IMG/VR virus record: IMGVR_UViG_3300030433_002104
Span: 41,192 to 105,191 of that record
DNA: 64,000 nucleotides
From: a virus
Lineage: Duplodnaviria; Caudoviricetes
Reading direction: 5' to 3' (one strand)
Shown: piece after piece, positions 1 to 64,000 of the stretch
Numbering within the stretch: position 1 is the first letter of the stretch
Layout of the letters: each line of letters opens with the position of its first letter
Made by a program: the position numbers and the translations under genes
Notes under the pieces: generated by a model
The model's database searches: none
Told to the model about the DNA's origin: nothing
The model's input: only the letters and a program-made list of their open reading frames with translations

Positions 1-2
1 AT

Positions 3-530
3 TCTGAATATGGAAAGAAGATTTTCATTATCACATACAGCAAGGAATTTTGGGATGTTGATGGGGACTATCCGCCTAAACCTTATCGGCTTCCAAAAGA
101 TCCACCAAATATATTTACAAAAAAGGAAAAAGACCGATGCATTAGAGATTTTTGGGGTATGTGCTGGGACTTAGGAGTAGTTATTGAAAAATGTTACTAC
201 TCAGAAATGACAAGAAACATACATGACATGATGGCTTACTTTTATGATAAACCTCTTGGCCATCCTCATGGATTATTCACCGGGACTGCAACAGTACTAG
301 ACTACACAAAAAAATACAAGAATATTAGTATAGCAGGACTGGGGAATGAATCAACATATTCACACGATAAAATAAATTTCAGAAAAGACAAAAACAGATA
401 TTACGGAAAGACTAGACCTCTAGCGGCAAACATAAGGCTGGAGTACGATCAGTTTTTTATCAGGCAGGCTATCAAGTCTGGAAGAATCAATAGGTTAGAT
501 GATGAAAATTGTAATACCATTCAAGTTTGA
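3..530 (+). CDS. 5'-truncated glycosyltransferase, possibly GT29/sialyltransferase-like
   Basis: Frame is open from position 3 (SEYGKKIF...). FTGTATVLDYTKKYKNISIAGLG resembles sialylmotif S, and the C-terminal LEYDQFFIRQAIKSGRINRL resembles GT29-like ends. Overlaps the CMP-sugar synthetase gene. Confidence 0.4.
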   Translation, partial: SEYGKKIFIITYSKEFWDVDGDYPPKPYRLPKDPPNIFTKKEKDRCIRDFWGMCWDLGVVIEKCYYSEMTRNIHDMMAYFYDKPLGHPHGLFTGTATVLDYTKKYKNISIAGLGNESTYSHDKINFRKDKNRYYGKTRPLAANIRLEYDQFFIRQAIKSGRINRLDDENCNTIQV

Positions 531-1161
531 CTCTACTAGACTACCAAATAAAAACATCATAGAGTTTGCAGACGGAAAGTCTTTGTTAGACATTAGCGTT
601 GAGAACTTTAAAAAACATAACCATGAAGTATTTTTAGCGTGTGAGGATAGAGGAGAGACATATGATCTCCTTAAAAAGTATGATGCACAGCATATACCAC
701 TCAGCGACACATCGAATCAGTGGCTAAACGTTTTAATTGAGCTCTCAGAAAGTTTGAATAAAAAGTTTTCGCCAAAAGAAGCAGTTTGTTTCTGGCAATG
801 CATAATGCCATTGTTTTGGCTGTATAATGATATAGAAGTTTTTTTTGACTTTGCAAAGGAAAATATAGGTAAATACGAGTCGGTAATCCCCGTCTATGAG
901 TTTAAAGACTATCTTGTAGATGAAAACTTGCAAGGCTTAAATTTTGGCCCCGGAAGCTGGCATGTGCCTTCTCAAAACTTACCAAAGATTTATTATATAA
1001 CACCAATGTGCGTGACGACACCAAGCGTGTTACACAAATATAGATATACATACTCACCAAACTCTGTATTGTGGACGGCAAAAGGGCCGTATATTGATAT
1101 AGACACGCAGGAAGAATTTAATATAGCCAAACTAATATGGAACGATCATCAACAAAGGTAA
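499..1161 (+). CDS. neuA: Acylneuraminate (CMP-Neu5Ac/nonulosonate/KDO-type) cytidylyltransferase
   Basis: N-terminal IVIPxKxxSTRLPNKNI..xGKSL and C-terminal IDIDTQEEF motifs of the CTP_transf_3 family. Confidence 0.85.
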   Translation: MMKIVIPFKFDSTRLPNKNIIEFADGKSLLDISVENFKKHNHEVFLACEDRGETYDLLKKYDAQHIPLSDTSNQWLNVLIELSESLNKKFSPKEAVCFWQCIMPLFWLYNDIEVFFDFAKENIGKYESVIPVYEFKDYLVDENLQGLNFGPGSWHVPSQNLPKIYYITPMCVTTPSVLHKYRYTYSPNSVLWTAKGPYIDIDTQEEFNIAKLIWNDHQQR

Positions 1162-1202
1162 ATTATAGTTATAAAAGACTTAATAGTTCAGGAGAATCAT
1201 TA

Positions 1203-2234
1203 ATGACTAAGAATTATATTAGTGAAATAGACAAAGTTTATTATGAAAATACATATGGAACTTCAGAAGAAATTACTGAAGATAACTTCCATATCCCCTC
1301 AGAAGAAGACTATGTTTCTGCTGAAGAGGTGTACCACGAAGAGTCTGAAGTAGAAGAGTGGGATATTTCAGAAGCAAAGCCCGGCCTTTGGGAAAACATT
1401 CGCAAGAAGAAAGAAAGGGAAGGCAAAAACTATAAGCCAGCCAAGACAGAGAAAGAAGGCAGGCCGAGCCAAGAAGAACTTAAGAAAGCTCAATCTGACA
1501 AGCCCGGCCCAAAAGATCCTCGTAGAACTCCTGCGCCTAAAAAGGATCAAAAGAAAGGCTCAAAAAAGAATAAGCCTGACAGTGCCAAAAACCCCAGCGG
1601 AAAGATCACGTTTAGCAAAGAGGTTACTGCTCAACTTTCTAAAAAGGTAAAGGAACACAACGCTAAAGGCAAAGGCTCAAAAGCTACGCTTGGTATGCTT
1701 AAAGCTGTGTACCGTAGAGGTGCTGGAGCTTACTCTACTAGTCACGCTCCAAAGATGAGTCGTCATGGGTGGGCTATTGCTAGAGTAAATGCGTTCTTGA
1801 CACTACTAAGAACTGGTAAACCTTCTAACTCTGCTTATACCCAAGACAATGATCTCTTGCCAAAGGGTCATCCTAAAAAATCAAAAGCCGCCTATCAGTA
1901 TGAAAACCCAAAAACTGGCGAGTTATTTAACTACTCCAGAAAAGGAATATACAAGAAAGATGGCGTAAACCTTGTTTACAAAGGTAAGGCCGCAGAATAT
2001 CAAGGCAGAAAAGTTAAACTTGGCAAGCCATTCAGAACTCCTGATGGGCCAAAAAAGTTTTCTGTATATGTAAAGAACGATAAAGGAAATGTTGTTAAAG
2101 TTAACTTTGGAGATCCTAATATGGAAATCAAGAAGGATAATCCAAAACGTCGTAAAAGTTTTAGAGCAAGACACAAGTGTGATACTCCCGGCCCTCGCTG
2201 GAAGGCACGATACTGGTCTTGCAGAAAATGGTAA
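1203..2234 (+). CDS. Modular basic phage protein (acidic leader plus Lys/Arg-rich modules, DUF5824-like and DUF6321-like); possible internal head protein
   Basis: ATG at 1203 after GGAG. Modules GLWENIRKKK, LKAVYRRGAGAY...WAIARVNAFL and EYQGRKVKL...FGDPNM...SFRARHKC...ARYWSCRKW are typical of large-phage proteins. Confidence 0.65.
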   Translation: MTKNYISEIDKVYYENTYGTSEEITEDNFHIPSEEDYVSAEEVYHEESEVEEWDISEAKPGLWENIRKKKEREGKNYKPAKTEKEGRPSQEELKKAQSDKPGPKDPRRTPAPKKDQKKGSKKNKPDSAKNPSGKITFSKEVTAQLSKKVKEHNAKGKGSKATLGMLKAVYRRGAGAYSTSHAPKMSRHGWAIARVNAFLTLLRTGKPSNSAYTQDNDLLPKGHPKKSKAAYQYENPKTGELFNYSRKGIYKKDGVNLVYKGKAAEYQGRKVKLGKPFRTPDGPKKFSVYVKNDKGNVVKVNFGDPNMEIKKDNPKRRKSFRARHKCDTPGPRWKARYWSCRKW

Positions 2235-2245
2235 GAGGTGCTACA

Positions 2246-2407
2246 ATGAAAACGTTACTTAGTTTTATTTTTGTTTTTGGTGTTATGATGACGCTTGGTT
2301 GTATGGACGGACAGCCCTTACCTTGCGAAATATGTGAAGGGGATTGCCCCTGCTCAGATGGAACTTGCATCTGTGATATTAATTGTACATGTCCAAATTG
2401 CGCCTAA
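2246..2407 (+). CDS. Small Cys-rich (metallothionein-like) lipoprotein
   Basis: ATG 2246 after GAGG; hydrophobic signal ending in lipobox-like TLGC; mature part CEICEGDCPCSDGTCICDINCTCPNC. Confidence 0.65.
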   Translation: MKTLLSFIFVFGVMMTLGCMDGQPLPCEICEGDCPCSDGTCICDINCTCPNCA

Positions 2408-2457
2408 TACGTTGACCCTAATCAGGCAACAGCGCGCAGTATTATAGGAGTAATTTT

Positions 2458-3669
2458 ATGGACAGGCGAAGTTTTTTAGCTGGATTTTCTTCTCTTCCAC
2501 TGGTAGACTTGTTAAGTGCTAATGCAGAAGAAATGCGGAAGAATAATAAATCCGCTATACTATTATGGATGGGTGGTGGCCCTTCGACTATGGATCTTTG
2601 GGACTTAAAGCCGGAAGCGCCTACAGGCGGGCCATTTAGACAAATATCCACAACTGGAGACGTGCAGATATGCGAACACTTGCCTTTAATGGCAAAGCAA
2701 ATGCACAATATGGCAATCATCCGATCCATGAGTACCCGTGAAGCTGACCACATGCGTGGGCGGTATTACATGCACACTGGCTATGTTCCCAACCCCAGTA
2801 TTGAGCACCCTAGCTATGGTGCTGTATTATCGCATCAGCTACACAGAAATAATCTAGATATTCCGCAATTCGTCTCAGTCGGAGGAGGAAGTATTGGCGG
2901 AGGGTTTTTAGGTATGAACTATTCACCATTCGTTGTTAACAGCGATGGCAGAGTTCGCAACCTAGACATAAAACCTGACGCAAGATTCCTGCAAAGAGCT
3001 TATGCATTAGATGTCATCGAAAATGGTTTTATTAACCAGAAGAGAGGCTCTATGGCTAAAGATCACAGAGATGTTTTGAGACAGGCATTTAGCTTGCTAA
3101 CCAGCGAACAAATGGAAGCGTTCAAGGTTGCAGGTGAGCCTGATGCGGTTAAAGATAGATATGGAGACAACAACTTCGGCAAGTCATGCCTAATGGCTAG
3201 AAGGCTTGTCGAGGTTGGAGTCCCTTTTATAGAAGTAAACTTGGGAGGCTGGGACAATCACCAGAACATATTCCCAACATTAAGAGACAATAAATTGCCC
3301 ATGCTGGATCAAGGCATGAGCGCACTAATCGAGGATTTAGAACAAAGAGGGCTTCTGGAGGATACAGCTATAATCTGGATGGGCGAATTTAGTCGCACGC
3401 CTCGTATCAACCAAAATGCTGGCCGTGACCATTGGGCACGAAGCTGGAGTGTTGTCGTTGGAGGAGCTGGTATGAACGGTGGCATTGCCATCGGTGAAAC
3501 TAACTCAGACGGCACACGGGTTGAGACAGAACCATACAGCTCACAAGATGTTATGGCTTCTGTATGTAAAGCTCTTGGTATATCCTTGACAACTACATTC
3601 ACGAGTAAGAACGGCAGACCTATGAAGATAGCTAATTCAGGAAAAGTAATTACTGATCTATTTTCTTAA
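2458..3669 (+). CDS. DUF1501 domain protein with twin-arginine (Tat) signal
   Basis: MDRRSFL signal; ILLWMGGGPSTMDLWDLKP, GGWDNH, MGEFSRTPRIN and GRDHW motifs typical of planctomycete DUF1501; RBS AGGAG. Confidence 0.92.
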   Translation: MDRRSFLAGFSSLPLVDLLSANAEEMRKNNKSAILLWMGGGPSTMDLWDLKPEAPTGGPFRQISTTGDVQICEHLPLMAKQMHNMAIIRSMSTREADHMRGRYYMHTGYVPNPSIEHPSYGAVLSHQLHRNNLDIPQFVSVGGGSIGGGFLGMNYSPFVVNSDGRVRNLDIKPDARFLQRAYALDVIENGFINQKRGSMAKDHRDVLRQAFSLLTSEQMEAFKVAGEPDAVKDRYGDNNFGKSCLMARRLVEVGVPFIEVNLGGWDNHQNIFPTLRDNKLPMLDQGMSALIEDLEQRGLLEDTAIIWMGEFSRTPRINQNAGRDHWARSWSVVVGGAGMNGGIAIGETNSDGTRVETEPYSSQDVMASVCKALGISLTTTFTSKNGRPMKIANSGKVITDLFS

Positions 3670-3678
3670 GGTGTAAAA

Positions 3679-3993
3679 ATGAATTTCTTCAAGAACGCTG
3701 TTTATGTACTCGTATTTATTAATTTAGTAAGTTTAGGTTTTAATGGCTGGATGTACAAGGAGCTACATGAGCCTGATATTATTATGGCCTCAGACCCTGC
3801 GCTCCGCACTCTAATCGAAGAATGTAGAGCTAGAGATACCCACATATTAAAGGCCATACTTCTAACTCATCATCGCCTTGGTATTCATCCGCCAATGCAA
3901 CAAGATATGTGCCCAGCATGTGAGGAAATGAAGGGTAATGTTGCAGAGGACAATACCAAAACTATTAAAACTATAAAATATCTTGAAAACTAG
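3679..3993 (+). CDS. Hypothetical membrane-anchored protein with His/Cys cluster
   Basis: N-terminal hydrophobic helix; HHRLGIH and CPAC motifs. Confidence 0.6.
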   Translation: MNFFKNAVYVLVFINLVSLGFNGWMYKELHEPDIIMASDPALRTLIEECRARDTHILKAILLTHHRLGIHPPMQQDMCPACEEMKGNVAEDNTKTIKTIKYLEN

Positions 3994-4012
3994 TGTTTTA
4001 TACGCTTGATTT

Positions 4013-4044
4013 GACTATAATATAATAACGGGATAATTACCCGT
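4013..4044 (+). promoter_or_regulatory. Putative promoter of the replication genes with downstream hairpin
   Basis: Overlapping TATAAT boxes at 4016-4026, then ACGGG-N7-CCCGT; shares TAATATAATAA..ACGGG(G)ATA with 7965-7987. Confidence 0.5.
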
Positions 4045-4077
4045 ACTAATATTGAAACTTGTATTGAAGGATTAATT

Positions 4078-5709
4078 ATGGACTGGGCTCCACTGTGCAA
4101 CTATACGCACTACAGTTTACTAAAAGGATACTCAAAGCCAGCACAGCTGGCGGCTAAGTGTAAAGAAAACGGTTACAAGTTCTGCGGCATTGCTGATTAT
4201 AAGTCAGTTTCGGGGGCCGTGAACTTTGTTAAGTCTTGTAAAAAGCATGGCGTTAAACCTATCATTGGTTGTAGCTTTGACGGATTCACGCTTTTTGCTA
4301 AGAATATAGAGGGCTGGTTCGACCTCATCAAGCTAATCTCTAGCCTAGATGAGGAAGGCCAGTTATCTCAAAAATATCTTATCTCCATCTGCTCTAAAGG
4401 CAACTTAATTTCTGTTGCAAAAGATGAGAAACTATCCCCAATTTCTGGCGACGACTTCTATAAAAAGACGGAATGGCTCAGAGACATCTATTACTGCGAA
4501 AAAAGTGACGCAGAACTCCACAGAATTTTACTATGTTCTAGTATGAAAAAGACGCTGCCAAAAGTTTACTCAGCGCTAAAAAAACATGAAGAAATTGACA
4601 ACAAAGAGTTCTTCATATCAAACGAATTTCATATGCCTAACAGAACAGAAATCTGCGAGCTAGTAGGTGAAGAGGGTGAACAGGCGGTAACTGAAATTTG
4701 TGAAAAATGTGAAGACTTCGACATCCTAAGAAAGCCATCTCTTCCTACATTTAAGACACCAACAGGAGAGTCTGAAGAAGAGTATCTAAAACAGCTATGT
4801 AGAGAAGGTTGGAGAGACCTATTAATAAATGCTGACAAAGTAAAGGACGAAGATAAAAAGCAACAATACCTAGAACGATTTAAGTCTGAATTTGACGTTA
4901 TCAACGATGCTAATCTTTTCGGGTATTTCCTGATCGTCCGTGACATCATTAATTATGTAGAAAGCAAGGGATGGCTATCTGGGCCGGGGCGAGGTTCTGC
5001 GGCGGGCTGCTTAATCTCATACCTCATTGGTATCACTAAGATTGATCCTATTGAGTTTGATCTACTCTTTGAGAGATTTTATAATAGCGGAAGAAATACA
5101 GAAGACCACGTTTCGTTGCCAGATATTGATATTGACGTGCCGGGCAAGAAACGCGATGAAATAATAACATACCTCAAAGACACATATGGTCATAACAGTG
5201 TTAGTCAGATGCTTACATTCGGCAGACTTCAGGGTAGAAGTGCTATTAAAGAAGTGCTGAGAATGAATGAGGCTTGCTCATTTGGCGAGATGAACGAAAT
5301 ATCAAAAGTCATCCCAAACGAAGCAGATGTATCTGATCAGTTACAGGCTATGGATGAAGAAGATAGGTCTATTATAAAGTATGCACTTATTAATAATCAT
5401 GAAGAACTCAGAGACTATTGTTTTGTAAATGACAATGGCGAACTTGAGGGTGATTATGCAAAATATTTTGAACAGGCGATAGAGATAGAGGGAACATTCA
5501 AGACTCAGGGAAAACACGCAGCGGGCGTTGTAATTTCTTCAGACAACCTGAATGAGTCATGCCCAATGGTTCCTCAAAGAAATAGTGATGAGAAAATTGT
5601 AGGTATTGAAATGACAGACTTAGAAGCATTAGGATATGTGAAGTTTGATGTTCTTGGTATCAACCTTTTAGACAAGATTATGAAAATAGAGGAATTTTTA
5701 GATGCATAG
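4078..5709 (+). CDS. dnaE: DNA polymerase III alpha (DnaE), N-terminal subunit (degenerate PHP plus palm/thumb)
   Basis: HYSLLKG, GPGRGSAAG, LLFERF, PDIDID, GKHAAGVVIS and KFDVLG motifs; ends just after KFDVLG. Confidence 0.95.
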   Translation: MDWAPLCNYTHYSLLKGYSKPAQLAAKCKENGYKFCGIADYKSVSGAVNFVKSCKKHGVKPIIGCSFDGFTLFAKNIEGWFDLIKLISSLDEEGQLSQKYLISICSKGNLISVAKDEKLSPISGDDFYKKTEWLRDIYYCEKSDAELHRILLCSSMKKTLPKVYSALKKHEEIDNKEFFISNEFHMPNRTEICELVGEEGEQAVTEICEKCEDFDILRKPSLPTFKTPTGESEEEYLKQLCREGWRDLLINADKVKDEDKKQQYLERFKSEFDVINDANLFGYFLIVRDIINYVESKGWLSGPGRGSAAGCLISYLIGITKIDPIEFDLLFERFYNSGRNTEDHVSLPDIDIDVPGKKRDEIITYLKDTYGHNSVSQMLTFGRLQGRSAIKEVLRMNEACSFGEMNEISKVIPNEADVSDQLQAMDEEDRSIIKYALINNHEELRDYCFVNDNGELEGDYAKYFEQAIEIEGTFKTQGKHAAGVVISSDNLNESCPMVPQRNSDEKIVGIEMTDLEALGYVKFDVLGINLLDKIMKIEEFLDA

Positions 5710-6376
5710 AGATTATATTGTATTCGACTTTGAAACTGGTTCTAGAAACCCAAGAAAAACACAGCCAACACAGATTGCGGCTTTGGCTCTAGATGGTAGA
5801 AACTTCAAACTAAAGGGAACCTTTAATAGTGAAATCCGTCCAATCTTGGATGATGAAAAGGCTATCGAGATGGGCTTTGACCCACTAGAGGATGAGGCAC
5901 TTCGCATCACAGGTAAGAACAGGGATGATCTGGCTAAAGCACCTATGCCAAAGACGGTATGGAAGAAGTTCTGTAACTTTGTTAATCAATACAATTGGAA
6001 GGGCACACAGTTTTTTGCTCCTATCCCAGCAGGCTTTAATATTATTGGCTTTGATATGATTATCATCGACCGTCTATGTAAGGCATACGGCCCATACGAC
6101 AAAGAGCGAGAGCAGCAAAAGCTCTTTAATAAAATATATAAAGTAGACATGATGGATAATATGTTTATGTGGACTGAAGGAGATCCAGCTGTGAAGTCTA
6201 TTAGTATGGATTCACTTAGGGATAGAATGGGGCTGAGCAAAGAAAATGCCCACGATGCCCTGCAGGACGTAAAGGATACAGCGAACATAATGATTAAATT
6301 TATGAAAACACATAGATCTGTATACAGAAACTTAACTATTGATAAAGCATTTGCGGACGGCGAACTATATGTCTAG
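5702..6376 (+). CDS. dnaQ: DEDDh 3'-5' exonuclease (DnaQ/epsilon-like proofreader)
   Basis: ExoI VFDFETG, ExoII GFNIIGFD, ExoIII HDALQD. Confidence 0.88.
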   Translation: MHRDYIVFDFETGSRNPRKTQPTQIAALALDGRNFKLKGTFNSEIRPILDDEKAIEMGFDPLEDEALRITGKNRDDLAKAPMPKTVWKKFCNFVNQYNWKGTQFFAPIPAGFNIIGFDMIIIDRLCKAYGPYDKEREQQKLFNKIYKVDMMDNMFMWTEGDPAVKSISMDSLRDRMGLSKENAHDALQDVKDTANIMIKFMKTHRSVYRNLTIDKAFADGELYV

Positions 6377-7940
6377 AGAGATTGATTATAACTGCGATAA
6401 AACTTGGGATCTTTTCCACGAAGGCAAGACCAAAGGCGTGTTCCAGTTAGAAAGTAACTTGGGTAAATCTTGGTCTAAGAAATTAAAACCAAGTAATATG
6501 GAAGAGCTATCAGCTCTAATTGCACTAATTAGGCCGGGATGTCTAAAAGCCATCTCTGATGGCAAGTCAATGACCCAGAGATACATTGATAGAAAACATG
6601 GCTTAGAAGATGTAGAATATCTACATGAATCTTTGGAAGAAATACTAAAACCAACGTATGGGGTTCTAGTTTACCAAGAGCAATCTATGAGAATTGCACA
6701 AAAACTAGCAGGGTTTAATCTCCAAGAAGCCGACGTTTTAAGAAAAGCGATTGGTAAGAAGAAGGCAGACCTGATGGCCGAGGTGAAGAAAGACTTTATC
6801 AAAGGTTGCAAGAAAGAAAAGATTGTATCAGAAGAAATAGCAGAAGAGATATTCGGATGGATTGAAAAGTCATCTAGGTATTCTTTTAATAAGTCTCATG
6901 CAGTTGCTTACGGTATGTGTTCTTACTGGAGTGCATACCATAAAGTACATAATACTGAAGAGTTCTTTCTAGCCTATTTATACCACTCAAACGAAAAGCA
7001 GGACGCTCACGAAGAAGTATATGAGCTTGTAACAGACGCAAAGCTTTTCGATATAGAAGTAAAGACTCCTAACATCACCAACTTCTCAGAAAAGTTCAGC
7101 ATGGAAAAGGGCAAGATATACTTTGGTGTTAAGGATATAAAGTCTTTGACCGGCAAGACTGGAGATAAGGTTGTGGCTGGAATAGCTGAACTAAAAGATG
7201 AGCTAGGTAAATCCACCAAGAGTTTTAGTTGGTTAGAAGTATTACTATTTCTAAGTACAAAAATAAACTCTACAGCTTTTAAGGCTTTGGCGTCAGTTGG
7301 TTTCTTCAGGGGTTTCAAAGATAGAATCTCTAGGAATAGGGCGCTGTATGAATATGAAATCTTTCGTGGATTAACAAAGGCTGAGCAGACATGGGTCAGA
7401 GAAAATTACAAGTCAAAGAGATGGCCCGACCTAGCTAGCTGCTTGCAAGACCTTGCCCCCACAAAGAAAGAAGGTGGCGGAACTAGCAAAGTAGAGAGGA
7501 GTCAATATGTACAAAACGAGATCCACTTTCTGCAAAACCCTCCTTATGACTTGTCGGACGACCCATCTTGGGTGGTAGATCAGGAAGTTAAATTCTTAGG
7601 CTGTCCAGTGTCAATGGCAAAGATAGAGGCATCAGATACATCTGCCGCAAATACTAGTTGTAAAGAAATAGTAGACGGCAAAAAGGGTAAAAACCTACTA
7701 GTCGCTGGCAATATTAAAAGAGTAGCTGACTACAGGATTAGCAAGGGCAAATCCAAGGGGAAATACATGAGCTTCTTGACAATAGAAGATGAAAGCTGTT
7801 TACTAGACAGTGTAATAGTTTTCCCAGAATGTAGAGATAAATATCAATACCTACTGTACGAAGGTAACAACCTACTGTTTGGCGGATCGGTCTCTAAACA
7901 GGACGATAGTTTTGTAGTAAATAATATTTTTGAAATTTAA
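6369..7940 (+). CDS. dnaE: DNA polymerase III alpha (DnaE), C-terminal subunit (fingers, HhH, OB)
   Basis: GVFQLES, ALIRPG, TYGVLVYQEQ, LRKAIGKK, YSFNKSHAVAY, OB-type MSFLTIED...VIVFP; likely start ATG 6369. Confidence 0.95.
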   Translation: MSREIDYNCDKTWDLFHEGKTKGVFQLESNLGKSWSKKLKPSNMEELSALIALIRPGCLKAISDGKSMTQRYIDRKHGLEDVEYLHESLEEILKPTYGVLVYQEQSMRIAQKLAGFNLQEADVLRKAIGKKKADLMAEVKKDFIKGCKKEKIVSEEIAEEIFGWIEKSSRYSFNKSHAVAYGMCSYWSAYHKVHNTEEFFLAYLYHSNEKQDAHEEVYELVTDAKLFDIEVKTPNITNFSEKFSMEKGKIYFGVKDIKSLTGKTGDKVVAGIAELKDELGKSTKSFSWLEVLLFLSTKINSTAFKALASVGFFRGFKDRISRNRALYEYEIFRGLTKAEQTWVRENYKSKRWPDLASCLQDLAPTKKEGGGTSKVERSQYVQNEIHFLQNPPYDLSDDPSWVVDQEVKFLGCPVSMAKIEASDTSAANTSCKEIVDGKKGKNLLVAGNIKRVADYRISKGKSKGKYMSFLTIEDESCLLDSVIVFPECRDKYQYLLYEGNNLLFGGSVSKQDDSFVVNNIFEI

Positions 7941-7962
7941 TGTGCTTTAGGTATTAGTTCTT

Positions 7963-7990
7963 GCTAATATAATAAGGTACGGGGATATAA
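7963..7990 (+). promoter_or_regulatory. Putative promoter upstream of ssb and the glycosylation cluster
   Basis: TATAAT at 7968-7973 in the intergenic gap; motif shared with 4018-4035. Confidence 0.45.
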
Positions 7991-8005
7991 ACGGAAAGTA
8001 ATAAT

Positions 8006-8323
8006 ATGAATTTTTGTTCTTTTACTGGGTTCTTAGTTGATGACCCAAAGTTGGAAGATGATAATAACGTGAGTCTACTAAGGTTCACCATCGTGTGCTA
8101 TACGTATAGAAAGACGAAAAGCACTGGAGAAAAAAGCAGGATTCCAACATTCATGAGCTGCGAGGCTTGGCATACTGGCGCTGAGACAATAGCTAAGTTC
8201 GCAAAAAAAGGTACTAAGATACACATCCATGCCTCGGCTAGGAATCCAGCCAAAGGTAAATCTGGGATAGTATTCAGAGTTAATGAGTTTGACATTATAA
8301 ACCAAGAGGCATCAGATGCGTAA
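8006..8323 (+). CDS. ssb: Single-stranded DNA-binding protein (short, no long acidic tail)
   Basis: MN...GFLVDDPKL...FTI...TFMSCEAW...AETIAKFAKKG pattern of the SSB OB fold. Confidence 0.75.
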   Translation: MNFCSFTGFLVDDPKLEDDNNVSLLRFTIVCYTYRKTKSTGEKSRIPTFMSCEAWHTGAETIAKFAKKGTKIHIHASARNPAKGKSGIVFRVNEFDIINQEASDA

Positions 8324-9977
8324 GAAACGAATTTTATTCTGTAGTGAAGCTACTTTTCTAAACACGGGTTATGCTACATATACAAGAGAGATCTTGAACT
8401 ATCTTCATTCTACAGGCAAATATGAAATTGCTGAGATGGGATGTTATGGAATGATAGGAGACCCTAAAGCTGCGGACATACCTTGGAAGTTTTATGGTGT
8501 AGTACCACCAGAGAATTTTCCCGAAGAGAAGAAAAAAGAGTACCACTCTAAACCTACAAACCAGTTTGGAGAATGGATATTTGAGGAAGTGTGTTTAGAC
8601 TTCATGCCAGATATTGTCTGTGATATTCGTGACTTCTGGATGCTAGACTTTGCAGAACGATCTCCCTATAGAGATTATTTTAAGTGGTGCATAATGCCAA
8701 CTGTTGATGCTAGACCACAAGCAAGACAGTGGATAGCCACTTATGAGGGAGCTGATGCCTGTCTATCATATTCTGATTGGGCTGGTGGTATTTTGGAGGA
8801 TCAATCCGGTGGGAAGATAAACTATATAGGATGTGCTCCTCCATCTGCTCACCCTGCGTATCAACCTGTAGAAGATAAGGACATGCACAAAGTAAATGTT
8901 GGAATTGACCCTGCCTTCAAGGTTATTGGGACTGTCATGAGGAATCAGCGTAGAAAGCTTTTCCCAGACTTGTTTGAAGCGTTTAGAAAGTTCTTAGACG
9001 CATCGGAAGATAAAAATTATTACCTATACTGTCACACTAGTTACCCAGACTTAGGCTGGGATATACCAGAGCTGATCCATCAAAATGAGTTGGCATCTAA
9101 AGTTATGCTGACATACATATGTAAAGAAACTGGCAGGCCGTTTCCTTCTTTATTTAAAGGGGCAGTAATTCAATCCCCATTTACTGGAAGACGCAGTGCT
9201 GTTGTGTGCAGTGTTAAAGATGGGGCGACTTATGAAGATTTAGCTTCAATTATCAACACGTTTGATGTCTATATTCAGTATGCAAACTCAGAAGGTTTTG
9301 GACTTCCTCAAGTAGAAGCAGCTGCCTGTGGAGTGCCTGTCATGTCAACAGACTACTCAGCGATGGAAAGCGAAGTGCGTAAACTTGGAGGCGTACCGCT
9401 AAAGCCAAGAGCTTTATACAAAGAACTTGAAACTGGCTGTTACAGGGCAGTGCCCGACAACGACAACACCGCTAAAGAACTATTGAAGTTCTTCTCGCTT
9501 AGTCAGGAAGAAAGAGACGAGCTTGGTAAGACTGCTCGTAAAAACTTTGAAGAAAAGTACCAATGGCATTTGAGCGGTGCGATGTGGGAAAACTACTTCG
9601 ACAGTGTAGAAATTCTTCCAATAGAGCAGACTTGGTTATCTCCACCCAAGATTAGACAGCCAGAGCCAAAGCCTCAAGAACTACCTCAAAATGTAACGCA
9701 TCAAGGTCTAGCAAAATGGCTTATATCTAGCGTATTATGCGAGCCAGAAAAGCTTGACAGTTTTACGGAGGCAAGGCTGTGTAGAGATTTATCCTATCAA
9801 AGCTCAACGGGAACCACTGGAGGAATGTACTACAACGAAAGCTCGGCAGCTTTTGACGGCGCAGCTACTAGGAACCCATTCAACTTTGATATTGCATATA
9901 ACCACTTGAAGGCTTTGTGTGAGAGAAGAAATCACTGGGAACAAGTTAGATGGCAAAGGATGCAGAATATTAGATGA
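8316..9977 (+). CDS. GT-B glycosyltransferase (GT4 family)
   Basis: TGYATY, MRNQRRK and SEGFGLPQVEAAACGVP (EX7E) motifs. Confidence 0.9.
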   Translation: MRKKRILFCSEATFLNTGYATYTREILNYLHSTGKYEIAEMGCYGMIGDPKAADIPWKFYGVVPPENFPEEKKKEYHSKPTNQFGEWIFEEVCLDFMPDIVCDIRDFWMLDFAERSPYRDYFKWCIMPTVDARPQARQWIATYEGADACLSYSDWAGGILEDQSGGKINYIGCAPPSAHPAYQPVEDKDMHKVNVGIDPAFKVIGTVMRNQRRKLFPDLFEAFRKFLDASEDKNYYLYCHTSYPDLGWDIPELIHQNELASKVMLTYICKETGRPFPSLFKGAVIQSPFTGRRSAVVCSVKDGATYEDLASIINTFDVYIQYANSEGFGLPQVEAAACGVPVMSTDYSAMESEVRKLGGVPLKPRALYKELETGCYRAVPDNDNTAKELLKFFSLSQEERDELGKTARKNFEEKYQWHLSGAMWENYFDSVEILPIEQTWLSPPKIRQPEPKPQELPQNVTHQGLAKWLISSVLCEPEKLDSFTEARLCRDLSYQSSTGTTGGMYYNESSAAFDGAATRNPFNFDIAYNHLKALCERRNHWEQVRWQRMQNIR

Positions 9978-10786
9978 TAAGTTTTATTGTACAAGGGCCA
10001 GTGTCAGAATCTACACAAAACACAGTAGACTCTATACTGGAACATTATCCAGACTCGGAAATAATCTTAGCGTCTACCAATGGAGTAACAGATGTAGACA
10101 ATGTAGACAAGATACACTTGGATGGTCATGATGAAGAAGTAATACTAAATAAACAAATACTCAGCAGTAGAGCTGTAAACAAAGCTAAGTTTGATGTAGC
10201 CTGCAAGGTAAGAAACGATATTGTTTTTACAAATAACAACTTAATGAATTTCGTCAATGGTGAGTTACTTTCGCAGGAGCCTCATCAGAGACTGGAAACC
10301 CATCGCTTGTTTGACAGGCTTGTTCTTTCCAGTAATTACTTTTTCTGCAACCCAGAAACATCAGGGTTTTACTATCATCCATCGGACTGGATTTTCTTAG
10401 GACTTACATCAGACCTGAAAAAACTCTTCAACATTCCGCTGCAAGACCCAAAGGAAAACGTTTACTACTTGGAAGAAGAGGTGGTATTACCTTTTGGGGA
10501 CGTGATCACTGGCGAAAGAATGAAATATAGACCAGAGCAATATATATTTGTAACTGCTCTAAATGAGGCTGGCTTCGATGTATCTCTTGACTACGAATAC
10601 CAAAAACCAGAAGATCAATTGTCGGCTTATAGATTTATAGCAAACAATTTTTATATATCAGACGCAGGAGAGGACTCTGGATTTCACTGTTCCAAGTATC
10701 CGCGCAACGTGGGAGAACACCCACATCTACTAAACAATCATCAATGTAACCTATTAAGAGAAGCTATGCTAGAGGAAGTTAAATGA
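9974..10786 (+). CDS. WavE lipopolysaccharide-synthesis family protein
   Basis: ISFIVQGPV, YPDSEIILAST, NKQILSS, KVRND, YHPSDWIFLG and PEQY motifs. Confidence 0.75.
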   Translation: MISFIVQGPVSESTQNTVDSILEHYPDSEIILASTNGVTDVDNVDKIHLDGHDEEVILNKQILSSRAVNKAKFDVACKVRNDIVFTNNNLMNFVNGELLSQEPHQRLETHRLFDRLVLSSNYFFCNPETSGFYYHPSDWIFLGLTSDLKKLFNIPLQDPKENVYYLEEEVVLPFGDVITGERMKYRPEQYIFVTALNEAGFDVSLDYEYQKPEDQLSAYRFIANNFYISDAGEDSGFHCSKYPRNVGEHPHLLNNHQCNLLREAMLEEVK

Positions 10787-11898
10787 AGGTTTTATATATA
10801 GCACATTACAAAGAAGGCACTGGCTGGTCGCAAGCAGCTATTGATTATATACTTGCGATGGACTCTGTAGGGATTGACGTAGCTTGTCGCAATGTTTCTC
10901 TAACTGGAGCCAACGCCGAAGTCCCTCAAAGGATTTTAGAGCTAGAACAGAAGGATATATCAGACGCTGAGGTATGTATCCAACACGTTTTACCGCACCA
11001 TTTGGTGGGCTCAGATAAGTTTAAAAAGAACATAGCACTCTTTGTCTCTGAGACATCAAGTATTAAGATGAATCCTTGGTTTGTACATTTAGAACAGATG
11101 GATGAGGTGTGGGTTCCAAGTGAACACCTTTGGGATAGTATGTCTCAGGACAATATAAATGCTGTCGTCAAGGTAGTACCGCACGCATTTGAGATGTCAA
11201 AGTATAAAAAGAAATATCCTCAAATGTTAAACCAACAAACAGACGGTACATTTAAGTTCTATTATATTGGCGATCTTAACCAGCGTAAAAATATCGAATC
11301 AATACTTAGATGCTTCCATAGCGAGTTTGATGTTTCTGAGCCAGCGTCTCTCATACTAAAAGTAAACAAGTTCGGGCACGATCCACAGCAAGTCCATCAG
11401 GTTGTTGATGGTATATCTCAAAAAATAAAGCATGAGCTACGGATGTACGATGACGTAAGAATGTACAAACAGGAAGCAGTTCTCTCGTCAAGAATACCAG
11501 AAGAAGACCTATACGGCTTACACCAATACTGCGATTGTTTTATATGTCCATCTCATGGCGAAGCGTGGTCTATCCCATCGTTTGATGCTATGGCCTTTGG
11601 CAACACCCCAATCTGTAGTGATTTTGGTGGCCCTAGAGATTTTATAGATAAAGACAACAAGAATACTGGATGGGTTGTTTCAGGTGTGGATTCCGTATGC
11701 ACTTACACTGACGCAGCTTTCAAAGAAATATTTACTGGAAGAGAAACTTGGGTAACGCCAAACGAGTCTGAGATTAAAAGAGCTATGAGATATTACTATG
11801 AGAATAGAAATGATAGCTCAGATGGGCTAGAAAGAGCTGAGCAGTTCTCTTACGAAAACGTAGGCAATTTAATTAAGGAATTTTTAGGTGGTAAGTAG
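10783..11898 (+). CDS. GT-B glycosyltransferase (GT4 family)
   Basis: DEVWVPS, RKNI and PSHGEAWSIPSFDAMAFG motifs. Confidence 0.88.
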   Translation: MKVLYIAHYKEGTGWSQAAIDYILAMDSVGIDVACRNVSLTGANAEVPQRILELEQKDISDAEVCIQHVLPHHLVGSDKFKKNIALFVSETSSIKMNPWFVHLEQMDEVWVPSEHLWDSMSQDNINAVVKVVPHAFEMSKYKKKYPQMLNQQTDGTFKFYYIGDLNQRKNIESILRCFHSEFDVSEPASLILKVNKFGHDPQQVHQVVDGISQKIKHELRMYDDVRMYKQEAVLSSRIPEEDLYGLHQYCDCFICPSHGEAWSIPSFDAMAFGNTPICSDFGGPRDFIDKDNKNTGWVVSGVDSVCTYTDAAFKEIFTGRETWVTPNESEIKRAMRYYYENRNDSSDGLERAEQFSYENVGNLIKEFLGGK

Positions 11899-12913
11899 TC
11901 ATAAAATTAGAATACCAGCATTGCCTCCATCGGTGGAGACAAGAAATATAATCAGCAAGGTTGGAGAGAGTAAAAAAGATAAATATACAATCTTGACTTT
12001 TCCGACGCACGAAAGATATGAAACGGGACTGGCTAAAACAGGTCACGACTTCTATGCTTTCAGGTCTGAAGGTTTAAAGGACTGGAATACAAATTATGGG
12101 CAAGTACCGCCCAACTATTACCTACTTCCACCTGAGTCTATCTTTAACGGTATACAGTTTGATTTCATCCTGTCTCAGAGTAAGTTTGGTCAGTTCCAAA
12201 CCGCAAAACTTTTACAGGAGCGATTAGGAGTTCCTTTAGTGTCTTTGGAGCACACGCTGCCTACATCAAATGTAAAGCCAGAGTGGTTAGAAGAAATCAG
12301 AACTATGTCTGGAGATATTGACGTTTTTATCTCAGAGTATTCTAGAGACGAATGGAAAATTAATAGCACAAAGTCTGAGGTAGTTCATCACTGTGTAGAC
12401 TCGGAATTGTTTAAGCCATCAGATGTTGAACAATCGCCATATGTTTTGAGCGTTGTCAACGACTTTAGAGGTAGAGACTATTGTTGTAACTATTCAGGAT
12501 GGGAGCGAGTGACTGAAGGATTAGAGACAAAGGTGGTAGGGGAAAATGGAGATTTGGGAAGCCCCGCAGAGTCAGTAGAAAAACTTGTCGAAGAATATAA
12601 TAGTGCGCAAGTTTTCCTTAATACATCCACGGTTAGTCCAATCCCAACCGCCCTCTTGGAAGCAATGTCTTGCGGATGCGCTGTAGTTACAACCGCCACA
12701 TGTATGATACCTGAAATAGTTAAAAATGGTGTGAATGGTTTTATCTCTAACGATGAAAAGGAATTGCGTGGATATATAGAACAATTATTGGAAGACGAAG
12801 AATTAAGAAACAAACTTGGACAAGAAGCGAGAAAGACAATACTGGAAGACTTTTCAGAACAACGTTTTCTTGAATCTTGGGCAGACATATTTGACAAAGC
12901 TTACGGAGTATAA
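11888..12913 (+). CDS. GT-B glycosyltransferase (GT4 family)
   Basis: PTALLEAMSCGCAVV, PEIVKNGVNG and LRNKLGQEARKTI motifs; start uncertain. Confidence 0.88.
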   Translation: MVSSHKIRIPALPPSVETRNIISKVGESKKDKYTILTFPTHERYETGLAKTGHDFYAFRSEGLKDWNTNYGQVPPNYYLLPPESIFNGIQFDFILSQSKFGQFQTAKLLQERLGVPLVSLEHTLPTSNVKPEWLEEIRTMSGDIDVFISEYSRDEWKINSTKSEVVHHCVDSELFKPSDVEQSPYVLSVVNDFRGRDYCCNYSGWERVTEGLETKVVGENGDLGSPAESVEKLVEEYNSAQVFLNTSTVSPIPTALLEAMSCGCAVVTTATCMIPEIVKNGVNGFISNDEKELRGYIEQLLEDEELRNKLGQEARKTILEDFSEQRFLESWADIFDKAYGV

Positions 12914-12915
12914 AA

Positions 12916-13338
12916 ATGAAATTACATATAGTAAACCCAGAACAAGATGTGATTGAAGGCTATGAGCGCGTTGATGTAGTCAACGGAGCTATAGACTTAT
13001 CACAGTATGCTGAAAATGAGTGCGACTTTATTCTAGCATCTGACTCTCTAAACGGCATGAGTATAGAACAGGCTCATCAAGCAGTTTTTGAGATTACTAA
13101 AAAGATGCGAAGAAATGCCAAGCTAGTTATTGGAGGGCTAGACATTAGACTCGTTGCCAGACACATAGTGCGTGGCGGCTGGAATACGCCAGAGGCGAAC
13201 CAGAATATCTTTTCTAACAGCTCCTGCTTGGATGTTAATTATACTAGAAATTTATTAGCAAGCTGTGGACTTACAATAGAATCAACTAGAGTTTTAGGAT
13301 TATCTTATGAAATCGAAGCAACAAGAAAGCTGGGCTAA
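12916..13338 (+). CDS. Hypothetical protein, degenerate SAM-methyltransferase-like
   Basis: ENECDFILAS and KKMRRNAKLVI resemble methyltransferase motifs; no GxG motif I. Confidence 0.45.
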   Translation: MKLHIVNPEQDVIEGYERVDVVNGAIDLSQYAENECDFILASDSLNGMSIEQAHQAVFEITKKMRRNAKLVIGGLDIRLVARHIVRGGWNTPEANQNIFSNSSCLDVNYTRNLLASCGLTIESTRVLGLSYEIEATRKLG

Positions 13339-14056
13339 AACCTCTTGCAGAGAGTGCAATCTTGCAGTATTTGAGGGCAACAAGCAAACAGGATGTCAGG
13401 CCAAAAGGTTAAAAAAGTTTGCGAGCATAGTTCACTCGTATGATGATGAAAAAGAGTTCTACGTTATAAACGACGCTTGCAACTATTATTCGTCCACAGA
13501 AACCATGGAACAAGTTGTACAGAGGAAAAAAGTCAAATTCGGCATTGTTGTAAACGTAGATGAAAAGAACATAAATCTAGAAGCTACAGTTAATTCCATT
13601 GTCAATTCTGGATACCAGTCAGATAAGATGTCTGTTATCATAGTACATAGAGGCAATACTAACGAAGATATTAAAAAAGCTGTAATATCTGGACTGAAAA
13701 CGCTAGAGGATAAAGACATACCTTGCATTGCTGTGGCATTGGCAAAGCACGCCGATATTGACTATGAGTCTTTTAAGCACACTAATGGATGCAACTATTG
13801 CTGCAGGGTTTATGCAGGACAGTTGATATATCCGAACACTTTTGCGTTTATTAACAATCATCTTAATTTGAGCCTTGGCAAGAGTGTCTACTTTAGACAG
13901 CCAGAGGAGCCAAACAACATTAATATCATACTAAGAAAAGTTATTTCTCTTAGGTATTTGAATTATGGTAACTATTCTGATTTTGAACAGGGCGTAGCTG
14001 AAGAAGCAAAACAAGAGAATTTGTATATAGAAATAAAAGATGCGAAGAAACACTAA
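13307..14056 (+). CDS. Hypothetical protein with N-terminal Cys cluster and degenerate GT-A-like domain
   Basis: CRECN...C...CNYY, then LEATVNSIVNSGY...VIIV; no DxD. Confidence 0.45.
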   Translation: MKSKQQESWAKTSCRECNLAVFEGNKQTGCQAKRLKKFASIVHSYDDEKEFYVINDACNYYSSTETMEQVVQRKKVKFGIVVNVDEKNINLEATVNSIVNSGYQSDKMSVIIVHRGNTNEDIKKAVISGLKTLEDKDIPCIAVALAKHADIDYESFKHTNGCNYCCRVYAGQLIYPNTFAFINNHLNLSLGKSVYFRQPEEPNNINIILRKVISLRYLNYGNYSDFEQGVAEEAKQENLYIEIKDAKKH

Positions 14057-14813
14057 TTTTATAACGTCGCCAAGAGAGAAGGCTTCGGGCGAAAGGGTTG
14101 ATGACTTTGTTAGCATCATACTTTTGTCGGAGAACTGCGGCTATAGAATGAAATCATACGGGCCAATACCGCTCCTAAAGATAGGCGGCAAGTGCTTAAT
14201 TGATACGCAAATAGAAGAAATACAAAGTGTTTTTTCAGAGTTTGAAATTATACTATGCAGTGGCTTTGGGTCTACAAAAATAGCAAAGTATATCAGAGAG
14301 CAATACCCAGCGTTGAACATTAGGATAGTAGAAAACCAATTATATGAGTATTCAAATTCCTGTGAAAGTTTAAGACTATGTTTAAATAACACAACTAACA
14401 ATAAAGTCCTAGTTTGTAACGGCGAACTAATGATAAATAGGGATGTATTGTCGCTTATAAGTTTGAAATCTTCTTTTATAGTCTCAGAATCTGTTGACAA
14501 TGACAATTTAGAAGTTGGAGTTACTATCAACGAACGAGGACATACTGAGAATTTTTGCTATGGTATTGAAAACACTTGGTCAGAAATACTATTCTTGCAT
14601 GAAAAGAGTATCGTAGAAACCATACGCGCTATAATATCAGACGCTGAGTATAAGAACAAATTTATCTTTGAGGCGCTCAACGAGCTAAGCAGGACAAAGC
14701 ACAGGCTATCAGTAGTAGAAAACAACATCGCACCAATAACCAAAATAAATAACATAAAAACTTATCATCAAATTAGGAAGACAAATGAAAGCACTAATAC
14801 AAAACTACATTAA
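14040..14813 (+). CDS. Nucleotidyltransferase-fold protein (LicC/NTP_transf-like), degenerate active-site loop
   Basis: IILLSENCGYRMKSYGP.PLLKIGGKCLID, IILCSGF, ENQLYEYSNSCESL, VCNGEL. Confidence 0.7.
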   Translation: MRRNTNFITSPREKASGERVDDFVSIILLSENCGYRMKSYGPIPLLKIGGKCLIDTQIEEIQSVFSEFEIILCSGFGSTKIAKYIREQYPALNIRIVENQLYEYSNSCESLRLCLNNTTNNKVLVCNGELMINRDVLSLISLKSSFIVSESVDNDNLEVGVTINERGHTENFCYGIENTWSEILFLHEKSIVETIRAIISDAEYKNKFIFEALNELSRTKHRLSVVENNIAPITKINNIKTYHQIRKTNESTNTKLH

Positions 14814-15660
14814 TGGCGAGAGTACAGAGGCTGGCTATATTACTGAGTGTTTAAATAGAGCCGGTGTAGAGGCTCAGTTATGGGCAGATGGAATGAGTGC
14901 ATACGACAAGATGGACTTGTTTTCTCCAGATGTCGTGTTTGCACACTATATGTTTCTTACAGGAGACATTATACGGTATTTGTCAAATAGCCAGATACAG
15001 ATTGTTATCAACGTGACAGGCATACAACAGCATGAGCTGGATACTATTGTGAAAGAGATTAAGGATAAAAATGTTAACTGCCCATTCATGTTTAGCAATC
15101 TTCCTAGAGAGGCTATCAAGGTTAAGACAAATGACATTAAGATCCACAGCATAATGAGCGCTGCCGATGTATTCTTAACATCTACTGATTACTTTGATAA
15201 CTTTGACATAGATCTAGGCATTGTATCAGATTATGATGCAACATCTAAGTTTTCTGAAGATACGGCAGACATTCGGAGCTGGCACTTCCTTAGCACATCA
15301 CCAGACTTACAGTCTTCAGACATACTAGCGCCAATACAGCAAATGCCTAGCCTATATCCTAGATACAAAAAGATAATTGTTACGGTAGACGGGCCAAGAA
15401 TTCCACAACATTTCTTTGACGCAATTATGCATGGTAATGAAGTATCGTTTAAAAGCAAATACAACATGCAAGACGAGGTGTCGCAAAAAGTTATTGCTAA
15501 GCTACTAGGAGAAGACAGCAGCAAGTGGAAATCTTCTGTGGAAAAGAAGCATACATGCATTAATAGAGTTGACAAGCTCTTATCGCTGCTAGGTGTAAAG
15601 GATGTTGCCAAAAATATAGGAAAGGCTAAAAATGATAACAGTAATACTCAATGGCTATAA
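14785..15660 (+). CDS. Hypothetical protein, possibly degenerate GT-B/CgeB-like
   Basis: FSPDVVF near the N-terminus and KKHTCINRV at the C-terminus (HTyxxR-like); within the glycan cluster. Confidence 0.45.
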   Translation: MKALIQNYINGESTEAGYITECLNRAGVEAQLWADGMSAYDKMDLFSPDVVFAHYMFLTGDIIRYLSNSQIQIVINVTGIQQHELDTIVKEIKDKNVNCPFMFSNLPREAIKVKTNDIKIHSIMSAADVFLTSTDYFDNFDIDLGIVSDYDATSKFSEDTADIRSWHFLSTSPDLQSSDILAPIQQMPSLYPRYKKIIVTVDGPRIPQHFFDAIMHGNEVSFKSKYNMQDEVSQKVIAKLLGEDSSKWKSSVEKKHTCINRVDKLLSLLGVKDVAKNIGKAKNDNSNTQWL

Positions 15661-16372
15661 AAGACCGCAAGCATTAAAAGAGCAATACGAGGCACTTAAA
15701 AAACAAACGTTTGATGATTTTAAGGTGATGCTTTGGTGCAACTATGACGAAGACTCATACGACAAGTTTCCTAAAGAAGTAGTAGAGAACTGCACAACTG
15801 CGATGTGTAACGAAAACCTTGGTGTTTGGGCTAGGTTTGCATATGCTTTAAATGCTGAAACCAAGTACATATGTATGCTTGACGATGATACAATTCCCGG
15901 AAGTAAGTGGCTGGAAAACTGCGTAACAACCATGCAGACACACTTGGGACTGTTGGGTTGTCGTGGCGTGAGAATGACAGGTGATGATTACGCAAATTAT
16001 CCGGCTTGTCAGTACGAGGCTTTTGGAGCTGCCAATCCTAGCAACGAAGTAGAGCCTGTAGATATTATGGGGCACTGTTGGTTCTTTGAAAGAGAGTGGT
16101 TAAGGGCGTACTGGGCAGACATGCCTAGCACACGACTGACTGCTGGCGGAGAAGACATGCACTTTTCATATGTGCTACAAAAGCACTATGGGCTAAAGAC
16201 TTATGTTCCTCCTCATCCAGCGGACGACATGGAAATGTGGGGCTCAACAGATCCACAGAAGTATGGAGAAGATATGTCAGCAACTTCGCGTACTGGATTA
16301 GGGCACGCACAGGCAAATGCATATTGGAAATTCATAGTTTCCACAGGATACACTTTAGTAAAGGATATGTAA
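15632..16372 (+). CDS. GT-A glycosyltransferase (GT2-like)
   Basis: ITVILNGYKR, ICMLDDD and GEDMHFS motifs. Confidence 0.85.
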   Translation: MITVILNGYKRPQALKEQYEALKKQTFDDFKVMLWCNYDEDSYDKFPKEVVENCTTAMCNENLGVWARFAYALNAETKYICMLDDDTIPGSKWLENCVTTMQTHLGLLGCRGVRMTGDDYANYPACQYEAFGAANPSNEVEPVDIMGHCWFFEREWLRAYWADMPSTRLTAGGEDMHFSYVLQKHYGLKTYVPPHPADDMEMWGSTDPQKYGEDMSATSRTGLGHAQANAYWKFIVSTGYTLVKDM

Positions 16373-17400
16373 TGTTAGTTATATCATTTGGAACTAGGCC
16401 GGAATGGATTAAGATCAAACCTGTAATAGACAAGATACAAGGTAAAATACCATTTAAACTGCTCTTTACTGGGCAGCATACATCTCTAATAGATAGTAGC
16501 ATAGAAAATTACGACTATCAAACTTTAAGGATTGACGATTCGTTAGGCGGCTGTAGGCTAGATGCGATAGTCTGCTCAGTGTTAGATAACCTAAGTACAT
16601 TAGATGAGGCGTCCGCAGTCATGGTGCAGGGCGACACTACTTCAGCTTTTGCTGTGGCTTTGGGCGCTTTTCATAGAGGTATCCCAGTCATTCATCTTGA
16701 GGCAGGACTAAGAACATTTGATAAATTTAATCCGTATCCAGAAGAATTCAATAGGTGCTCTATTTCTTCTATGGCAGACATACACCTGTGCCCAACCATA
16801 TCTTCTGCACACAACGTTATGAGACACAACAATTCAAACGAAGGCGTACACGTTGTTGGCAACACAGTATTAGACAATCTTGTAGATTACAAGGTAAAAT
16901 CTGAAGACTTTGTTCTTGTCACAATGCATCGCAGAGAGAACCACAAAATGATACAAGACTGGTTTATCCAGATCAATCATTTAGCCGCAACTACGCCAGA
17001 CCTAGAATTTATCCTTCCTCTTCACCCAAACCCAAACGTGAGAAAGTACGAATACCTACTCACAGATGTTACGGTTGTAGACCCACTTCCTTATCACGAG
17101 TGCATAGATCTTGTAAGTAGATGCAAGTTTCTCATAACAGATAGTGGAGGTTTGCAGGAGGAATCAAGCTTTTTTGGCAAGCGCTGTATAGTTTGTAGAA
17201 AAGTGTCTGAAAGGACTGAAGGGGTAGGAGACTTTGCCTTTATGTGCCTAACACCGGAAGACCTTCCCGGTCTCTATGAAAAAGTGTTAGAGGCTTGTGG
17301 TATAAAAGAAATAGTTACTTTACCGTGCCCATATGGAGATGGGTATGCAGCAGAAAAGATATTAGAAATACTGGAGGACGTAGAATGTCTAAGAAAGTAG
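16372..17400 (+). CDS. wecB: UDP-N-acetylglucosamine 2-epimerase (non-hydrolysing)
   Basis: GTRPE, TGQH, VQGDTTSA, HLEAGLRT, PYPEEFNR, HRREN, TDSGGLQEE, PYGDG; start via TAATG overlap at 16372. Confidence 0.93.
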   Translation: MLVISFGTRPEWIKIKPVIDKIQGKIPFKLLFTGQHTSLIDSSIENYDYQTLRIDDSLGGCRLDAIVCSVLDNLSTLDEASAVMVQGDTTSAFAVALGAFHRGIPVIHLEAGLRTFDKFNPYPEEFNRCSISSMADIHLCPTISSAHNVMRHNNSNEGVHVVGNTVLDNLVDYKVKSEDFVLVTMHRRENHKMIQDWFIQINHLAATTPDLEFILPLHPNPNVRKYEYLLTDVTVVDPLPYHECIDLVSRCKFLITDSGGLQEESSFFGKRCIVCRKVSERTEGVGDFAFMCLTPEDLPGLYEKVLEACGIKEIVTLPCPYGDGYAAEKILEILEDVECLRK

Positions 17401-18359
17401 TGGTTTTTGGTGGTGGCGGATTTGTGGGTTCAAGGCTCTGCCCAGCACTGCAAGACAAGTATGACCTGACAATAGTTGACACATTCTGGTTTTGGGATAG
17501 TGTTGAAGAATATAAAGAAAAAGTCGGGATCACAGCTAAGTGTATCCAAGAAGATACTAGGGATAAAGGAATATCCAAGATAATTAATAACGCGGATGCA
17601 GTTATAAACCTGTCGTGCTTATCTAATGACACGAGCTCCGACATAAACTATAACTTTACGCATGATGTTAGTTACAACGGCGTTATGAACGTTGTCGATA
17701 ATTGTATTAGAAAGAAGATTCCTAAACTAATACAGACATCCACCACGAGCGTATATGGCATCAAGCAAGGCAAGCTAGTTACTGAAAAAGAAATTCCTGA
17801 ACCAATTACACAATATGCGAAAATAAAAGCAGAGATAGACCATGTTTTGAGCTATTATATGGTATACGGAAATACTGGTATTACTTCGCTTAGACCGGCT
17901 ACGCTTTACGGATACTCACCAAGACTCAGACTTGACATCATGGTGAATACCATGCTAGACAGGGCCATCCGTGATAACAAGCTAATGGTTGAGGGTGGAG
18001 AACAATGCAGGCCGTGCCTACATGTTGATGATTTGTGCTTAGCTTATGCTGAGTGCTTAGAAAATCCAAACTCCAACGGCAAGATTTATAATGTCACTAA
18101 TGAGAATTACTCTGTAAACCAAGTTGTTGATCTTATAAAGCAAGCAGTACCAGAGGTAGAGATTCACTATCAACACGTATTAGACCAAAGGTCATACAAA
18201 ACAAGTTCAGCACTGATCAAAAAAGACTTAGGCTTGAAGTTTAGGAAAAAGCTAAAAACTTCAATCAAGAAGTTATACCAAGAGATTAAGTATGGTCATC
18301 ACGACCGCAGCAAAACCATTAATTTAAGAGTAATCAAAGGAGTCCTCAAGAATGGCTAG
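17385..18359 (+). CDS. NAD-dependent nucleotide-sugar epimerase/dehydratase (extended SDR)
   Basis: GGGGFVG, STTSVYG, YAKIK (YxxxK), RPATLYGYSPRLRLD, RPCLHVDD. Confidence 0.9.
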   Translation: MSKKVVVFGGGGFVGSRLCPALQDKYDLTIVDTFWFWDSVEEYKEKVGITAKCIQEDTRDKGISKIINNADAVINLSCLSNDTSSDINYNFTHDVSYNGVMNVVDNCIRKKIPKLIQTSTTSVYGIKQGKLVTEKEIPEPITQYAKIKAEIDHVLSYYMVYGNTGITSLRPATLYGYSPRLRLDIMVNTMLDRAIRDNKLMVEGGEQCRPCLHVDDLCLAYAECLENPNSNGKIYNVTNENYSVNQVVDLIKQAVPEVEIHYQHVLDQRSYKTSSALIKKDLGLKFRKKLKTSIKKLYQEIKYGHHDRSKTINLRVIKGVLKNG

Positions 18360-19164
18360 TATGAGCACACCGCCATCAAAAACGCCAGAAGCTGACTTTG
18401 AGGTAATTAAGTCAATGCTTTCCAACGGCGAAAACTTTTCCTTGTCTAGATTCTCAGACGGTGAATTGTTGGTGTGTAACGGTATTGAGGTAGCGATGCA
18501 GTCTGGCCATAATCAAATTGGCGAGGCTACATTTCATGCGGACAATAGCAAAGATGACATTAAGCATTTTGACCCTAAATTACACGGTGAGACACAAAAG
18601 AGGCTGTACAAGGCTTTATTATATAATGCGCCCAACTATTTTAAGGGGTTGAACTGCTATTGCTGTACCGCTAAAATGTGGAGCCCAGCATTAGTGACTA
18701 GAGAAAGACAGTTTGCGGGGTTTGATGTGTCTAGGCTGACTTGGGCCAATGTCCTCATAAACTCAAACTACAAAAGATTTATGGATGAGATTGTACCAAT
18801 ACTAAAGACTAGAAAGCTTTACATGGTCGTGAATGAAAATGCAGACTTAGACGCTTCTGAGTTTAACATAGAGCGTGCGTTTAGAGTTGGTCAAAACTGT
18901 ATGGTAAATGACATTGGCTTGATAGATGAAATTAAATCATATATAGATGATAACAGCGTCGTTGATGGCGTGTTCTTATGTGCGGCTTCTAGCCTATCCA
19001 ACATGATTATACATGAGTGTCACATGCATAACACAAATAATACATATATTGATATTGGTTCATCACTCAACCCACTACTGCCGGGAATCGGAAGTAGAAG
19101 AGAATATATGAAGCAACTAACCGGAGACATTCAACAAATGGAGAGCTGTAGATGGGGCTGGTAG
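18352..19164 (+). CDS. GT-D fold glycosyltransferase (DUF1792-like)
   Basis: FSLSRFSDGE and YIDIGS motifs. Confidence 0.7.
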   Translation: MASMSTPPSKTPEADFEVIKSMLSNGENFSLSRFSDGELLVCNGIEVAMQSGHNQIGEATFHADNSKDDIKHFDPKLHGETQKRLYKALLYNAPNYFKGLNCYCCTAKMWSPALVTRERQFAGFDVSRLTWANVLINSNYKRFMDEIVPILKTRKLYMVVNENADLDASEFNIERAFRVGQNCMVNDIGLIDEIKSYIDDNSVVDGVFLCAASSLSNMIIHECHMHNTNNTYIDIGSSLNPLLPGIGSRREYMKQLTGDIQQMESCRWGW

Positions 19165-19532
19165 AATGTACATATGACTACTGGGGTTTTGTATTAGAAG
19201 TAAGAAACCTGACGAGCAAAGCGTTCTTTGTAAAAAGCCACATAACTAAGGCAGAGCACTTTGACTTTATGTTAAAAAATTATCAAACTTATAGGATTTG
19301 TATTGACGACGAAGGAACACCTATGGGGTTTGTAGCGCATGTAGACAATGATATTAGAATAGCTACACATCCAAAATTTCAAAAGAGAGGCGTAGCTAAG
19401 TTTATGCTAACAGAATTTATGGCTGAGTTTCCAGAAGCTGTCGCCAAAGTAAAACACGATAATATTGCAAGCCTTAACCTTTTTGAGTCTTGCGGTTTTC
19501 AAGTAGATTATTATGGATTGAAAAAATGCTAA
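19152..19532 (+). CDS. GNAT N-acetyltransferase
   Basis: HPKFQKRGVAK (acetyl-CoA motif A) and NIASLNLFESCGF (motif B). Confidence 0.88.
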   Translation: MGLVECTYDYWGFVLEVRNLTSKAFFVKSHITKAEHFDFMLKNYQTYRICIDDEGTPMGFVAHVDNDIRIATHPKFQKRGVAKFMLTEFMAEFPEAVAKVKHDNIASLNLFESCGFQVDYYGLKKC

Positions 19533-20167
19533 GACACCCACATGAAATTGTAAAATGGTTTGAAGAAGAAGTTGCTCACTATACAGGCGCTAAGTACGCG
19601 GTCGCAGTAGATAACTGCACTAATGCAATACGTATGTGCTGTGAGTATTTACAGGTTAAAGAAGTTACTATACCTAGCAAAACTTATTTGTCAGTGCCGC
19701 AGTCTATTATACAGGCCGGCGGCAGAGTTAAGCTAGAAGAATTGGAATGGCAAGGCATATACCAACTTAAGCCATATCCAATTTATGACGCAGCTAAAAG
19801 GTTTACGTCAGAAATGTACATAGAAGGCACACTCATGTGTTTATCGTTTGGCATTAAAAAGAACCTTAAGCTGGGAAAGGGTGGAATGATTCTGACGGAC
19901 AATATTGATGCAGTTGAAGCCCTTAAAAAACTTAGGTGGTCAGGACGACACGAGTCTACGCCTATGCCCGAAGACGAAGTAAACGATATGGGTTACAATA
20001 GTTATATTACGCCAGAGTGGGCGGCCAGAGGCCTCATGTTGCTGAGTGTGTACCCAGAACACCACTCAGACCAACACGAAGAAGGCGGGTATCCTGATCT
20101 AGCTAGATATGGATTTATGAAAAAACACAGCAAAAATAACGGAATTGGTTTTAATGAAACAAGATAA
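19526..20167 (+). CDS. DegT/DnrJ/EryC1/StrS sugar aminotransferase (short form)
   Basis: FEEEVAHYTGAKYAVAVDNCTNA, YDAA, and CLSFGIKKNLKLGKGGMI (PLP lysine). Confidence 0.85.
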   Translation: MLRHPHEIVKWFEEEVAHYTGAKYAVAVDNCTNAIRMCCEYLQVKEVTIPSKTYLSVPQSIIQAGGRVKLEELEWQGIYQLKPYPIYDAAKRFTSEMYIEGTLMCLSFGIKKNLKLGKGGMILTDNIDAVEALKKLRWSGRHESTPMPEDEVNDMGYNSYITPEWAARGLMLLSVYPEHHSDQHEEGGYPDLARYGFMKKHSKNNGIGFNETR

Positions 20168-20888
20168 AAGAGTAGCTCTTTGTTTACACGGATATTTTGA
20201 TTCCCAGCAGGATGGAAACTCAAAAGGTCTAGACGGGTATCAACACTTACTTAATCGTGTTTACAGCAAATGCGATCCAGATGTATTCATCCACAGCTGG
20301 CAACCAGAACTGTCTCAACAAATAAACGACATATATAAACCAAAGGCTTTTGTATATCAGCCTCAGATAGACTTCATGCCATTTGCGAGAGAAAGAAATT
20401 TGTACTCGCTGCCTCAAGCGTGTCCGCCAATGAGACGCACGCCGGAAGTAATAATGTCACACTTCTATTCTGTACAGGAATCGTTCAAACTGTGTTACGG
20501 AACAGGAAAGGAATACGATATAATTATAAAAGCTAGATTTGACATCGGACGAATCAATAGAAATCCAGATTCAATTCCCGTGCAGTGTATCACGTTTGAC
20601 CCGACATTAGATATGTCAACTGTCAAAATGGCAGACTGGAACATGTTTGATCAAGGCCCAGCAGACATGTGGTTTTATGGAGACCAGAAAGTCATGTCAA
20701 GTTTCGCAGGGATATTTCACGACTTATACAATGAGTTTTATTTAGACAGTGAATTTCACAAGTGGGTTCAAGAAAAACCGTGCTTTAATGTTAATGACTT
20801 ATCAAACGCAGTTGCGTTTTACCACTGGTGGTTTAAAAAGCATAACCTGTGGGATACCAAAGATGCGTTAGAATGTGAGTTTGAATAA
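20154..20888 (+). CDS. Putative glycosyltransferase-like protein
   Basis: VALCLHG, DVFIHSW and YDIIIKARFD pattern common in glycan loci. Confidence 0.55.
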   Translation: MKQDKRVALCLHGYFDSQQDGNSKGLDGYQHLLNRVYSKCDPDVFIHSWQPELSQQINDIYKPKAFVYQPQIDFMPFARERNLYSLPQACPPMRRTPEVIMSHFYSVQESFKLCYGTGKEYDIIIKARFDIGRINRNPDSIPVQCITFDPTLDMSTVKMADWNMFDQGPADMWFYGDQKVMSSFAGIFHDLYNEFYLDSEFHKWVQEKPCFNVNDLSNAVAFYHWWFKKHNLWDTKDALECEFE

Positions 20889-21613
20889 TGGACGTAGCAG
20901 TATATTCACACATAGAGTACAGTGATTGTTGGCCAGCCTTCTTTGGCGAATTCAATAAGTATTGTACGGTAGACTTTGACAACAAGTATATATTTTCTAA
21001 CGAGCTAGATGGCTCAGAAGATAACAGCTTTCAACATATTGCATATAATGATAGCGAGGCTTACACGGATAGGCTTCTGTCCTGCCTTAAGCAGTTGGGT
21101 CGAGGCAAAGTTCTGTTCACACATGAAGACATGATACTATGCGATACAGTAGATGAAAATTATCTGAAAGAAGCTGAAGCGGCTGTAGGTGACGTAGATT
21201 TCGTAAAACTACTAAAAGGCGGTAGCCCAAAGGACACAAGGGAAGATATAAAATATAAATCAAGTAAAGTATTAAAATATTGTAGACACACATTTGATTA
21301 TGTATTCGCAATACAACCAACTATATGGAAAACAGAGAGACTAATAGAACTTCTAGAGAACAATCTAGGACAGAGTATATGGGAATTTGAGACGGTAGGG
21401 CAGGAATATTGTAGGAAAGCCAACTACAAAGGACTGTATTCATTCCACAGGGACGATGTTCAGCGTGGACATTTTCACTGGCACTCTACCGTCTACCCAT
21501 ATATTGCCACAGCAATTCATAAAGGAAAGTGGGTCACTAGCGAGTACCCCGCAGAGCTAAACAATTTGTTTACTGAATACAACATAAACCCTGAAATTAG
21601 AGGAACCACATAA
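20888..21613 (+). CDS. Putative GT-A glycosyltransferase-like protein
   Basis: YSDCWP, VLFTHED, QPTIWK, SIWEFE and KGKW motifs. Confidence 0.55.
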   Translation: MDVAVYSHIEYSDCWPAFFGEFNKYCTVDFDNKYIFSNELDGSEDNSFQHIAYNDSEAYTDRLLSCLKQLGRGKVLFTHEDMILCDTVDENYLKEAEAAVGDVDFVKLLKGGSPKDTREDIKYKSSKVLKYCRHTFDYVFAIQPTIWKTERLIELLENNLGQSIWEFETVGQEYCRKANYKGLYSFHRDDVQRGHFHWHSTVYPYIATAIHKGKWVTSEYPAELNNLFTEYNINPEIRGTT

Positions 21614-22314
21614 TGCCTAGAAGCTGGCTAAAAAATGACTACAGAAAGTCGTCAGAGTACAAAGAAAATCTCAAACACTTTTATGCTATGGGTACATCTA
21701 ATCATTCAGAACATAACAAGAACCCAGATTACTGGGACATATTAATAAGCGACCTGACAAGCTCACCAAACAGCTGGAGTAGAAAAGTATTTTTGGACTT
21801 TGGCTGTGGGAAAGGCAGAAACATTGTAAACGCAAAAAACCTTTGCAATTGGGATAAACTTATTGGAGTTGACATAAGCAGTGAAAATATAGAATACTGC
21901 AAAAATAATTTAGGTTATGCAGGTGTGGAATGGTATGAAAACGAAGGAGGTAATGTACCACTTTCGGATGAATCTGTTGACTTTGCTTTATCAACTATAG
22001 TTTTGCAGCATATATGCCAACATGATCTAAGGGTGCAGATAAAGAAAGAGATTTACAGAGTTTTGAAGAACGGAGGAGTTTTCTCATTTCAAATGGGATT
22101 TGATGGGAAAAACACTCATAGTAAAAACCACGCATATCACGCCAATTTTGCAGCCAAAGGTTCCAATGGACAAGATGATGTTGGCGTTGAAAACGAAGAA
22201 CAGCTAACACACGACCTAGAAAAGATTGGGTTTAAAAACATAGAGCACAAAATAAAAACTTCTTATTCAGACGATCAACACAAACACTGGATTTATACGA
22301 GGTGTGAAAAATGA
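21613..22314 (+). CDS. Class I SAM-dependent methyltransferase
   Basis: LDFGCGKGR, GVDIS, VLQHI, RVLKNGG. Confidence 0.9.
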   Translation: MPRSWLKNDYRKSSEYKENLKHFYAMGTSNHSEHNKNPDYWDILISDLTSSPNSWSRKVFLDFGCGKGRNIVNAKNLCNWDKLIGVDISSENIEYCKNNLGYAGVEWYENEGGNVPLSDESVDFALSTIVLQHICQHDLRVQIKKEIYRVLKNGGVFSFQMGFDGKNTHSKNHAYHANFAAKGSNGQDDVGVENEEQLTHDLEKIGFKNIEHKIKTSYSDDQHKHWIYTRCEK

Positions 22315-23687
22315 TTAAACTTGTAGTATTTGATCTAGATGGTGTTTTAGTAGATGCAAGGGACTTGCACTATGACGCTATGAATTTAGCACTTGCTGAT
22401 ATAGCGCCCGAATGTGTTATCAGCAGAGAAGAGCACCTATCTACCTACGACGGGCTACCAACCAAGAAAAAGCTGGGACTATTAACAGAACACAAAGGTT
22501 TGTCGCAGGACTTGTATAACGACATCTGGAAAGCGAAGCAAGCTAAAACAGTGCAGCTTATCAACAGTATGACCACTGACCATAGAATGGCACACACGTT
22601 GTCAGAACTGAAAAAGTCAGGATACAAAGTTTATGTCGGCTCTAACTCAGTTAAGCACACTATTAAAATGATGTTGCTACGTAGAGGGTTGATTGAATTT
22701 GTTGATGAAATATTTTCCAACCAAGACGTTAATCATCCAAAGCCGCATCCAGAGATATATTTAAGGTGCATGGTTCATGCTGGAGTATCTCCAAACGAAA
22801 CAATTATTATTGAAGACTCACATGTTGGCAGAAAAGCCGCTATGGACTCTGGTGGCAATCTGTTTGCAGTAAAGAATCCAGACGATGTTATATTGGAAGA
22901 TATAGTAGAAGAGATCAAAAAAATTGACAAAACACAAAAAGAAGTAAAGCCAAAATGGCAGGGTGGAAAAATGAATGTATTAATACCGATGGCTGGAGCT
23001 GGATCACGCTTTCAAAAGGCTGGATACACTTTCCCAAAACCGCTAATCGAAGTCAATGGCAAGCCCATGATTCAGGTGGTAGTAGAAAATATAAACGTAG
23101 ACGCAAAGCATATATTTGTAGTGCAGAAATCACACTATGAAAAGTACAACCTAAAAACCGTTTTAAATAACATTACTCCTGACTGTGAGATTGTTCAGGT
23201 AGACGGTGTTACTGAGGGAGCCGCTTGCACCACGTTGTTAGCAAAAGAGTTTATTAACAATGACCAGCCTCTACTAATGGCAAACTCAGACCAGTTTGTA
23301 GAATGGGATTCAAATGAGTTCATGTACTCAATGGTGGGAGATAACATAGATGGTGGCATGTTAACCTTTAGGTCAAACCATCCAAAGTGGAGTTACGCAA
23401 AGTTGAACGATGACGGCTTTGTGACAGAAGTCCAAGAAAAGAATCCAATCAGTGACATTGCAACCGTTGGAATCTATTACTGGGCTAAGGGGTCTGACTA
23501 TGTTAGGTATGCAGAGCAGATGATAGACAACGACATTCGTGTTAATAATGAATTTTATGTATGTCCGGTTTTTAATGAAGCCATCGCTGATAATAAAAAA
23601 TTAAAGATATTTGACATCGAAAAAATGTGGGGCTTGGGAACTCCAGAGGACTTAAACTATTTTTTGGAGAACAAGAACGATGCATAA
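22311..23687 (+). CDS. Fusion of HAD phosphatase and sugar nucleotidyltransferase (GT2_BcE-like)
   Basis: FDLDGVLVD, PKPHPEIY and IEDS, then LIPMAGAGSRF...PKPLIEV, EGAACT, NSDQ, EFYV and GLGTPEDL. Confidence 0.9.
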   Translation: MIKLVVFDLDGVLVDARDLHYDAMNLALADIAPECVISREEHLSTYDGLPTKKKLGLLTEHKGLSQDLYNDIWKAKQAKTVQLINSMTTDHRMAHTLSELKKSGYKVYVGSNSVKHTIKMMLLRRGLIEFVDEIFSNQDVNHPKPHPEIYLRCMVHAGVSPNETIIIEDSHVGRKAAMDSGGNLFAVKNPDDVILEDIVEEIKKIDKTQKEVKPKWQGGKMNVLIPMAGAGSRFQKAGYTFPKPLIEVNGKPMIQVVVENINVDAKHIFVVQKSHYEKYNLKTVLNNITPDCEIVQVDGVTEGAACTTLLAKEFINNDQPLLMANSDQFVEWDSNEFMYSMVGDNIDGGMLTFRSNHPKWSYAKLNDDGFVTEVQEKNPISDIATVGIYYWAKGSDYVRYAEQMIDNDIRVNNEFYVCPVFNEAIADNKKLKIFDIEKMWGLGTPEDLNYFLENKNDA

Positions 23688-24447
23688 GTTTAAGTTATAC
23701 ATAGTAACATACAATCATGAAGAGGCTCTGGACAGATGTTTAAAGTCCATTAGTAATAGTGATATACATTTATATAGTAACGAAATTAATATTATAAACA
23801 ATTATGGAAGATTGAAAATTCCAAACACTTATGGCCTAGAGGTCAACATATTAGATAATGTTCTTAGGCCAGACCACTCCACCGGACATCTTGGCAGGAA
23901 CTGGAACCAAGCAATCATAAATGGTTTTGGAGATTTGAGAAATCCACAATGTGAGTTTGTAGTATGCCTTCAGGTAGACACAGAAGTGCTGCCGGAATGT
24001 TTCTCTAGGTTAGAAAGGTATCATTCAGAAGGCTACGAATATATACAAGAAGGAAGGGGAGACCAGTTTATGAGTTGGTCGCCAAAAGGAGTGGTTGAGA
24101 TTGGGCTTTTTGACGAAAGAATATGTGGAATAGGATTTCAAGAAGGAGAATATTTTAGTAGGGCTAAGAAGTTTCTTAGTGCTGGTACGTCGTTAAATGA
24201 TAGAGGGCACAACATGTTTCACAATGCTATACCCGAAAAACTGGTCGCAGACTATGGTGACAGCATATGTGTTGGCTTGTTTCACCCTTTATATCAGGCT
24301 TTACAGCAGAACTCAATAAACGGCGGAAGTAGGTATTTTATGTACCCATTTTTTGAAAAGGACTTAAGTGAAAATCTAATGAGAGACTTGGGGTATGTGG
24401 GCTGGCAAGAGCTGACCAAACATAGAGACAAAACTTTTTTAAAATAG
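23680..24447 (+). CDS. GT-A glycosyltransferase (GT2-like)
   Basis: IVTYN, LGRNWNQAI, LQVD and IGLFDER motifs. Confidence 0.75.
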   Translation: MHKFKLYIVTYNHEEALDRCLKSISNSDIHLYSNEINIINNYGRLKIPNTYGLEVNILDNVLRPDHSTGHLGRNWNQAIINGFGDLRNPQCEFVVCLQVDTEVLPECFSRLERYHSEGYEYIQEGRGDQFMSWSPKGVVEIGLFDERICGIGFQEGEYFSRAKKFLSAGTSLNDRGHNMFHNAIPEKLVADYGDSICVGLFHPLYQALQQNSINGGSRYFMYPFFEKDLSENLMRDLGYVGWQELTKHRDKTFLK

Positions 24448-24472
24448 CATACACATAAATGGAGAGTCATAA

Positions 24473-24790
24473 ATGACTAAAAACCTAAAGGACATGATTG
24501 GCGGATGGTTTATCGGAGACTTTGAACCAACCGCATGGAGGACGGCGGGACTTGAAGTGGCCGTTAAAGAGTACAAGGCTGGAGACAAAGAGCCAAAACA
24601 TTTACATAAAATAGCAATAGAGTTTACGGTAATAGTAAGAGGCAAAGTTGTAATGAACGGCGTTGAGTACGGGGAAGGAGACATTATTCGTATTGACGCA
24701 GGAAAAGCTACAGACTTTGAAGCCTTAGAAGATACAATCACAGTAGTAGTCAAAAAACCATCCGTAAAAGGAGATAAATATCTAGTATGA
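24473..24790 (+). CDS. Cupin-fold protein of sugar-modification loci
   Basis: GWFIGDFEP and HLHKIAIE metal motif; RBS GGAG. Confidence 0.7.
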   Translation: MTKNLKDMIGGWFIGDFEPTAWRTAGLEVAVKEYKAGDKEPKHLHKIAIEFTVIVRGKVVMNGVEYGEGDIIRIDAGKATDFEALEDTITVVVKKPSVKGDKYLV

Positions 24791-25218
24791 AAATTATATC
24801 ACATAGAGGAAATTTAGACGGGCCACAGGAACAGGACAATGTTATAAGTGAGCTCGAAAGAGTCTCTAAAGACATGCTTGTCGAAGTTGACGTGTGGCAC
24901 ATGGAGCATGGTTGGTATCTTGGTCACGACGGGCCAGAAAGAGCCATCTCATTTGATTTTATTACAAACCCAAACTTTATTTTACACGCCAAGAATTTAG
25001 ACGCTTTGTATAAACTGACAGGCACAAACCTACATTATTTTTGGCATCAAGAAGACGATTTTACACTAACATCTAAACAAATTATATGGACTTATCCTAA
25101 AAAAGAAGTCACCAATCGCTCTATCATTGTCTGCCAGACATTGGAAGAAGTAGAGGAATATAAGACTAAAGACATTTGGGGTATTTGCACAGACTATGTA
25201 AAGGACGCACAGCGATGA
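24787..25218 (+). CDS. Glycerophosphodiester phosphodiesterase/PLC-like protein
   Basis: IISHRGN, VEVDVW, LGHD, HAKN, GICTDY. Confidence 0.75.
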   Translation: MKIISHRGNLDGPQEQDNVISELERVSKDMLVEVDVWHMEHGWYLGHDGPERAISFDFITNPNFILHAKNLDALYKLTGTNLHYFWHQEDDFTLTSKQIIWTYPKKEVTNRSIIVCQTLEEVEEYKTKDIWGICTDYVKDAQR

Positions 25219-25661
25219 ATATAGGCATTTATTTTAATAATACATCAGAATCAGAACCGTTATACAAAGCGCTACAGAGCGTAAATGAGGGCCTCTCAGA
25301 GGGTACTCTTAGGGACGCAAGTATATTTTATGACGACTCTGGCCCAAATAGCATACCGTCAAAATGTGGTTTCTTTGACGCTGTAGAACTATGGCATTTT
25401 ACAGGGGATTTAATAACCACTTCTTTAAGTACTACCAACAAGGTTCGCAATATTGTGAATAAGTTTGATACTGTATTTTACTACGGATGGTATGACGAAA
25501 GAGATCCACTAGAATTAATCAAAGTAGCTAACGACAAAAACGTTAAAGTTGTGTGCAATAGCCAGACTAGTAAAAACCAATTTACTAGACTTACTGGTCA
25601 AGAGCCAGACGCTGTAGTACAAGACTTTGACCTAGAAAAAATCATAGAGGTGAAAAAATGA
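25215..25661 (+). CDS. Hypothetical protein (possible GT-B N-terminal-like domain)
   Basis: ATGA overlap at 25215; intact ORF with Rossmann-like pattern. Confidence 0.5.
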   Translation: MNIGIYFNNTSESEPLYKALQSVNEGLSEGTLRDASIFYDDSGPNSIPSKCGFFDAVELWHFTGDLITTSLSTTNKVRNIVNKFDTVFYYGWYDERDPLELIKVANDKNVKVVCNSQTSKNQFTRLTGQEPDAVVQDFDLEKIIEVKK

Positions 25662-26425
25662 ACGAGACAAAAATTGTCGAACTGTATGAGTCTGGAGAAT
25701 ATAGTACTTATCAAATAGCTGAGAAGTACAAGACCTATCCAAATAAAATTAGACGTATACTTGTCAAGCACGGCGTACAGATGAAGTCTAAAAGTCAGGC
25801 GCAGAAGTCTGCCCTTGCCAACGGGAGGGCCAAACACCCAACTAAAGGAACTGTTAGAAGCAAGGAAGACCGCCTTAAGATTAGTGCTACAGTGAAAAAA
25901 TACTGGAGCAACATGAGTAAAGAGGAGTACGAGCACAGATGTAAAGAAGCACAGACTCGCTGGTATAGTATGCCAGAAGAGCAACGTGCAGAAATTACCG
26001 CACTTGCTATAGAAGCTGTTAGGAAAGCCGGCAAGGAAGGTTCAAAGATGGAAAAGTTCCTTCTAGAAGAGCTTACTAATCTAGGGTATAGAGTAGAATT
26101 TCACAAAAAAGATCTAATTCCCAATGAAAAATTAGAAATAGATTTGTATATTCCTGCTCTTAAGACTATAATAGAGATAGACGGGCCTTCTCACTTTCTG
26201 CCCATTTGGGGTGAAGAGAAACTCCAGAAGCAAATCAAGGCAGACGACCAGAAGACAGGTCTAGTATTGAGTAAAGGATTCGTGGTTCTTCGTATTAAAA
26301 ATATGCTTGACCACGTTACACTTGCAGCAAAGAATAAAATGATTACTAGTGTCGTTGCCAAGTTAAACGATATTAATAATAAATTCCCAAGGAAGTCAAA
26401 GAGGTTTATTGAGATAGAATTATGA
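25658..26425 (+). CDS. Homing-type endonuclease: HTH plus NUMOD3-like plus DUF559/Vsr-like nuclease
   Basis: LYESGEYSTYQIAEKY (HTH), KGTVRSKEDRLKIS (NUMOD3-like), SKMEK...EIDLYIP..IIEIDGPSH. Confidence 0.75.
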   Translation: MNETKIVELYESGEYSTYQIAEKYKTYPNKIRRILVKHGVQMKSKSQAQKSALANGRAKHPTKGTVRSKEDRLKISATVKKYWSNMSKEEYEHRCKEAQTRWYSMPEEQRAEITALAIEAVRKAGKEGSKMEKFLLEELTNLGYRVEFHKKDLIPNEKLEIDLYIPALKTIIEIDGPSHFLPIWGEEKLQKQIKADDQKTGLVLSKGFVVLRIKNMLDHVTLAAKNKMITSVVAKLNDINNKFPRKSKRFIEIEL

Positions 26426-27192
26426 CAAAGGAACAAGAAATGCAAGATATGTTATTTGAAACTGTAGAGTTGGAAACACCATCTAATACGGATACTTCTG
26501 TTACTGATGTTATTGCGTCAGATGCTCCAGCAATGACCGATCCTGAATGGAACGATTATGTGATGGGCATGTTTACAGACAAAGAGATGTATAATGGCAA
26601 CCCTCTAGTAAACGGATTACGACGTGTGGCCGAAGTTGTTTTAGGGCCAATCGTTTATAGTGGGCCAACTCAGGTTTTCCCACCTCAGCGAGACGACCAT
26701 CATGGACGTGCAACTGTGGTGTTTACTGTTGAGTTCCAAAATGGAATGAGATTTTCTGAAGTGGCAGATTGTTGGGAGGGCAACACGGACGATATGTTCT
26801 GTGCTTATGCAATCGCAACAGCCAGCACTCGCGCTGAAGGTAGAGCACTACGTAAAGCGTTGCGAATTAAAGCTGTAGCCGCAGAAGAGATGACTAAGAA
26901 AGATACAGCAAAGATTGTGCGTGAGCTCTCTGCTAAGAAAGAAAGCTCAGACGGTGGATATGACGACTCAAGCCGTATGTCTGATGCACAATCCAACTTT
27001 ATTGATGTAAAGTGTCGTCAACTAAATGTTAACGGTACTACCCTACTTGCTAGTGTGTTCAATGTCAGCAGCAGTCGCAAAATATCTAAAAAGGTTGCTA
27101 GCGACATTATTGATAGACTCAATACATACCAGCAAGATAAGAGTAGTATCCCTGAAGAAGTAATTGGCTATATAGAGGAGTGGCGTGAATAA
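26422..27192 (+). CDS. Putative single-strand annealing protein (Rad52/Sak-like)
   Basis: GLRRVAE, ATVVFTV, EVADC and ATASTRAEGRALRKAL..VAAEEM pattern. Confidence 0.55.
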   Translation: MTKEQEMQDMLFETVELETPSNTDTSVTDVIASDAPAMTDPEWNDYVMGMFTDKEMYNGNPLVNGLRRVAEVVLGPIVYSGPTQVFPPQRDDHHGRATVVFTVEFQNGMRFSEVADCWEGNTDDMFCAYAIATASTRAEGRALRKALRIKAVAAEEMTKKDTAKIVRELSAKKESSDGGYDDSSRMSDAQSNFIDVKCRQLNVNGTTLLASVFNVSSSRKISKKVASDIIDRLNTYQQDKSSIPEEVIGYIEEWRE

Positions 27193-27527
27193 TGAAAATT
27201 ACATACACCACAAACAACAAGCGCATTAGCGCTGAAATTGAAGGTGACTCTCACAGAGACATCTTTGAACAAATCAGTAAGTTCCAAGAAGTATTTGAAC
27301 AGAACGTCTGTGGCAAATGTGGATCGGACAATATTAAATTTGTAGTACGAACTGTCGATGACAATCAGTATTACGAACTACGATGTGCTGACTGTGGAGC
27401 GAGACTCTCGTTCGGAGCAAACAAGAAAGGTGGTGGTCTATTTCCAAAGCGTAAGGATAGCGATGGTAATTGGCTCCCTGATTCTGGGTGGGTCAAATGG
27501 AACCCCAAAACTGAGAAGAACGAATAG
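27192..27527 (+). CDS. Zinc-ribbon protein
   Basis: CGKC and CADC pairs, LSFG...LFPKRKD...GWVKW; TAATG-coupled to the upstream gene. Confidence 0.6.
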   Translation: MKITYTTNNKRISAEIEGDSHRDIFEQISKFQEVFEQNVCGKCGSDNIKFVVRTVDDNQYYELRCADCGARLSFGANKKGGGLFPKRKDSDGNWLPDSGWVKWNPKTEKNE

Positions 27528-27535
27528 TTTCAAAA

Positions 27536-27555
27536 GGAGCGCCGCAAGGCGCTTC
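27536..27555. terminator. GC-rich hairpin with GCAA tetraloop
   Basis: GGAGCGCC-GCAA-GGCGCTTC just after the last + strand gene. Confidence 0.55.
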
Positions 27556-27572
27556 TACTCCACAAAATAAAG

Positions 27573-27603
27573 AAAGCCCCAATCCGCGAGGAAAGGGGCT
27601 TTT
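27573..27603. terminator. Bidirectional rho-independent terminator
   Basis: AAAGCCCC-aa-TCC-GCGA-GGA-aa-GGGGCTTTT between convergent gene blocks; A-tract on the left, T-tract on the right. Confidence 0.75.
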
Positions 27604-27624
27604 AATCTTTAATCAGGTTTTTAA

Positions 27625-28347
27625 TTATAGGTACTCTACAGTAAAGTAAAGTCCAAAATTAGTCTTGCTCCCTATGGAGTGAGGGGAAGCACTGATAGCA
27701 ACATACCAATCATGTCGTGTGCTCTCGTGAGCACTACCAGCTGTGGTGGTATAACCTTTAGCAGTGTCAGTATCGGTGCTATTAGTATTCAACCCACTCA
27801 TTCCGGGAGATGATGTGAATGTCATATCAGCAGGTGTGGCACTGTCTTCAGAATCAAACTCAACCCAAGTATTGTCAGCTCTACCTCTAAAATTGAGATT
27901 GCTAACACTTTGGAGTGCTGAAGGATGTCTAACCTCATATACCATAGTAGAAACCTCACTAGCATGGGTGTTAATGTCGTTTCTATCAAAGATTCTCAAC
28001 TTACAGTTCTGCACTTTTACAGCTGTAGTATGAGTAAATCTAACGTTTAATGGAGCAAGATAGTTTGGCAAGTTTGCCAAGTCTGCTATAGAAGCTCCAT
28101 CAGCCAAGACTCCAGAAGTACCTTTATCGTACTTATTGTTGTGCAACTGAATATAATCAGTGGCTGTACCATCAGAGTTCGTGGTAAAAGTAGTATCTTG
28201 GAAAGTGTCTACAGGTACAGAAATACCGTATCCACCCCCATAAAAACCAAGGCCAGAACCAGCCGTGTGGTTTATTTTTACATATCCAGCGTCACCACTA
28301 GTGCTCGTAGCGGTAACGTTATTCGCATAAAAGTTAATTTCAGCCAT
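27625..28347 (-). CDS. Putative virion structural protein
   Basis: Beta-rich S/T/G composition, last gene of the structural block, own promoter motif and RBS AGGAG. Confidence 0.6.
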   Translation of the reverse strand: MAEINFYANNVTATSTSGDAGYVKINHTAGSGLGFYGGGYGISVPVDTFQDTTFTTNSDGTATDYIQLHNNKYDKGTSGVLADGASIADLANLPNYLAPLNVRFTHTTAVKVQNCKLRIFDRNDINTHASEVSTMVYEVRHPSALQSVSNLNFRGRADNTWVEFDSEDSATPADMTFTSSPGMSGLNTNSTDTDTAKGYTTTAGSAHESTRHDWYVAISASPHSIGSKTNFGLYFTVEYL

Positions 28348-28373
28348 TTTTTTACTCCTGATTAAAGACTGTA

Positions 28374-28390
28374 TCTATAATAGTATACAC
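28374..28390 (-). promoter_or_regulatory. Putative late promoter
   Basis: GTGTATACTATTATAGA in the intergenic gap; matches the motif at 62087-62103. Confidence 0.6.
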
Positions 28391-28412
28391 TTAAAATTGT
28401 TGTTTATATTAG

Positions 28413-31400
28413 TTATAGAGTGCTTAATTCTAGCCTCATAAATTGTACTTTGTTTATATCTTTCAATAATCCTTTATTTACGGAATCATATCCATTGTAA
28501 GATAATACAGTGGTAATATCATTGTGATAATGGAAAAATACGTCATAACTCTTAAAAGTACCGTTAGATCCGGGAAGAGGCAAAGACACCTGATTGCTTA
28601 GATCCTCCTGTCTACCTACGGCTTCATTTTCGTCTGAAGGAACAGGAAGACTGATACGCTGAGGCGTGCTCTGGCCAGTCCTTGGCGCAGCATCTGTTAG
28701 ATCTTTATATATAACTGTTCCGCTCTTAGCCAGTATAAAGGCTCCTGTGCCCTCACAGCCGGGATCTGGACTAGCTACTACTTTTGGTGATTCAAACGTC
28801 GCAGAAAGCTGATCATTCTGCCAATTACTAGGCAAAAAGTCGTCTGATACAAAATCCTTACCTTCGCTTACTATCTTAAATTCTTGTATACTTCCATTGG
28901 CTCCAATCTCTGTTACTCTTATTTGAGCTCCGCTTCCAGTCCCGCCTTGGAATGTAAGAGTATCTCCAACTTTGTATCCTGTGCCTGTCTGAGGAACTGC
29001 GGGATTTCCGCCTGTAGGTAATGAAACCAAGACCTCAATGTCCGCTCTTGTTATGCCCACAGTTGGCAATGTATATGTAAACGGTAACAACATTCCCCTT
29101 CTAATAGTAGATACTTTCCACAATTCAAAAGGAGCTGTCAGGCCTTGAGTAGAAACATTATTTGCGTACAGTGTTGTGCCTTGGACAAGCTGAGGCCACT
29201 CTCTCGTATCATTACCTTCACCAACTAAAGTAGGCACTCTATAATCCACAGTTTCACTTATGAGTTCTCTGGTATATTTAACACCCTCCCAGTCAAATCC
29301 ACCGTCTGGATTTTCATCTGTTGGCCCTTCTGTAATAGGTGCTGTTAGTAATTCTCCGGGATTGAAATGCATAACTGCAAAATATCTAGCGTCAAAAAGA
29401 GTTTGATCGTCTGGCCAAGATTCAAATACTCTTGCGAACAAATGTTCTCCACCAAAAGATTGTATCTCATTACTAGGAGCTCCCCAGCTTCCAAGCTCAT
29501 CGCCAGTGATGTTAGGCTTGTAAGTTGGCAATCCTCTACTAGATATGCTAGTACAAACAAGATTATTAGAAGCCGTAGTTAAATTAGCTCTAGAAGTTAT
29601 AATCCCCACACAGTCTGCTGTATCGTCAAACCAGCATTGTCTAGGCCCAATAATTCCATCATCACTAAAATTGCTTCTATGGCGAACATATCCGTCAAAC
29701 GGAAAGCCCGGCTCTAGCTTTACCGTATAATACGTATCAGCTTGATTGCGGTTTGAGTAGGCTCCAACGAGACCATGATTTGGATTATTGGGAGTATTCT
29801 GAGCTGAAGTGCCAATAGCCCCATAAGCATATGTATCTATCTGAGCTACGCCTTCATTTTCAGGCTCCATGAATTCAATATCAAAATTACTTGTTCCGCC
29901 GGCAGCATTTGGTGCAGAGCCCATTGGAGCTCCTTCTTCTTCACCCGGTTCGCCAGTTCCGCCTCCAGTATTATCTCCATAAGCCTGCTCAGTAGAGTCT
30001 CCGGGAGTTATTACAAATTCATGGTTTCTACCTATTCTAAATATTTGATCTCCACGTCTGCCGCCAAAGTTATTATAAGTTTCTACATAATCAGAACCAG
30101 CCGGATAGACTGTCGGATCTGCTTTGGGTATCGCTGCAGAGCCCAACAAAGTAGATGGGTTATTGAGCTCAATCATGTTGTATTCAGTAGCCAAAGGATA
30201 GTGTGACAATCTTTTTATTGTAACATTGTCTAACTGCGTGCCTTTGCCATTATAATCAAACCAATACCAACCAGCTCCTTTTAGCTCATCCCTGCCGTGA
30301 GGGTATACCGACAGCGAATATGAACTATAGGGAGTGTTTAGTTTTTCGTAGGCAATATGCCACCAATTTTCAAAAAATGTAACGCCACTAAAAGCCCTGT
30401 GGTTATCTTGTAGCGCATAAACCTGATCAGCGCTATCAAAAGCCCCAATCCACTCCGCTGTTAAAGGCATAAACGTTAACTTGTTAGACACTGGCTCCAA
30501 GTCATACGTGCTATCAAAAGCATACTGGGTAATACGTGTCTGGCCAAGATCGTTTCCATTTTCATCTTGCTGTGCGTCTTGATCCTCTGGCAACTCATAG
30601 GCCCAGCATTGTCTGTCCTGAATAGAAAACTTAACTCCGTTTACGTCGTAGTATTTTCTAGCAAAATATTTTTTCATGTTAAGAGCTAGTTTATTAGGCT
30701 TCAGGCCCTTACCATTTCCCCAGTCTACCGTTAGTGATGCCTGACCTGCCGTGGGGTCTTCAAGTGCTCTTTTGGGGTCGTAACCTATATATGTGTCATC
30801 GCCATCAGAGTCAGAAAAATTAGTTCCCAACGCTTCTGTGTCTGCAGGGTTGTTAGGGTCATTGTATAATCCGGGATTAACAATATTAGCTAAATTTACC
30901 ATCCTATGAAAATCATTAATTGGAGATCCATACTTGCCGCTTGGTGAAGCATTAGTTCCTATATCTGCGGGCAAATGTGTTAGATTAATATCCCCGTTTG
31001 AATAGATCTTATCTAGACTTAATACTGTATTGTTTTTCTTAATCCCATAGCTATAGCCAGCCGTATCGTCTGATCCAGTGAATCCACCTTCTGGTCTGGA
31101 ACTAGGCTTAAGGTAAAGATCGCCAAAGTGGGAAGAGTCAACAGTGGTCGTGTTTGCATTTGAGCACACTTGAGAGAGGGTGGAATTGTTGCTTCTTTTA
31201 GTTACTAACTTAGTCACGCTGGAATCAGTATAGCCTTCAGTAAATAAAGCCCCCCAAAACGGGTGATAGTTGTCAAAGTTTTCATCTGACGGGTCTTCTA
31301 TCTTTCCTCCAGATTCATCAAAGCTTGGGTTATTAAGAGAGATCCAGTCCGCTGCATTGTGGCCATTCCACCTATGACTTAGCATGTCAAATGAGGTAAC

Positions 31401-33821
31401 GTTGAGATACCTTCTACTACCTACGAATTTTTTACTAACTGAATTTTTTAGCCACTTAAAAGTTTTGATTTGAGGAAATGCATCACGCTCAACTCCGCAT
31501 ACGCCTTCAAATTTTTCTACGAGCGCATCAGCATACGATTTTGCATATGACGCAATTGGGCCAAACTCAACACATCTTCTTTGGTTTGAAAGTATGTTGC
31601 CATCTTTTAAGCACATTACGTTTTGAGATGTTTGGCAAGCCATTACTGAGTAAAACCAATTTTTGCTGTTTTGCCATTCGGCAAGCTTTTCCCCGCTATC
31701 TACCCCAGCTACACCACCGCTGAATAATCTAGCCCAATAATCAGTAGGGCCTCCAGTAACTGCACTGCTGCTTGTCCTACGTCTGGTAACACAGTCTACT
31801 AAAACAGGAAGATTGGCTGTATACAGACCGCCGTCGCTAGGCCAGCTATTTATATTATGATTACTCTGTGCAGGCGGTGCGTCTAATTTTAATCTCCCAT
31901 CATAACTAGGGTGGCTAGGATCACCCGCTGGCGTACTTGTGTCTTCTCCAAGAACACCTGCAAAAGTTTTCATAGCCGCCTCAAAATCATCATATGAACC
32001 TCCATTACTCAGAGCCTCAGCGGCGTCTCTAAGGTCTTGAAGCGCATCTCCACATTCGTCTGAAGGTGTAAAGCACGGGCTGGGAACGCTACTTACTTTA
32101 GTCTTTACATAAACCCCATTGTTTGCTTCTATTCTAGGCGCAGGTTGAAAGCTGTCAGTATTTGTAGAGCCTTCAGTTTGCTCTGTACAGTTGCTGTTTG
32201 CAGTTCCAGTCGGAACTGGATCAGTTTCTGTCGTGTTGGGTAACTGCACTGTGCCGTTAGTGTTTCTTGGGTCGTTGGCAGCGTCTAATCCTGCATTATT
32301 TGATGCATCAGCCCCATAAACACCTTCTATAGCATCTACCATACTATCATAAAAACTAAATCTAAATAAAGACTCATACTGTGTTGGTGTTATAGAAGTT
32401 GACAACTCTGCATTGTATTGTTCTTCAAAATAATGTCTGTCATCTTTAAAGTATGAATCTCTGTCAGCAATCAAATATTGGAAGTTCCACTTACCCACAG
32501 AGCCAAACTGTGGAACATCGTCGTCGCCAAAGTCCATTGGAATCCACTCGTCGTCAATCCTTTGCAACATAACAACACGGCCAACTGGAAAAGACCTCTG
32601 AGACCTATTAACTACTAGTAGCTTGTCTTTCTTGTCATCCTCGCAGCCATTGCCTTTGTTGGAAAACACTGGGCCAAACATGTAAGGATTGCCCTGATTC
32701 ACGGTCATTGGTATAGCATAGCCGCTAGCAAAATATCCCATGTACGTATTGGAATCCTCTGGCATAGGAAAGCCGCCAGTGGTATCAAAATTAGCGGGCA
32801 TTGGGTTAACTTTTACGGCGGATATTGGCGTAAGTATTTTAGCAAGAACCTGTCTAGTGCCTGCTTCAGCCCTTCCAGTGTTAGGATTATAATATACGTC
32901 AAGCTCTGCAGTTACATTGTTGGCTGGATTGTCTGGCCCGCCCGGATCTAGCTGTGGAAACTCTCCGGGATTGCCAGTGAAAGGCCTGTTGCCAGCGTAA
33001 GCAGTTCCCCAAGGGTGTGTAGGAACAAAGTTAAATTTAGGAGAGCCTTTACCAACTAGTGTTCTAGAATGGCCTCTAGGAGATTGTTGATCATAGAATC
33101 GCATCTCAAAGTTTGCAGTGCTTCTAATTTCACACAAACTTCCACTTACAGTCGCGTTTGTTACATTGTCAGCATTAAGTATAAAGTCAAAAGGCTTTGA
33201 CCATCTCATGCATCCAGATAAACTTGTTTGAACACCAGTTATAAATTTATTTTTGAGATTTTTTCTCTGTACTACTTCTGCTGAATCACCAGCTTTAATT
33301 GCAGTATATCCTAAATTGTACTCCTCAGCAACAAGCGTAGCCGCCTCTATAGAAGTAAAAGCCCCTAAACCAAGCTCTGTTCTAGTCTTACCGATGGGTA
33401 CAAAATGCTTGTCAAACTCAGACTCAGCTCCACTGGCCATCATATCAGTACAAAGAATACCAAACACAGGGTCATCTTTAACCCACCCAAACTCTTTATA
33501 ATTTTTAGTAGCTATGTCAAACATCATAAAGGTTGGATGATTGGTTGGATCTCCATTGTTAAAACCATCCAGCATTAAGTAGTCTGCGGCTTCTGCCAAT
33601 ATTTTAGGCTGATCATCTAATAAGTCCTGCACATCTCTGCTCGGATCTATAATCTTAACAGTCGAATTTTTTTCTTTCATCCTGTCAAATTTTGCGCGTA
33701 TATCGCCAGCACAAAAAGTAGATAAACCTGCTTCTTCAAACGAAACATTGTCCGTAGTTATAGAAGTAAAGGTTTTCTTTTCTTCTTGCATTGATTGTCC
33801 GGTGAATAAGTTTCTTCTCAC
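28413..33821 (-). CDS. Large tail-tip/fibre structural protein (1802 aa)
   Basis: C-terminal GTGYKVGDTLTFQGGTGSGAQIRV..NGSI module typical of phage tail/baseplate proteins; position downstream of the tape measure. Confidence 0.6.
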   Translation of the reverse strand: MRRNLFTGQSMQEEKKTFTSITTDNVSFEEAGLSTFCAGDIRAKFDRMKEKNSTVKIIDPSRDVQDLLDDQPKILAEAADYLMLDGFNNGDPTNHPTFMMFDIATKNYKEFGWVKDDPVFGILCTDMMASGAESEFDKHFVPIGKTRTELGLGAFTSIEAATLVAEEYNLGYTAIKAGDSAEVVQRKNLKNKFITGVQTSLSGCMRWSKPFDFILNADNVTNATVSGSLCEIRSTANFEMRFYDQQSPRGHSRTLVGKGSPKFNFVPTHPWGTAYAGNRPFTGNPGEFPQLDPGGPDNPANNVTAELDVYYNPNTGRAEAGTRQVLAKILTPISAVKVNPMPANFDTTGGFPMPEDSNTYMGYFASGYAIPMTVNQGNPYMFGPVFSNKGNGCEDDKKDKLLVVNRSQRSFPVGRVVMLQRIDDEWIPMDFGDDDVPQFGSVGKWNFQYLIADRDSYFKDDRHYFEEQYNAELSTSITPTQYESLFRFSFYDSMVDAIEGVYGADASNNAGLDAANDPRNTNGTVQLPNTTETDPVPTGTANSNCTEQTEGSTNTDSFQPAPRIEANNGVYVKTKVSSVPSPCFTPSDECGDALQDLRDAAEALSNGGSYDDFEAAMKTFAGVLGEDTSTPAGDPSHPSYDGRLKLDAPPAQSNHNINSWPSDGGLYTANLPVLVDCVTRRRTSSSAVTGGPTDYWARLFSGGVAGVDSGEKLAEWQNSKNWFYSVMACQTSQNVMCLKDGNILSNQRRCVEFGPIASYAKSYADALVEKFEGVCGVERDAFPQIKTFKWLKNSVSKKFVGSRRYLNVTSFDMLSHRWNGHNAADWISLNNPSFDESGGKIEDPSDENFDNYHPFWGALFTEGYTDSSVTKLVTKRSNNSTLSQVCSNANTTTVDSSHFGDLYLKPSSRPEGGFTGSDDTAGYSYGIKKNNTVLSLDKIYSNGDINLTHLPADIGTNASPSGKYGSPINDFHRMVNLANIVNPGLYNDPNNPADTEALGTNFSDSDGDDTYIGYDPKRALEDPTAGQASLTVDWGNGKGLKPNKLALNMKKYFARKYYDVNGVKFSIQDRQCWAYELPEDQDAQQDENGNDLGQTRITQYAFDSTYDLEPVSNKLTFMPLTAEWIGAFDSADQVYALQDNHRAFSGVTFFENWWHIAYEKLNTPYSSYSLSVYPHGRDELKGAGWYWFDYNGKGTQLDNVTIKRLSHYPLATEYNMIELNNPSTLLGSAAIPKADPTVYPAGSDYVETYNNFGGRRGDQIFRIGRNHEFVITPGDSTEQAYGDNTGGGTGEPGEEEGAPMGSAPNAAGGTSNFDIEFMEPENEGVAQIDTYAYGAIGTSAQNTPNNPNHGLVGAYSNRNQADTYYTVKLEPGFPFDGYVRHRSNFSDDGIIGPRQCWFDDTADCVGIITSRANLTTASNNLVCTSISSRGLPTYKPNITGDELGSWGAPSNEIQSFGGEHLFARVFESWPDDQTLFDARYFAVMHFNPGELLTAPITEGPTDENPDGGFDWEGVKYTRELISETVDYRVPTLVGEGNDTREWPQLVQGTTLYANNVSTQGLTAPFELWKVSTIRRGMLLPFTYTLPTVGITRADIEVLVSLPTGGNPAVPQTGTGYKVGDTLTFQGGTGSGAQIRVTEIGANGSIQEFKIVSEGKDFVSDDFLPSNWQNDQLSATFESPKVVASPDPGCEGTGAFILAKSGTVIYKDLTDAAPRTGQSTPQRISLPVPSDENEAVGRQEDLSNQVSLPLPGSNGTFKSYDVFFHYHNDITTVLSYNGYDSVNKGLLKDINKVQFMRLELSTL

Positions 33822-33832
33822 TTGATATCTCC

Positions 33833-36800
33833 TTACTCAAATCCTGTGAACTGTTCGCCATACAGTCCGCCGTTATCTGTTTTGTTCTTTTGGTTTCTAA
33901 ATGTATGATTTGGATTAGTCATATTTGGATGTATTTCTTCTGAAGATGGTGAGAAAAACTGTGACATGTCACCACCAGCAGAATTGAAAAATACCTTATC
34001 CCTAGCTGCTCTATCCGGCAGCATCCCTAGCCCTCTATTTACAAAATCTGGAGAAAGTATAGAAGTCTCGGACTCAAATGTTTCCGTAGTTCTAGGGTTT
34101 CCATCAAGAGTTAACACATCACTTGCTCTGGACTTGACTTGGGATACGATCATAGAATTAACAGGCGTATCGCCCTTTTGCAATGAATCCGTAACCTCTA
34201 ATGCAGTCTGTATAAATTTGAATTGATCAAATATCTCAGTGTACTCAGTAGATGTAGCTTCCTGAATAACATGATTTCTGATAAGAAGATTTTTCTGATC
34301 TCTTATCTTTTGCCTTTCTCTATTAACTCTATCTAATAAAACTTCGTGTTGTTTTTTTAGTTTGCCAAACTTAGGTGTAAACAAGTCCATCTTTACTGAC
34401 GTTTTTATGCCATTAGTTCCAACGTCTACATTTATATCTGTTACTAAAGGGCCTCCGTCAGTCAGTGCTTTTCCTAGTGAGTTGCCTCTAGGTATACCGA
34501 CATATGAGAAACTACCTCTTTCAGAAAACAGTTGCAGACTATTGGCGAAAGCCGCTTTTAATGACCCTGCATCATTTAAAAGGCCATATCCGCCAAAGTT
34601 CCAAGGGGCTAAATTTTCATCTTTTTCAAACTCTACCTTGCCACCTAAATTATTGTAACGAGCTACTCTTGGGTTTGATTCTAAATAACCATATTCTGAG
34701 TCATTAAGGAATGATGATATCCAAGGGCCATAACACCTTTCAGTGGATTGCATTGGTAGCGCAACCATATCTGGATAAACTGGTGATGCAAAAGTATAGT
34801 CTGTACCACGAGGGTCAGCAAGGCTAAACTTTTCCATTGCCGCTTTGTATGCAGAAAAAGCATTTTGGGCAGTACCCAGAGATGCAGTGCTACAAAGACC
34901 AGCTATATTTATATTTACGTTTCCATTCCATCCCGGCTTGCTAAACTGTGGAATCTTTACACTATCCATAGTCAAGAAGTGTTTAATCAATGTACCATTG
35001 TAGGATTGGTGAGGCCCGTCTTTCATGCGAGAATCTATTGTCGGAGTAATCCTACCCGGAACAGTGATAATTGCATAAACGTGATCATTGTCTAGACTCT
35101 TCAAGTCAGTCTGAACAATATTACCTATAAACTTTTTATTGTTTGCACCAATCGCGCTTGTAACTGGAGACCTGTTAAAATCAGTCCATGGAACCAAATC
35201 CTGATCTTGATCTCTATCGTCCTCTGGAATTTTGTCAGAATCGCCTGTTGGCCCTGCGCCACCAGTTGATCTATGAGGAACCCAGTGAGGTTCATAATAA
35301 GGTATTGTCCACTCAAATTCACAAGTGTCCCTATTGTATATTCTACGAGGAGCTTCTATAGCACCTATATCTTCTACATATCTTCCAAATACAACCGTGT
35401 CTTGTGTAGATAATTTTGGAGGCATGTATAGTTTTTCATCTACTTGAACCTTTACATAAGCAACGCTCTTTGGCAAAGCTTTTAATAGTGCCGCACTGTC
35501 AAATGAGTGCCACTTATCTTCATCCATGTTATCCAGCGCATGTACAACATCTGGAATCAACTGGCCGTCAGCAGTAACGACTTGCTGAGTCATACTGTCT
35601 TTGGGAACACCTTTAAAGTTCAAAAACTGGCTATTATCAAAACGAACGTATGCAGAAACCCTACCATTATCTGAGTAGAAGTTAGTGCCGTCAACTGGGA
35701 ATAGATAGCTCTTACATGCGGGAGGCAGAAACATTTGGTTAGCAATAGCAGCAGCCGCAGCTTGTTTATTTGCCTTATGGTTAGCAGCAACATTTCCAAA
35801 CATTTGATGCGGTAATACGGTCTGTGGATTTATATGATAGTCAAAATATCCGCCTTGATTATTTGGTCTATAGTTATGTTTCCATGTGTCTGATATAGGG
35901 TCATAATTATTTTTAAGAGCGCCGTAAGTATAGACACCCTTGAGGTCTTCTATAGTCTGCAATTTGGTCTGGAACTCTTGTGTAAAATAATAGTTAGGGT
36001 CTTTATTGACTGGCTCAGGCTTGAATCCAAACGGGCCACTCAACACTTCACCCCAAGGCGCAATCTGTATATTATTGCCGTAGTTTAAATTTGTGACCTT
36101 TGGTATTTTTACTAGGAAAGTTTTACCTAGATGTTTATCAGCTACGCCTTTGACAAAGTTATAAACCTTGAGCGCATTTTCCATCGTCCTTTCACCGAGC
36201 CTGTTAATTAGCTTGCCCATTTGTTTTGTTCTTGATAGTGTATGCTCAAGAACAGCAAGCTGAGCTTCAAGTCTTTCAGTGGTATTTTGTGCCTCTTCAA
36301 TCGTGTTCGCAGCTACTTGAGTTCCGTCATCTACGCCGCCGCCGCCAGCTACATCTGTATCTTGAACTTCAACTGTTTTGTTTACTTCTTTTCCTCTGTT
36401 AGCAACTTCTTTATGAAACTTTTCAGCCCATTCTAGTATTGTCTGGTTTGCTTTTCTTGCTTTCTCCAATGCCTCGGCTCCGTCTGTTGGGGCTCCAGCA
36501 GCATTTAGCTGAGAAAAAATGTCGTTCCAGTCTGAATCAAAAGATTCAATTACATTCTCAGCAGCGTCCAATCTTTGCAGCGTAGTTGCATATTCCGTAG
36601 CTATCTTTTTCATTTGTGTGGTTATTTTTGCAACACCGGCTTCAGCTATACCAATGCGCTGCGCTCTCTTGTAGTACAACGGATACCCAAAAGGAGGGCT
36701 ACAAGCACTAGCAGGCAAACCCTTTTCGTTAACATAGTCTTTATCAGATCTAAACACACATCTAGGAACGGTAACGGCATAGTTATTAGATATTCCCTCC

Positions 36801-38869
36801 TTGACCTGTGTCCCCAAAGCCTCGGCTCTAGCTTGAGATTCTTCATCGTCTGCAAAGCTAACGGTATTCAACAGACTTCTTTGTATAATGTCGTCTTGCT
36901 CAGTGGATTCCATATAAACTTCGCTGTACTCCAATAGGAAATTTTTCCACCTTTCAAATGAAACTAAGGCGCATCTAAGCTCCATTTCTGTAGCAACATA
37001 GTAATTATCTACACCATTAGCCTCTAAAGATTGGGCGTCTAACAATATCTGCTGATAAGAACCCCAGCCTCTAGGTATAGTCACAGCATCCTTACCTAAG
37101 AAGCCATAAAAAGGAAGAACCTGCTGCTGCAAAGAAGCCTCTAACGTCCACTGTGACGCCATCTTTTCAGCCTGATTATTGGGCACGCCGAGACCTCGTT
37201 TTCTAAGCTCAGCAAAGTCTCTATCATTGGTAGTCTCAAAAAAGTGCATTTTGACTTCTTGAGCACCAACAACAAATTTGTCTACAGGTTGATTAGTTAA
37301 CTCGTATCCTAAGTCTCTGTTTGTTATATTTACGCCGGACTCTGACTCTAGCTGATCTAAATAATTTTTTACAACGCCATAATTTGGTTCAGCGGATCTG
37401 TCTATAGAATCAATCCTAATTATACCTGCTACAACCTGCTGTTGATTACCTGTATATATTCTATCTTGATTGTAAGCATATAGCCAATCACAATAAGGAT
37501 GGTCTATAACCGGCAAAAGAGATACAAACAAATCTCTATTCGTTGCATCACATACTTCCTGACATAAAGAAAGTAAGTCTGTCTGAGCAAAATCTATATT
37601 ATACATAGATGGAATCAAGTCAATGGGCAAACCTGTAAAGTCAACTACATACTTGAACCCTCTAAAATTAATTTCTGTACCAAAAGCATCTTGATATTCT
37701 TGAGGCAAAGCACCGTTATAGCCAAGGATAGCTTCTATAGCTTGTGTTATTCTATAGAAAGGCATACCTTTTTCTGAACTTCTTGACATACCTTCACCAG
37801 TCACAGGGAAAATAGGTGCTATTCTGTCTGGAAGCATAGATTGTACGGGGTTTGTAGATATATAAACATCTGCCGTGCCTAACGATTCAGTTGGTAATGG
37901 AACTTCAACACCATCTATAGCAGTAACTCTGTCAACGAATGTAACCGTGCCATCTGGGTTTATAACTTTGGAAAGCAAAGTTTTCTTAGCTAAAGTATTG
38001 AGCCTTAAATTTAACTCGTCGCTAGGGTCATATTCCAAAAATCCAAACACGTTTATCATGTTTTGTGACCCGTAATTGCTACCCGCATAGTCTTTCAGTA
38101 TAACACTTACATTTGAAAGTATCTCTCTAGGATCTACAACATTTACAGAGTATGCTGGGCCTCCAGTGGCTGATTTATTTTCATTCGTGTTTTGTAGTAT
38201 GCCGCCAAATACTAGGTGATCTCTTCCTCTGTCTGAGCCATATATCTTTCTGTATTCATTTATCCATATATTGTCACCACTACCAGAAAAACCATCGCCA
38301 CCTTTGACGCCAGAGAAGTATGCCGTGTCGTATGGAGCTACATTTCCGGCTTCCGGCCTAATGTCTATTTGACCATCTTTTCCAAACTTAAACTCGTCTG
38401 CTGGGCCAAAAGCTTTAGGGGCTAGATAAGAACTGTAGTTCAAGTCTACTGGGTCTCTGGAGGCTCTAAAAAGATTCTGGCCATGTAGAATATCCAGTGT
38501 AGAAGTGAATGATTCAGGAACAGTAGCATGACTTTTGCCAAACTTAAAAAATACAGGACTACCCACAACCGGAGGAGCAAAAGAATCTCTAGCTCCATTA
38601 TGGTAAACATCATCGCCAAGTCCATATGATTTACCGTCGGATTGATTGTACTTATCTTCTACAAGAGAAACGCTAACAGAAGAACTACTGCCACCAAAGC
38701 CACCCTTAATAGAAAAATTCTTAATAGAGGCACCTAAGAAGGTCTGCTGGGCGAAGCCTTCATTCTCATACGTCCATCCTCCGGCAGAATACGATGTTGG
38801 TATTGCACCACTAGAAGGCCATTTCAAAACGTATAATCCACTTCCTTCAACTATTGAATTAGTCGTCAT
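33833..38869 (-). CDS. Large tail hub/central-spike-like protein (~1680 aa)
   Basis: Hub-like N-terminus (VSVSLVED, FGGILQ, SVNVVDPREIL), central coiled coil, C-terminal VTDINVDVGTNGIKT; likely start ATG 38869. Confidence 0.6.
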   Translation of the reverse strand: MTTNSIVEGSGLYVLKWPSSGAIPTSYSAGGWTYENEGFAQQTFLGASIKNFSIKGGFGGSSSSVSVSLVEDKYNQSDGKSYGLGDDVYHNGARDSFAPPVVGSPVFFKFGKSHATVPESFTSTLDILHGQNLFRASRDPVDLNYSSYLAPKAFGPADEFKFGKDGQIDIRPEAGNVAPYDTAYFSGVKGGDGFSGSGDNIWINEYRKIYGSDRGRDHLVFGGILQNTNENKSATGGPAYSVNVVDPREILSNVSVILKDYAGSNYGSQNMINVFGFLEYDPSDELNLRLNTLAKKTLLSKVINPDGTVTFVDRVTAIDGVEVPLPTESLGTADVYISTNPVQSMLPDRIAPIFPVTGEGMSRSSEKGMPFYRITQAIEAILGYNGALPQEYQDAFGTEINFRGFKYVVDFTGLPIDLIPSMYNIDFAQTDLLSLCQEVCDATNRDLFVSLLPVIDHPYCDWLYAYNQDRIYTGNQQQVVAGIIRIDSIDRSAEPNYGVVKNYLDQLESESGVNITNRDLGYELTNQPVDKFVVGAQEVKMHFFETTNDRDFAELRKRGLGVPNNQAEKMASQWTLEASLQQQVLPFYGFLGKDAVTIPRGWGSYQQILLDAQSLEANGVDNYYVATEMELRCALVSFERWKNFLLEYSEVYMESTEQDDIIQRSLLNTVSFADDEESQARAEALGTQVKEGISNNYAVTVPRCVFRSDKDYVNEKGLPASACSPPFGYPLYYKRAQRIGIAEAGVAKITTQMKKIATEYATTLQRLDAAENVIESFDSDWNDIFSQLNAAGAPTDGAEALEKARKANQTILEWAEKFHKEVANRGKEVNKTVEVQDTDVAGGGGVDDGTQVAANTIEEAQNTTERLEAQLAVLEHTLSRTKQMGKLINRLGERTMENALKVYNFVKGVADKHLGKTFLVKIPKVTNLNYGNNIQIAPWGEVLSGPFGFKPEPVNKDPNYYFTQEFQTKLQTIEDLKGVYTYGALKNNYDPISDTWKHNYRPNNQGGYFDYHINPQTVLPHQMFGNVAANHKANKQAAAAAIANQMFLPPACKSYLFPVDGTNFYSDNGRVSAYVRFDNSQFLNFKGVPKDSMTQQVVTADGQLIPDVVHALDNMDEDKWHSFDSAALLKALPKSVAYVKVQVDEKLYMPPKLSTQDTVVFGRYVEDIGAIEAPRRIYNRDTCEFEWTIPYYEPHWVPHRSTGGAGPTGDSDKIPEDDRDQDQDLVPWTDFNRSPVTSAIGANNKKFIGNIVQTDLKSLDNDHVYAIITVPGRITPTIDSRMKDGPHQSYNGTLIKHFLTMDSVKIPQFSKPGWNGNVNINIAGLCSTASLGTAQNAFSAYKAAMEKFSLADPRGTDYTFASPVYPDMVALPMQSTERCYGPWISSFLNDSEYGYLESNPRVARYNNLGGKVEFEKDENLAPWNFGGYGLLNDAGSLKAAFANSLQLFSERGSFSYVGIPRGNSLGKALTDGGPLVTDINVDVGTNGIKTSVKMDLFTPKFGKLKKQHEVLLDRVNRERQKIRDQKNLLIRNHVIQEATSTEYTEIFDQFKFIQTALEVTDSLQKGDTPVNSMIVSQVKSRASDVLTLDGNPRTTETFESETSILSPDFVNRGLGMLPDRAARDKVFFNSAGGDMSQFFSPSSEEIHPNMTNPNHTFRNQKNKTDNGGLYGEQFTGFE

Positions 38870-39335
38870 TTTCTTCATCTCCTGTGTCTGCAGGTTCTGG
38901 CTCTCTGCTCACATAAGTGTTAAACAAGGCTAGTGATGCATTAGGTATAAATTTTGGAATGAACACTCCATAATCTATGTTGCCATTTATATCTATATTC
39001 GGGTTTGGGTTTGGAGTGTAATGTATATAAGAGTTAAAAACACCAAAGTTTTGTATGCCTGTTTCTTTGTGTTTAATAGAATTAGAAAAATCTTCAATAG
39101 GCTCCCATACGCCGGACTCTGCTATAGTATTTAGTCCCGACATTGCTATAACACCAGACGGGCTATCGAAATATGTAGGAGTTTGATTGTGCCCAGATGG
39201 GTAGTTCATATGCTGTGAGAAATCAGCATACATAGCTTCACCAGACGCTAGAGCTATACCGCCAGAGGGGAAAGGTCTATCTATAGACGCATGTCCAAAC
39301 TTTTGCTGCGAATTAAGAGGTTTGTAGCTAGCCAT
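38859..39335 (-). CDS. Small Ser-Gly-rich virion protein
   Basis: Six SG dipeptides in 158 aa; coupled to neighbouring genes in the tail module. Confidence 0.6.
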   Translation of the reverse strand: MASYKPLNSQQKFGHASIDRPFPSGGIALASGEAMYADFSQHMNYPSGHNQTPTYFDSPSGVIAMSGLNTIAESGVWEPIEDFSNSIKHKETGIQNFGVFNSYIHYTPNPNPNIDINGNIDYGVFIPKFIPNASLALFNTYVSREPEPADTGDEENDD

Positions 39336-41080
39336 TATCTATCCAATTCATAAGTCCAAGAGATGCTAAAACTATAAGAACCAGTTTTGGGAGACCAACT
39401 TTCGTTAGGAGCACTTATGAAATATTTTCTAACGCCGGGCTCTTCTTTGGGGCTCAAGCTAGTAATCAAATTTCTTAGCTGAGTTCTTGTTGGTTCTACT
39501 ATGCTAGGTTTTTGTGTAACTAAACCCCTACCAGAAGCATAGTGTAGATCTGTATAATCCATCTGTAGTTCTATCTGTACATCTCTCTTATATTCCGTCC
39601 TACTGCCAACGTACTGTAATACTGGGCCGGTTGCTCTGCCTATTACTGGCACAACAGAGAATACATCTCCCGGATAGGTATCATTGACAGATATGTTTTC
39701 TGATAACACGCCAGATATTATGTTCGTGGGCCTGTTATCAAATTCCAAGCTGTATGTTATTTGTCCATTAAATTCATTCAAGCCTAAAGATATGGACTTG
39801 GGCTGCGAGTTCAATTCAAATGGTACTGAGTTTTGTGCCCTTCTATATATATCCGATGTTAATCCAAACTGTCCACTTTTTGATATTTCATGATATTTTT
39901 TAAGAGCATTATCGTAAGCGCCACTGTTTTTGGGTAATTCTGCGCCGTAACCGCTGGGTGATACTTCGTTAAGGCCTGTAATTGTGCCGTCAATAGACAC
40001 ATTAACAAATGCATTGTCAATACCCTTGCTAACAGACATGCTGTAGTCTTCGTAAGAGTCTCCACTAGCTAACAAGAATGTTTCACTTACGCTGAAGCTA
40101 CCAGCCGCAACATCAATGTCTTCAGTTCGTGTGTGGTTGAATCCTCTGTAAGCACTTACTAAATTTATAGTCCCACTGCCTAACTGATTATTGACACTAG
40201 GGTATGCGAGTGGAGAAGTGTTTGGATAATCAAGCACGCCACTTTTGGCTAAAAGGTTATTAATGACATAATTCTTTGCATTTTGCCAAGCAGGTATTTT
40301 ATGCACCTGTCCTCCCGATGGGAAGTGGTGCGTCTTGCCTTGAGCAGAAATATTGTGTGTTATTCGGTACGACCTTGGGATAGAAAGATTCTCTGCTCTT
40401 TCGTCATCCACTTCAATATTCCAGCTTTCAGAAAAGCTTTCAATAAACGCTCCACTTAACGCTATGACTTGTTCAGTTGTATGACCGTCGTTTGCTCCAG
40501 ATATGGCGATTTTTGAATCGGCAGGAAGTGGGTTGCCATCGTCATCTATTGTGAGGTTCTTATTAAGTAGCGTGTCGGCTTCTAGGGTAATCGTATAGTC
40601 ACATCTGTTTATATACAAGCCATCTTGAAAATCTATAGAGACAACTCTTGGATAGCATATAACTGCTGGCTCATCGCCATGAACAGGCATAATTTCCAAT
40701 CGCTGCCCGTCTATAGCAAACAAGGCCTTGATTGCTCTTTGTTTAGAGAATATAGCATCTAGCTTGGAGTTTTCTGGAACCGGCTGAACCTTTGGCCTGT
40801 TGTTTTCCGAGTGACCGCCCGTATTGTCAAACTGCCCATACGGGCCAGTTCCAGCTGGCGTTGTTCCATCAAAATAAGGAAATGGAGAATTATCCTGCAT
40901 CTTAACTGCATATGGACTTCCCCTGTCCTCTAGTATTGTACCAGTCAGTGTAATAGAATAAGTTATACCAACATTTTCACCACCAACCTTGTTTAGATTG
41001 GAGGCTATTGATACGAGAGGCGAAGGTCTTAAAGTACAAACCTGTGCATCGTCATTTTTGTAATATACTGATATTGGCAT
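39335..41080 (-). CDS. Tail-tip/distal-tail-like structural protein (581 aa)
   Basis: Repeated beta-strand units (ITLTG, FSESWNI, ITYSLEFDNR, ESWSP..GSYS..ISWTY); in the tail module. Confidence 0.6.
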   Translation of the reverse strand: MPISVYYKNDDAQVCTLRPSPLVSIASNLNKVGGENVGITYSITLTGTILEDRGSPYAVKMQDNSPFPYFDGTTPAGTGPYGQFDNTGGHSENNRPKVQPVPENSKLDAIFSKQRAIKALFAIDGQRLEIMPVHGDEPAVICYPRVVSIDFQDGLYINRCDYTITLEADTLLNKNLTIDDDGNPLPADSKIAISGANDGHTTEQVIALSGAFIESFSESWNIEVDDERAENLSIPRSYRITHNISAQGKTHHFPSGGQVHKIPAWQNAKNYVINNLLAKSGVLDYPNTSPLAYPSVNNQLGSGTINLVSAYRGFNHTRTEDIDVAAGSFSVSETFLLASGDSYEDYSMSVSKGIDNAFVNVSIDGTITGLNEVSPSGYGAELPKNSGAYDNALKKYHEISKSGQFGLTSDIYRRAQNSVPFELNSQPKSISLGLNEFNGQITYSLEFDNRPTNIISGVLSENISVNDTYPGDVFSVVPVIGRATGPVLQYVGSRTEYKRDVQIELQMDYTDLHYASGRGLVTQKPSIVEPTRTQLRNLITSLSPKEEPGVRKYFISAPNESWSPKTGSYSFSISWTYELDR

Positions 41081-44000
41081 TATTTACCTCTAATTCTCAT
41101 ATTCATCCTACCTGTATTTATCACTGTTCCACTTATATGTAGGTTCATTGAGCCTGAAACAGATATTCCACTTGGGTTCCAAAGTGCCATATTCATAGTT
41201 CCAGAGGACAAATTAGCAGAAGCAGTGTGCAGTCCTACAGTATTATACACACTGGCGGATTCTGGCCCTTGCATATAAAGATTTATATTCCCACTAGTAT
41301 CAAACGGTTTCCCGCTAATATATACGTTAAGCGCGGAGAATTTAGTAGTACCTTCTGGGACAAGCCCTTGAACAGAAACAATGTACGGACGATGTTTTAC
41401 AAACGCCTTATCTCCTGACATGTCCCTACCAGACGCTTCTAGGAATATCTCACCCTGACTGTTAGAATATATTAATCCACTAGCACTATAGTTGACTGGC
41501 GTTCCGCTAACTGGTTGATTTATTATCAATCCTACATTTGATATTCCACTGTTTGAACCATATACTTTGGCTTCAATGAATGAACCTGCTTGAGGGGTAA
41601 TTTTTGGCTGTTCTCTAAGCATTGCATCATAAGTATAAGCAGCGCCAGCTTCTAAGACTGGTTCGTCTGATGCCACATTTCCACTCGCAAACATGTGATG
41701 AGGAGCACCAACAGCTAGTGTATAATCGCTGTCGGTTCTCTTGGCTCTGTAAAGAGCTACACTTTCTCCAAAGTGGTCTGACTCCGAGCCAGATATTGCA
41801 ACAGGACTTGGGTCAGAAGTATATGATTTTTGCTTCCTAGCATTATTACCTTGAGCAACGATCTTTTCTGCATACTTCCATTCTTTCTCACCAGTCTTCC
41901 AGCTCTTGAGTTTATTTTCAAATGTAAACACAGCGCCGTTGTTTAGAACTGTCGTGCCGCTATTTGTTAGATCATCGACTCTTACGCCAGAAGTTCCTAA
42001 GTCATATACATTATGAGTTGGAATGTCAAAGGCAGCACCAAATGCTTTTCTAATAAACATTCCACTATCATATACATGCTCATGATAGTTTTCGTAATTG
42101 TGCTTAGGAGCTCCAACCACTAAGAAGTCTGCGTCCATACTAACAGAATATCCAAACTCGTCTGGAGAAATCATCATGTTTGAAAGATCTGTTCCATCGT
42201 AATTGTTTGTTCCAAGCAGTACCGCTGCGTCAACTAAGCTAGTGAAGTTAACAATACCAACATTTATGCTGCTAGGCTTAATCTTATTCTTATATTCCCA
42301 AGGCTCATATCCACCATCGGAGCTAACGCCTGATCCAGTTCTCTCAAAGTGGAACACTGCTCCCGCACCACCTTTGCCACACAGCTCAATACCGCTGACC
42401 ACGCCGGCTTCATCCTCACCAAAGAATGTTAGAGAAGACCATTCTTCTACCGTTTCTCCTTTATATCCATTGTAAGGAGTACCAACAACTAAATCATTAT
42501 TGCTTAAATCTATTGAAAATCCGAACAAGTCTCCGGGATATCCAGACTGGAATACATCTGAGTTTAAGTAGTCATAACCAGAAGCAAGCATGACGCTTGG
42601 TAATCCACCAGCTATCTTAGCATCAATGTCTGACGAGTGAGGCGAACCACTGAACAATGGAGCTCCACCAGTCAAGTCAGATACTCTACTGTAGAATTTG
42701 CTTATTTCTTTCTTCCTATCTCCCTCTTTTTCTGGAGGTGTAGGTCGTGCTATTGAGGCTACTGAAGGATTAATAGGCTCATCAAATGTCTGGCTACTAG
42801 GTCTGACGCTGACACCATCAAACAGAACGCCCAAGCCTTCTAAACCGCTAGCTGCGTAGAACCTGTATGGAGATCCTAACTCAGGAGCTTTAATCTTTTG
42901 AGTATGCTCAAAGTTTCTACCGTCCAGATTTTGGTAGCTATCAATCGCAAAATTGTTATTATCAAGATCTTCTGGGTACAGGCTTCTTATAAATTCATCT
43001 TGCTCTTCTGTTCTTCCTAAACAATCATTCTGGATTAGTGTTGCGTCACTTACTAGAACGATTCTAGACCTACTAGAGCCGGCTGGGAACGTAGAGAACT
43101 TCTCTACTTCTTCTGCTATGATTACTGGGCCGTCTGCTATTGTAGTCTCGCCGCATGAGCTGATCTTCACGCCACTATCACAGTACTTTGAAGCGTCGGT
43201 TTTGATCGCTTGGAACTTTTCTGGTATAGTAACAACTCTTTCTGGTACTACCTCTATAACCTTTTTCCAACCCACTAATACATTCTTAGTTTCCGTTGTA
43301 GTCTTAGTCTCAGTCTTAGATGTTATTGGTAGCAGACATCCAGATACAGATACCAATCTTACAGTACTTGGAGTATAGTTAAAGTCGTCTTTGTCACCGG
43401 CGTTCAAGTCGTTAGAGTCAAAGTACACACTTAAACTGTTGGATATAGCAGGCATCCTGAAATCAATGAACCCACTCTTGACCCTGCCAATTGGAGTTTT
43501 TGACATTGTGCCTGAAGACGTAACATTTTCAGAAACTGTGAATGGCTTGTCATTTTCATCAAAGTCTGTTAGACTAACGCCAAATGTATCTTCCTCGTTA
43601 GGATCTGGACTGACATTTACACTGTCAGCAAACAGCCTAATTGGGAAGGCTTCTGTGTCATCTTCAGAGACCCAGTTATAATACAATCTATAACCAGAAC
43701 CTGCAAGAACTGGGGCTGTTAGAGTAGCCACTCCACCCTTTACTTGCCAGATCGTTTCAGTCCTTGTCTCTATGTCTCTAATTGCAAGCGTTGATCTTAC
43801 AACGTAAGAAGCTGAACCCTCAACCTTTATTGGTATAAAGTCTCCAGTAGTTTGCGATGAATCAATATAGAAGTTTTTAACTACATGGTCTGTCTTACAT
43901 CCTTTAATAACTTCGCTGGCAGAATTAAGGACTTGGTTATTTGCACCGCGCATAGAATCCTGACCAATCGTAGCATATTTTTTCAGATTGTTGAGATATA

Positions 44001-47000
44001 AAGGTTTCATATCTAAGCCAAGATCTGAACATAGTACATCTACATATCTAGCAATTGACTGATCTACATCATAAGTAATTACTAATGTTTTATTACCCTG
44101 ATTTAGGAAGTCTTTGATATTTTCTATATCTTCTTCGCTAGCAAATCCATTTGGATTGGCAATCCAGCCTACGTCATAAAAATTGTTTATCACGCCTTCT
44201 ACGTTCTCAGATATGCCGTGACCTTTAGATTCAAGCATAACTTTGATCACTGAATCATCTTTGGCTGATTTGAATGATGTTCTGCCAGTCCAGCCGCCAA
44301 GTTGCGCGATACGACTCTTCTTGTCTGGGCAAGCCTTTCTTACCAAGTTGGTGTAGAACAGAATACTTTCATCGTTTCCAGCATAGAGGTTTTCCCTTTC
44401 CTCTGATGTCACAGAGGCAATAAGAACAACCTTAGATAGTTTATCAAGATATGCCCAGTTTTGTTCTGCCGCTACTGGAGATTGATTTATAACCTCTTTG
44501 TTTTCTTCAATTGTATCGGACTTAGTTGAACCAATAGCCTGTATAACAGCGTCCCTTCCTAAATAAGCGTCTGGATCAATGTAATTAACCTGATTGAATG
44601 TAGTTATACCACTATCTTCTGGCTCAATTAATTCAAATGCTTTTCCAATAGGATTGTCACTAAAGCTGTAAGTAGTTACTGTGGTGTTCTTTTCTGTGGT
44701 TCTCTTTTCGTAGACTGGAACCATAGTAATTTTTTCAAAAGAAGGATATACGATGCTAGAGGCTGGTATACGCTCAGCAGCTGCGACCAATGGTTTAGGT
44801 TCTTGATTTGGTCTAGCTATGACGCCCTGTAAGTCAGACTTTGGATCACAACCAGCTGAGCCATTGCCAAACACCCAAGGCCAGTTTATATACTCTTTTA
44901 TCTTACGGCCTTTTTCGTCTGCACACTCTATTGCTTTTTGTGCTCTTAAATCTCCATTGCTTAGCATTGGAATAGGACAAGCCTTATTCAAAGAATCACA
45001 CTCACCTGTGTAGGCATCTCCAAATCTAGCAACTATGTTATCCCACTCTGGAATATTCATTCTAATATCTGCAACACCCTTAGCGTAAATACCGCCTCTA
45101 GATATCTTGCTATCCCTTGAGTACTGTGGGTCTTTCGCAATGATAGTATTTGGCTTGCCAGACTCTGGACAATTGTACAGAGACTCATGTCGGTTTCTGG
45201 CTGGGTGCAGTCTCATCTCTGATCCTAGCTTTTCTAAGATCTCATTAAGGATGTCATTTGATTTAGAGTACACTCCGCCGTTTTCCCAAACCGGGTCGTT
45301 ACCTACAAGTACCAAAGTTCTATCACCAAGAGCCATCCAATTCTTAATCTGACCAATTATTTCATCACTGGCAGCATCAACTTCTGGAGTAATAATAAAT
45401 GCTAGCCCAGCATCTGTTGGTATAGATATGTCAGTGAACGCTGTTCTAGTGAATGACCTATTTACGCCATTAAATATGCCCGAAAGATCAAATGTTCCTG
45501 AAGCTTCGAGGTGCGGATTGAGCGATCTGTGCAAATTACCAAACTTGTAATATTCTACAACACCACTGTGTGGGTGATATTTTCTGGACTCAAATACTCT
45601 TACGGCTCCAGTATTTGTAGTAGATGCCCAGCCATCAAGAGCTGTGTAGGTGGTACTATCAGGTGGGAAGCCATACCCAAGATAGCCGCTAGGTCTGAAG
45701 TAAACATTCGTATCATCGTTTACATTAAAGCTATCTGTTGGAGCGCCAACCGCAACCATTGTACCGTCTTCATTGACTGCCACGCTGTAACCAAGCCTTG
45801 AAGAGCCAGTCAATTCTTCTGCAACAAATCCCCAAGTACCTGTGTAATTGATGTCATTGTAACCATAATTGTAGATGTTGCTGTATTCTTCTATGGCCAT
45901 GTCGCCGCTTTGAGGTACAACCACGCCAACAGACTTAAAGAAGTCTTTGTCTCTTCTGTATTCAAACCTATCAGTGTCAGATAGTTCTGTGAATACTTTT
46001 CTAGCTGCTGCATCAGCACCGCTAACTGCGGCGTATGCATTGTAGTTGCTTAACTCGCTAGCATATGTACCTTTATCCGTTAACCAAGATACCAAGTGTT
46101 CATATATCTTAGCGGCATTTTCTGGCTTGTACTCAAACACCATACAGTTCTTTTCAGTCAAATATGGAGAGCCAATGGTTATTACTTCACAGTTTTCACT
46201 TATTGCCACAGAGTGACCAAACCTATCAACTGGAACCCCAAGTGCTTCAGCGGGCGATTTTATCTCTTGTGTTAAGTCCCAAGTGCCCGATGCAATTCTC
46301 TCATAGACATATACTCTACCACCACTTTCAGCGGGAGTGTTAAACTCTGCGAGTTCGGCGTTAACAAATTCAGGCCCGATTCCAGAGGCGAGTAATCCAG
46401 ACCCACCAGTCACATCTAGGATGCCACTGTCCAATATATCGTTAATAACCGTAGTGGCGTAATGAGTCCAATCGTCTGGTATATTACCTTCTGGGTCTCT
46501 TTCATCATCTGTTAGGAAGTGCTCGTGGACAACTCCAGAACTTTGCTCGCCGTACCAGTTTACAATACCACTAGCAAAAGTATAGTCTTGATAGTAACCT
46601 TTGAATTGGTCGATTGCTGGTTCAACACTCTCACGACCAAACGAAGGCGTTGGGTCTACATAAATGCCTAGTATTGGTGGCAAGCCGCTATACGCCAAGT
46701 TGCCATCATATGGGAACGCCTTATTAAAGCCTTCCTTAATGCCGCTGAGTATGGAAGATGTGGTAGCTCCATCAACTCCGTTTCTGTCTATCTTCTGATG
46801 TATAACCCAAGATGGCAGTGCGGACAGGTCAGTTGAGAATGGCTTAGTTTCACAGACTATTAGTTTGATATCTATCTCTACGGCAGGATCTGCGTAGTAT
46901 CTAAGGACTTGGTTCTTTGCCGCTATTTTATCTGTAATTTGCTTAATGTTCAGCGGCTTTGGATTAAACTCGTCTGTTATAACAATAGCGCCCAATGTTA

Positions 47001-50000
47001 CGCCGGATACTTCTATCTCATCGAATACTCCACTCCAAATTGCTCCCGGAGCTCCAACGACTGCAACCTCTCTGTCACCGCTACTTGCAATAGCAACAGA
47101 ATGTCCAAACTCTCTACCTTTTTGGCCAACCTGCCAAGCTCTTGTTTCTACATAGCTCCCTGCTACAAATGCACCAGATGGGTCTGCTTTATAGTAAGCA
47201 TCTCGATAGCCAGAAGGAAGAACAAGTTTTTTGTCAAATTTCCAGTCGTGTTTAATTCCACCGCTAGGAGTGGTCTCTCTAACATAAGCAAATACTGCGC
47301 CAGCGTCTTCCAATGCGCCACTACCATTAACATCTAGCTGATGTTTAGGAGCACCAACTAACATGATTTTGTCACTTACTGAAACTGCTTTACCATAACT
47401 ATCTCCCAGATTTCTTCCAAAGTTTGAAAGTGGGTGTGGATAATCTCCAACAAGTTTGACACCAGAGAAGTTAAGATCTTCGTTAGTTCCATATTCCCAT
47501 TCTTCCCATTCTCTAGGTGGAGTAATGGCTTCAGTCGATCCAGTTTCGCCTTTAAGGGTTACTTGGTATGCAGTGTCTGGGGAAAGTCCATCATACTTTC
47601 TAATACCATAGTAATCACCGCTATAAGAATACGCTAAATTAGTATAAGTTCTTTCAGCTCTAAATATTCCGCCTTCAACGCACTCTTCGCCTAACCACTG
47701 TGTTTCATGGGATACAACTTTGGATTCATTACACTTGTCTGTGCTTGAGCTACCGCAGGAACCATGACATATGATATCAACACCTCTAATTTCATCGTCT
47801 GCTGGCTTAGAAGCAAAAGTATTGTCATCTACAGTAATTTCTTTCCCGAAGTTAGTGCCATCCCACTTAAAGAAATTCACACCAGAATCCAAGGCATAAC
47901 TAGTAGTGTGGAGTATACTAGTTCCAGATGCAGACTGAGATAATGCTATGTTACTTAGGAATAGATTCAAGTTTGAGCTAGGCGTCTGAGGGGCAAACAA
48001 AGTTACACCCATGGTGCCTGATGGGAATCTATTCTCCAGTGGTTCTGATCCGTTAGCATGTAATATTACACTTCCAGAGCTGCTAAACGAAGGCTTGGAC
48101 ACACTAAATACGGAGAGAGGCATCCTACTTTGGAAGCCAGAAAGTGCGGGCGTGAACATCGTCAAAGGTAAGCTACCACTAGACATTTCAAATGTATTGT
48201 GGAGATAAGCATTGATCTGAGTAAATGCTCTTGCCTCACCAGAGACAAACATATTCAGATTACCAGAAAGACCCGATATTGAAGCAAGATGTAAGTTCAT
48301 AAGCCCATCAGCAGATGCGTTTCTTCCGCTGATAGCGATATTCATTGTTCCACTCACACCAGTTGGAGAGTACATGGTGTGCAAGAACATTCCTGATGTT
48401 CCGACTGTTCCCCAGAGATTATCAATCCCGCTACTTCCTAAGAAGTGTAGGTTCATAGTTTCTCTAGGTCTTAGTTCGCCACTGGTATGCATTATGATGC
48501 CGCTCATGCCTGCCGCATGTATACCAGAAGATTTAAGATACCCATGCTCAAGTCGGATGTGAGCGGAGTGAATGTCTAGCCTTGACTCAAACGCTCCACC
48601 AGATGGATACACTAGGTCGTACTGTAAGAACATCTTGTCTATATCATTCGCATCATACTTGTGACCCATCTCTGTAAGATGTCTGCCAGTTGGATATACC
48701 GCCCAGCTTTCAGAGGTGTCAGTCAGGCTGTCGTAGTCGAATGTGCTGTCTATCCTGTGGATAAACCCAGAAGGCTCAAGATAGTGTATCGCTCTGTTGA
48801 CGAGGCCAAAGTTTTCTGTTGCATAGTGACTTGGTTCTTGATTCTTTGTATAAAGGCTGACGATGAGTTTAGGGCCGACTTTGCCGTCACTCCATACAAT
48901 ATCGTTATTGGTCACATGCTCTATAACACTTTCTACGACAAGGGCTCTCTCAGAGAAGCTATATCCTCTAGGAAGTTCCTTTGATATTCTAGGGCCAATA
49001 GAGTGGAATCTATCATGTGAATCAGTTAGATTAAATCTTAAGAAGTCATTTTCTATCTGAGTATGGTATGCAACACCACTGCTAACATTGACTGGCATTG
49101 CGTTGTCTGATTTATCTATATAACTGACACCATCGTGCTTAATATTAAAGCGAACAAAGTCTCTACCCTCTCTCTTTGTGAATGAATCAAACGCAGGAGA
49201 GAAGTTGCCGTATTTGAACGCGCCAAGAGTCCAGTTTCTTGTATCTTCATTAAGCCTATCCCATAGCTTGTAATCATCTGAAGTGTATGCTTCACCAGAG
49301 TGCCAGAATTTTAATCTATGATTTTCTAAGAATGATGCTGCATTTACTTGATACTTATCCAGCTGAGGCGTAACGGTAGGATCTTTTATATTTTCTTCGT
49401 TAGACAAACCAAAGTCTGTAACGAACATATTCATGCCCACGCCAGAGCCCGGAGAGTTACCTAACTTAAGCGTGCTAGTTCCCAGATTAAGTTCCAAACC
49501 TGCACCGCCACTAGCTCGTAGTGTATTCCAACTAGGGATAGATTCGTTGTCAGTATACAGCTTTAATGGGTATGGGTCTCCACTTTGATACGTGGCAATA
49601 ACAGAAAGCGGGAAGTAGTAACCACTATATTCTACAGTATCAGTTACTTTATATGTAGTGCCGTTAGTTCCCTTTGCTATGAAAGTTAATAAATCATTTT
49701 CATATGCAAGCATGAACTCTAGGTCTTTTCCGTTGTCCCACTTAGAGACAAGAACACCAGACTGGAATAGGTCGTAAGAAGAACCGCTGACGCTTGCGTC
49801 GGGGCTAAAACGAACAAACATACTAAATGCTTGATCTATATCAACGTCGCCAAAATCAATGTACGAATTTACGCCTGATAGTCTTACTGCGTTGTTAAAG
49901 CCGTCAGAAATTCTTCCGTATAGCTCATGACTTTGGAAGTTATCCCCGCCATTTGCTAGAGCCGTCCAGTCTATGGTCTCGTAGGAATGAGTATGGGATG

Positions 50001-58410: not shown

Positions 58411-58439
58411 TTAAGTTACCTTTAAAGGTTGTAACTACA

Positions 58440-59342
58440 CTACCCTTTTGCTGTCCGTACATGGTTATTACTTTCGAGTTCCTCGCTAGCTTCTTCCTCC
58501 TCTACCTCTTCCTCTGGTTCTTCTTCAGCTTCAATGCTGATTTCTTTACCCGTCTCATCATCAATATAGGAAACCTGTGGGACAAACGAGCCGTCCTCAT
58601 TAAGTGGATTTCCATCTACGTCAACACGATTGCCATCATCATCAAGATACCACCCTAAATCGTTGATTTTCTTGCCCTTAGAATCAACTCTATTACCGTC
58701 CTTATCTACATACTCCATATCTTCATTGATAATGCCAGCAGCTCTAAGGAAAGCGTTTTCAGGTAGTCCTCTTTCAAATTCAGCATCAATCGCATAAATC
58801 ATCTCTGCTAGAGTGGCCGCAGCCGTAAAAGCAAGCGCATCATCAGCAGAATCTTGGTACTCATCCAAACTATTATACACTTTATTTCCATTTTCCCATA
58901 GTGTACAATTTGCTACTAAAAAGTCGAATTTTGCGTTGTCTGACAGCGCTTCTGCAGTATTGCCTTCGAGCTCTAACCTTTTAGCAATATGGTCTCTAAG
59001 CTCAATTCTTTTCTTCTTCATCTGCATGGCAATGTCTTTTGCCTCAGACAGCTTAATCTTCTTCTTCTTATTAATATAAAGCTGCTTTTCTAGGGCGGCT
59101 ATATCAGCTTGGATCTCCTCTTGTTTGGTCTCTTGGGCTTTTCCCCAGATACCTTTATCTTCCATTAGTGTCTTCAGCTCTTGCTTGGTCATAACGCCGT
59201 CCTGAATACATTCAGTCCAGACTGTAGCACCAATACGTTGAGCCCGTGAGTTAACACGGTTGGTTGGTTTGACAACTTTAATAGTGACCTTTTCACCATT
59301 ATCTAATGTTACATCTACGATTTTTTCTTTTGGATTAGCCAT
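58440..59342 (-). CDS. Probable tail assembly chaperone
   Basis: Immediately upstream of the TMP; helical; acidic tail; (Y)xDxDGNRVD-type repeats. Confidence 0.6.
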   Translation of the reverse strand: MANPKEKIVDVTLDNGEKVTIKVVKPTNRVNSRAQRIGATVWTECIQDGVMTKQELKTLMEDKGIWGKAQETKQEEIQADIAALEKQLYINKKKKIKLSEAKDIAMQMKKKRIELRDHIAKRLELEGNTAEALSDNAKFDFLVANCTLWENGNKVYNSLDEYQDSADDALAFTAAATLAEMIYAIDAEFERGLPENAFLRAAGIINEDMEYVDKDGNRVDSKGKKINDLGWYLDDDGNRVDVDGNPLNEDGSFVPQVSYIDDETGKEISIEAEEEPEEEVEEEEASEELESNNHVRTAKG

Positions 59343-59353
59343 AATTTCCTTCC

Positions 59354-59713
59354 TTAATTATTCTCTTTATTTACTACGGGAATTTGTATAGAGTATTTTA
59401 GCCATTTAACGTCATACTGTGCTAGTTCTGCATCAACATTTCTGGCTTGAGTATTACCTTTATCTAATATCTCTGAGCGAATCTTCTGATATGTTTCTTT
59501 CATATACCTTTGTTCGTCAGTCAATTGTCCATCTTCAGTAGCCCATAAAAACCCAAAGTGTTCTTCTACACTACTAAGAGCACCAATCATAGTAGTCTCA
59601 ATCTTCTTCCTGATTATCTTAGACAATCTATCTCTTGAGTCTACTTTGAATTTGTCCTCCCTTTGCTGTTTGTAATCCGATTTATCACGGATTAATTTAT
59701 TGAAGTTATCCAT
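59354..59713 (-). CDS. Hypothetical protein (tail-assembly region)
   Basis: Intact ORF with RBS AAGGA; TTMIGAL..E..FG.LW..RSEILD.GN motif. Confidence 0.6.
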   Translation of the reverse strand: MDNFNKLIRDKSDYKQQREDKFKVDSRDRLSKIIRKKIETTMIGALSSVEEHFGFLWATEDGQLTDEQRYMKETYQKIRSEILDKGNTQARNVDAELAQYDVKWLKYSIQIPVVNKENN

Positions 59714-59718
59714 ATCCT

Positions 59719-60762
59719 TTACCTCTTGAATTTATCCTTAAACATTTGATTTTGTCGTGTTGTCATTTTCAACTGTTCATCTCGGAATTGGTCTTGACCA
59801 ACCTGCCCTGATGACGCTCTTATCTGTGCATTCCTCTGGCGCTTAACTATCTTTGCGTGAGTAGTATTCATGTTGTCAATTTTTTCAGCTTCTTTTTGGT
59901 TGTTCGCAAATACAAAAATCTCACCAGCACCTTTGATTCTTTCATTCTTAGTAGAGTTCTCAAAATCATTCTGAGCGCTCTCAACTTCTCGTTTCTTTCT
60001 TTGTACAATAAACCAGCCGTCTAAAACATCGTCGTCATTAATAACATCTTCTGACGGTGTTTCGGCGGCTTCTTGTATATTATCATACATCATAGACCAT
60101 ACAACTAAATTTTTTTGGTCTACCGTTAATTCCTTGTCCGCATTTGAAAATAGCTCAAACTTGACCTTATCATTTAGTGCCCATATCGAACGCCAAGGCT
60201 CATTACGAGCAAGTTCTCTGATTTGTTTCTCGGATAATACCTGTTGTTGTTGGAGAGAAATTATTTCATCAAGTATTACATCTGAAAACTTAAATCTGTC
60301 ACCATTACAATAAGTTGAGTTTTGAACCAACCACCTGTGTTGCTCAGTCTTTGCGAATCCTTCGCAGGTGTTTGCAATGAACTGAGTTTTCTTTTGGAGC
60401 CTTTCTACCAATGCCCTTTCCGCCGCTCTTAAATATCTACGTGCTGCTTCTTTTACATCGTCCTTATTTCTATTCTCATACATCTGAACACGTAACTTAT
60501 CTATATCTTTTTTAACCCCTTTTATTACGTTGTCTTCCTCTTTAGACCACAAACCTTTTTCTAACATCCACTCTTCCATCTCGTCCTCAGTCATTATACC
60601 GTCTTGGGACGCTTCTTCATAAGCTTCTTGGTATACTAGGTTTGATTCTAATTCCTGTTCTATGTCGTGCGGTCTAATAATCAATCTTAAGCCTGCATGT
60701 TTGACTATGTATAGACCTGATCTGACTCTAGATACAAAATACTCCCGCGTATGCTGCTTCAT
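59719..60762 (-). CDS. Hypothetical helical protein, chaperone position after the tail tube
   Basis: Charged helical 347-aa ORF (IRELARNEPWRSIW, DDDVLDGWF). Confidence 0.6.
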   Translation of the reverse strand: MKQHTREYFVSRVRSGLYIVKHAGLRLIIRPHDIEQELESNLVYQEAYEEASQDGIMTEDEMEEWMLEKGLWSKEEDNVIKGVKKDIDKLRVQMYENRNKDDVKEAARRYLRAAERALVERLQKKTQFIANTCEGFAKTEQHRWLVQNSTYCNGDRFKFSDVILDEIISLQQQQVLSEKQIRELARNEPWRSIWALNDKVKFELFSNADKELTVDQKNLVVWSMMYDNIQEAAETPSEDVINDDDVLDGWFIVQRKKREVESAQNDFENSTKNERIKGAGEIFVFANNQKEAEKIDNMNTTHAKIVKRQRNAQIRASSGQVGQDQFRDEQLKMTTRQNQMFKDKFKR

Positions 60763-60786
60763 TACAAAACCTCATAGCGGGAGTAC
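60739..60786 (-). promoter_or_regulatory. Long RNA hairpin enclosing the RBS and start codon of the 347-aa gene
   Basis: TACTCCCGC (60740-60748) and GCGGGAGTA (60777-60785) form a perfect inverted repeat, extended by TATG/CATA. Confidence 0.7.
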
Positions 60787-60797
60787 ATATATATCAT
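60762..60797 (-). CDS. Putative 11-aa leader peptide (MIYMYSRYEVL)
   Basis: Strong RBS AAGGAAGGA; start context GAAGGATTAATTATG identical to that of dnaE-N; stop overlaps the next ATG (TAATG). Confidence 0.6.
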   Translation of the reverse strand: MIYMYSRYEVL

Positions 60798-60882
60798 AAT
60801 TAATCCTTCCTTAGCCGCAAGCCACTTGCTTTCCTAAACAGCTATCGCAAACTGCGGCGTATATCCAAATAGTATCAAACTA

Positions 60883-62058
60883 CTATTTATTAAACACACC
60901 CAAGCCAAAGCGAGCAACGCCTGATTGGTGAGGTGAGTAATTCAATGTGCCGCCATTACCAAGTGCAGCCAGTGCTGGGTCACCACTCGAAATAACATCT
61001 AAGTCATTGAAGTTGGTAAAGCTGTAAGTAATACTTACGTTACCACCAGTAGCGTCACCACCACCGTAACTTACAGAAGCAAGTCTGTTTTTGACGCCGA
61101 GGTCAAAGCATGTTGCGTTTTCCAAGGTTAACATGATGGCTTCTTCTCTAGTATTGTTACCGGATGCGATAGTAGCGCTTTCGCCATCATCAAACAGTGC
61201 TGGATCACCGTACTCGTAAGCACCAATGAAGTCACCGGAAATTGCAATCATTTCGATTTCACAGCTAACTTCGATTGGGAACGTGGTAGCTCTATAGTAT
61301 GGAGCTTTTCTACCAAGTTCTAAGATGTCTTCTCTTGAGAAGTCAGTACTTACATTAAAGCTTTGGAAGTGAACACGAGGGATCTTATTGCTACTATCGT
61401 AACCATTTCCAAGACCACTACCATTTGTACCGTGAATATCTCTTGGGAAGACACAGTTTGATAGCAGCACATTTTCTCTTCTTTGAATACCACCAAGGCC
61501 GGAAGACACAGGTGAATCAGAACCAAAGTTATTGCCTGCAGGATTAAGGTTAGTACTGGTGTCTCTTAACCAAGCTTTGTGATTACCAACTAAAGTAATC
61601 GACTCAGTTGCCATTCCATCTACAGGGATGCTGTAACTGACAGAGGAAATATACATACCAGACATGTCAACTTGAACTTGAGGCTTGTTGGCATTTATAG
61701 CGCCCTGCTCACCAACATAGTCAAAGCCGTCATTCCAGATACCAAGAGCCACGTCACATCGTTCTTTAGAACGGCCAACAAGACCATTTGAGGTTGCCCT
61801 TGGTGACGCTAGGTGATACAAAAGTGGAGCTCCGTCGATAACCTTTTCCATGGTTACTTCAACATCTGGAGTACCTTCGATGTTTTCATAAATCTGAATC
61901 TGGCCAAGCTCAAAAGCCTGTTCCAAATTAAAGTTAGTTGTAATTCCTACGCTCTGCACACCCTTAGCAATCTCATACTCAGTTGCTGCGTGGCCCATAT
62001 TTTTGAAGCCAACAGCTTGGCAGGCATAGAAAATTCTATTATTTGCTGATATAGCCAT
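60883..62058 (-). CDS. Major tail (tube) protein
   Basis: GVQSVGITTNFNLEQAFELGQIQIYE, with an internal duplicate FSREDILELGRKAPY; position between neck and chaperone/TMP genes; own promoter and strong RBS. Confidence 0.7.
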   Translation of the reverse strand: MAISANNRIFYACQAVGFKNMGHAATEYEIAKGVQSVGITTNFNLEQAFELGQIQIYENIEGTPDVEVTMEKVIDGAPLLYHLASPRATSNGLVGRSKERCDVALGIWNDGFDYVGEQGAINANKPQVQVDMSGMYISSVSYSIPVDGMATESITLVGNHKAWLRDTSTNLNPAGNNFGSDSPVSSGLGGIQRRENVLLSNCVFPRDIHGTNGSGLGNGYDSSNKIPRVHFQSFNVSTDFSREDILELGRKAPYYRATTFPIEVSCEIEMIAISGDFIGAYEYGDPALFDDGESATIASGNNTREEAIMLTLENATCFDLGVKNRLASVSYGGGDATGGNVSITYSFTNFNDLDVISSGDPALAALGNGGTLNYSPHQSGVARFGLGVFNK

Positions 62059-62086
62059 TTTAATTCTCTCCTAGTTAGAAAGTTTG

Positions 62087-62103
62087 TCTACTGTATTATA
62101 CAC
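62087..62103 (-). promoter_or_regulatory. Putative late promoter
   Basis: GTGTATAATACAGTAGA in the intergenic gap upstream of the tail tube gene. Confidence 0.6.
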
Positions 62104-62108
62104 AAAAT

Positions 62109-63077
62109 TTATACGTTAGTTTTTATTACTTCAGCCGTGAGCTTGACTATGCCAGCGCAGAAATTGCTGTTTATAACGTCCATGCCCTGAACTGAAGAGT
62201 TTTTAAGCCTTATATCTGGCCCATAGTGTTTCAAAACAAGTTGTTCAAAATTCATTGCGCCAGACACTGGCGAACCCTTATAATCCAGTGGAAAATCTCC
62301 ACTAGCCGCTATAGAATTACTATTAAACGCATAAAAGGTTTTATCATTCTGTAATGATACTATGTCAACTAATTTATTTCTAGTCATTTCATCTTCTGCT
62401 AAACAGTGGAACAATACGTCTGTATCGACATACGAACCGCCGCCTAACTGATATCCAGTGATAGTCCTTCGTGGAACAATCTCTATGGCTATTGCAGGTA
62501 ATTGCAGTCTAGCTTCTGGAGGCATGTCCCAGTCTCCCTTAGCAGCTTGGAAAAATTCACCATTTATATCATAAGATCTATACTGAACTTCTCTAAGCCA
62601 AGGAACGCTATTTGCATAAACAATATTTATCCACTTATAACTATGTTCTACTTGTACCTTACTACCTGTTGGTATTGGGCTATCAAACAAAACTCGTCCA
62701 TTAAAGTAATCTACATGATGAGCATAATCGCCCGTCGTCGTAGTAGGATAAAATGTATCGTCTACGTAAACTCCTGATATTCCCGGTTTGGTATTGTTAG
62801 TACCAACTAAGGGTGCTGGCGAATAATTGACCCCACTTTGCCATACCCAATTATTTCTGACTCCTTCCCAACAAGTCCCAGCTGTGAATCTTTCATCTGA
62901 GGACAATCTCAGCTTACTGTAATCATAGCCATTTGGCGCAGTTTCTCCAAGTGTGACGTTGAAGTAATTGCCCTTTTTAAGTAGAGCCCAATCAAAGAAC
63001 TCCACCATGTTGTCTTGTATCTCATTGTTTAAGGTAGTGTCTTTGACACTATTAAATCCTTTTAAGTGAAATGACAT
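62109..63077 (-). CDS. Neck/tail-terminator-like protein
   Basis: VDYFNGRVLF insert; QLPAIAIE...GYQLGG...DVLFHCLAE..RNKLVDI pattern; precedes the tail tube. Confidence 0.55.
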   Translation of the reverse strand: MSFHLKGFNSVKDTTLNNEIQDNMVEFFDWALLKKGNYFNVTLGETAPNGYDYSKLRLSSDERFTAGTCWEGVRNNWVWQSGVNYSPAPLVGTNNTKPGISGVYVDDTFYPTTTTGDYAHHVDYFNGRVLFDSPIPTGSKVQVEHSYKWINIVYANSVPWLREVQYRSYDINGEFFQAAKGDWDMPPEARLQLPAIAIEIVPRRTITGYQLGGGSYVDTDVLFHCLAEDEMTRNKLVDIVSLQNDKTFYAFNSNSIAASGDFPLDYKGSPVSGAMNFEQLVLKHYGPDIRLKNSSVQGMDVINSNFCAGIVKLTAEVIKTNV

Positions 63078-63080
63078 CTT

Positions 63081-63707
63081 CTACCTCAAAATTTCTGAAA
63101 ACAATGATTCTATTTGTTTTTCTTTACCCTGAAATGCTCGGGTTATAAAGTTATCAGTGGCTGTACCGGCAAATTGCGGAGGGACTCTCCACATTGATCC
63201 CTGCTTCATGCTGCCTAAGCCTGATCTTCCCTTGCCTGTATCTGGGAAGTATTCATATCCAACAATTATAGTCTTGTTCCCCTCTTTCAGTACCCAGTCA
63301 AGCCAATGCAGTCTATCACCCTTTTTGGTAGCTGTATAACCAGCCGGCAAGGATAATAGGTTAGCAAAAGAAATAGGTTGAAAATTAAGCACCGCCCTTC
63401 CTTTTAGCTTATTGTTAAATGGTGTGAATTCAAATACAGTTGAAAGAGCAACAGCGTCTGCTATCGAAGCAGCTATACTAGCCCCTGTGCCACCCCTGAT
63501 GCCAAGGTTTCCCGCAAGCTCGCCTCCTGTGGCTATGCTTTGCATCTCTGGCGTTTTAAGTATCCACTCTTTTACATATCTTCTTGCTTTTGACATAGCT
63601 TTGTTAGAACCAGCCCTAAGCTTTGAATTTATATGCTCAACTAAGGCTTTGTTTATTTTCTCTTCTATTTGCTTAGTTGTTTCTTTGAGTGTTACGCTTA
63701 TTCTCAT
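63081..63707 (-). CDS. Neck/head-tail joining protein (HK97 gp10-like position)
   Basis: WLDWVLKEG and WRVPPQFAGT..NFITRA; start ATG 63707 via TAATG overlap. Confidence 0.55.
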   Translation of the reverse strand: MRISVTLKETTKQIEEKINKALVEHINSKLRAGSNKAMSKARRYVKEWILKTPEMQSIATGGELAGNLGIRGGTGASIAASIADAVALSTVFEFTPFNNKLKGRAVLNFQPISFANLLSLPAGYTATKKGDRLHWLDWVLKEGNKTIIVGYEYFPDTGKGRSGLGSMKQGSMWRVPPQFAGTATDNFITRAFQGKEKQIESLFSEILR

Positions 63708-64000
63708 TATACTCTTTCCCAAAAGCACGCAAAATACTTATTCTGCTTAAGCCCTGCTGGCATCCAATCTCCAGTTCTCTGGAATTTTTGAACACCTAAA
63801 TCTTTTATGTCCTTATGTACTATTAGCTCTTTAGCTCTTAGTATTTTTGGCAAGTCAGTCATCTTGCCTATTGTTTGTATTGAGCCATCTGGAACTACTA
63901 TGTCAGATCCTGTTTTCACCCAAGACCTTGCATCCCAATATACCTTCAATACTATATCCTCTGTTTTTTCAACTTCTTTAAATACCTTATCCTCTCTCTC
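63707..64000 (-). CDS. 5'-truncated head-closure-like virion protein
   Basis: Frame is open to the window edge (EREDKVFKEVEKTEDIVLKVYW...FWERV). Confidence 0.5.
   Translation of the reverse strand, partial: EREDKVFKEVEKTEDIVLKVYWDARSWVKTGSDIVVPDGSIQTIGKMTDLPKILRAKELIVHKDIKDLGVQKFQRTGDWMPAGLKQNKYFACFWERV

What the first reader, a model, noticed from the sequence alone, without database searches (positions are those of the whole stretch)
8316..25661. A 17-kb, ~23-gene phage glycan assembly line
Seen: three GT4, two to four GT-A, one GT-D and one WavE gene, plus WecB, an SDR dehydratase, aminotransferase, GNAT, methyltransferase, HAD-nucleotidyltransferase, cupin and GDPD-like genes, almost all overlapping. 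No flippase, polymerase, undecaprenyl-phosphate transferase or other obvious multi-pass membrane protein is present. Established: serotype-converting phage loci are small and membrane-based, whereas giant viruses and some mycobacteriophages glycosylate their own particles with soluble GTs. Inference: a cytoplasmic pathway that builds a complex glycan on virion proteins.
Basis: partly seen in the sequence, partly recalled or inferred. Interest (0 to 1): 0.85.

Follow-up and report, generated by a model that had tools for sequence, protein, structure and literature searches.

The report
Marine phage's soluble glycan-building cluster
A widespread uncultured marine phage carries 21 tightly packed genes for soluble sugar-making and sugar-adding enzymes: a seven-gene core shared by its whole lineage plus a strain-specific add-on. 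No membrane export parts are present, so the sugar chain is probably built inside the cell, most plausibly on the phage's own particle proteins, though the target is unproven.

Summary
Window 8316-25218 carries 21 co-directional, almost all overlapping genes. Five are confident glycosyltransferases (GTs) and four are GT-like. The rest include WecB, an SDR, GNAT, methyltransferase, HAD-nucleotidyltransferase and a shortened DegT. None has a membrane-type hydrophobic segment.

New here: the cluster has two layers.
- **Core.** Seven genes follow DnaE-SSB in every relative examined (over 550 viral contigs). They are a 553-aa GT4, two more GT4s, a truncated methyltransferase-like protein, a Zn-ribbon/GT-A-like protein, a cytidylyltransferase-like protein and a CgeB-like protein.
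- **Variable slots.** Two slots are filled only with glycan genes. The island spans 7-28 kb among 37 relatives and 18 kb here.

The 553-aa GT4 is as conserved as the polymerase. It carries inteins at five or more sites in about a third of its family.

Four relatives 94-100% complete lack initiating transferases, Wzx and Wzy/WaaL. They also lack ThyA-like and TET/JBP enzymes, which argues against known DNA-glycosylation routes.

The acceptor is not determined. My odds: virion proteins about 0.4, host envelope glycans via host machinery about 0.27, DNA about 0.08.

The scan flagged look-alike loci before (78 windows, 52 genomes). Verdict: a real, lineage-defining soluble glycosylation system and a new variant of a known kind.

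The parts
8316..9977 (+). Core 1: 553-aa hallmark GT4 (GT-B fold) with a CxxC...CxxC insert and a C-terminal helical extension
   Evidence: Pfam Glycos_transf_1. AF2 model pLDDT 92. Foldseek top hit is 3oy2, a chlorovirus NY-2A GT (E 1e-19), then MshA and BshA. EX7E is intact (E326, E334). Present in 44/44 and 24/24 relatives. Inteins in about a third of family representatives.
9974..10786 (+). Variable slot 1: WavE-family protein
   Evidence: Pfam PF07507, 62.9 bits. Absent from 44/44 close relatives, which carry other genes here, such as GT34-like, FkbM, or mini-DegT plus formyltransferase.
10783..11898 (+). Core 2: GT4
   Evidence: Pfam; 44/44 relatives, median 50% identity.
11888..12913 (+). 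Core 3: GT4
   Evidence: Pfam 74.9 bits; 41/44 relatives; alignment A8.
12916..13338 (+). Core 4: 140-aa truncated class-I methyltransferase-like protein, probably non-catalytic
   Evidence: Matches only Methyltransf_11 positions 44-95, so motif I is missing. Weak PDB methyltransferase hits. 87 homologues in the fetched loci.
13307..14056 (+). Core 5: Zn-ribbon plus GT-A-fold protein without a conserved DxD
   Evidence: AF2 pLDDT 93. Foldseek hits TarP, TarS, SpsA and GnT-I. Only C14, C17, Q27, C30 and C58 are invariant in 30 sequences.
14040..14813 (+). Core 6: IspD/TarI/LicC-like cytidylyltransferase with a divergent Gly loop
   Evidence: Profile against PDB: 4kt7 at 3e-10 and 1jyk at 4e-8. 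44/44 and 20/24 relatives. Loop reads SENCGYRMK.
14785..15660 (+). Core 7: 291-aa protein, CgeB-like Glyco_trans_1_2 lead
   Evidence: Atlas feature hit 0.93 to a 329-member viral PF13524 cluster. 21 invariant residues. No PDB or Pfam hit.
15632..16372 (+). Accessory: GT2 (GT-A)
   Evidence: Pfam 31.3 bits; in 12/44 relatives.
16372..17400 (+). Accessory: WecB, non-hydrolysing UDP-GlcNAc 2-epimerase (longest ORF starts at 16237)
   Evidence: TIGR00236 241.6 bits, above the 210 cut-off; in 4/44 relatives.
17385..18359 (+). Accessory: SDR epimerase/reductase-type enzyme (longest ORF starts at 17295)
   Evidence: Pfam Epimerase 1e-28. STTSVYG/YAKIK and no TDE.
18352..19164 (+). Accessory: GT-D-like protein
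   Evidence: PF22882 and NF040628 both below cut-off. Invariant DXE. No PDB sequence hit. In 9/44 relatives.
19152..19532 (+). Accessory: GNAT acetyltransferase
   Evidence: Pfam 36.3 bits.
19526..20167 (+). Accessory: shortened DegT-family protein (longest ORF starts at 19490)
   Evidence: Pfam and PDB hits. Lys aligned with the catalytic Lys; about 40 residues missing. A 48%-identical copy sits beside a formyltransferase in L016.
20154..20888 (+). Accessory: unknown, virus-restricted family
   Evidence: No Pfam or PDB hit. Atlas 0.97 to viral clusters.
20888..21613 (+). Accessory: unknown 241-aa protein
   Evidence: No hits.
21613..22314 (+). Accessory: SAM methyltransferase, motif I intact
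   Evidence: Methyltransf_11 67 bits; LDFGCGKG.
22311..23687 (+). Accessory: HAD (beta-phosphoglucomutase family) fused to a sugar-1-phosphate nucleotidylyltransferase
   Evidence: Pfam and NCBIfam. DLDGV and GAGSR intact.
23680..24447 (+). Accessory: GT2-like, borderline
   Evidence: Pfam 21.5 bits against a 23.3 cut-off.
24473..24790 (+). Accessory: small cupin, weak
   Evidence: Cupin_2 22 bits against 27.2.
24787..25218 (+). Accessory: 143-aa protein with an ISHRG (GDPD-like) N-terminal motif
   Evidence: phrog_34507, unknown function, 7e-16. No Pfam hit. Motif read.
25215..25661 (+). Boundary: first gene of the lineage-conserved downstream block, not visibly glycan-related
   Evidence: In relatives with core-only clusters, homologues sit directly after the core, next to homologues of 25658, 26422 and 27192.

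Best explanation
**What it is.** A soluble, cytoplasmic glycan assembly system that is a hallmark of a large uncultured lineage of roughly 160-kb marine tailed phages.

**How it works.**
1. Phage enzymes supply activated sugars.
   - WecB makes UDP-ManNAc.
   - The HAD-nucleotidyltransferase fusion makes an NDP-hexose.
   - The SDR, short DegT, GNAT and methyltransferase tailor it.
   - The core cytidylyltransferase-like protein may supply a CDP-/CMP-activated unit.
2. Three conserved GT4 enzymes, probably helped by the CgeB-like protein, build an inner glycan common to the lineage. The truncated methyltransferase-like protein and the DxD-less GT-A-like protein may act as non-catalytic partners.
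3. Strain-specific transferases (here WavE, GT2, GT-D-like and GT2-like) add a variable outer part.
4. The acceptor is most plausibly one or more virion proteins, modified in the cytoplasm before or during assembly. The particle would then carry a conserved-core, variable-tip glycan coat.

**Shown:** gene content, solubility, the core/variable architecture, and the absence of export genes and of known base-hydroxylating genes.

**Inferred:** the order of steps, non-catalytic roles, and above all the acceptor.
For: - **Enzyme families and motifs:**
- **No membrane segments or export genes:** for hydropathy. No Bac_transf, Glycos_transf_4, Polysacc_synt or Wzy_C in four relatives 94-100% complete.
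- **Core conserved with synteny:** 44/44 close and 24/24 distant relatives.
- **The 553-aa GT is as conserved as DnaE:** 67% against 62-66% median identity in close relatives, 42% against 44-50% in distant ones. That fits a lineage-conserved acceptor.
- **Inteins at five or more conserved sites of that GT** mark it as a strongly constrained, probably essential phage gene.
- **Variable slots hold only glycan genes**. They differ between phages 93% identical in DNA, with homology ending exactly at the core's end. Island length ranges 7.2-28.5 kb.
- **Best fold match of the hallmark GT** is a chlorovirus GT (3oy2). By established knowledge, chloroviruses glycosylate their capsid with their own soluble enzymes.
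- **GT-D-like protein with an invariant DXE**. The GT-D fold was defined on DUF1792, which is characterised by DXE (PMC9804384) and acts on a serine-rich adhesin (PMC5063993).
- **Known DNA routes are absent:** no ThyA-like, ThyX, Tet_JBP or C5-methylase. The GTs are acidic, pI 4.8-5.5.
- **Precedent:** Che8-type mycobacteriophages carry glycans on capsid proteins (PMC11256854, citing Freeman 2023).
Against: - No acceptor was identified.
- Structural proteins in the window have no long Ser/Thr-rich tracts.
- The cluster is transcribed with replication genes, not with the structural module.
- GT4, GT2 and WavE families mostly act on lipid-linked or wall glycans.
- Soluble GTs can modify host polymers using host carriers and exporters; the core GT-A-like protein is closest in fold to TarP.
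- The same genome encodes envelope-directed proteins: PAP2 and Tat-type DUF1501.
- Similar polymorphic clusters in jumbo cyanophages were interpreted as host-surface modification (PMC7824862).
- The fold match to the chlorovirus GT is only modestly better than to cellular GT4s.
Confidence: 0.4

Rival explanations
1. Host-envelope remodelling. The soluble phage GTs act at the cytoplasmic face on host lipid-linked or polymer intermediates (O-antigen/core, wall polymer, capsule or S-layer glycan). They rely on the host's own initiating transferase, flippase or ABC exporter and ligase. This changes the infected cell's surface, for example to block superinfection or to stop progeny sticking to debris.
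For: - WavE, GT2 and GT4 are typical LPS and wall-glycan families.
- The core GT-A-like fold is closest to TarP and TarS, soluble wall-teichoic-acid GTs.
- IspD/TarI/LicC-like and TagD-like cytidylyltransferases are present.
- PAP2 and Tat-exported DUF1501 genes in the same genome show investment in the envelope.
- Strain-level polymorphism resembles serotype loci.
- This is the published reading of cyanophage GT clusters (PMC7824862).
Against: - A seven-gene core is conserved with synteny across relatives as far apart as 42-50% identity in the polymerase.
- One GT is as conserved as DnaE and riddled with inteins. That is hard to reconcile with acceptors that differ between hosts.
- No phage-encoded carrier, flippase or ligase is found in any complete relative.
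- The core GT-A-like protein lacks a conserved DxD.
Confidence: 0.27
2. DNA hypermodification. The GTs decorate a modified base of the phage genome with an oligosaccharide that protects it from host nucleases.
For: - The cluster follows DnaE-SSB directly and is co-directional with replication genes.
- The hallmark GT is extremely conserved and carries inteins, which are commonest in DNA-metabolism proteins.
- A T4 gp1-like dNMP kinase is encoded upstream.
- Thousands of phage DNA-glycosylation clusters exist, with GTs related to LPS and teichoic-acid enzymes (bioRxiv 10.1101/2023.12.21.572611; PMC13326640).
Against: - No ThyA-like hydroxymethylase or hydroxylase, ThyX, TET/JBP dioxygenase or C5 methyltransferase is found in this contig. 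None is found in four relatives 94-100% complete. Known pathways cluster with such genes (section 9 of the bioRxiv paper).
- All GTs are acidic.
- Five to nine transferases imply a glycan far larger than the one to three sugars known on DNA.
Confidence: 0.08
3. Another acceptor. The pathway makes a soluble or secreted glycoconjugate or small molecule, or glycosylates non-structural phage proteins or host proteins. The conserved core might, for example, make a cytoplasmic oligosaccharide, glycolipid or modified metabolite needed during infection.
For: - The fold neighbours of the hallmark GT include enzymes acting on small soluble acceptors: MshA, BshA, sucrose-phosphate synthase and trehalose-6-phosphate synthase.
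- Weak Pfam hits to 'GT4 in conflict systems' for the hallmark GT and for the upstream GT4.
- Several core members look like pseudo-enzymes, so the system may not be a simple linear pathway.
Against: - Strain-level diversification of the outer glycan genes suggests a product exposed to recognition.
- There is no positive evidence for any specific alternative acceptor.
Confidence: 0.2

Closest known systems
Virion glycosylation of cluster F1 mycobacteriophages (Che8, Rita; Freeman et al. 2023, as cited in PMC11256854)
   Same: Phage-encoded soluble GTs with no export machinery. The glycan is built in the cytoplasm and ends up on capsid proteins.
   Different: Those systems have a few GTs at a genome end in about 60-kb temperate actinophages. 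Here there are 21 genes (7 universal) next to replication genes, with dedicated nucleotide-sugar synthesis, in roughly 160-kb marine phages. The acceptor is not demonstrated here.
Autonomous glycosylation of giant viruses (chlorovirus capsid glycans; mimivirus fibril glycans; review PMC9614988)
   Same: Virus-encoded nucleotide-sugar pathways plus many soluble GTs. The best fold match of the hallmark GT is a chlorovirus GT, 3oy2.
   Different: Those are eukaryotic viruses. No sequence-level orthology was shown beyond the GT4 fold (16% identity).
Polymorphic sugar/GT clusters of jumbo cyanophages, read as host outer-polysaccharide modification (Iyer et al. 2021, PMC7824862)
   Same: Multi-GT clusters with NDP-sugar enzymes that vary between related marine phages.
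   Different: Those are sporadic. Here a seven-gene core is universal, syntenic and as conserved as the polymerase.
Phage DNA glycan hypermodification clusters (Pyle et al. 2023 bioRxiv 10.1101/2023.12.21.572611; Lee et al. 2026 PMC13326640)
   Same: GT-A and GT-B enzymes related to LPS and teichoic-acid GTs, often near replication genes, sometimes with sugar-nucleotide genes.
   Different: The defining base-hydroxylating partner (ThyA homologue or 5mYOX/TET) is absent from complete relatives. The number of GTs is far larger.
Serine-rich-repeat adhesin glycosylation (GtfA/GtfB plus GT-D dGT1; PMC5063993, PMC9804384)
   Same: Cytoplasmic, sequential O-glycosylation by soluble GT4 and GT-D enzymes, including a non-catalytic GT-like partner.
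   Different: The hallmark GT is not GtfA-like by fold ranking. The GT-D match is below cut-offs. No serine-rich repeat substrate was seen.
TarP wall-teichoic-acid GlcNAc transferase (PDB 6h2n and others), which I recall as prophage-encoded
   Same: A soluble GT-A, and the best fold match of the core 249-aa protein.
   Different: TarP is a single catalytic gene with DxD. The core protein here lacks a conserved DxD and has an extra Zn-ribbon domain.

Membership tests
Virus-encoded autonomous (cytoplasmic) virion glycosylation | Virus encodes soluble glycosyltransferases | tested here: met
   Five GTs above Pfam cut-offs, four more GT-like, and none with a hydrophobic segment.
Virus-encoded autonomous (cytoplasmic) virion glycosylation | Virus encodes its own nucleotide-sugar supply | tested here: met
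   WecB is above the equivalog cut-off. The HAD-NTP transferase has intact motifs. PMM, PMI and a CMP-sugar synthetase lie elsewhere in the genome.
Virus-encoded autonomous (cytoplasmic) virion glycosylation | Glycan covalently attached to virion proteins | not testable with these tools
   Needs virions and mass spectrometry. No Ser/Thr-rich acceptor tract was seen.
Phage DNA glycosyl hypermodification pathway | Enzyme that creates a hydroxyl handle on a base (ThyA-type hydroxymethylase/hydroxylase or TET/JBP dioxygenase) | tested here: not met
   PF00303, PF02511 and PF12851 have no match in G000 or G001. PF00303 and PF12851 have none in G009, G019, G022 or G024, which are 94-100% complete.
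Phage DNA glycosyl hypermodification pathway | GT(s) encoded near replication or nucleotide-metabolism genes | tested here: met
   The cluster follows DnaE-SSB. RNR, dUTPase and dNMP kinase lie upstream.
Membrane-based serotype conversion / O-antigen-capsule loci (Gtr, Wzx/Wzy, ABC) | Initiating polyprenyl-phosphate transferase (WbaP or WecA type) | tested here: not met
   PF02397 and PF00953 are absent from complete relatives, and PF00953 also from G000.
Membrane-based serotype conversion / O-antigen-capsule loci (Gtr, Wzx/Wzy, ABC) | Flippase and polymerase/ligase | tested here: not met
   PF01943 and PF04932 are absent. No multi-pass protein lies in the cluster. ABC exporters were not searched.
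SRRP-type accessory glycosylation (GtfA/B, GT-D) | GT-D (DUF1792) enzyme with a DXE metal site | tested here: inconclusive
   Profile hits are below cut-offs. D36-G37-E38 is invariant in 12 homologues. The profile finds no GT-D structure by sequence.
SRRP-type accessory glycosylation (GtfA/B, GT-D) | GtfA-like initiating GT4 and a serine-rich repeat substrate | tested here: not met
   The sequence hit to GtfA is weak only (E 0.1). GtfA is not among the top fold matches. No long S/T-rich tracts.
GT4 (retaining GT-B) family, for the 553-aa hallmark protein | GT-B two-Rossmann fold with an EX7E motif | tested here: met
   AF2 pLDDT 92 and Foldseek matches to GT4 structures at E down to 1e-19. E326 and E334 are conserved.

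The most novel reading that the evidence does not exclude
An abundant, uncultured lineage of marine phages coats its virions with a glycan organised like a bacterial LPS. A conserved inner core would be built by an essential, intein-invaded GT4 machine that includes pseudo-enzyme subunits. A hypervariable outer part would be encoded in two gene-swapping slots. Phages would then have their own 'serotypes', made by the most complex glycosylation system known in a bacterial virus.
Probability: 0.33. Interest if true: 0.88.

Novelty: new variant of a known kind. Interest (0 to 1): 0.7.

Why it matters
Phage-encoded glycosylation is known from small systems (a few GTs on mycobacteriophage capsids, one to three sugars on DNA, Gtr-type serotype conversion). 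This one differs in three ways.

- **It defines a lineage.** A seven-gene core system marks a globally distributed marine phage lineage. More than 550 viral contigs carry it, and near-identical DNA turns up in at least 10 marine studies.
- **Its lead enzyme is unusually constrained.** It is as conserved as the DNA polymerase and is a major intein host.
- **It has a fast-swapping periphery.** The variable slots hold only glycan genes.

If the acceptor is the virion, phage particles can carry complex, serotype-like glycan coats. That would affect adsorption, decay, grazing and immune recognition. If the acceptor is the host envelope or DNA, the system is an unusually elaborate and obligatory form of those strategies. 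In each case the core genes give a concrete set to express and assay. The hallmark GT is also a usable marker gene for the lineage.

Tried and rejected
**Searches that found nothing**
- Megablast of the cluster against 50,697 phage records: no match.
- tblastn of the hallmark GT: only a 22%-identical GT in Tetrasphaera phage TJE1.
- DnaE: at most about 31% identity to any record. So no cultured relative is available.
- PHROGs on ten minus-strand proteins (fibre-like and smaller structural-module ORFs): no family.
- Profile or sequence searches against PDB for the 291-aa, 249-aa, 247-aa and 241-aa proteins and for the GT-D-like family: nothing significant.
- Pfam at E<=5 for seven unknown ORFs: nothing useful beyond the partial methyltransferase match.
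- The search for related loci with one distant homologue (P0259): no locus.
- BLAST all-against-all within the cluster: no paralogy.

**Uninformative or unreliable**
- Promoter and terminator scans: counts no higher than in shuffles. This says nothing about operon structure.
- Host inference is unreliable. One lineage contig is binned in a SAR202 MAG and another protein is labelled Verrucomicrobiales.
- NeuB is absent from this 63%-complete contig, so the upstream CMP-sugar synthetase has no visible synthase partner here.
- A metatranscriptome run holds short contigs on 16 of 30 bins of the cluster. DNA carry-over cannot be excluded, so this is not counted as evidence of expression.
- The single 795-nt 'skip' in that run comes from one low-depth contig and was not interpreted.

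- Neighbourhoods of distant homologues with precomputed Pfam, and a test of whether the putative pseudo-enzymes bind the GT4s, could not be run.

**Ideas rejected**
- The hallmark GT as a GtfA-type enzyme (fold ranking).
- The SDR as a 4,6-dehydratase (no TDE).

Full report
**Context.** The window is the last 64 kb of a 105,191-bp viral contig that CheckV rates 63% complete.
- Plus-strand genes run to 27527. They include a two-piece DnaE with an exonuclease gene between the pieces, and SSB.
- Upstream, outside the window, lie DnaB, primase, dNMP kinase, RecA, RNR, dUTPase and PhoH.
- From 27625 on, minus-strand genes encode giant proteins of 1802, 1681, 3800 and 1970 aa, plus smaller structural genes.
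- No cultured phage is close.
- Near-identical DNA occurs in marine, seawater, reef and estuary metagenomes of at least 10 studies other than the likely source.

**The observation.**
- Confirmed: three GT4, WavE, GT2, WecB (above the equivalog cut-off for the non-hydrolysing epimerase), an SDR, GNAT, a methyltransferase and a HAD(beta-PGM family)-nucleotidyltransferase fusion.
- Weaker: GT-D (below both cut-offs, but with an invariant DXE in 12 homologues, with the motif's meaning from PMC9804384), a second GT2 (just below cut-off), a cupin, and a 'GDPD-like' 143-aa protein supported only by an ISHRG motif.
- Correction 1: the SDR lacks the T-D-E of 4,6-dehydratases.
- Correction 2: the DegT protein is a 225-aa form. 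It keeps the aligned catalytic lysine but is about 40 residues shorter than perosamine synthetase. A 48%-identical copy in relative L016 sits beside a sugar-type formyltransferase, so it is a retained variant and not debris.
- Packing: with plausible start codons, 20 of the 21 junctions from the first GT4 to the gene at 25176 overlap, and the largest gap is 25 nt.
- Membrane segments: no protein between 8316 and 27192 has a membrane-like hydrophobic segment.
- Assembly: contigs from three other studies cover the whole stretch colinearly at about 99% identity with no indels. One 13-kb contig joins the core to the accessory part.

**Anatomy: a core and two variable slots.** I fetched relatives through DnaE (20 loci) and through the first GT4 (over 550 viral contigs, 157 further loci).
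- Core order in all of them: SSB, the 553-aa GT4, slot 1, GT4, GT4, a 140-aa protein, a 249-aa protein, a 257-aa protein, a 291-aa protein, slot 2, then a conserved block homologous to 25176-27527.
- Among 44 close loci with 10 kb downstream, these genes are present in 44, 44, 41, 34, 24, 44 and 36. The lower counts reflect divergence.
- In 24 distant relatives the hallmark GT4 is about 42% identical and DnaE about 44-50%. The synteny persists.
- Accessory genes of this window are rare elsewhere: GT2 12/44, GT-D-like 9/44, WecB 4/44, SDR 2/44, HAD-NTP transferase 2/44. WavE and all others were found in none of the 44.
- Slot contents in relatives are also glycan genes: GT34-like, GT2-like, FkbM methyltransferase, SDR and formyltransferase.
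- Two phages 93% identical in DNA lose homology exactly at the end of the core.
- In 37 relatives the distance from the hallmark GT4 to the homologue of 26422 is 7.2-28.5 kb, median 12.8 kb. Here it is 18.1 kb.

**The core proteins.**
- *Hallmark 553-aa protein.* It models with pLDDT 92 as a GT-B enzyme with an intact EX7E, a four-cysteine insert and a helical C-terminal extension. Its best fold match is a chlorovirus GT (3oy2, E 1e-19), followed by MshA, BshA, PimB' and sucrose-phosphate synthases.
- *Size of its family.* There are 3300 clusters at 50% identity, 619 of them at E<=1e-30.
- *Inteins.* 49 of the top 150 representatives carry inserts of 138-403 aa at about residues 102, 109, 125, 132, 210 and 323. 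The last site is immediately before EX7E. Hint/LAGLIDADG domains were confirmed at five of these sites.
- *140-aa protein.* It matches only the second half of a class-I methyltransferase.
- *249-aa protein.* It models (pLDDT 93) as a Zn-ribbon plus a GT-A fold closest to TarP and TarS. Only four cysteines and one glutamine are invariant in 30 sequences, and there is no conserved DxD.
- *257-aa protein.* It is IspD/TarI/LicC-like by profile, with a divergent glycine loop.
- *291-aa protein.* It is a CgeB-like GT lead only.
- So the core probably mixes catalytic GT4s with non-catalytic relatives.

**What is the acceptor?**
- *Membrane-based synthesis is excluded as a self-contained phage function.* Complete or near-complete relatives (166.8 kb, 100%; 161.1 kb with terminal repeats, 100%; 98%; 94%) lack WbaP- and WecA-type transferases, Wzx and Wzy/WaaL.
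- *Known DNA routes are not supported.* There is no ThyA-like enzyme, ThyX, TET/JBP or C5 methylase. Published DNA-glycan clusters usually sit with such genes. The GTs are acidic. The number of transferases implies a glycan much larger than those known on DNA.
- *Virion proteins versus host envelope intermediates.* Two facts favour an acceptor inherited with the phage: the vertical conservation of the core, and the polymerase-like constraint on the lead enzyme. The variable outer genes suggest a product exposed to recognition.
- *This is inference.* Soluble phage GTs such as TarP modify host polymers, and the genome carries other envelope-directed genes. Similar cyanophage clusters have been read as surface modification (PMC7824862). 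I found no serine/threonine-rich acceptor tract.
- *My odds.* Virion proteins 0.40, host envelope 0.27, another acceptor 0.20, DNA 0.08.

**Comparison and novelty.**
- The system works most like giant-virus and Che8-type virion glycosylation, but membership cannot be claimed without showing glycans on particles.
- It fails the defining feature of DNA-hypermodification clusters and of membrane-based serotype-conversion loci.
- It is not a GtfA/GtfB-type system by fold or substrate.
- I found no published description of a lineage-wide seven-gene glycosylation core with gene-swapping slots and an intein-rich GT. Five literature searches turned up none.
- The scan itself had flagged look-alike loci in 78 windows of 52 genomes.
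- I rate it a new variant of a known kind.

**Limits.**
- The contig is incomplete.
- Hydropathy was a simple Kyte-Doolittle scan.
- The GT-D, cupin, GDPD-like, CgeB-like and second GT2 calls are weak.

Noticed in passing
window 8316-9977 and its family (P0121-P0270): The hallmark GT4 is a major intein host. 49 of 150 family representatives carry one or two inserts at six sites, all at conserved motifs; one site lies directly before EX7E. Hint/LAGLIDADG domains were confirmed at five sites. An intein-rich glycosyltransferase is unusual.
   Followed up: partly
L181 (contig VFHP01000009.1) and P0038: A 93.7-kb contig of this phage lineage is deposited inside a SAR202 MAG. Another lineage protein is labelled Verrucomicrobiales MAG. 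These are either mis-binning or conflicting host hints.
   Followed up: partly
genome outside the window: G000 2224-2724, 9483-10175, 17141-17806, 19182-19895, 22240-23280: Further sugar-related genes are scattered upstream: a TagD-like cytidylyltransferase, a PAP2 phosphatase without hydrophobic segments, a mannose-6-phosphate isomerase C-terminal cupin, a eukaryote-type phosphomannomutase and a fourth GT4.
   Followed up: partly
window 1-1161: A GT29-like protein and a CMP-sugar synthetase-like protein were confirmed by Pfam. No NeuB-type synthase is present in the contig.
   Followed up: partly
window 25176-27527: A four-gene block (161, 255, 256 and 111 aa) is conserved across the lineage directly after the glycan island. 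Pfam gives only weak DUF559/ANT and Zn-ribbon hits, and its function is unknown. It marks the fixed right border of variable slot 2.
   Followed up: partly
window 27625-28347 (minus strand): A 240-aa protein with 23% Ser+Thr is the first gene of the structural arm and is conserved in relatives (about 51% identity). It has no family hit and could be tested as a glycan acceptor.
   Followed up: no
L006 against L007, locus position 19643: Two relatives 93% identical in DNA across DnaE, SSB and the whole core lose all homology exactly after the first gene beyond the seven-gene core (a shared 232-aa ORF with no Pfam hit). One continues into the end block and the other into extra GT2-like genes. This is a sharp recombination boundary.
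   Followed up: partly
genome G000 16015-16494: A 159-aa ORF with about four to six hydrophobic segments is the only multi-pass membrane candidate on the contig. It has no Pfam hit, so it is not recognisable as GtrA; it might be a holin.
   Followed up: no
L007/L009 7522-8986 and L017 8161-11050: In some relatives the DnaE pieces are interrupted by extra ORFs of 217-297 aa that do not match the window. These may be mobile insertions in the polymerase genes.
   Followed up: no

What the first reader, a model, noticed from the sequence alone, without database searches (positions are those of the whole stretch)
60739..60812. Leader peptide plus start-codon hairpin: translational switch after the tail tube gene
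Seen: on the mRNA, a ~14-bp stem (GUACUCCCGC-UAUG pairing with CAUA-C-GCGGGAGUAU) encloses the RBS and AUG of the 347-aa gene. Its 5' arm lies inside an unannotated 11-codon ORF (MIYMYSRYEVL, three Tyr) with a strong RBS. The ORF's 15-nt start context is identical to that of dnaE-N, and its stop overlaps the downstream AUG (UAAUG). Inference: ribosomes on the leader melt the stem and reinitiate, metering chaperone output relative to the tube protein; sensing of Tyr-tRNA or a phage factor is possible.
Basis: partly seen in the sequence, partly recalled or inferred. Interest (0 to 1): 0.75.

Follow-up and report, generated by a model that had tools for sequence, protein, structure and literature searches.

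The report
Leader-opened hairpin gating phage tail gene
Just after the tail-tube gene of an uncultured aquatic phage, a very stable and strongly conserved RNA hairpin buries the start site of the next gene, and a tiny upstream reading frame probably lets ribosomes pry it open; this is a new, well-supported example of a known kind of expression throttle.

Summary
On the minus strand a 14-pair stem (60786-60773 with 60753-60739) encloses the GAGG and AUG (60762) of the 347-aa gene. An 11-codon uORF (60797-60762) with a strong SD reads through the 5' arm and ends in UAAUG.

The same hairpin occurs in all 70 distinct related phage contigs examined. Evidence for selection at the RNA level:
- Compensatory changes occur at six pairs.
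- Arg codon 6 in the 3' arm is CGG in 69 of 70, against 1.9% elsewhere in the same genes.

An SD-led uORF crossing the 5' arm is present in 57 of 70, and in 46 of 46 in the window's clade. It uses all three frames and its peptide is not conserved, so translation matters rather than the peptide. Tyr sensing is not supported.

Thirteen basal sequences keep the hairpin without a uORF. In 68 of 70 the stem is followed by a terminator-grade U tract.

Best reading: uORF ribosomes melt a hairpin that masks the start site, as in R1 tap/repA or Salmonella mgtQ/mgtB. The hairpin probably also acts as a partial intrinsic terminator after the tube gene. No expression data could be obtained. The upstream gene is a T5 pb6-like tail tube; the "chaperone" label for the 347-aa gene is unverified.

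The parts
60804..60812 (-). Shine-Dalgarno of the leader uORF (AAGGAAGGA)
   Evidence: Read. An AAGGA-type purine block is invariant in alignment A1. It is kept even in the 13 relatives that lack a uORF start codon.
60762..60797 (-). 11-codon leader uORF (MIYMYSRYEVL, stop TAA overlapping the main ATG as UAAUG)
   Evidence: An SD-led uORF crossing the 5' arm is present in 57 of 70 distinct relatives. It uses frames 0/1/2 in 25/13/19 sequences and is 4-17 codons long. The peptide is not conserved.
60773..60786 (-). 5' arm of the hairpin (GUACUCCCGCUAUG), inside the uORF
   Evidence: 90.4% of cells are paired, against 35-55% when the partner is slid. Six pairs carry double-sided changes.
60760..60773 (-). 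SD (GAGG) and AUG of the 347-aa gene, in the internal loop, inner helix and apex of the hairpin
   Evidence: the start codon is enclosed by the hairpin in 70 of 70 relatives. GTG replaces ATG in two relatives, which confirms it is the start.
60739..60753 (-). 3' arm of the hairpin (CAUA-C-GCGGGAGUAU), codons 4-8 of the 347-aa gene
   Evidence: codon 6 is CGG in 69/70, against 1.9% of Arg codons elsewhere in the same genes. Codon 7 is GAG in 68/69, against 29%. Codon 4 is CAT in 52/53, against 58%.
60731..60739 (-). U tract directly after the stem (UUUUGUAUC; codons Tyr-Phe-Val)
   Evidence: the U-tail score is -4.61 here, with a median of -4.65. It lies in the top 5% of positions of its own gene in 68 of 70. 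TTT is used in 89/94 Phe codons against a 78% background.
59719..60762 (-). 347-aa gene controlled by the element. It is all-helical, of unknown family, and lies between the tube gene and the tape-measure gene.
   Evidence: The N-terminus M-K/N-x-H/Y-E-R-E-F/Y-F is conserved.
60883..62058 (-). Upstream 391-aa tail tube gene (double-domain, T5 pb6-like)
   Evidence: Foldseek hits to T5/DT57C/P74-26 tail tube proteins at E 1.5e-8 to 2.6e-5; language-model neighbours carry Phage_tube_2.
60814..60858 (-). Conserved upstream stem-loop (SL1). A variable outer helix closes an invariant core, UGCGAUAGC ... GGA ... GCRAGU. It ends 1-2 nt before the leader SD.
   Evidence: The core is present in 37 relatives and the outer helix forms in 34 of 35 single folds. 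No Rfam match.

Best explanation
The hairpin is a conserved throttle at the junction between the abundantly needed tail tube gene and the downstream tail-assembly genes.

Left alone, it locks the SD and AUG of the 347-aa gene inside a stem of about -24 kcal/mol, so 30S subunits cannot load. Ribosomes that start at the strong, unstructured leader site translate the short uORF straight through the 5' arm. They stop within a few nucleotides of the main AUG. While they are there the stem is melted, and the main site can be used either by the terminating ribosome or by a fresh 30S. The main gene is therefore made at a fixed, low fraction of leader initiations. This is leader-peptide translational coupling of the R1 tap/repA and Salmonella mgtQ/mgtB type.

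The peptide itself carries no information.

In basal relatives without a start codon, the same purine-rich SD-like block probably serves as a ribosome standby site.

The hairpin most likely has a second role as a partial intrinsic terminator that lowers transcription beyond the tube gene. That would explain why it is kept even where the uORF is absent.

Shown here: the structure, its selection at the RNA level, conservation of the uORF, and the geometry. Inferred: that the uORF is translated, that it activates the main gene, and that termination occurs.
For: 1. Structure and selection.
- MFE z = -4.16.
- It is the most structured start site of 46 genes in the window.
- The same hairpin encloses the AUG in 70 of 70 distinct relatives, at -17.9 to -29.4 kcal/mol.
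- 90.4% of cells are paired, 6 pairs and 22 cells carry double-sided changes, and 0 of 500 shuffles reach the observed covariation score. Slid controls give 35-55% paired.
- 33 G-U cells fit a sense-strand RNA, not a DNA cruciform.
- Synonymous sites in the 3' arm are frozen: CGG 69/70 against 1.9%, GAG 68/69 against 29%.

2. uORF.
- It has a strong SD and an AUG, with a 15-nt context identical to that of a real gene.
- It is present in 57/70 relatives and in 46/46 of the window's clade.
- All three frames are used, with at least 14 forced frame changes on the protein tree.
- Stops fall at -15 to +14 of the main AUG.
- By the same loose criteria, only 4 of 46 gene starts in the window have such a uORF.

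3. No competing upstream structure for the 5' arm exists (median -4 kcal/mol), so only a ribosome can open the stem.

4. Precedents.
- mgtQ/mgtB: an intergenic uORF releases an RBS held in a stem-loop (PMC8092293).
- R1 tap/repA and IncI2 repR/repA (PMC8053102).
- Ribosome standby at structured RBSs (PMC5934652).

5. Terminator add-on.
- The GC-rich base stem is followed by a U tail scoring a median -4.65, in the top 5% of its own gene in 68/70.
- There is excess TTT/TAT and no ATC or GTC in codons 8-10.
- The phage uses canonical intrinsic terminators at its convergent junction 27527-27625.
Against: - There are no expression data of any kind.
- 13 of 70 relatives, in at most three basal clades, lack the uORF yet keep the hairpin. 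The uORF is therefore not essential to the hairpin's function.
- The leader AUG lies only 11 nt before the stem base (4-18 nt before the conserved UCCC core of the arm in relatives). Leader initiation may itself be hindered once the hairpin has formed.
- The U tract is also coding sequence for conserved hydrophobic residues (Tyr/Phe-Phe-Val/Ile). Part of its conservation may be protein-driven.
- The hairpin interior is long for a classical terminator, and the simple scan does not call it.
- The 70 sequences are related, so the counts are not independent.
Confidence: 0.55

Rival explanations
1. The element is primarily a transcription attenuator. The hairpin plus U tract is a partial intrinsic terminator placed after the tube gene. 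A ribosome on the uORF that follows RNA polymerase closely occupies the 5' arm and prevents termination, as in pyrBI-type ribosome-mediated antitermination. On this view the enclosure of the start site is secondary.
For: - The U tail is terminator-grade in 68/70, and strongest (-5.27) in the clades without a uORF.
- Synonymous sites after the stem prefer U.
- An A-rich run precedes the 5' arm in the clades without a uORF.
- Bona fide terminators of the same style occur in this phage.
- Ribosomes that stop within a few bp of a terminator repress it (PMC4824070).
- The position, after a gene needed in high copy number, is where phages place partial terminators (own knowledge, for example T7 T-phi).
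Against: - It does not explain why the SD and AUG of the next gene sit at the apex of the hairpin in 70/70.
- The whole path from the leader AUG to the U tract is about 65 nt. Terminators within the first 100 bp of a coding region work efficiently because the ribosome lags behind (PMC4824070), so antitermination by this uORF would be weak.
- The interior of about 26 nt is atypical for a terminator.
- The closest relative by tube protein, L014, has a poor tail (-2.89).
Confidence: 0.22
2. The hairpin is an operator or processing site recognised by a trans-acting factor. Candidates are a phage or host protein that represses the start site, as MS2 coat protein does on the replicase start hairpin, or a double-strand RNase. 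The uORF would then be incidental or auxiliary. The conserved SL1 and the repeated GGA motifs could be part of the same binding platform.
For: - The core CUCCCG/CGGGAG is almost invariant in primary sequence across proteins only about 40% identical. That is more than stability alone requires.
- The adjacent SL1 has an invariant core and a GGA loop right next to the leader SD.
- In IncI2 plasmids a protein (PcnR) binds a stem-loop at the leader start to control coupling (PMC8053102).
Against: - No candidate factor has been identified, and there is no CsrA gene in the phage record.
- The invariance of the 3' arm can be explained by a coding constraint added to a pairing constraint.
- uORF maintenance through many frame switches argues that it is not incidental.
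Confidence: 0.1
3. The leader senses an amino acid or tRNA. Ribosome stalling at the three Tyr codons of the leader would modulate opening of the stem.
For: Three Tyr codons occur among the 11 codons in this window.
Against: - The leader is read in three different frames in relatives.
- Peptides range from MKLP to 17-mers with no shared residues beyond those forced by the arm sequence.
- There is no alternative antiterminator or anti-sequester structure.
Confidence: 0.02

Closest known systems
Leader-peptide translational coupling in plasmid replication control (R1 tap/repA; IncI2 repR/repA; ColIb-P9 repY/repZ)
   Same: A short ORF with its own RBS ends at or over the start of the main gene. 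The main gene's start site is held in a stable structure and is translated only when the leader is translated (PMC8053102 and Blomberg et al. 1992, cited there).
   Different: - No antisense RNA or pseudoknot is evident here.
- The context is a phage virion-gene operon, not a replicon.
- The hairpin's 3' arm lies inside the main coding sequence and is followed by a U tract.
Salmonella mgtQ uORF between mgtC and mgtB
   Same: An 8-codon ORF in an intergenic region of an operon. Its translation frees the RBS of the next gene from an inhibitory stem-loop (PMC8092293).
   Different: mgtQ depends on specific acidic codons that destabilise the ribosome. Here no codon or residue is conserved.
Ribosome standby and the MS2 coat and replicase start hairpins
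   Same: The start codon is displayed in a stable hairpin. An unstructured flank recruits 30S subunits that wait for the hairpin to open (PMC5934652). This would fit the 13 relatives with the SD-like block but no uORF.
   Different: In most members of this family the flank carries a real start codon and ORF. No repressor protein is known.
Ribosome-controlled intrinsic terminators (pyrBI-type attenuators) and partial terminators after major virion genes (for example T7 T-phi; own knowledge)
   Same: A GC-rich stem followed by a U tract, with a leader ORF reading into the terminator. The position is after a gene needed in large amounts.
   Different: - The terminator loop here contains the SD and AUG of the next gene.
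- No regulatory codons and no alternative structure are present.
- Termination is not demonstrated.

Membership tests
Leader-peptide (uORF) translational coupling through an inhibitory hairpin | A stable structure sequesters the SD and start codon of the downstream gene | tested here: met
   (70/70 enclosed, median -24.2 kcal/mol). Covariation.
Leader-peptide (uORF) translational coupling through an inhibitory hairpin | A short ORF with its own RBS reads through one strand of that structure and ends close to the downstream start | tested here: met
   57/70, with stops at -15 to +14. 46/46 in the window's clade.
Leader-peptide (uORF) translational coupling through an inhibitory hairpin | Translation of the downstream gene depends on translation of the leader | not testable with these tools
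   Needs reporters or toeprinting.
Leader-peptide (uORF) translational coupling through an inhibitory hairpin | A trans regulator (antisense RNA or protein) acts on the leader start, as in R1 and IncI2 | not tested
   Only a conserved neighbouring stem-loop (SL1) was seen. Promoter-like hits are at chance level.
Intrinsic (Rho-independent) terminator | A GC-rich stem immediately followed by a U-rich tract | tested here: met
   The base stem has 9-10 pairs, 6-7 of them G-C. The U-tail median is -4.65, in the top 5% of its own gene in 68/70.
Intrinsic (Rho-independent) terminator | A compact hairpin with a short loop (3-8 nt) | tested here: not met
   The interior is about 26 nt with two weak inner helices. 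The consensus scan does not call it.
Intrinsic (Rho-independent) terminator | RNA 3' ends at the U tract | not testable with these tools
   No reads were available.
Amino-acid-sensing leader attenuator or stalling peptide (trpL, ermCL type) | Conserved regulatory codons or a conserved arrest peptide | tested here: not met
   Three frames are used and no conserved peptide exists.
Amino-acid-sensing leader attenuator or stalling peptide (trpL, ermCL type) | Mutually exclusive alternative structure | tested here: not met
   The region upstream of the 5' arm folds at a median of -4 kcal/mol.
Any Rfam family | Covariance-model match | tested here: not met
   only a chance hit at E 4.7 outside the element.

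The most novel reading that the evidence does not exclude
The whole 120-nt tube-to-next-gene spacer is one new composite phage riboregulator, made of the invariant-core stem-loop SL1 with a GGA loop, the leader uORF, and a hairpin that is both start-site mask and terminator. A trans factor would bind SL1 and the adjacent leader SD. Candidates are free tube protein, the 347-aa protein, or a host GGA-binding regulator of the CsrA type. Through the single leader ribosome, that factor would set both read-through and translation, tying tail-assembly protein output to tube supply.
Probability: 0.15. Interest if true: 0.7.

Novelty: new member of a known kind. Interest (0 to 1): 0.5.

Why it matters
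Tailed phages must make hundreds of tube subunits but only a few copies of the proteins encoded just downstream. How the ratio is set is known for a handful of model phages, mostly through frameshifting and weak ribosome-binding sites.

This is a cis-acting RNA device that is absent from Rfam. It is conserved in at least 70 distinct contigs of a widespread, uncultured aquatic siphophage lineage with a T5-like tube. The comparative signals are unusually clean:
- compensatory changes in the stem;
- a rare CGG codon fixed in 69/70;
- a uORF kept through many frame switches.

It gives a compact, directly testable natural part: a hairpin that masks a start site and looks like a terminator, with a built-in ribosome-dependent release. 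It also shows that uORF-mediated coupling, known from plasmids and a few bacterial operons, is used in phage virion operons.

Tried and rejected
Searches that found nothing:
- Cultured-phage database by DNA and by both proteins: no match.
- Pfam and PHROGs on six neighbouring proteins: nothing.
- PDB by profile for both proteins: nothing.
- Fold search for the 347-aa model (pLDDT 85): no match at E <= 0.001 in PDB or BFVD.
- Rfam: nothing.
- Exact-pattern scan of 185,579 prokaryote genomes for prophage copies that might reveal the host: none.
- A first pattern search of the phage's own record missed even the window copy, because the gap was one base too short.
- CsrA gene in the phage record: none.

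Method that failed: RNAalifold on the SL1 alignment found only two pairs, because MAFFT puts the variable outer helix out of register. Single-sequence folds were used instead.

Readings considered and rejected:
- Tyr-sensing leader. The frames and the peptide are not conserved.
- N-terminal extension, frameshift or bypass joining the uORF to the main ORF. Frames differ, and the three in-frame cases have stops before the AUG.
- A DNA-level cruciform or packaging signal. There are 33 G-U cells, which would be A-C mismatches on the other strand.
- A two-state switch with an anti-sequester helix.
- A second copy of the arm at 46331, which lies inside a 3800-aa gene and has no partner.

Full report
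**What is there.** The genes in this part of the window run on the minus strand, in this order:

| Gene | Coordinates | Identity |
|---|---|---|
| 391 aa | 62058-60883 | tail tube (below) |
| 120-nt spacer | | the element studied here |
| 347 aa | 60762-59719 | unknown family |
| 119 aa, 300 aa | | not identified |
| 1970 aa | | tape measure, PhageMin_Tail |

- SD AAGGAAGGA at 60812-60804.
- Leader ATG at 60797, eleven codons (MIYMYSRYEVL), and a TAA that overlaps the main ATG (60762) as UAAUG.
- A stem in which GUACUCCCGCUAUG (60786-60773) pairs with CAUA-C-GCGGGAGUAU (60753-60739).
- The main SD (GAGG, 60773-60770) and the AUG sit in the interior, with the AUG at the apex.

RNAfold returns this hairpin as the minimum-energy and centroid structure, with z = -4.16 and 0 of 200 shuffles as stable. 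Among 46 gene starts in the window, this one is by far the most structured: -30.2 kcal/mol, against -18.8 for the next and about -10 at the median. The 15-nt start context shared with the 543-aa gene at 4078 is real, and that gene is the N-terminal half of a split DnaE. The match shows that the leader has a gene-grade initiation site. It does not by itself show co-regulation.

**Relatives.** No cultured phage matches, either by DNA or by the two proteins. IMG/VR holds many relatives. After removing duplicates, 70 distinct leaders were compared. The 347-aa proteins are only about 40-50% identical.

**The hairpin is a selected RNA structure.** Every one of the 70 leaders folds into the same hairpin enclosing the main start, at -17.9 to -29.4 kcal/mol with a median of -24.2. 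On a 24-sequence alignment:
- 90.4% of cells form standard pairs, against 35-55% when the 3' partners are slid.
- Six pairs and 22 cells show changes on both sides.
- No shuffle in 500 reaches the observed covariation score.

Examples of compensation are CCCGU/ACGGG, UUCCCG/CGGGAA, AUCCCG/CGGGAU and GUG/CAC. A Tyr/Phe codon change at position 8 is matched by U to A/G at the base of the 5' arm. Thirty-three G-U cells show that the pairing is in the sense RNA, not in DNA.

The 3' arm is coding sequence (codons 4-8), and its synonymous sites are frozen:

| Codon | Usage in the arm | Usage elsewhere in the same genes |
|---|---|---|
| Arg-6 | CGG 69/70 | 1.9% of Arg codons |
| Glu-7 | GAG 68/69 | 29% |
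| Glu-5 | GAG 52/63 | 29% |
| His-4 | CAT 52/53 | 58% |

Distant homologues that lack the hairpin (L031, L032) also lack the N-terminal M-K-Q-H-E-R-E extension. The extension therefore seems to exist largely to encode the arm.

**The uORF is selected for being translated, not for its peptide.** An SD-preceded start (55 ATG, 2 GTG) upstream of the 5' arm opens an ORF that reads into or through the arm in 57 of 70 leaders. One more leader has an SD-AUG-UAA start-stop.
- The ORFs are 4-17 codons long.
- They use all three frames relative to the arm (25/13/19 for frames 0/1/2).
- Their peptides share nothing beyond what the arm sequence forces.
- Their stops fall between -15 and +14 of the main AUG. 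The conserved AUGA and CAUGAG strings supply stops in the two non-zero frames.

On a protein tree, all 46 sequences of the large clade that holds the window have a uORF, although the frame changed many times (at least 14 changes are forced). The 13 without a uORF fall into at most three basal, AT-rich groups. By the same loose criteria, only 4 of 46 gene starts in the window have an SD-led uORF nearby. These results remove the Tyr-sensing idea. There is also no alternative partner for the 5' arm upstream (median -4 kcal/mol), so this is not a two-state attenuator.

The 13 leaders without a uORF keep both the hairpin and the purine-rich SD-like block, so the hairpin has a function of its own. 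In addition, the stem is followed directly by a U-rich tail (UAUUUUGU or UUUUUUAU).
- Scored in the TransTerm manner, the tail has a median of -4.65. It lies in the top 5% of all positions of its own gene in 68 of 70 cases, at a median percentile of 0.001. It is strongest (-5.27) where the uORF is absent.
- The tail encodes Tyr/Phe-Phe-Val/Ile, residues that are partly conserved in hairpin-less homologues, so protein constraint contributes.
- Synonymous choices nonetheless also favour U: TTT 89/94 against 78%, TAT 32/34 against 70%, and no ATC or GTC among 69 Ile/Val codons.
- The phage uses canonical intrinsic terminators at its convergent junction at 27527-27625.

The hairpin therefore has the anatomy of an intrinsic terminator whose loop carries the next gene's start. 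Its interior of about 26 nt is atypical, however, and the simple scan does not call it.

**Mechanism.** The best-supported reading is leader-peptide translational coupling. Ribosomes that load on the open, strong leader site unwind the 5' arm and terminate next to the main AUG, which exposes the main SD and AUG for re-initiation or fresh initiation. This is how R1 tap/repA and IncI2 repR/repA work (PMC8053102), and how the intergenic uORF mgtQ activates mgtB (PMC8092293). In the relatives without a uORF, the SD-like block may act as a standby site (PMC5934652).

I consider it likely, at roughly even odds, that the hairpin also terminates part of the transcription coming from the tube gene. Terminators within the first 100 bp of a coding region work efficiently because the ribosome lags behind (PMC4824070). 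The short uORF is therefore more likely to rescue translation on read-through transcripts than to prevent termination.

**Identity of the neighbours.** The 391-aa protein is a double-domain tail tube protein. The AlphaFold model (pLDDT 69, pTM 0.74) matches T5 pb6, DT57C and P74-26 tube proteins at E 1.5e-8 to 2.6e-5. Its language-model neighbours carry Phage_tube_2. The 347-aa protein gives a confident all-helical model (pLDDT 85) with no fold or family match. "Chaperone" is a guess from its position.

**The rest of the spacer.** Directly upstream of the leader SD lies a second conserved element, SL1 (60858-60814).
- A variable outer helix forms in 34 of 35 single folds.
- It closes an invariant core, UGCGAUAGC ... 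GGA ... GCRAGU.
- It has no Rfam match.
- In one distant relative (L031), SL1 sits directly before the main gene's own SD, with no uORF or hairpin.

A hairpin over the tube stop codon is followed by a further GGA. These features suggest a binding platform for a trans factor acting on the leader start, as PcnR does in IncI2 plasmids. This is speculation.

**Verdict.** Its optional sensing idea is rejected, and a terminator-like second face is added. This is a new RNA family of a known mechanistic kind.

Noticed in passing
window 60814-60858 (-): SL1 is a conserved stem-loop with a variable, covarying outer helix. It has an invariant core, UGCGAUAGC ... GGA ... GCRAGU, and ends 1-2 nt before the leader SD. 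The core is present in 37 relatives and there is no Rfam family. It may be a binding site for a regulator of the leader start.
   Followed up: partly
window 60863-60887 (-): An AU-rich hairpin overlaps the tube gene's stop codon and is followed by UGGAU. Relatives show the same hairpin-then-GGA arrangement. With the GGA in the SL1 loop and the GGAs of the leader SD, the spacer carries three to four GGA motifs, a pattern reminiscent of CsrA-type targets. The phage record has no CsrA gene.
   Followed up: partly
L031:4030-4130 (+) and L032: Distant homologues of the 347-aa gene lack the hairpin, the uORF and the N-terminal M-K-Q-H-E-R-E extension. In L031, SL1 sits directly before the gene's own SD.
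   Followed up: partly
L028 / L030 (same contigs as L095 / L106): In two relatives an extra gene lies between the tube gene and the 347-aa homologue. The hairpin and a short uORF stay with the 347-aa gene.
   Followed up: partly
window 27527-27625: The convergent gene junction has two GC-stem hairpins with flanking A and U tracts (for example AAAGCCCC ... GGGGCUUUUAAUCUUU). These are canonical, probably bidirectional, intrinsic terminators.
   Followed up: no
window 4078-7940 (+): DnaE is split into a 543-aa N-terminal gene (PHP plus Pol III alpha) and a 533-aa gene (finger plus HhH), with a 224-aa ORF between them.
   Followed up: no
window 59719-60762 (-): The 347-aa protein gives a confident all-helical model (pLDDT 85) with no match in PDB or BFVD. 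It may be a new fold at the position where tail-assembly chaperones usually lie.
   Followed up: partly
L027:4115-4160 (+): One relative has a minimal start-stop (SD, AUG, UAA) immediately before the 5' arm instead of a longer uORF.
   Followed up: no
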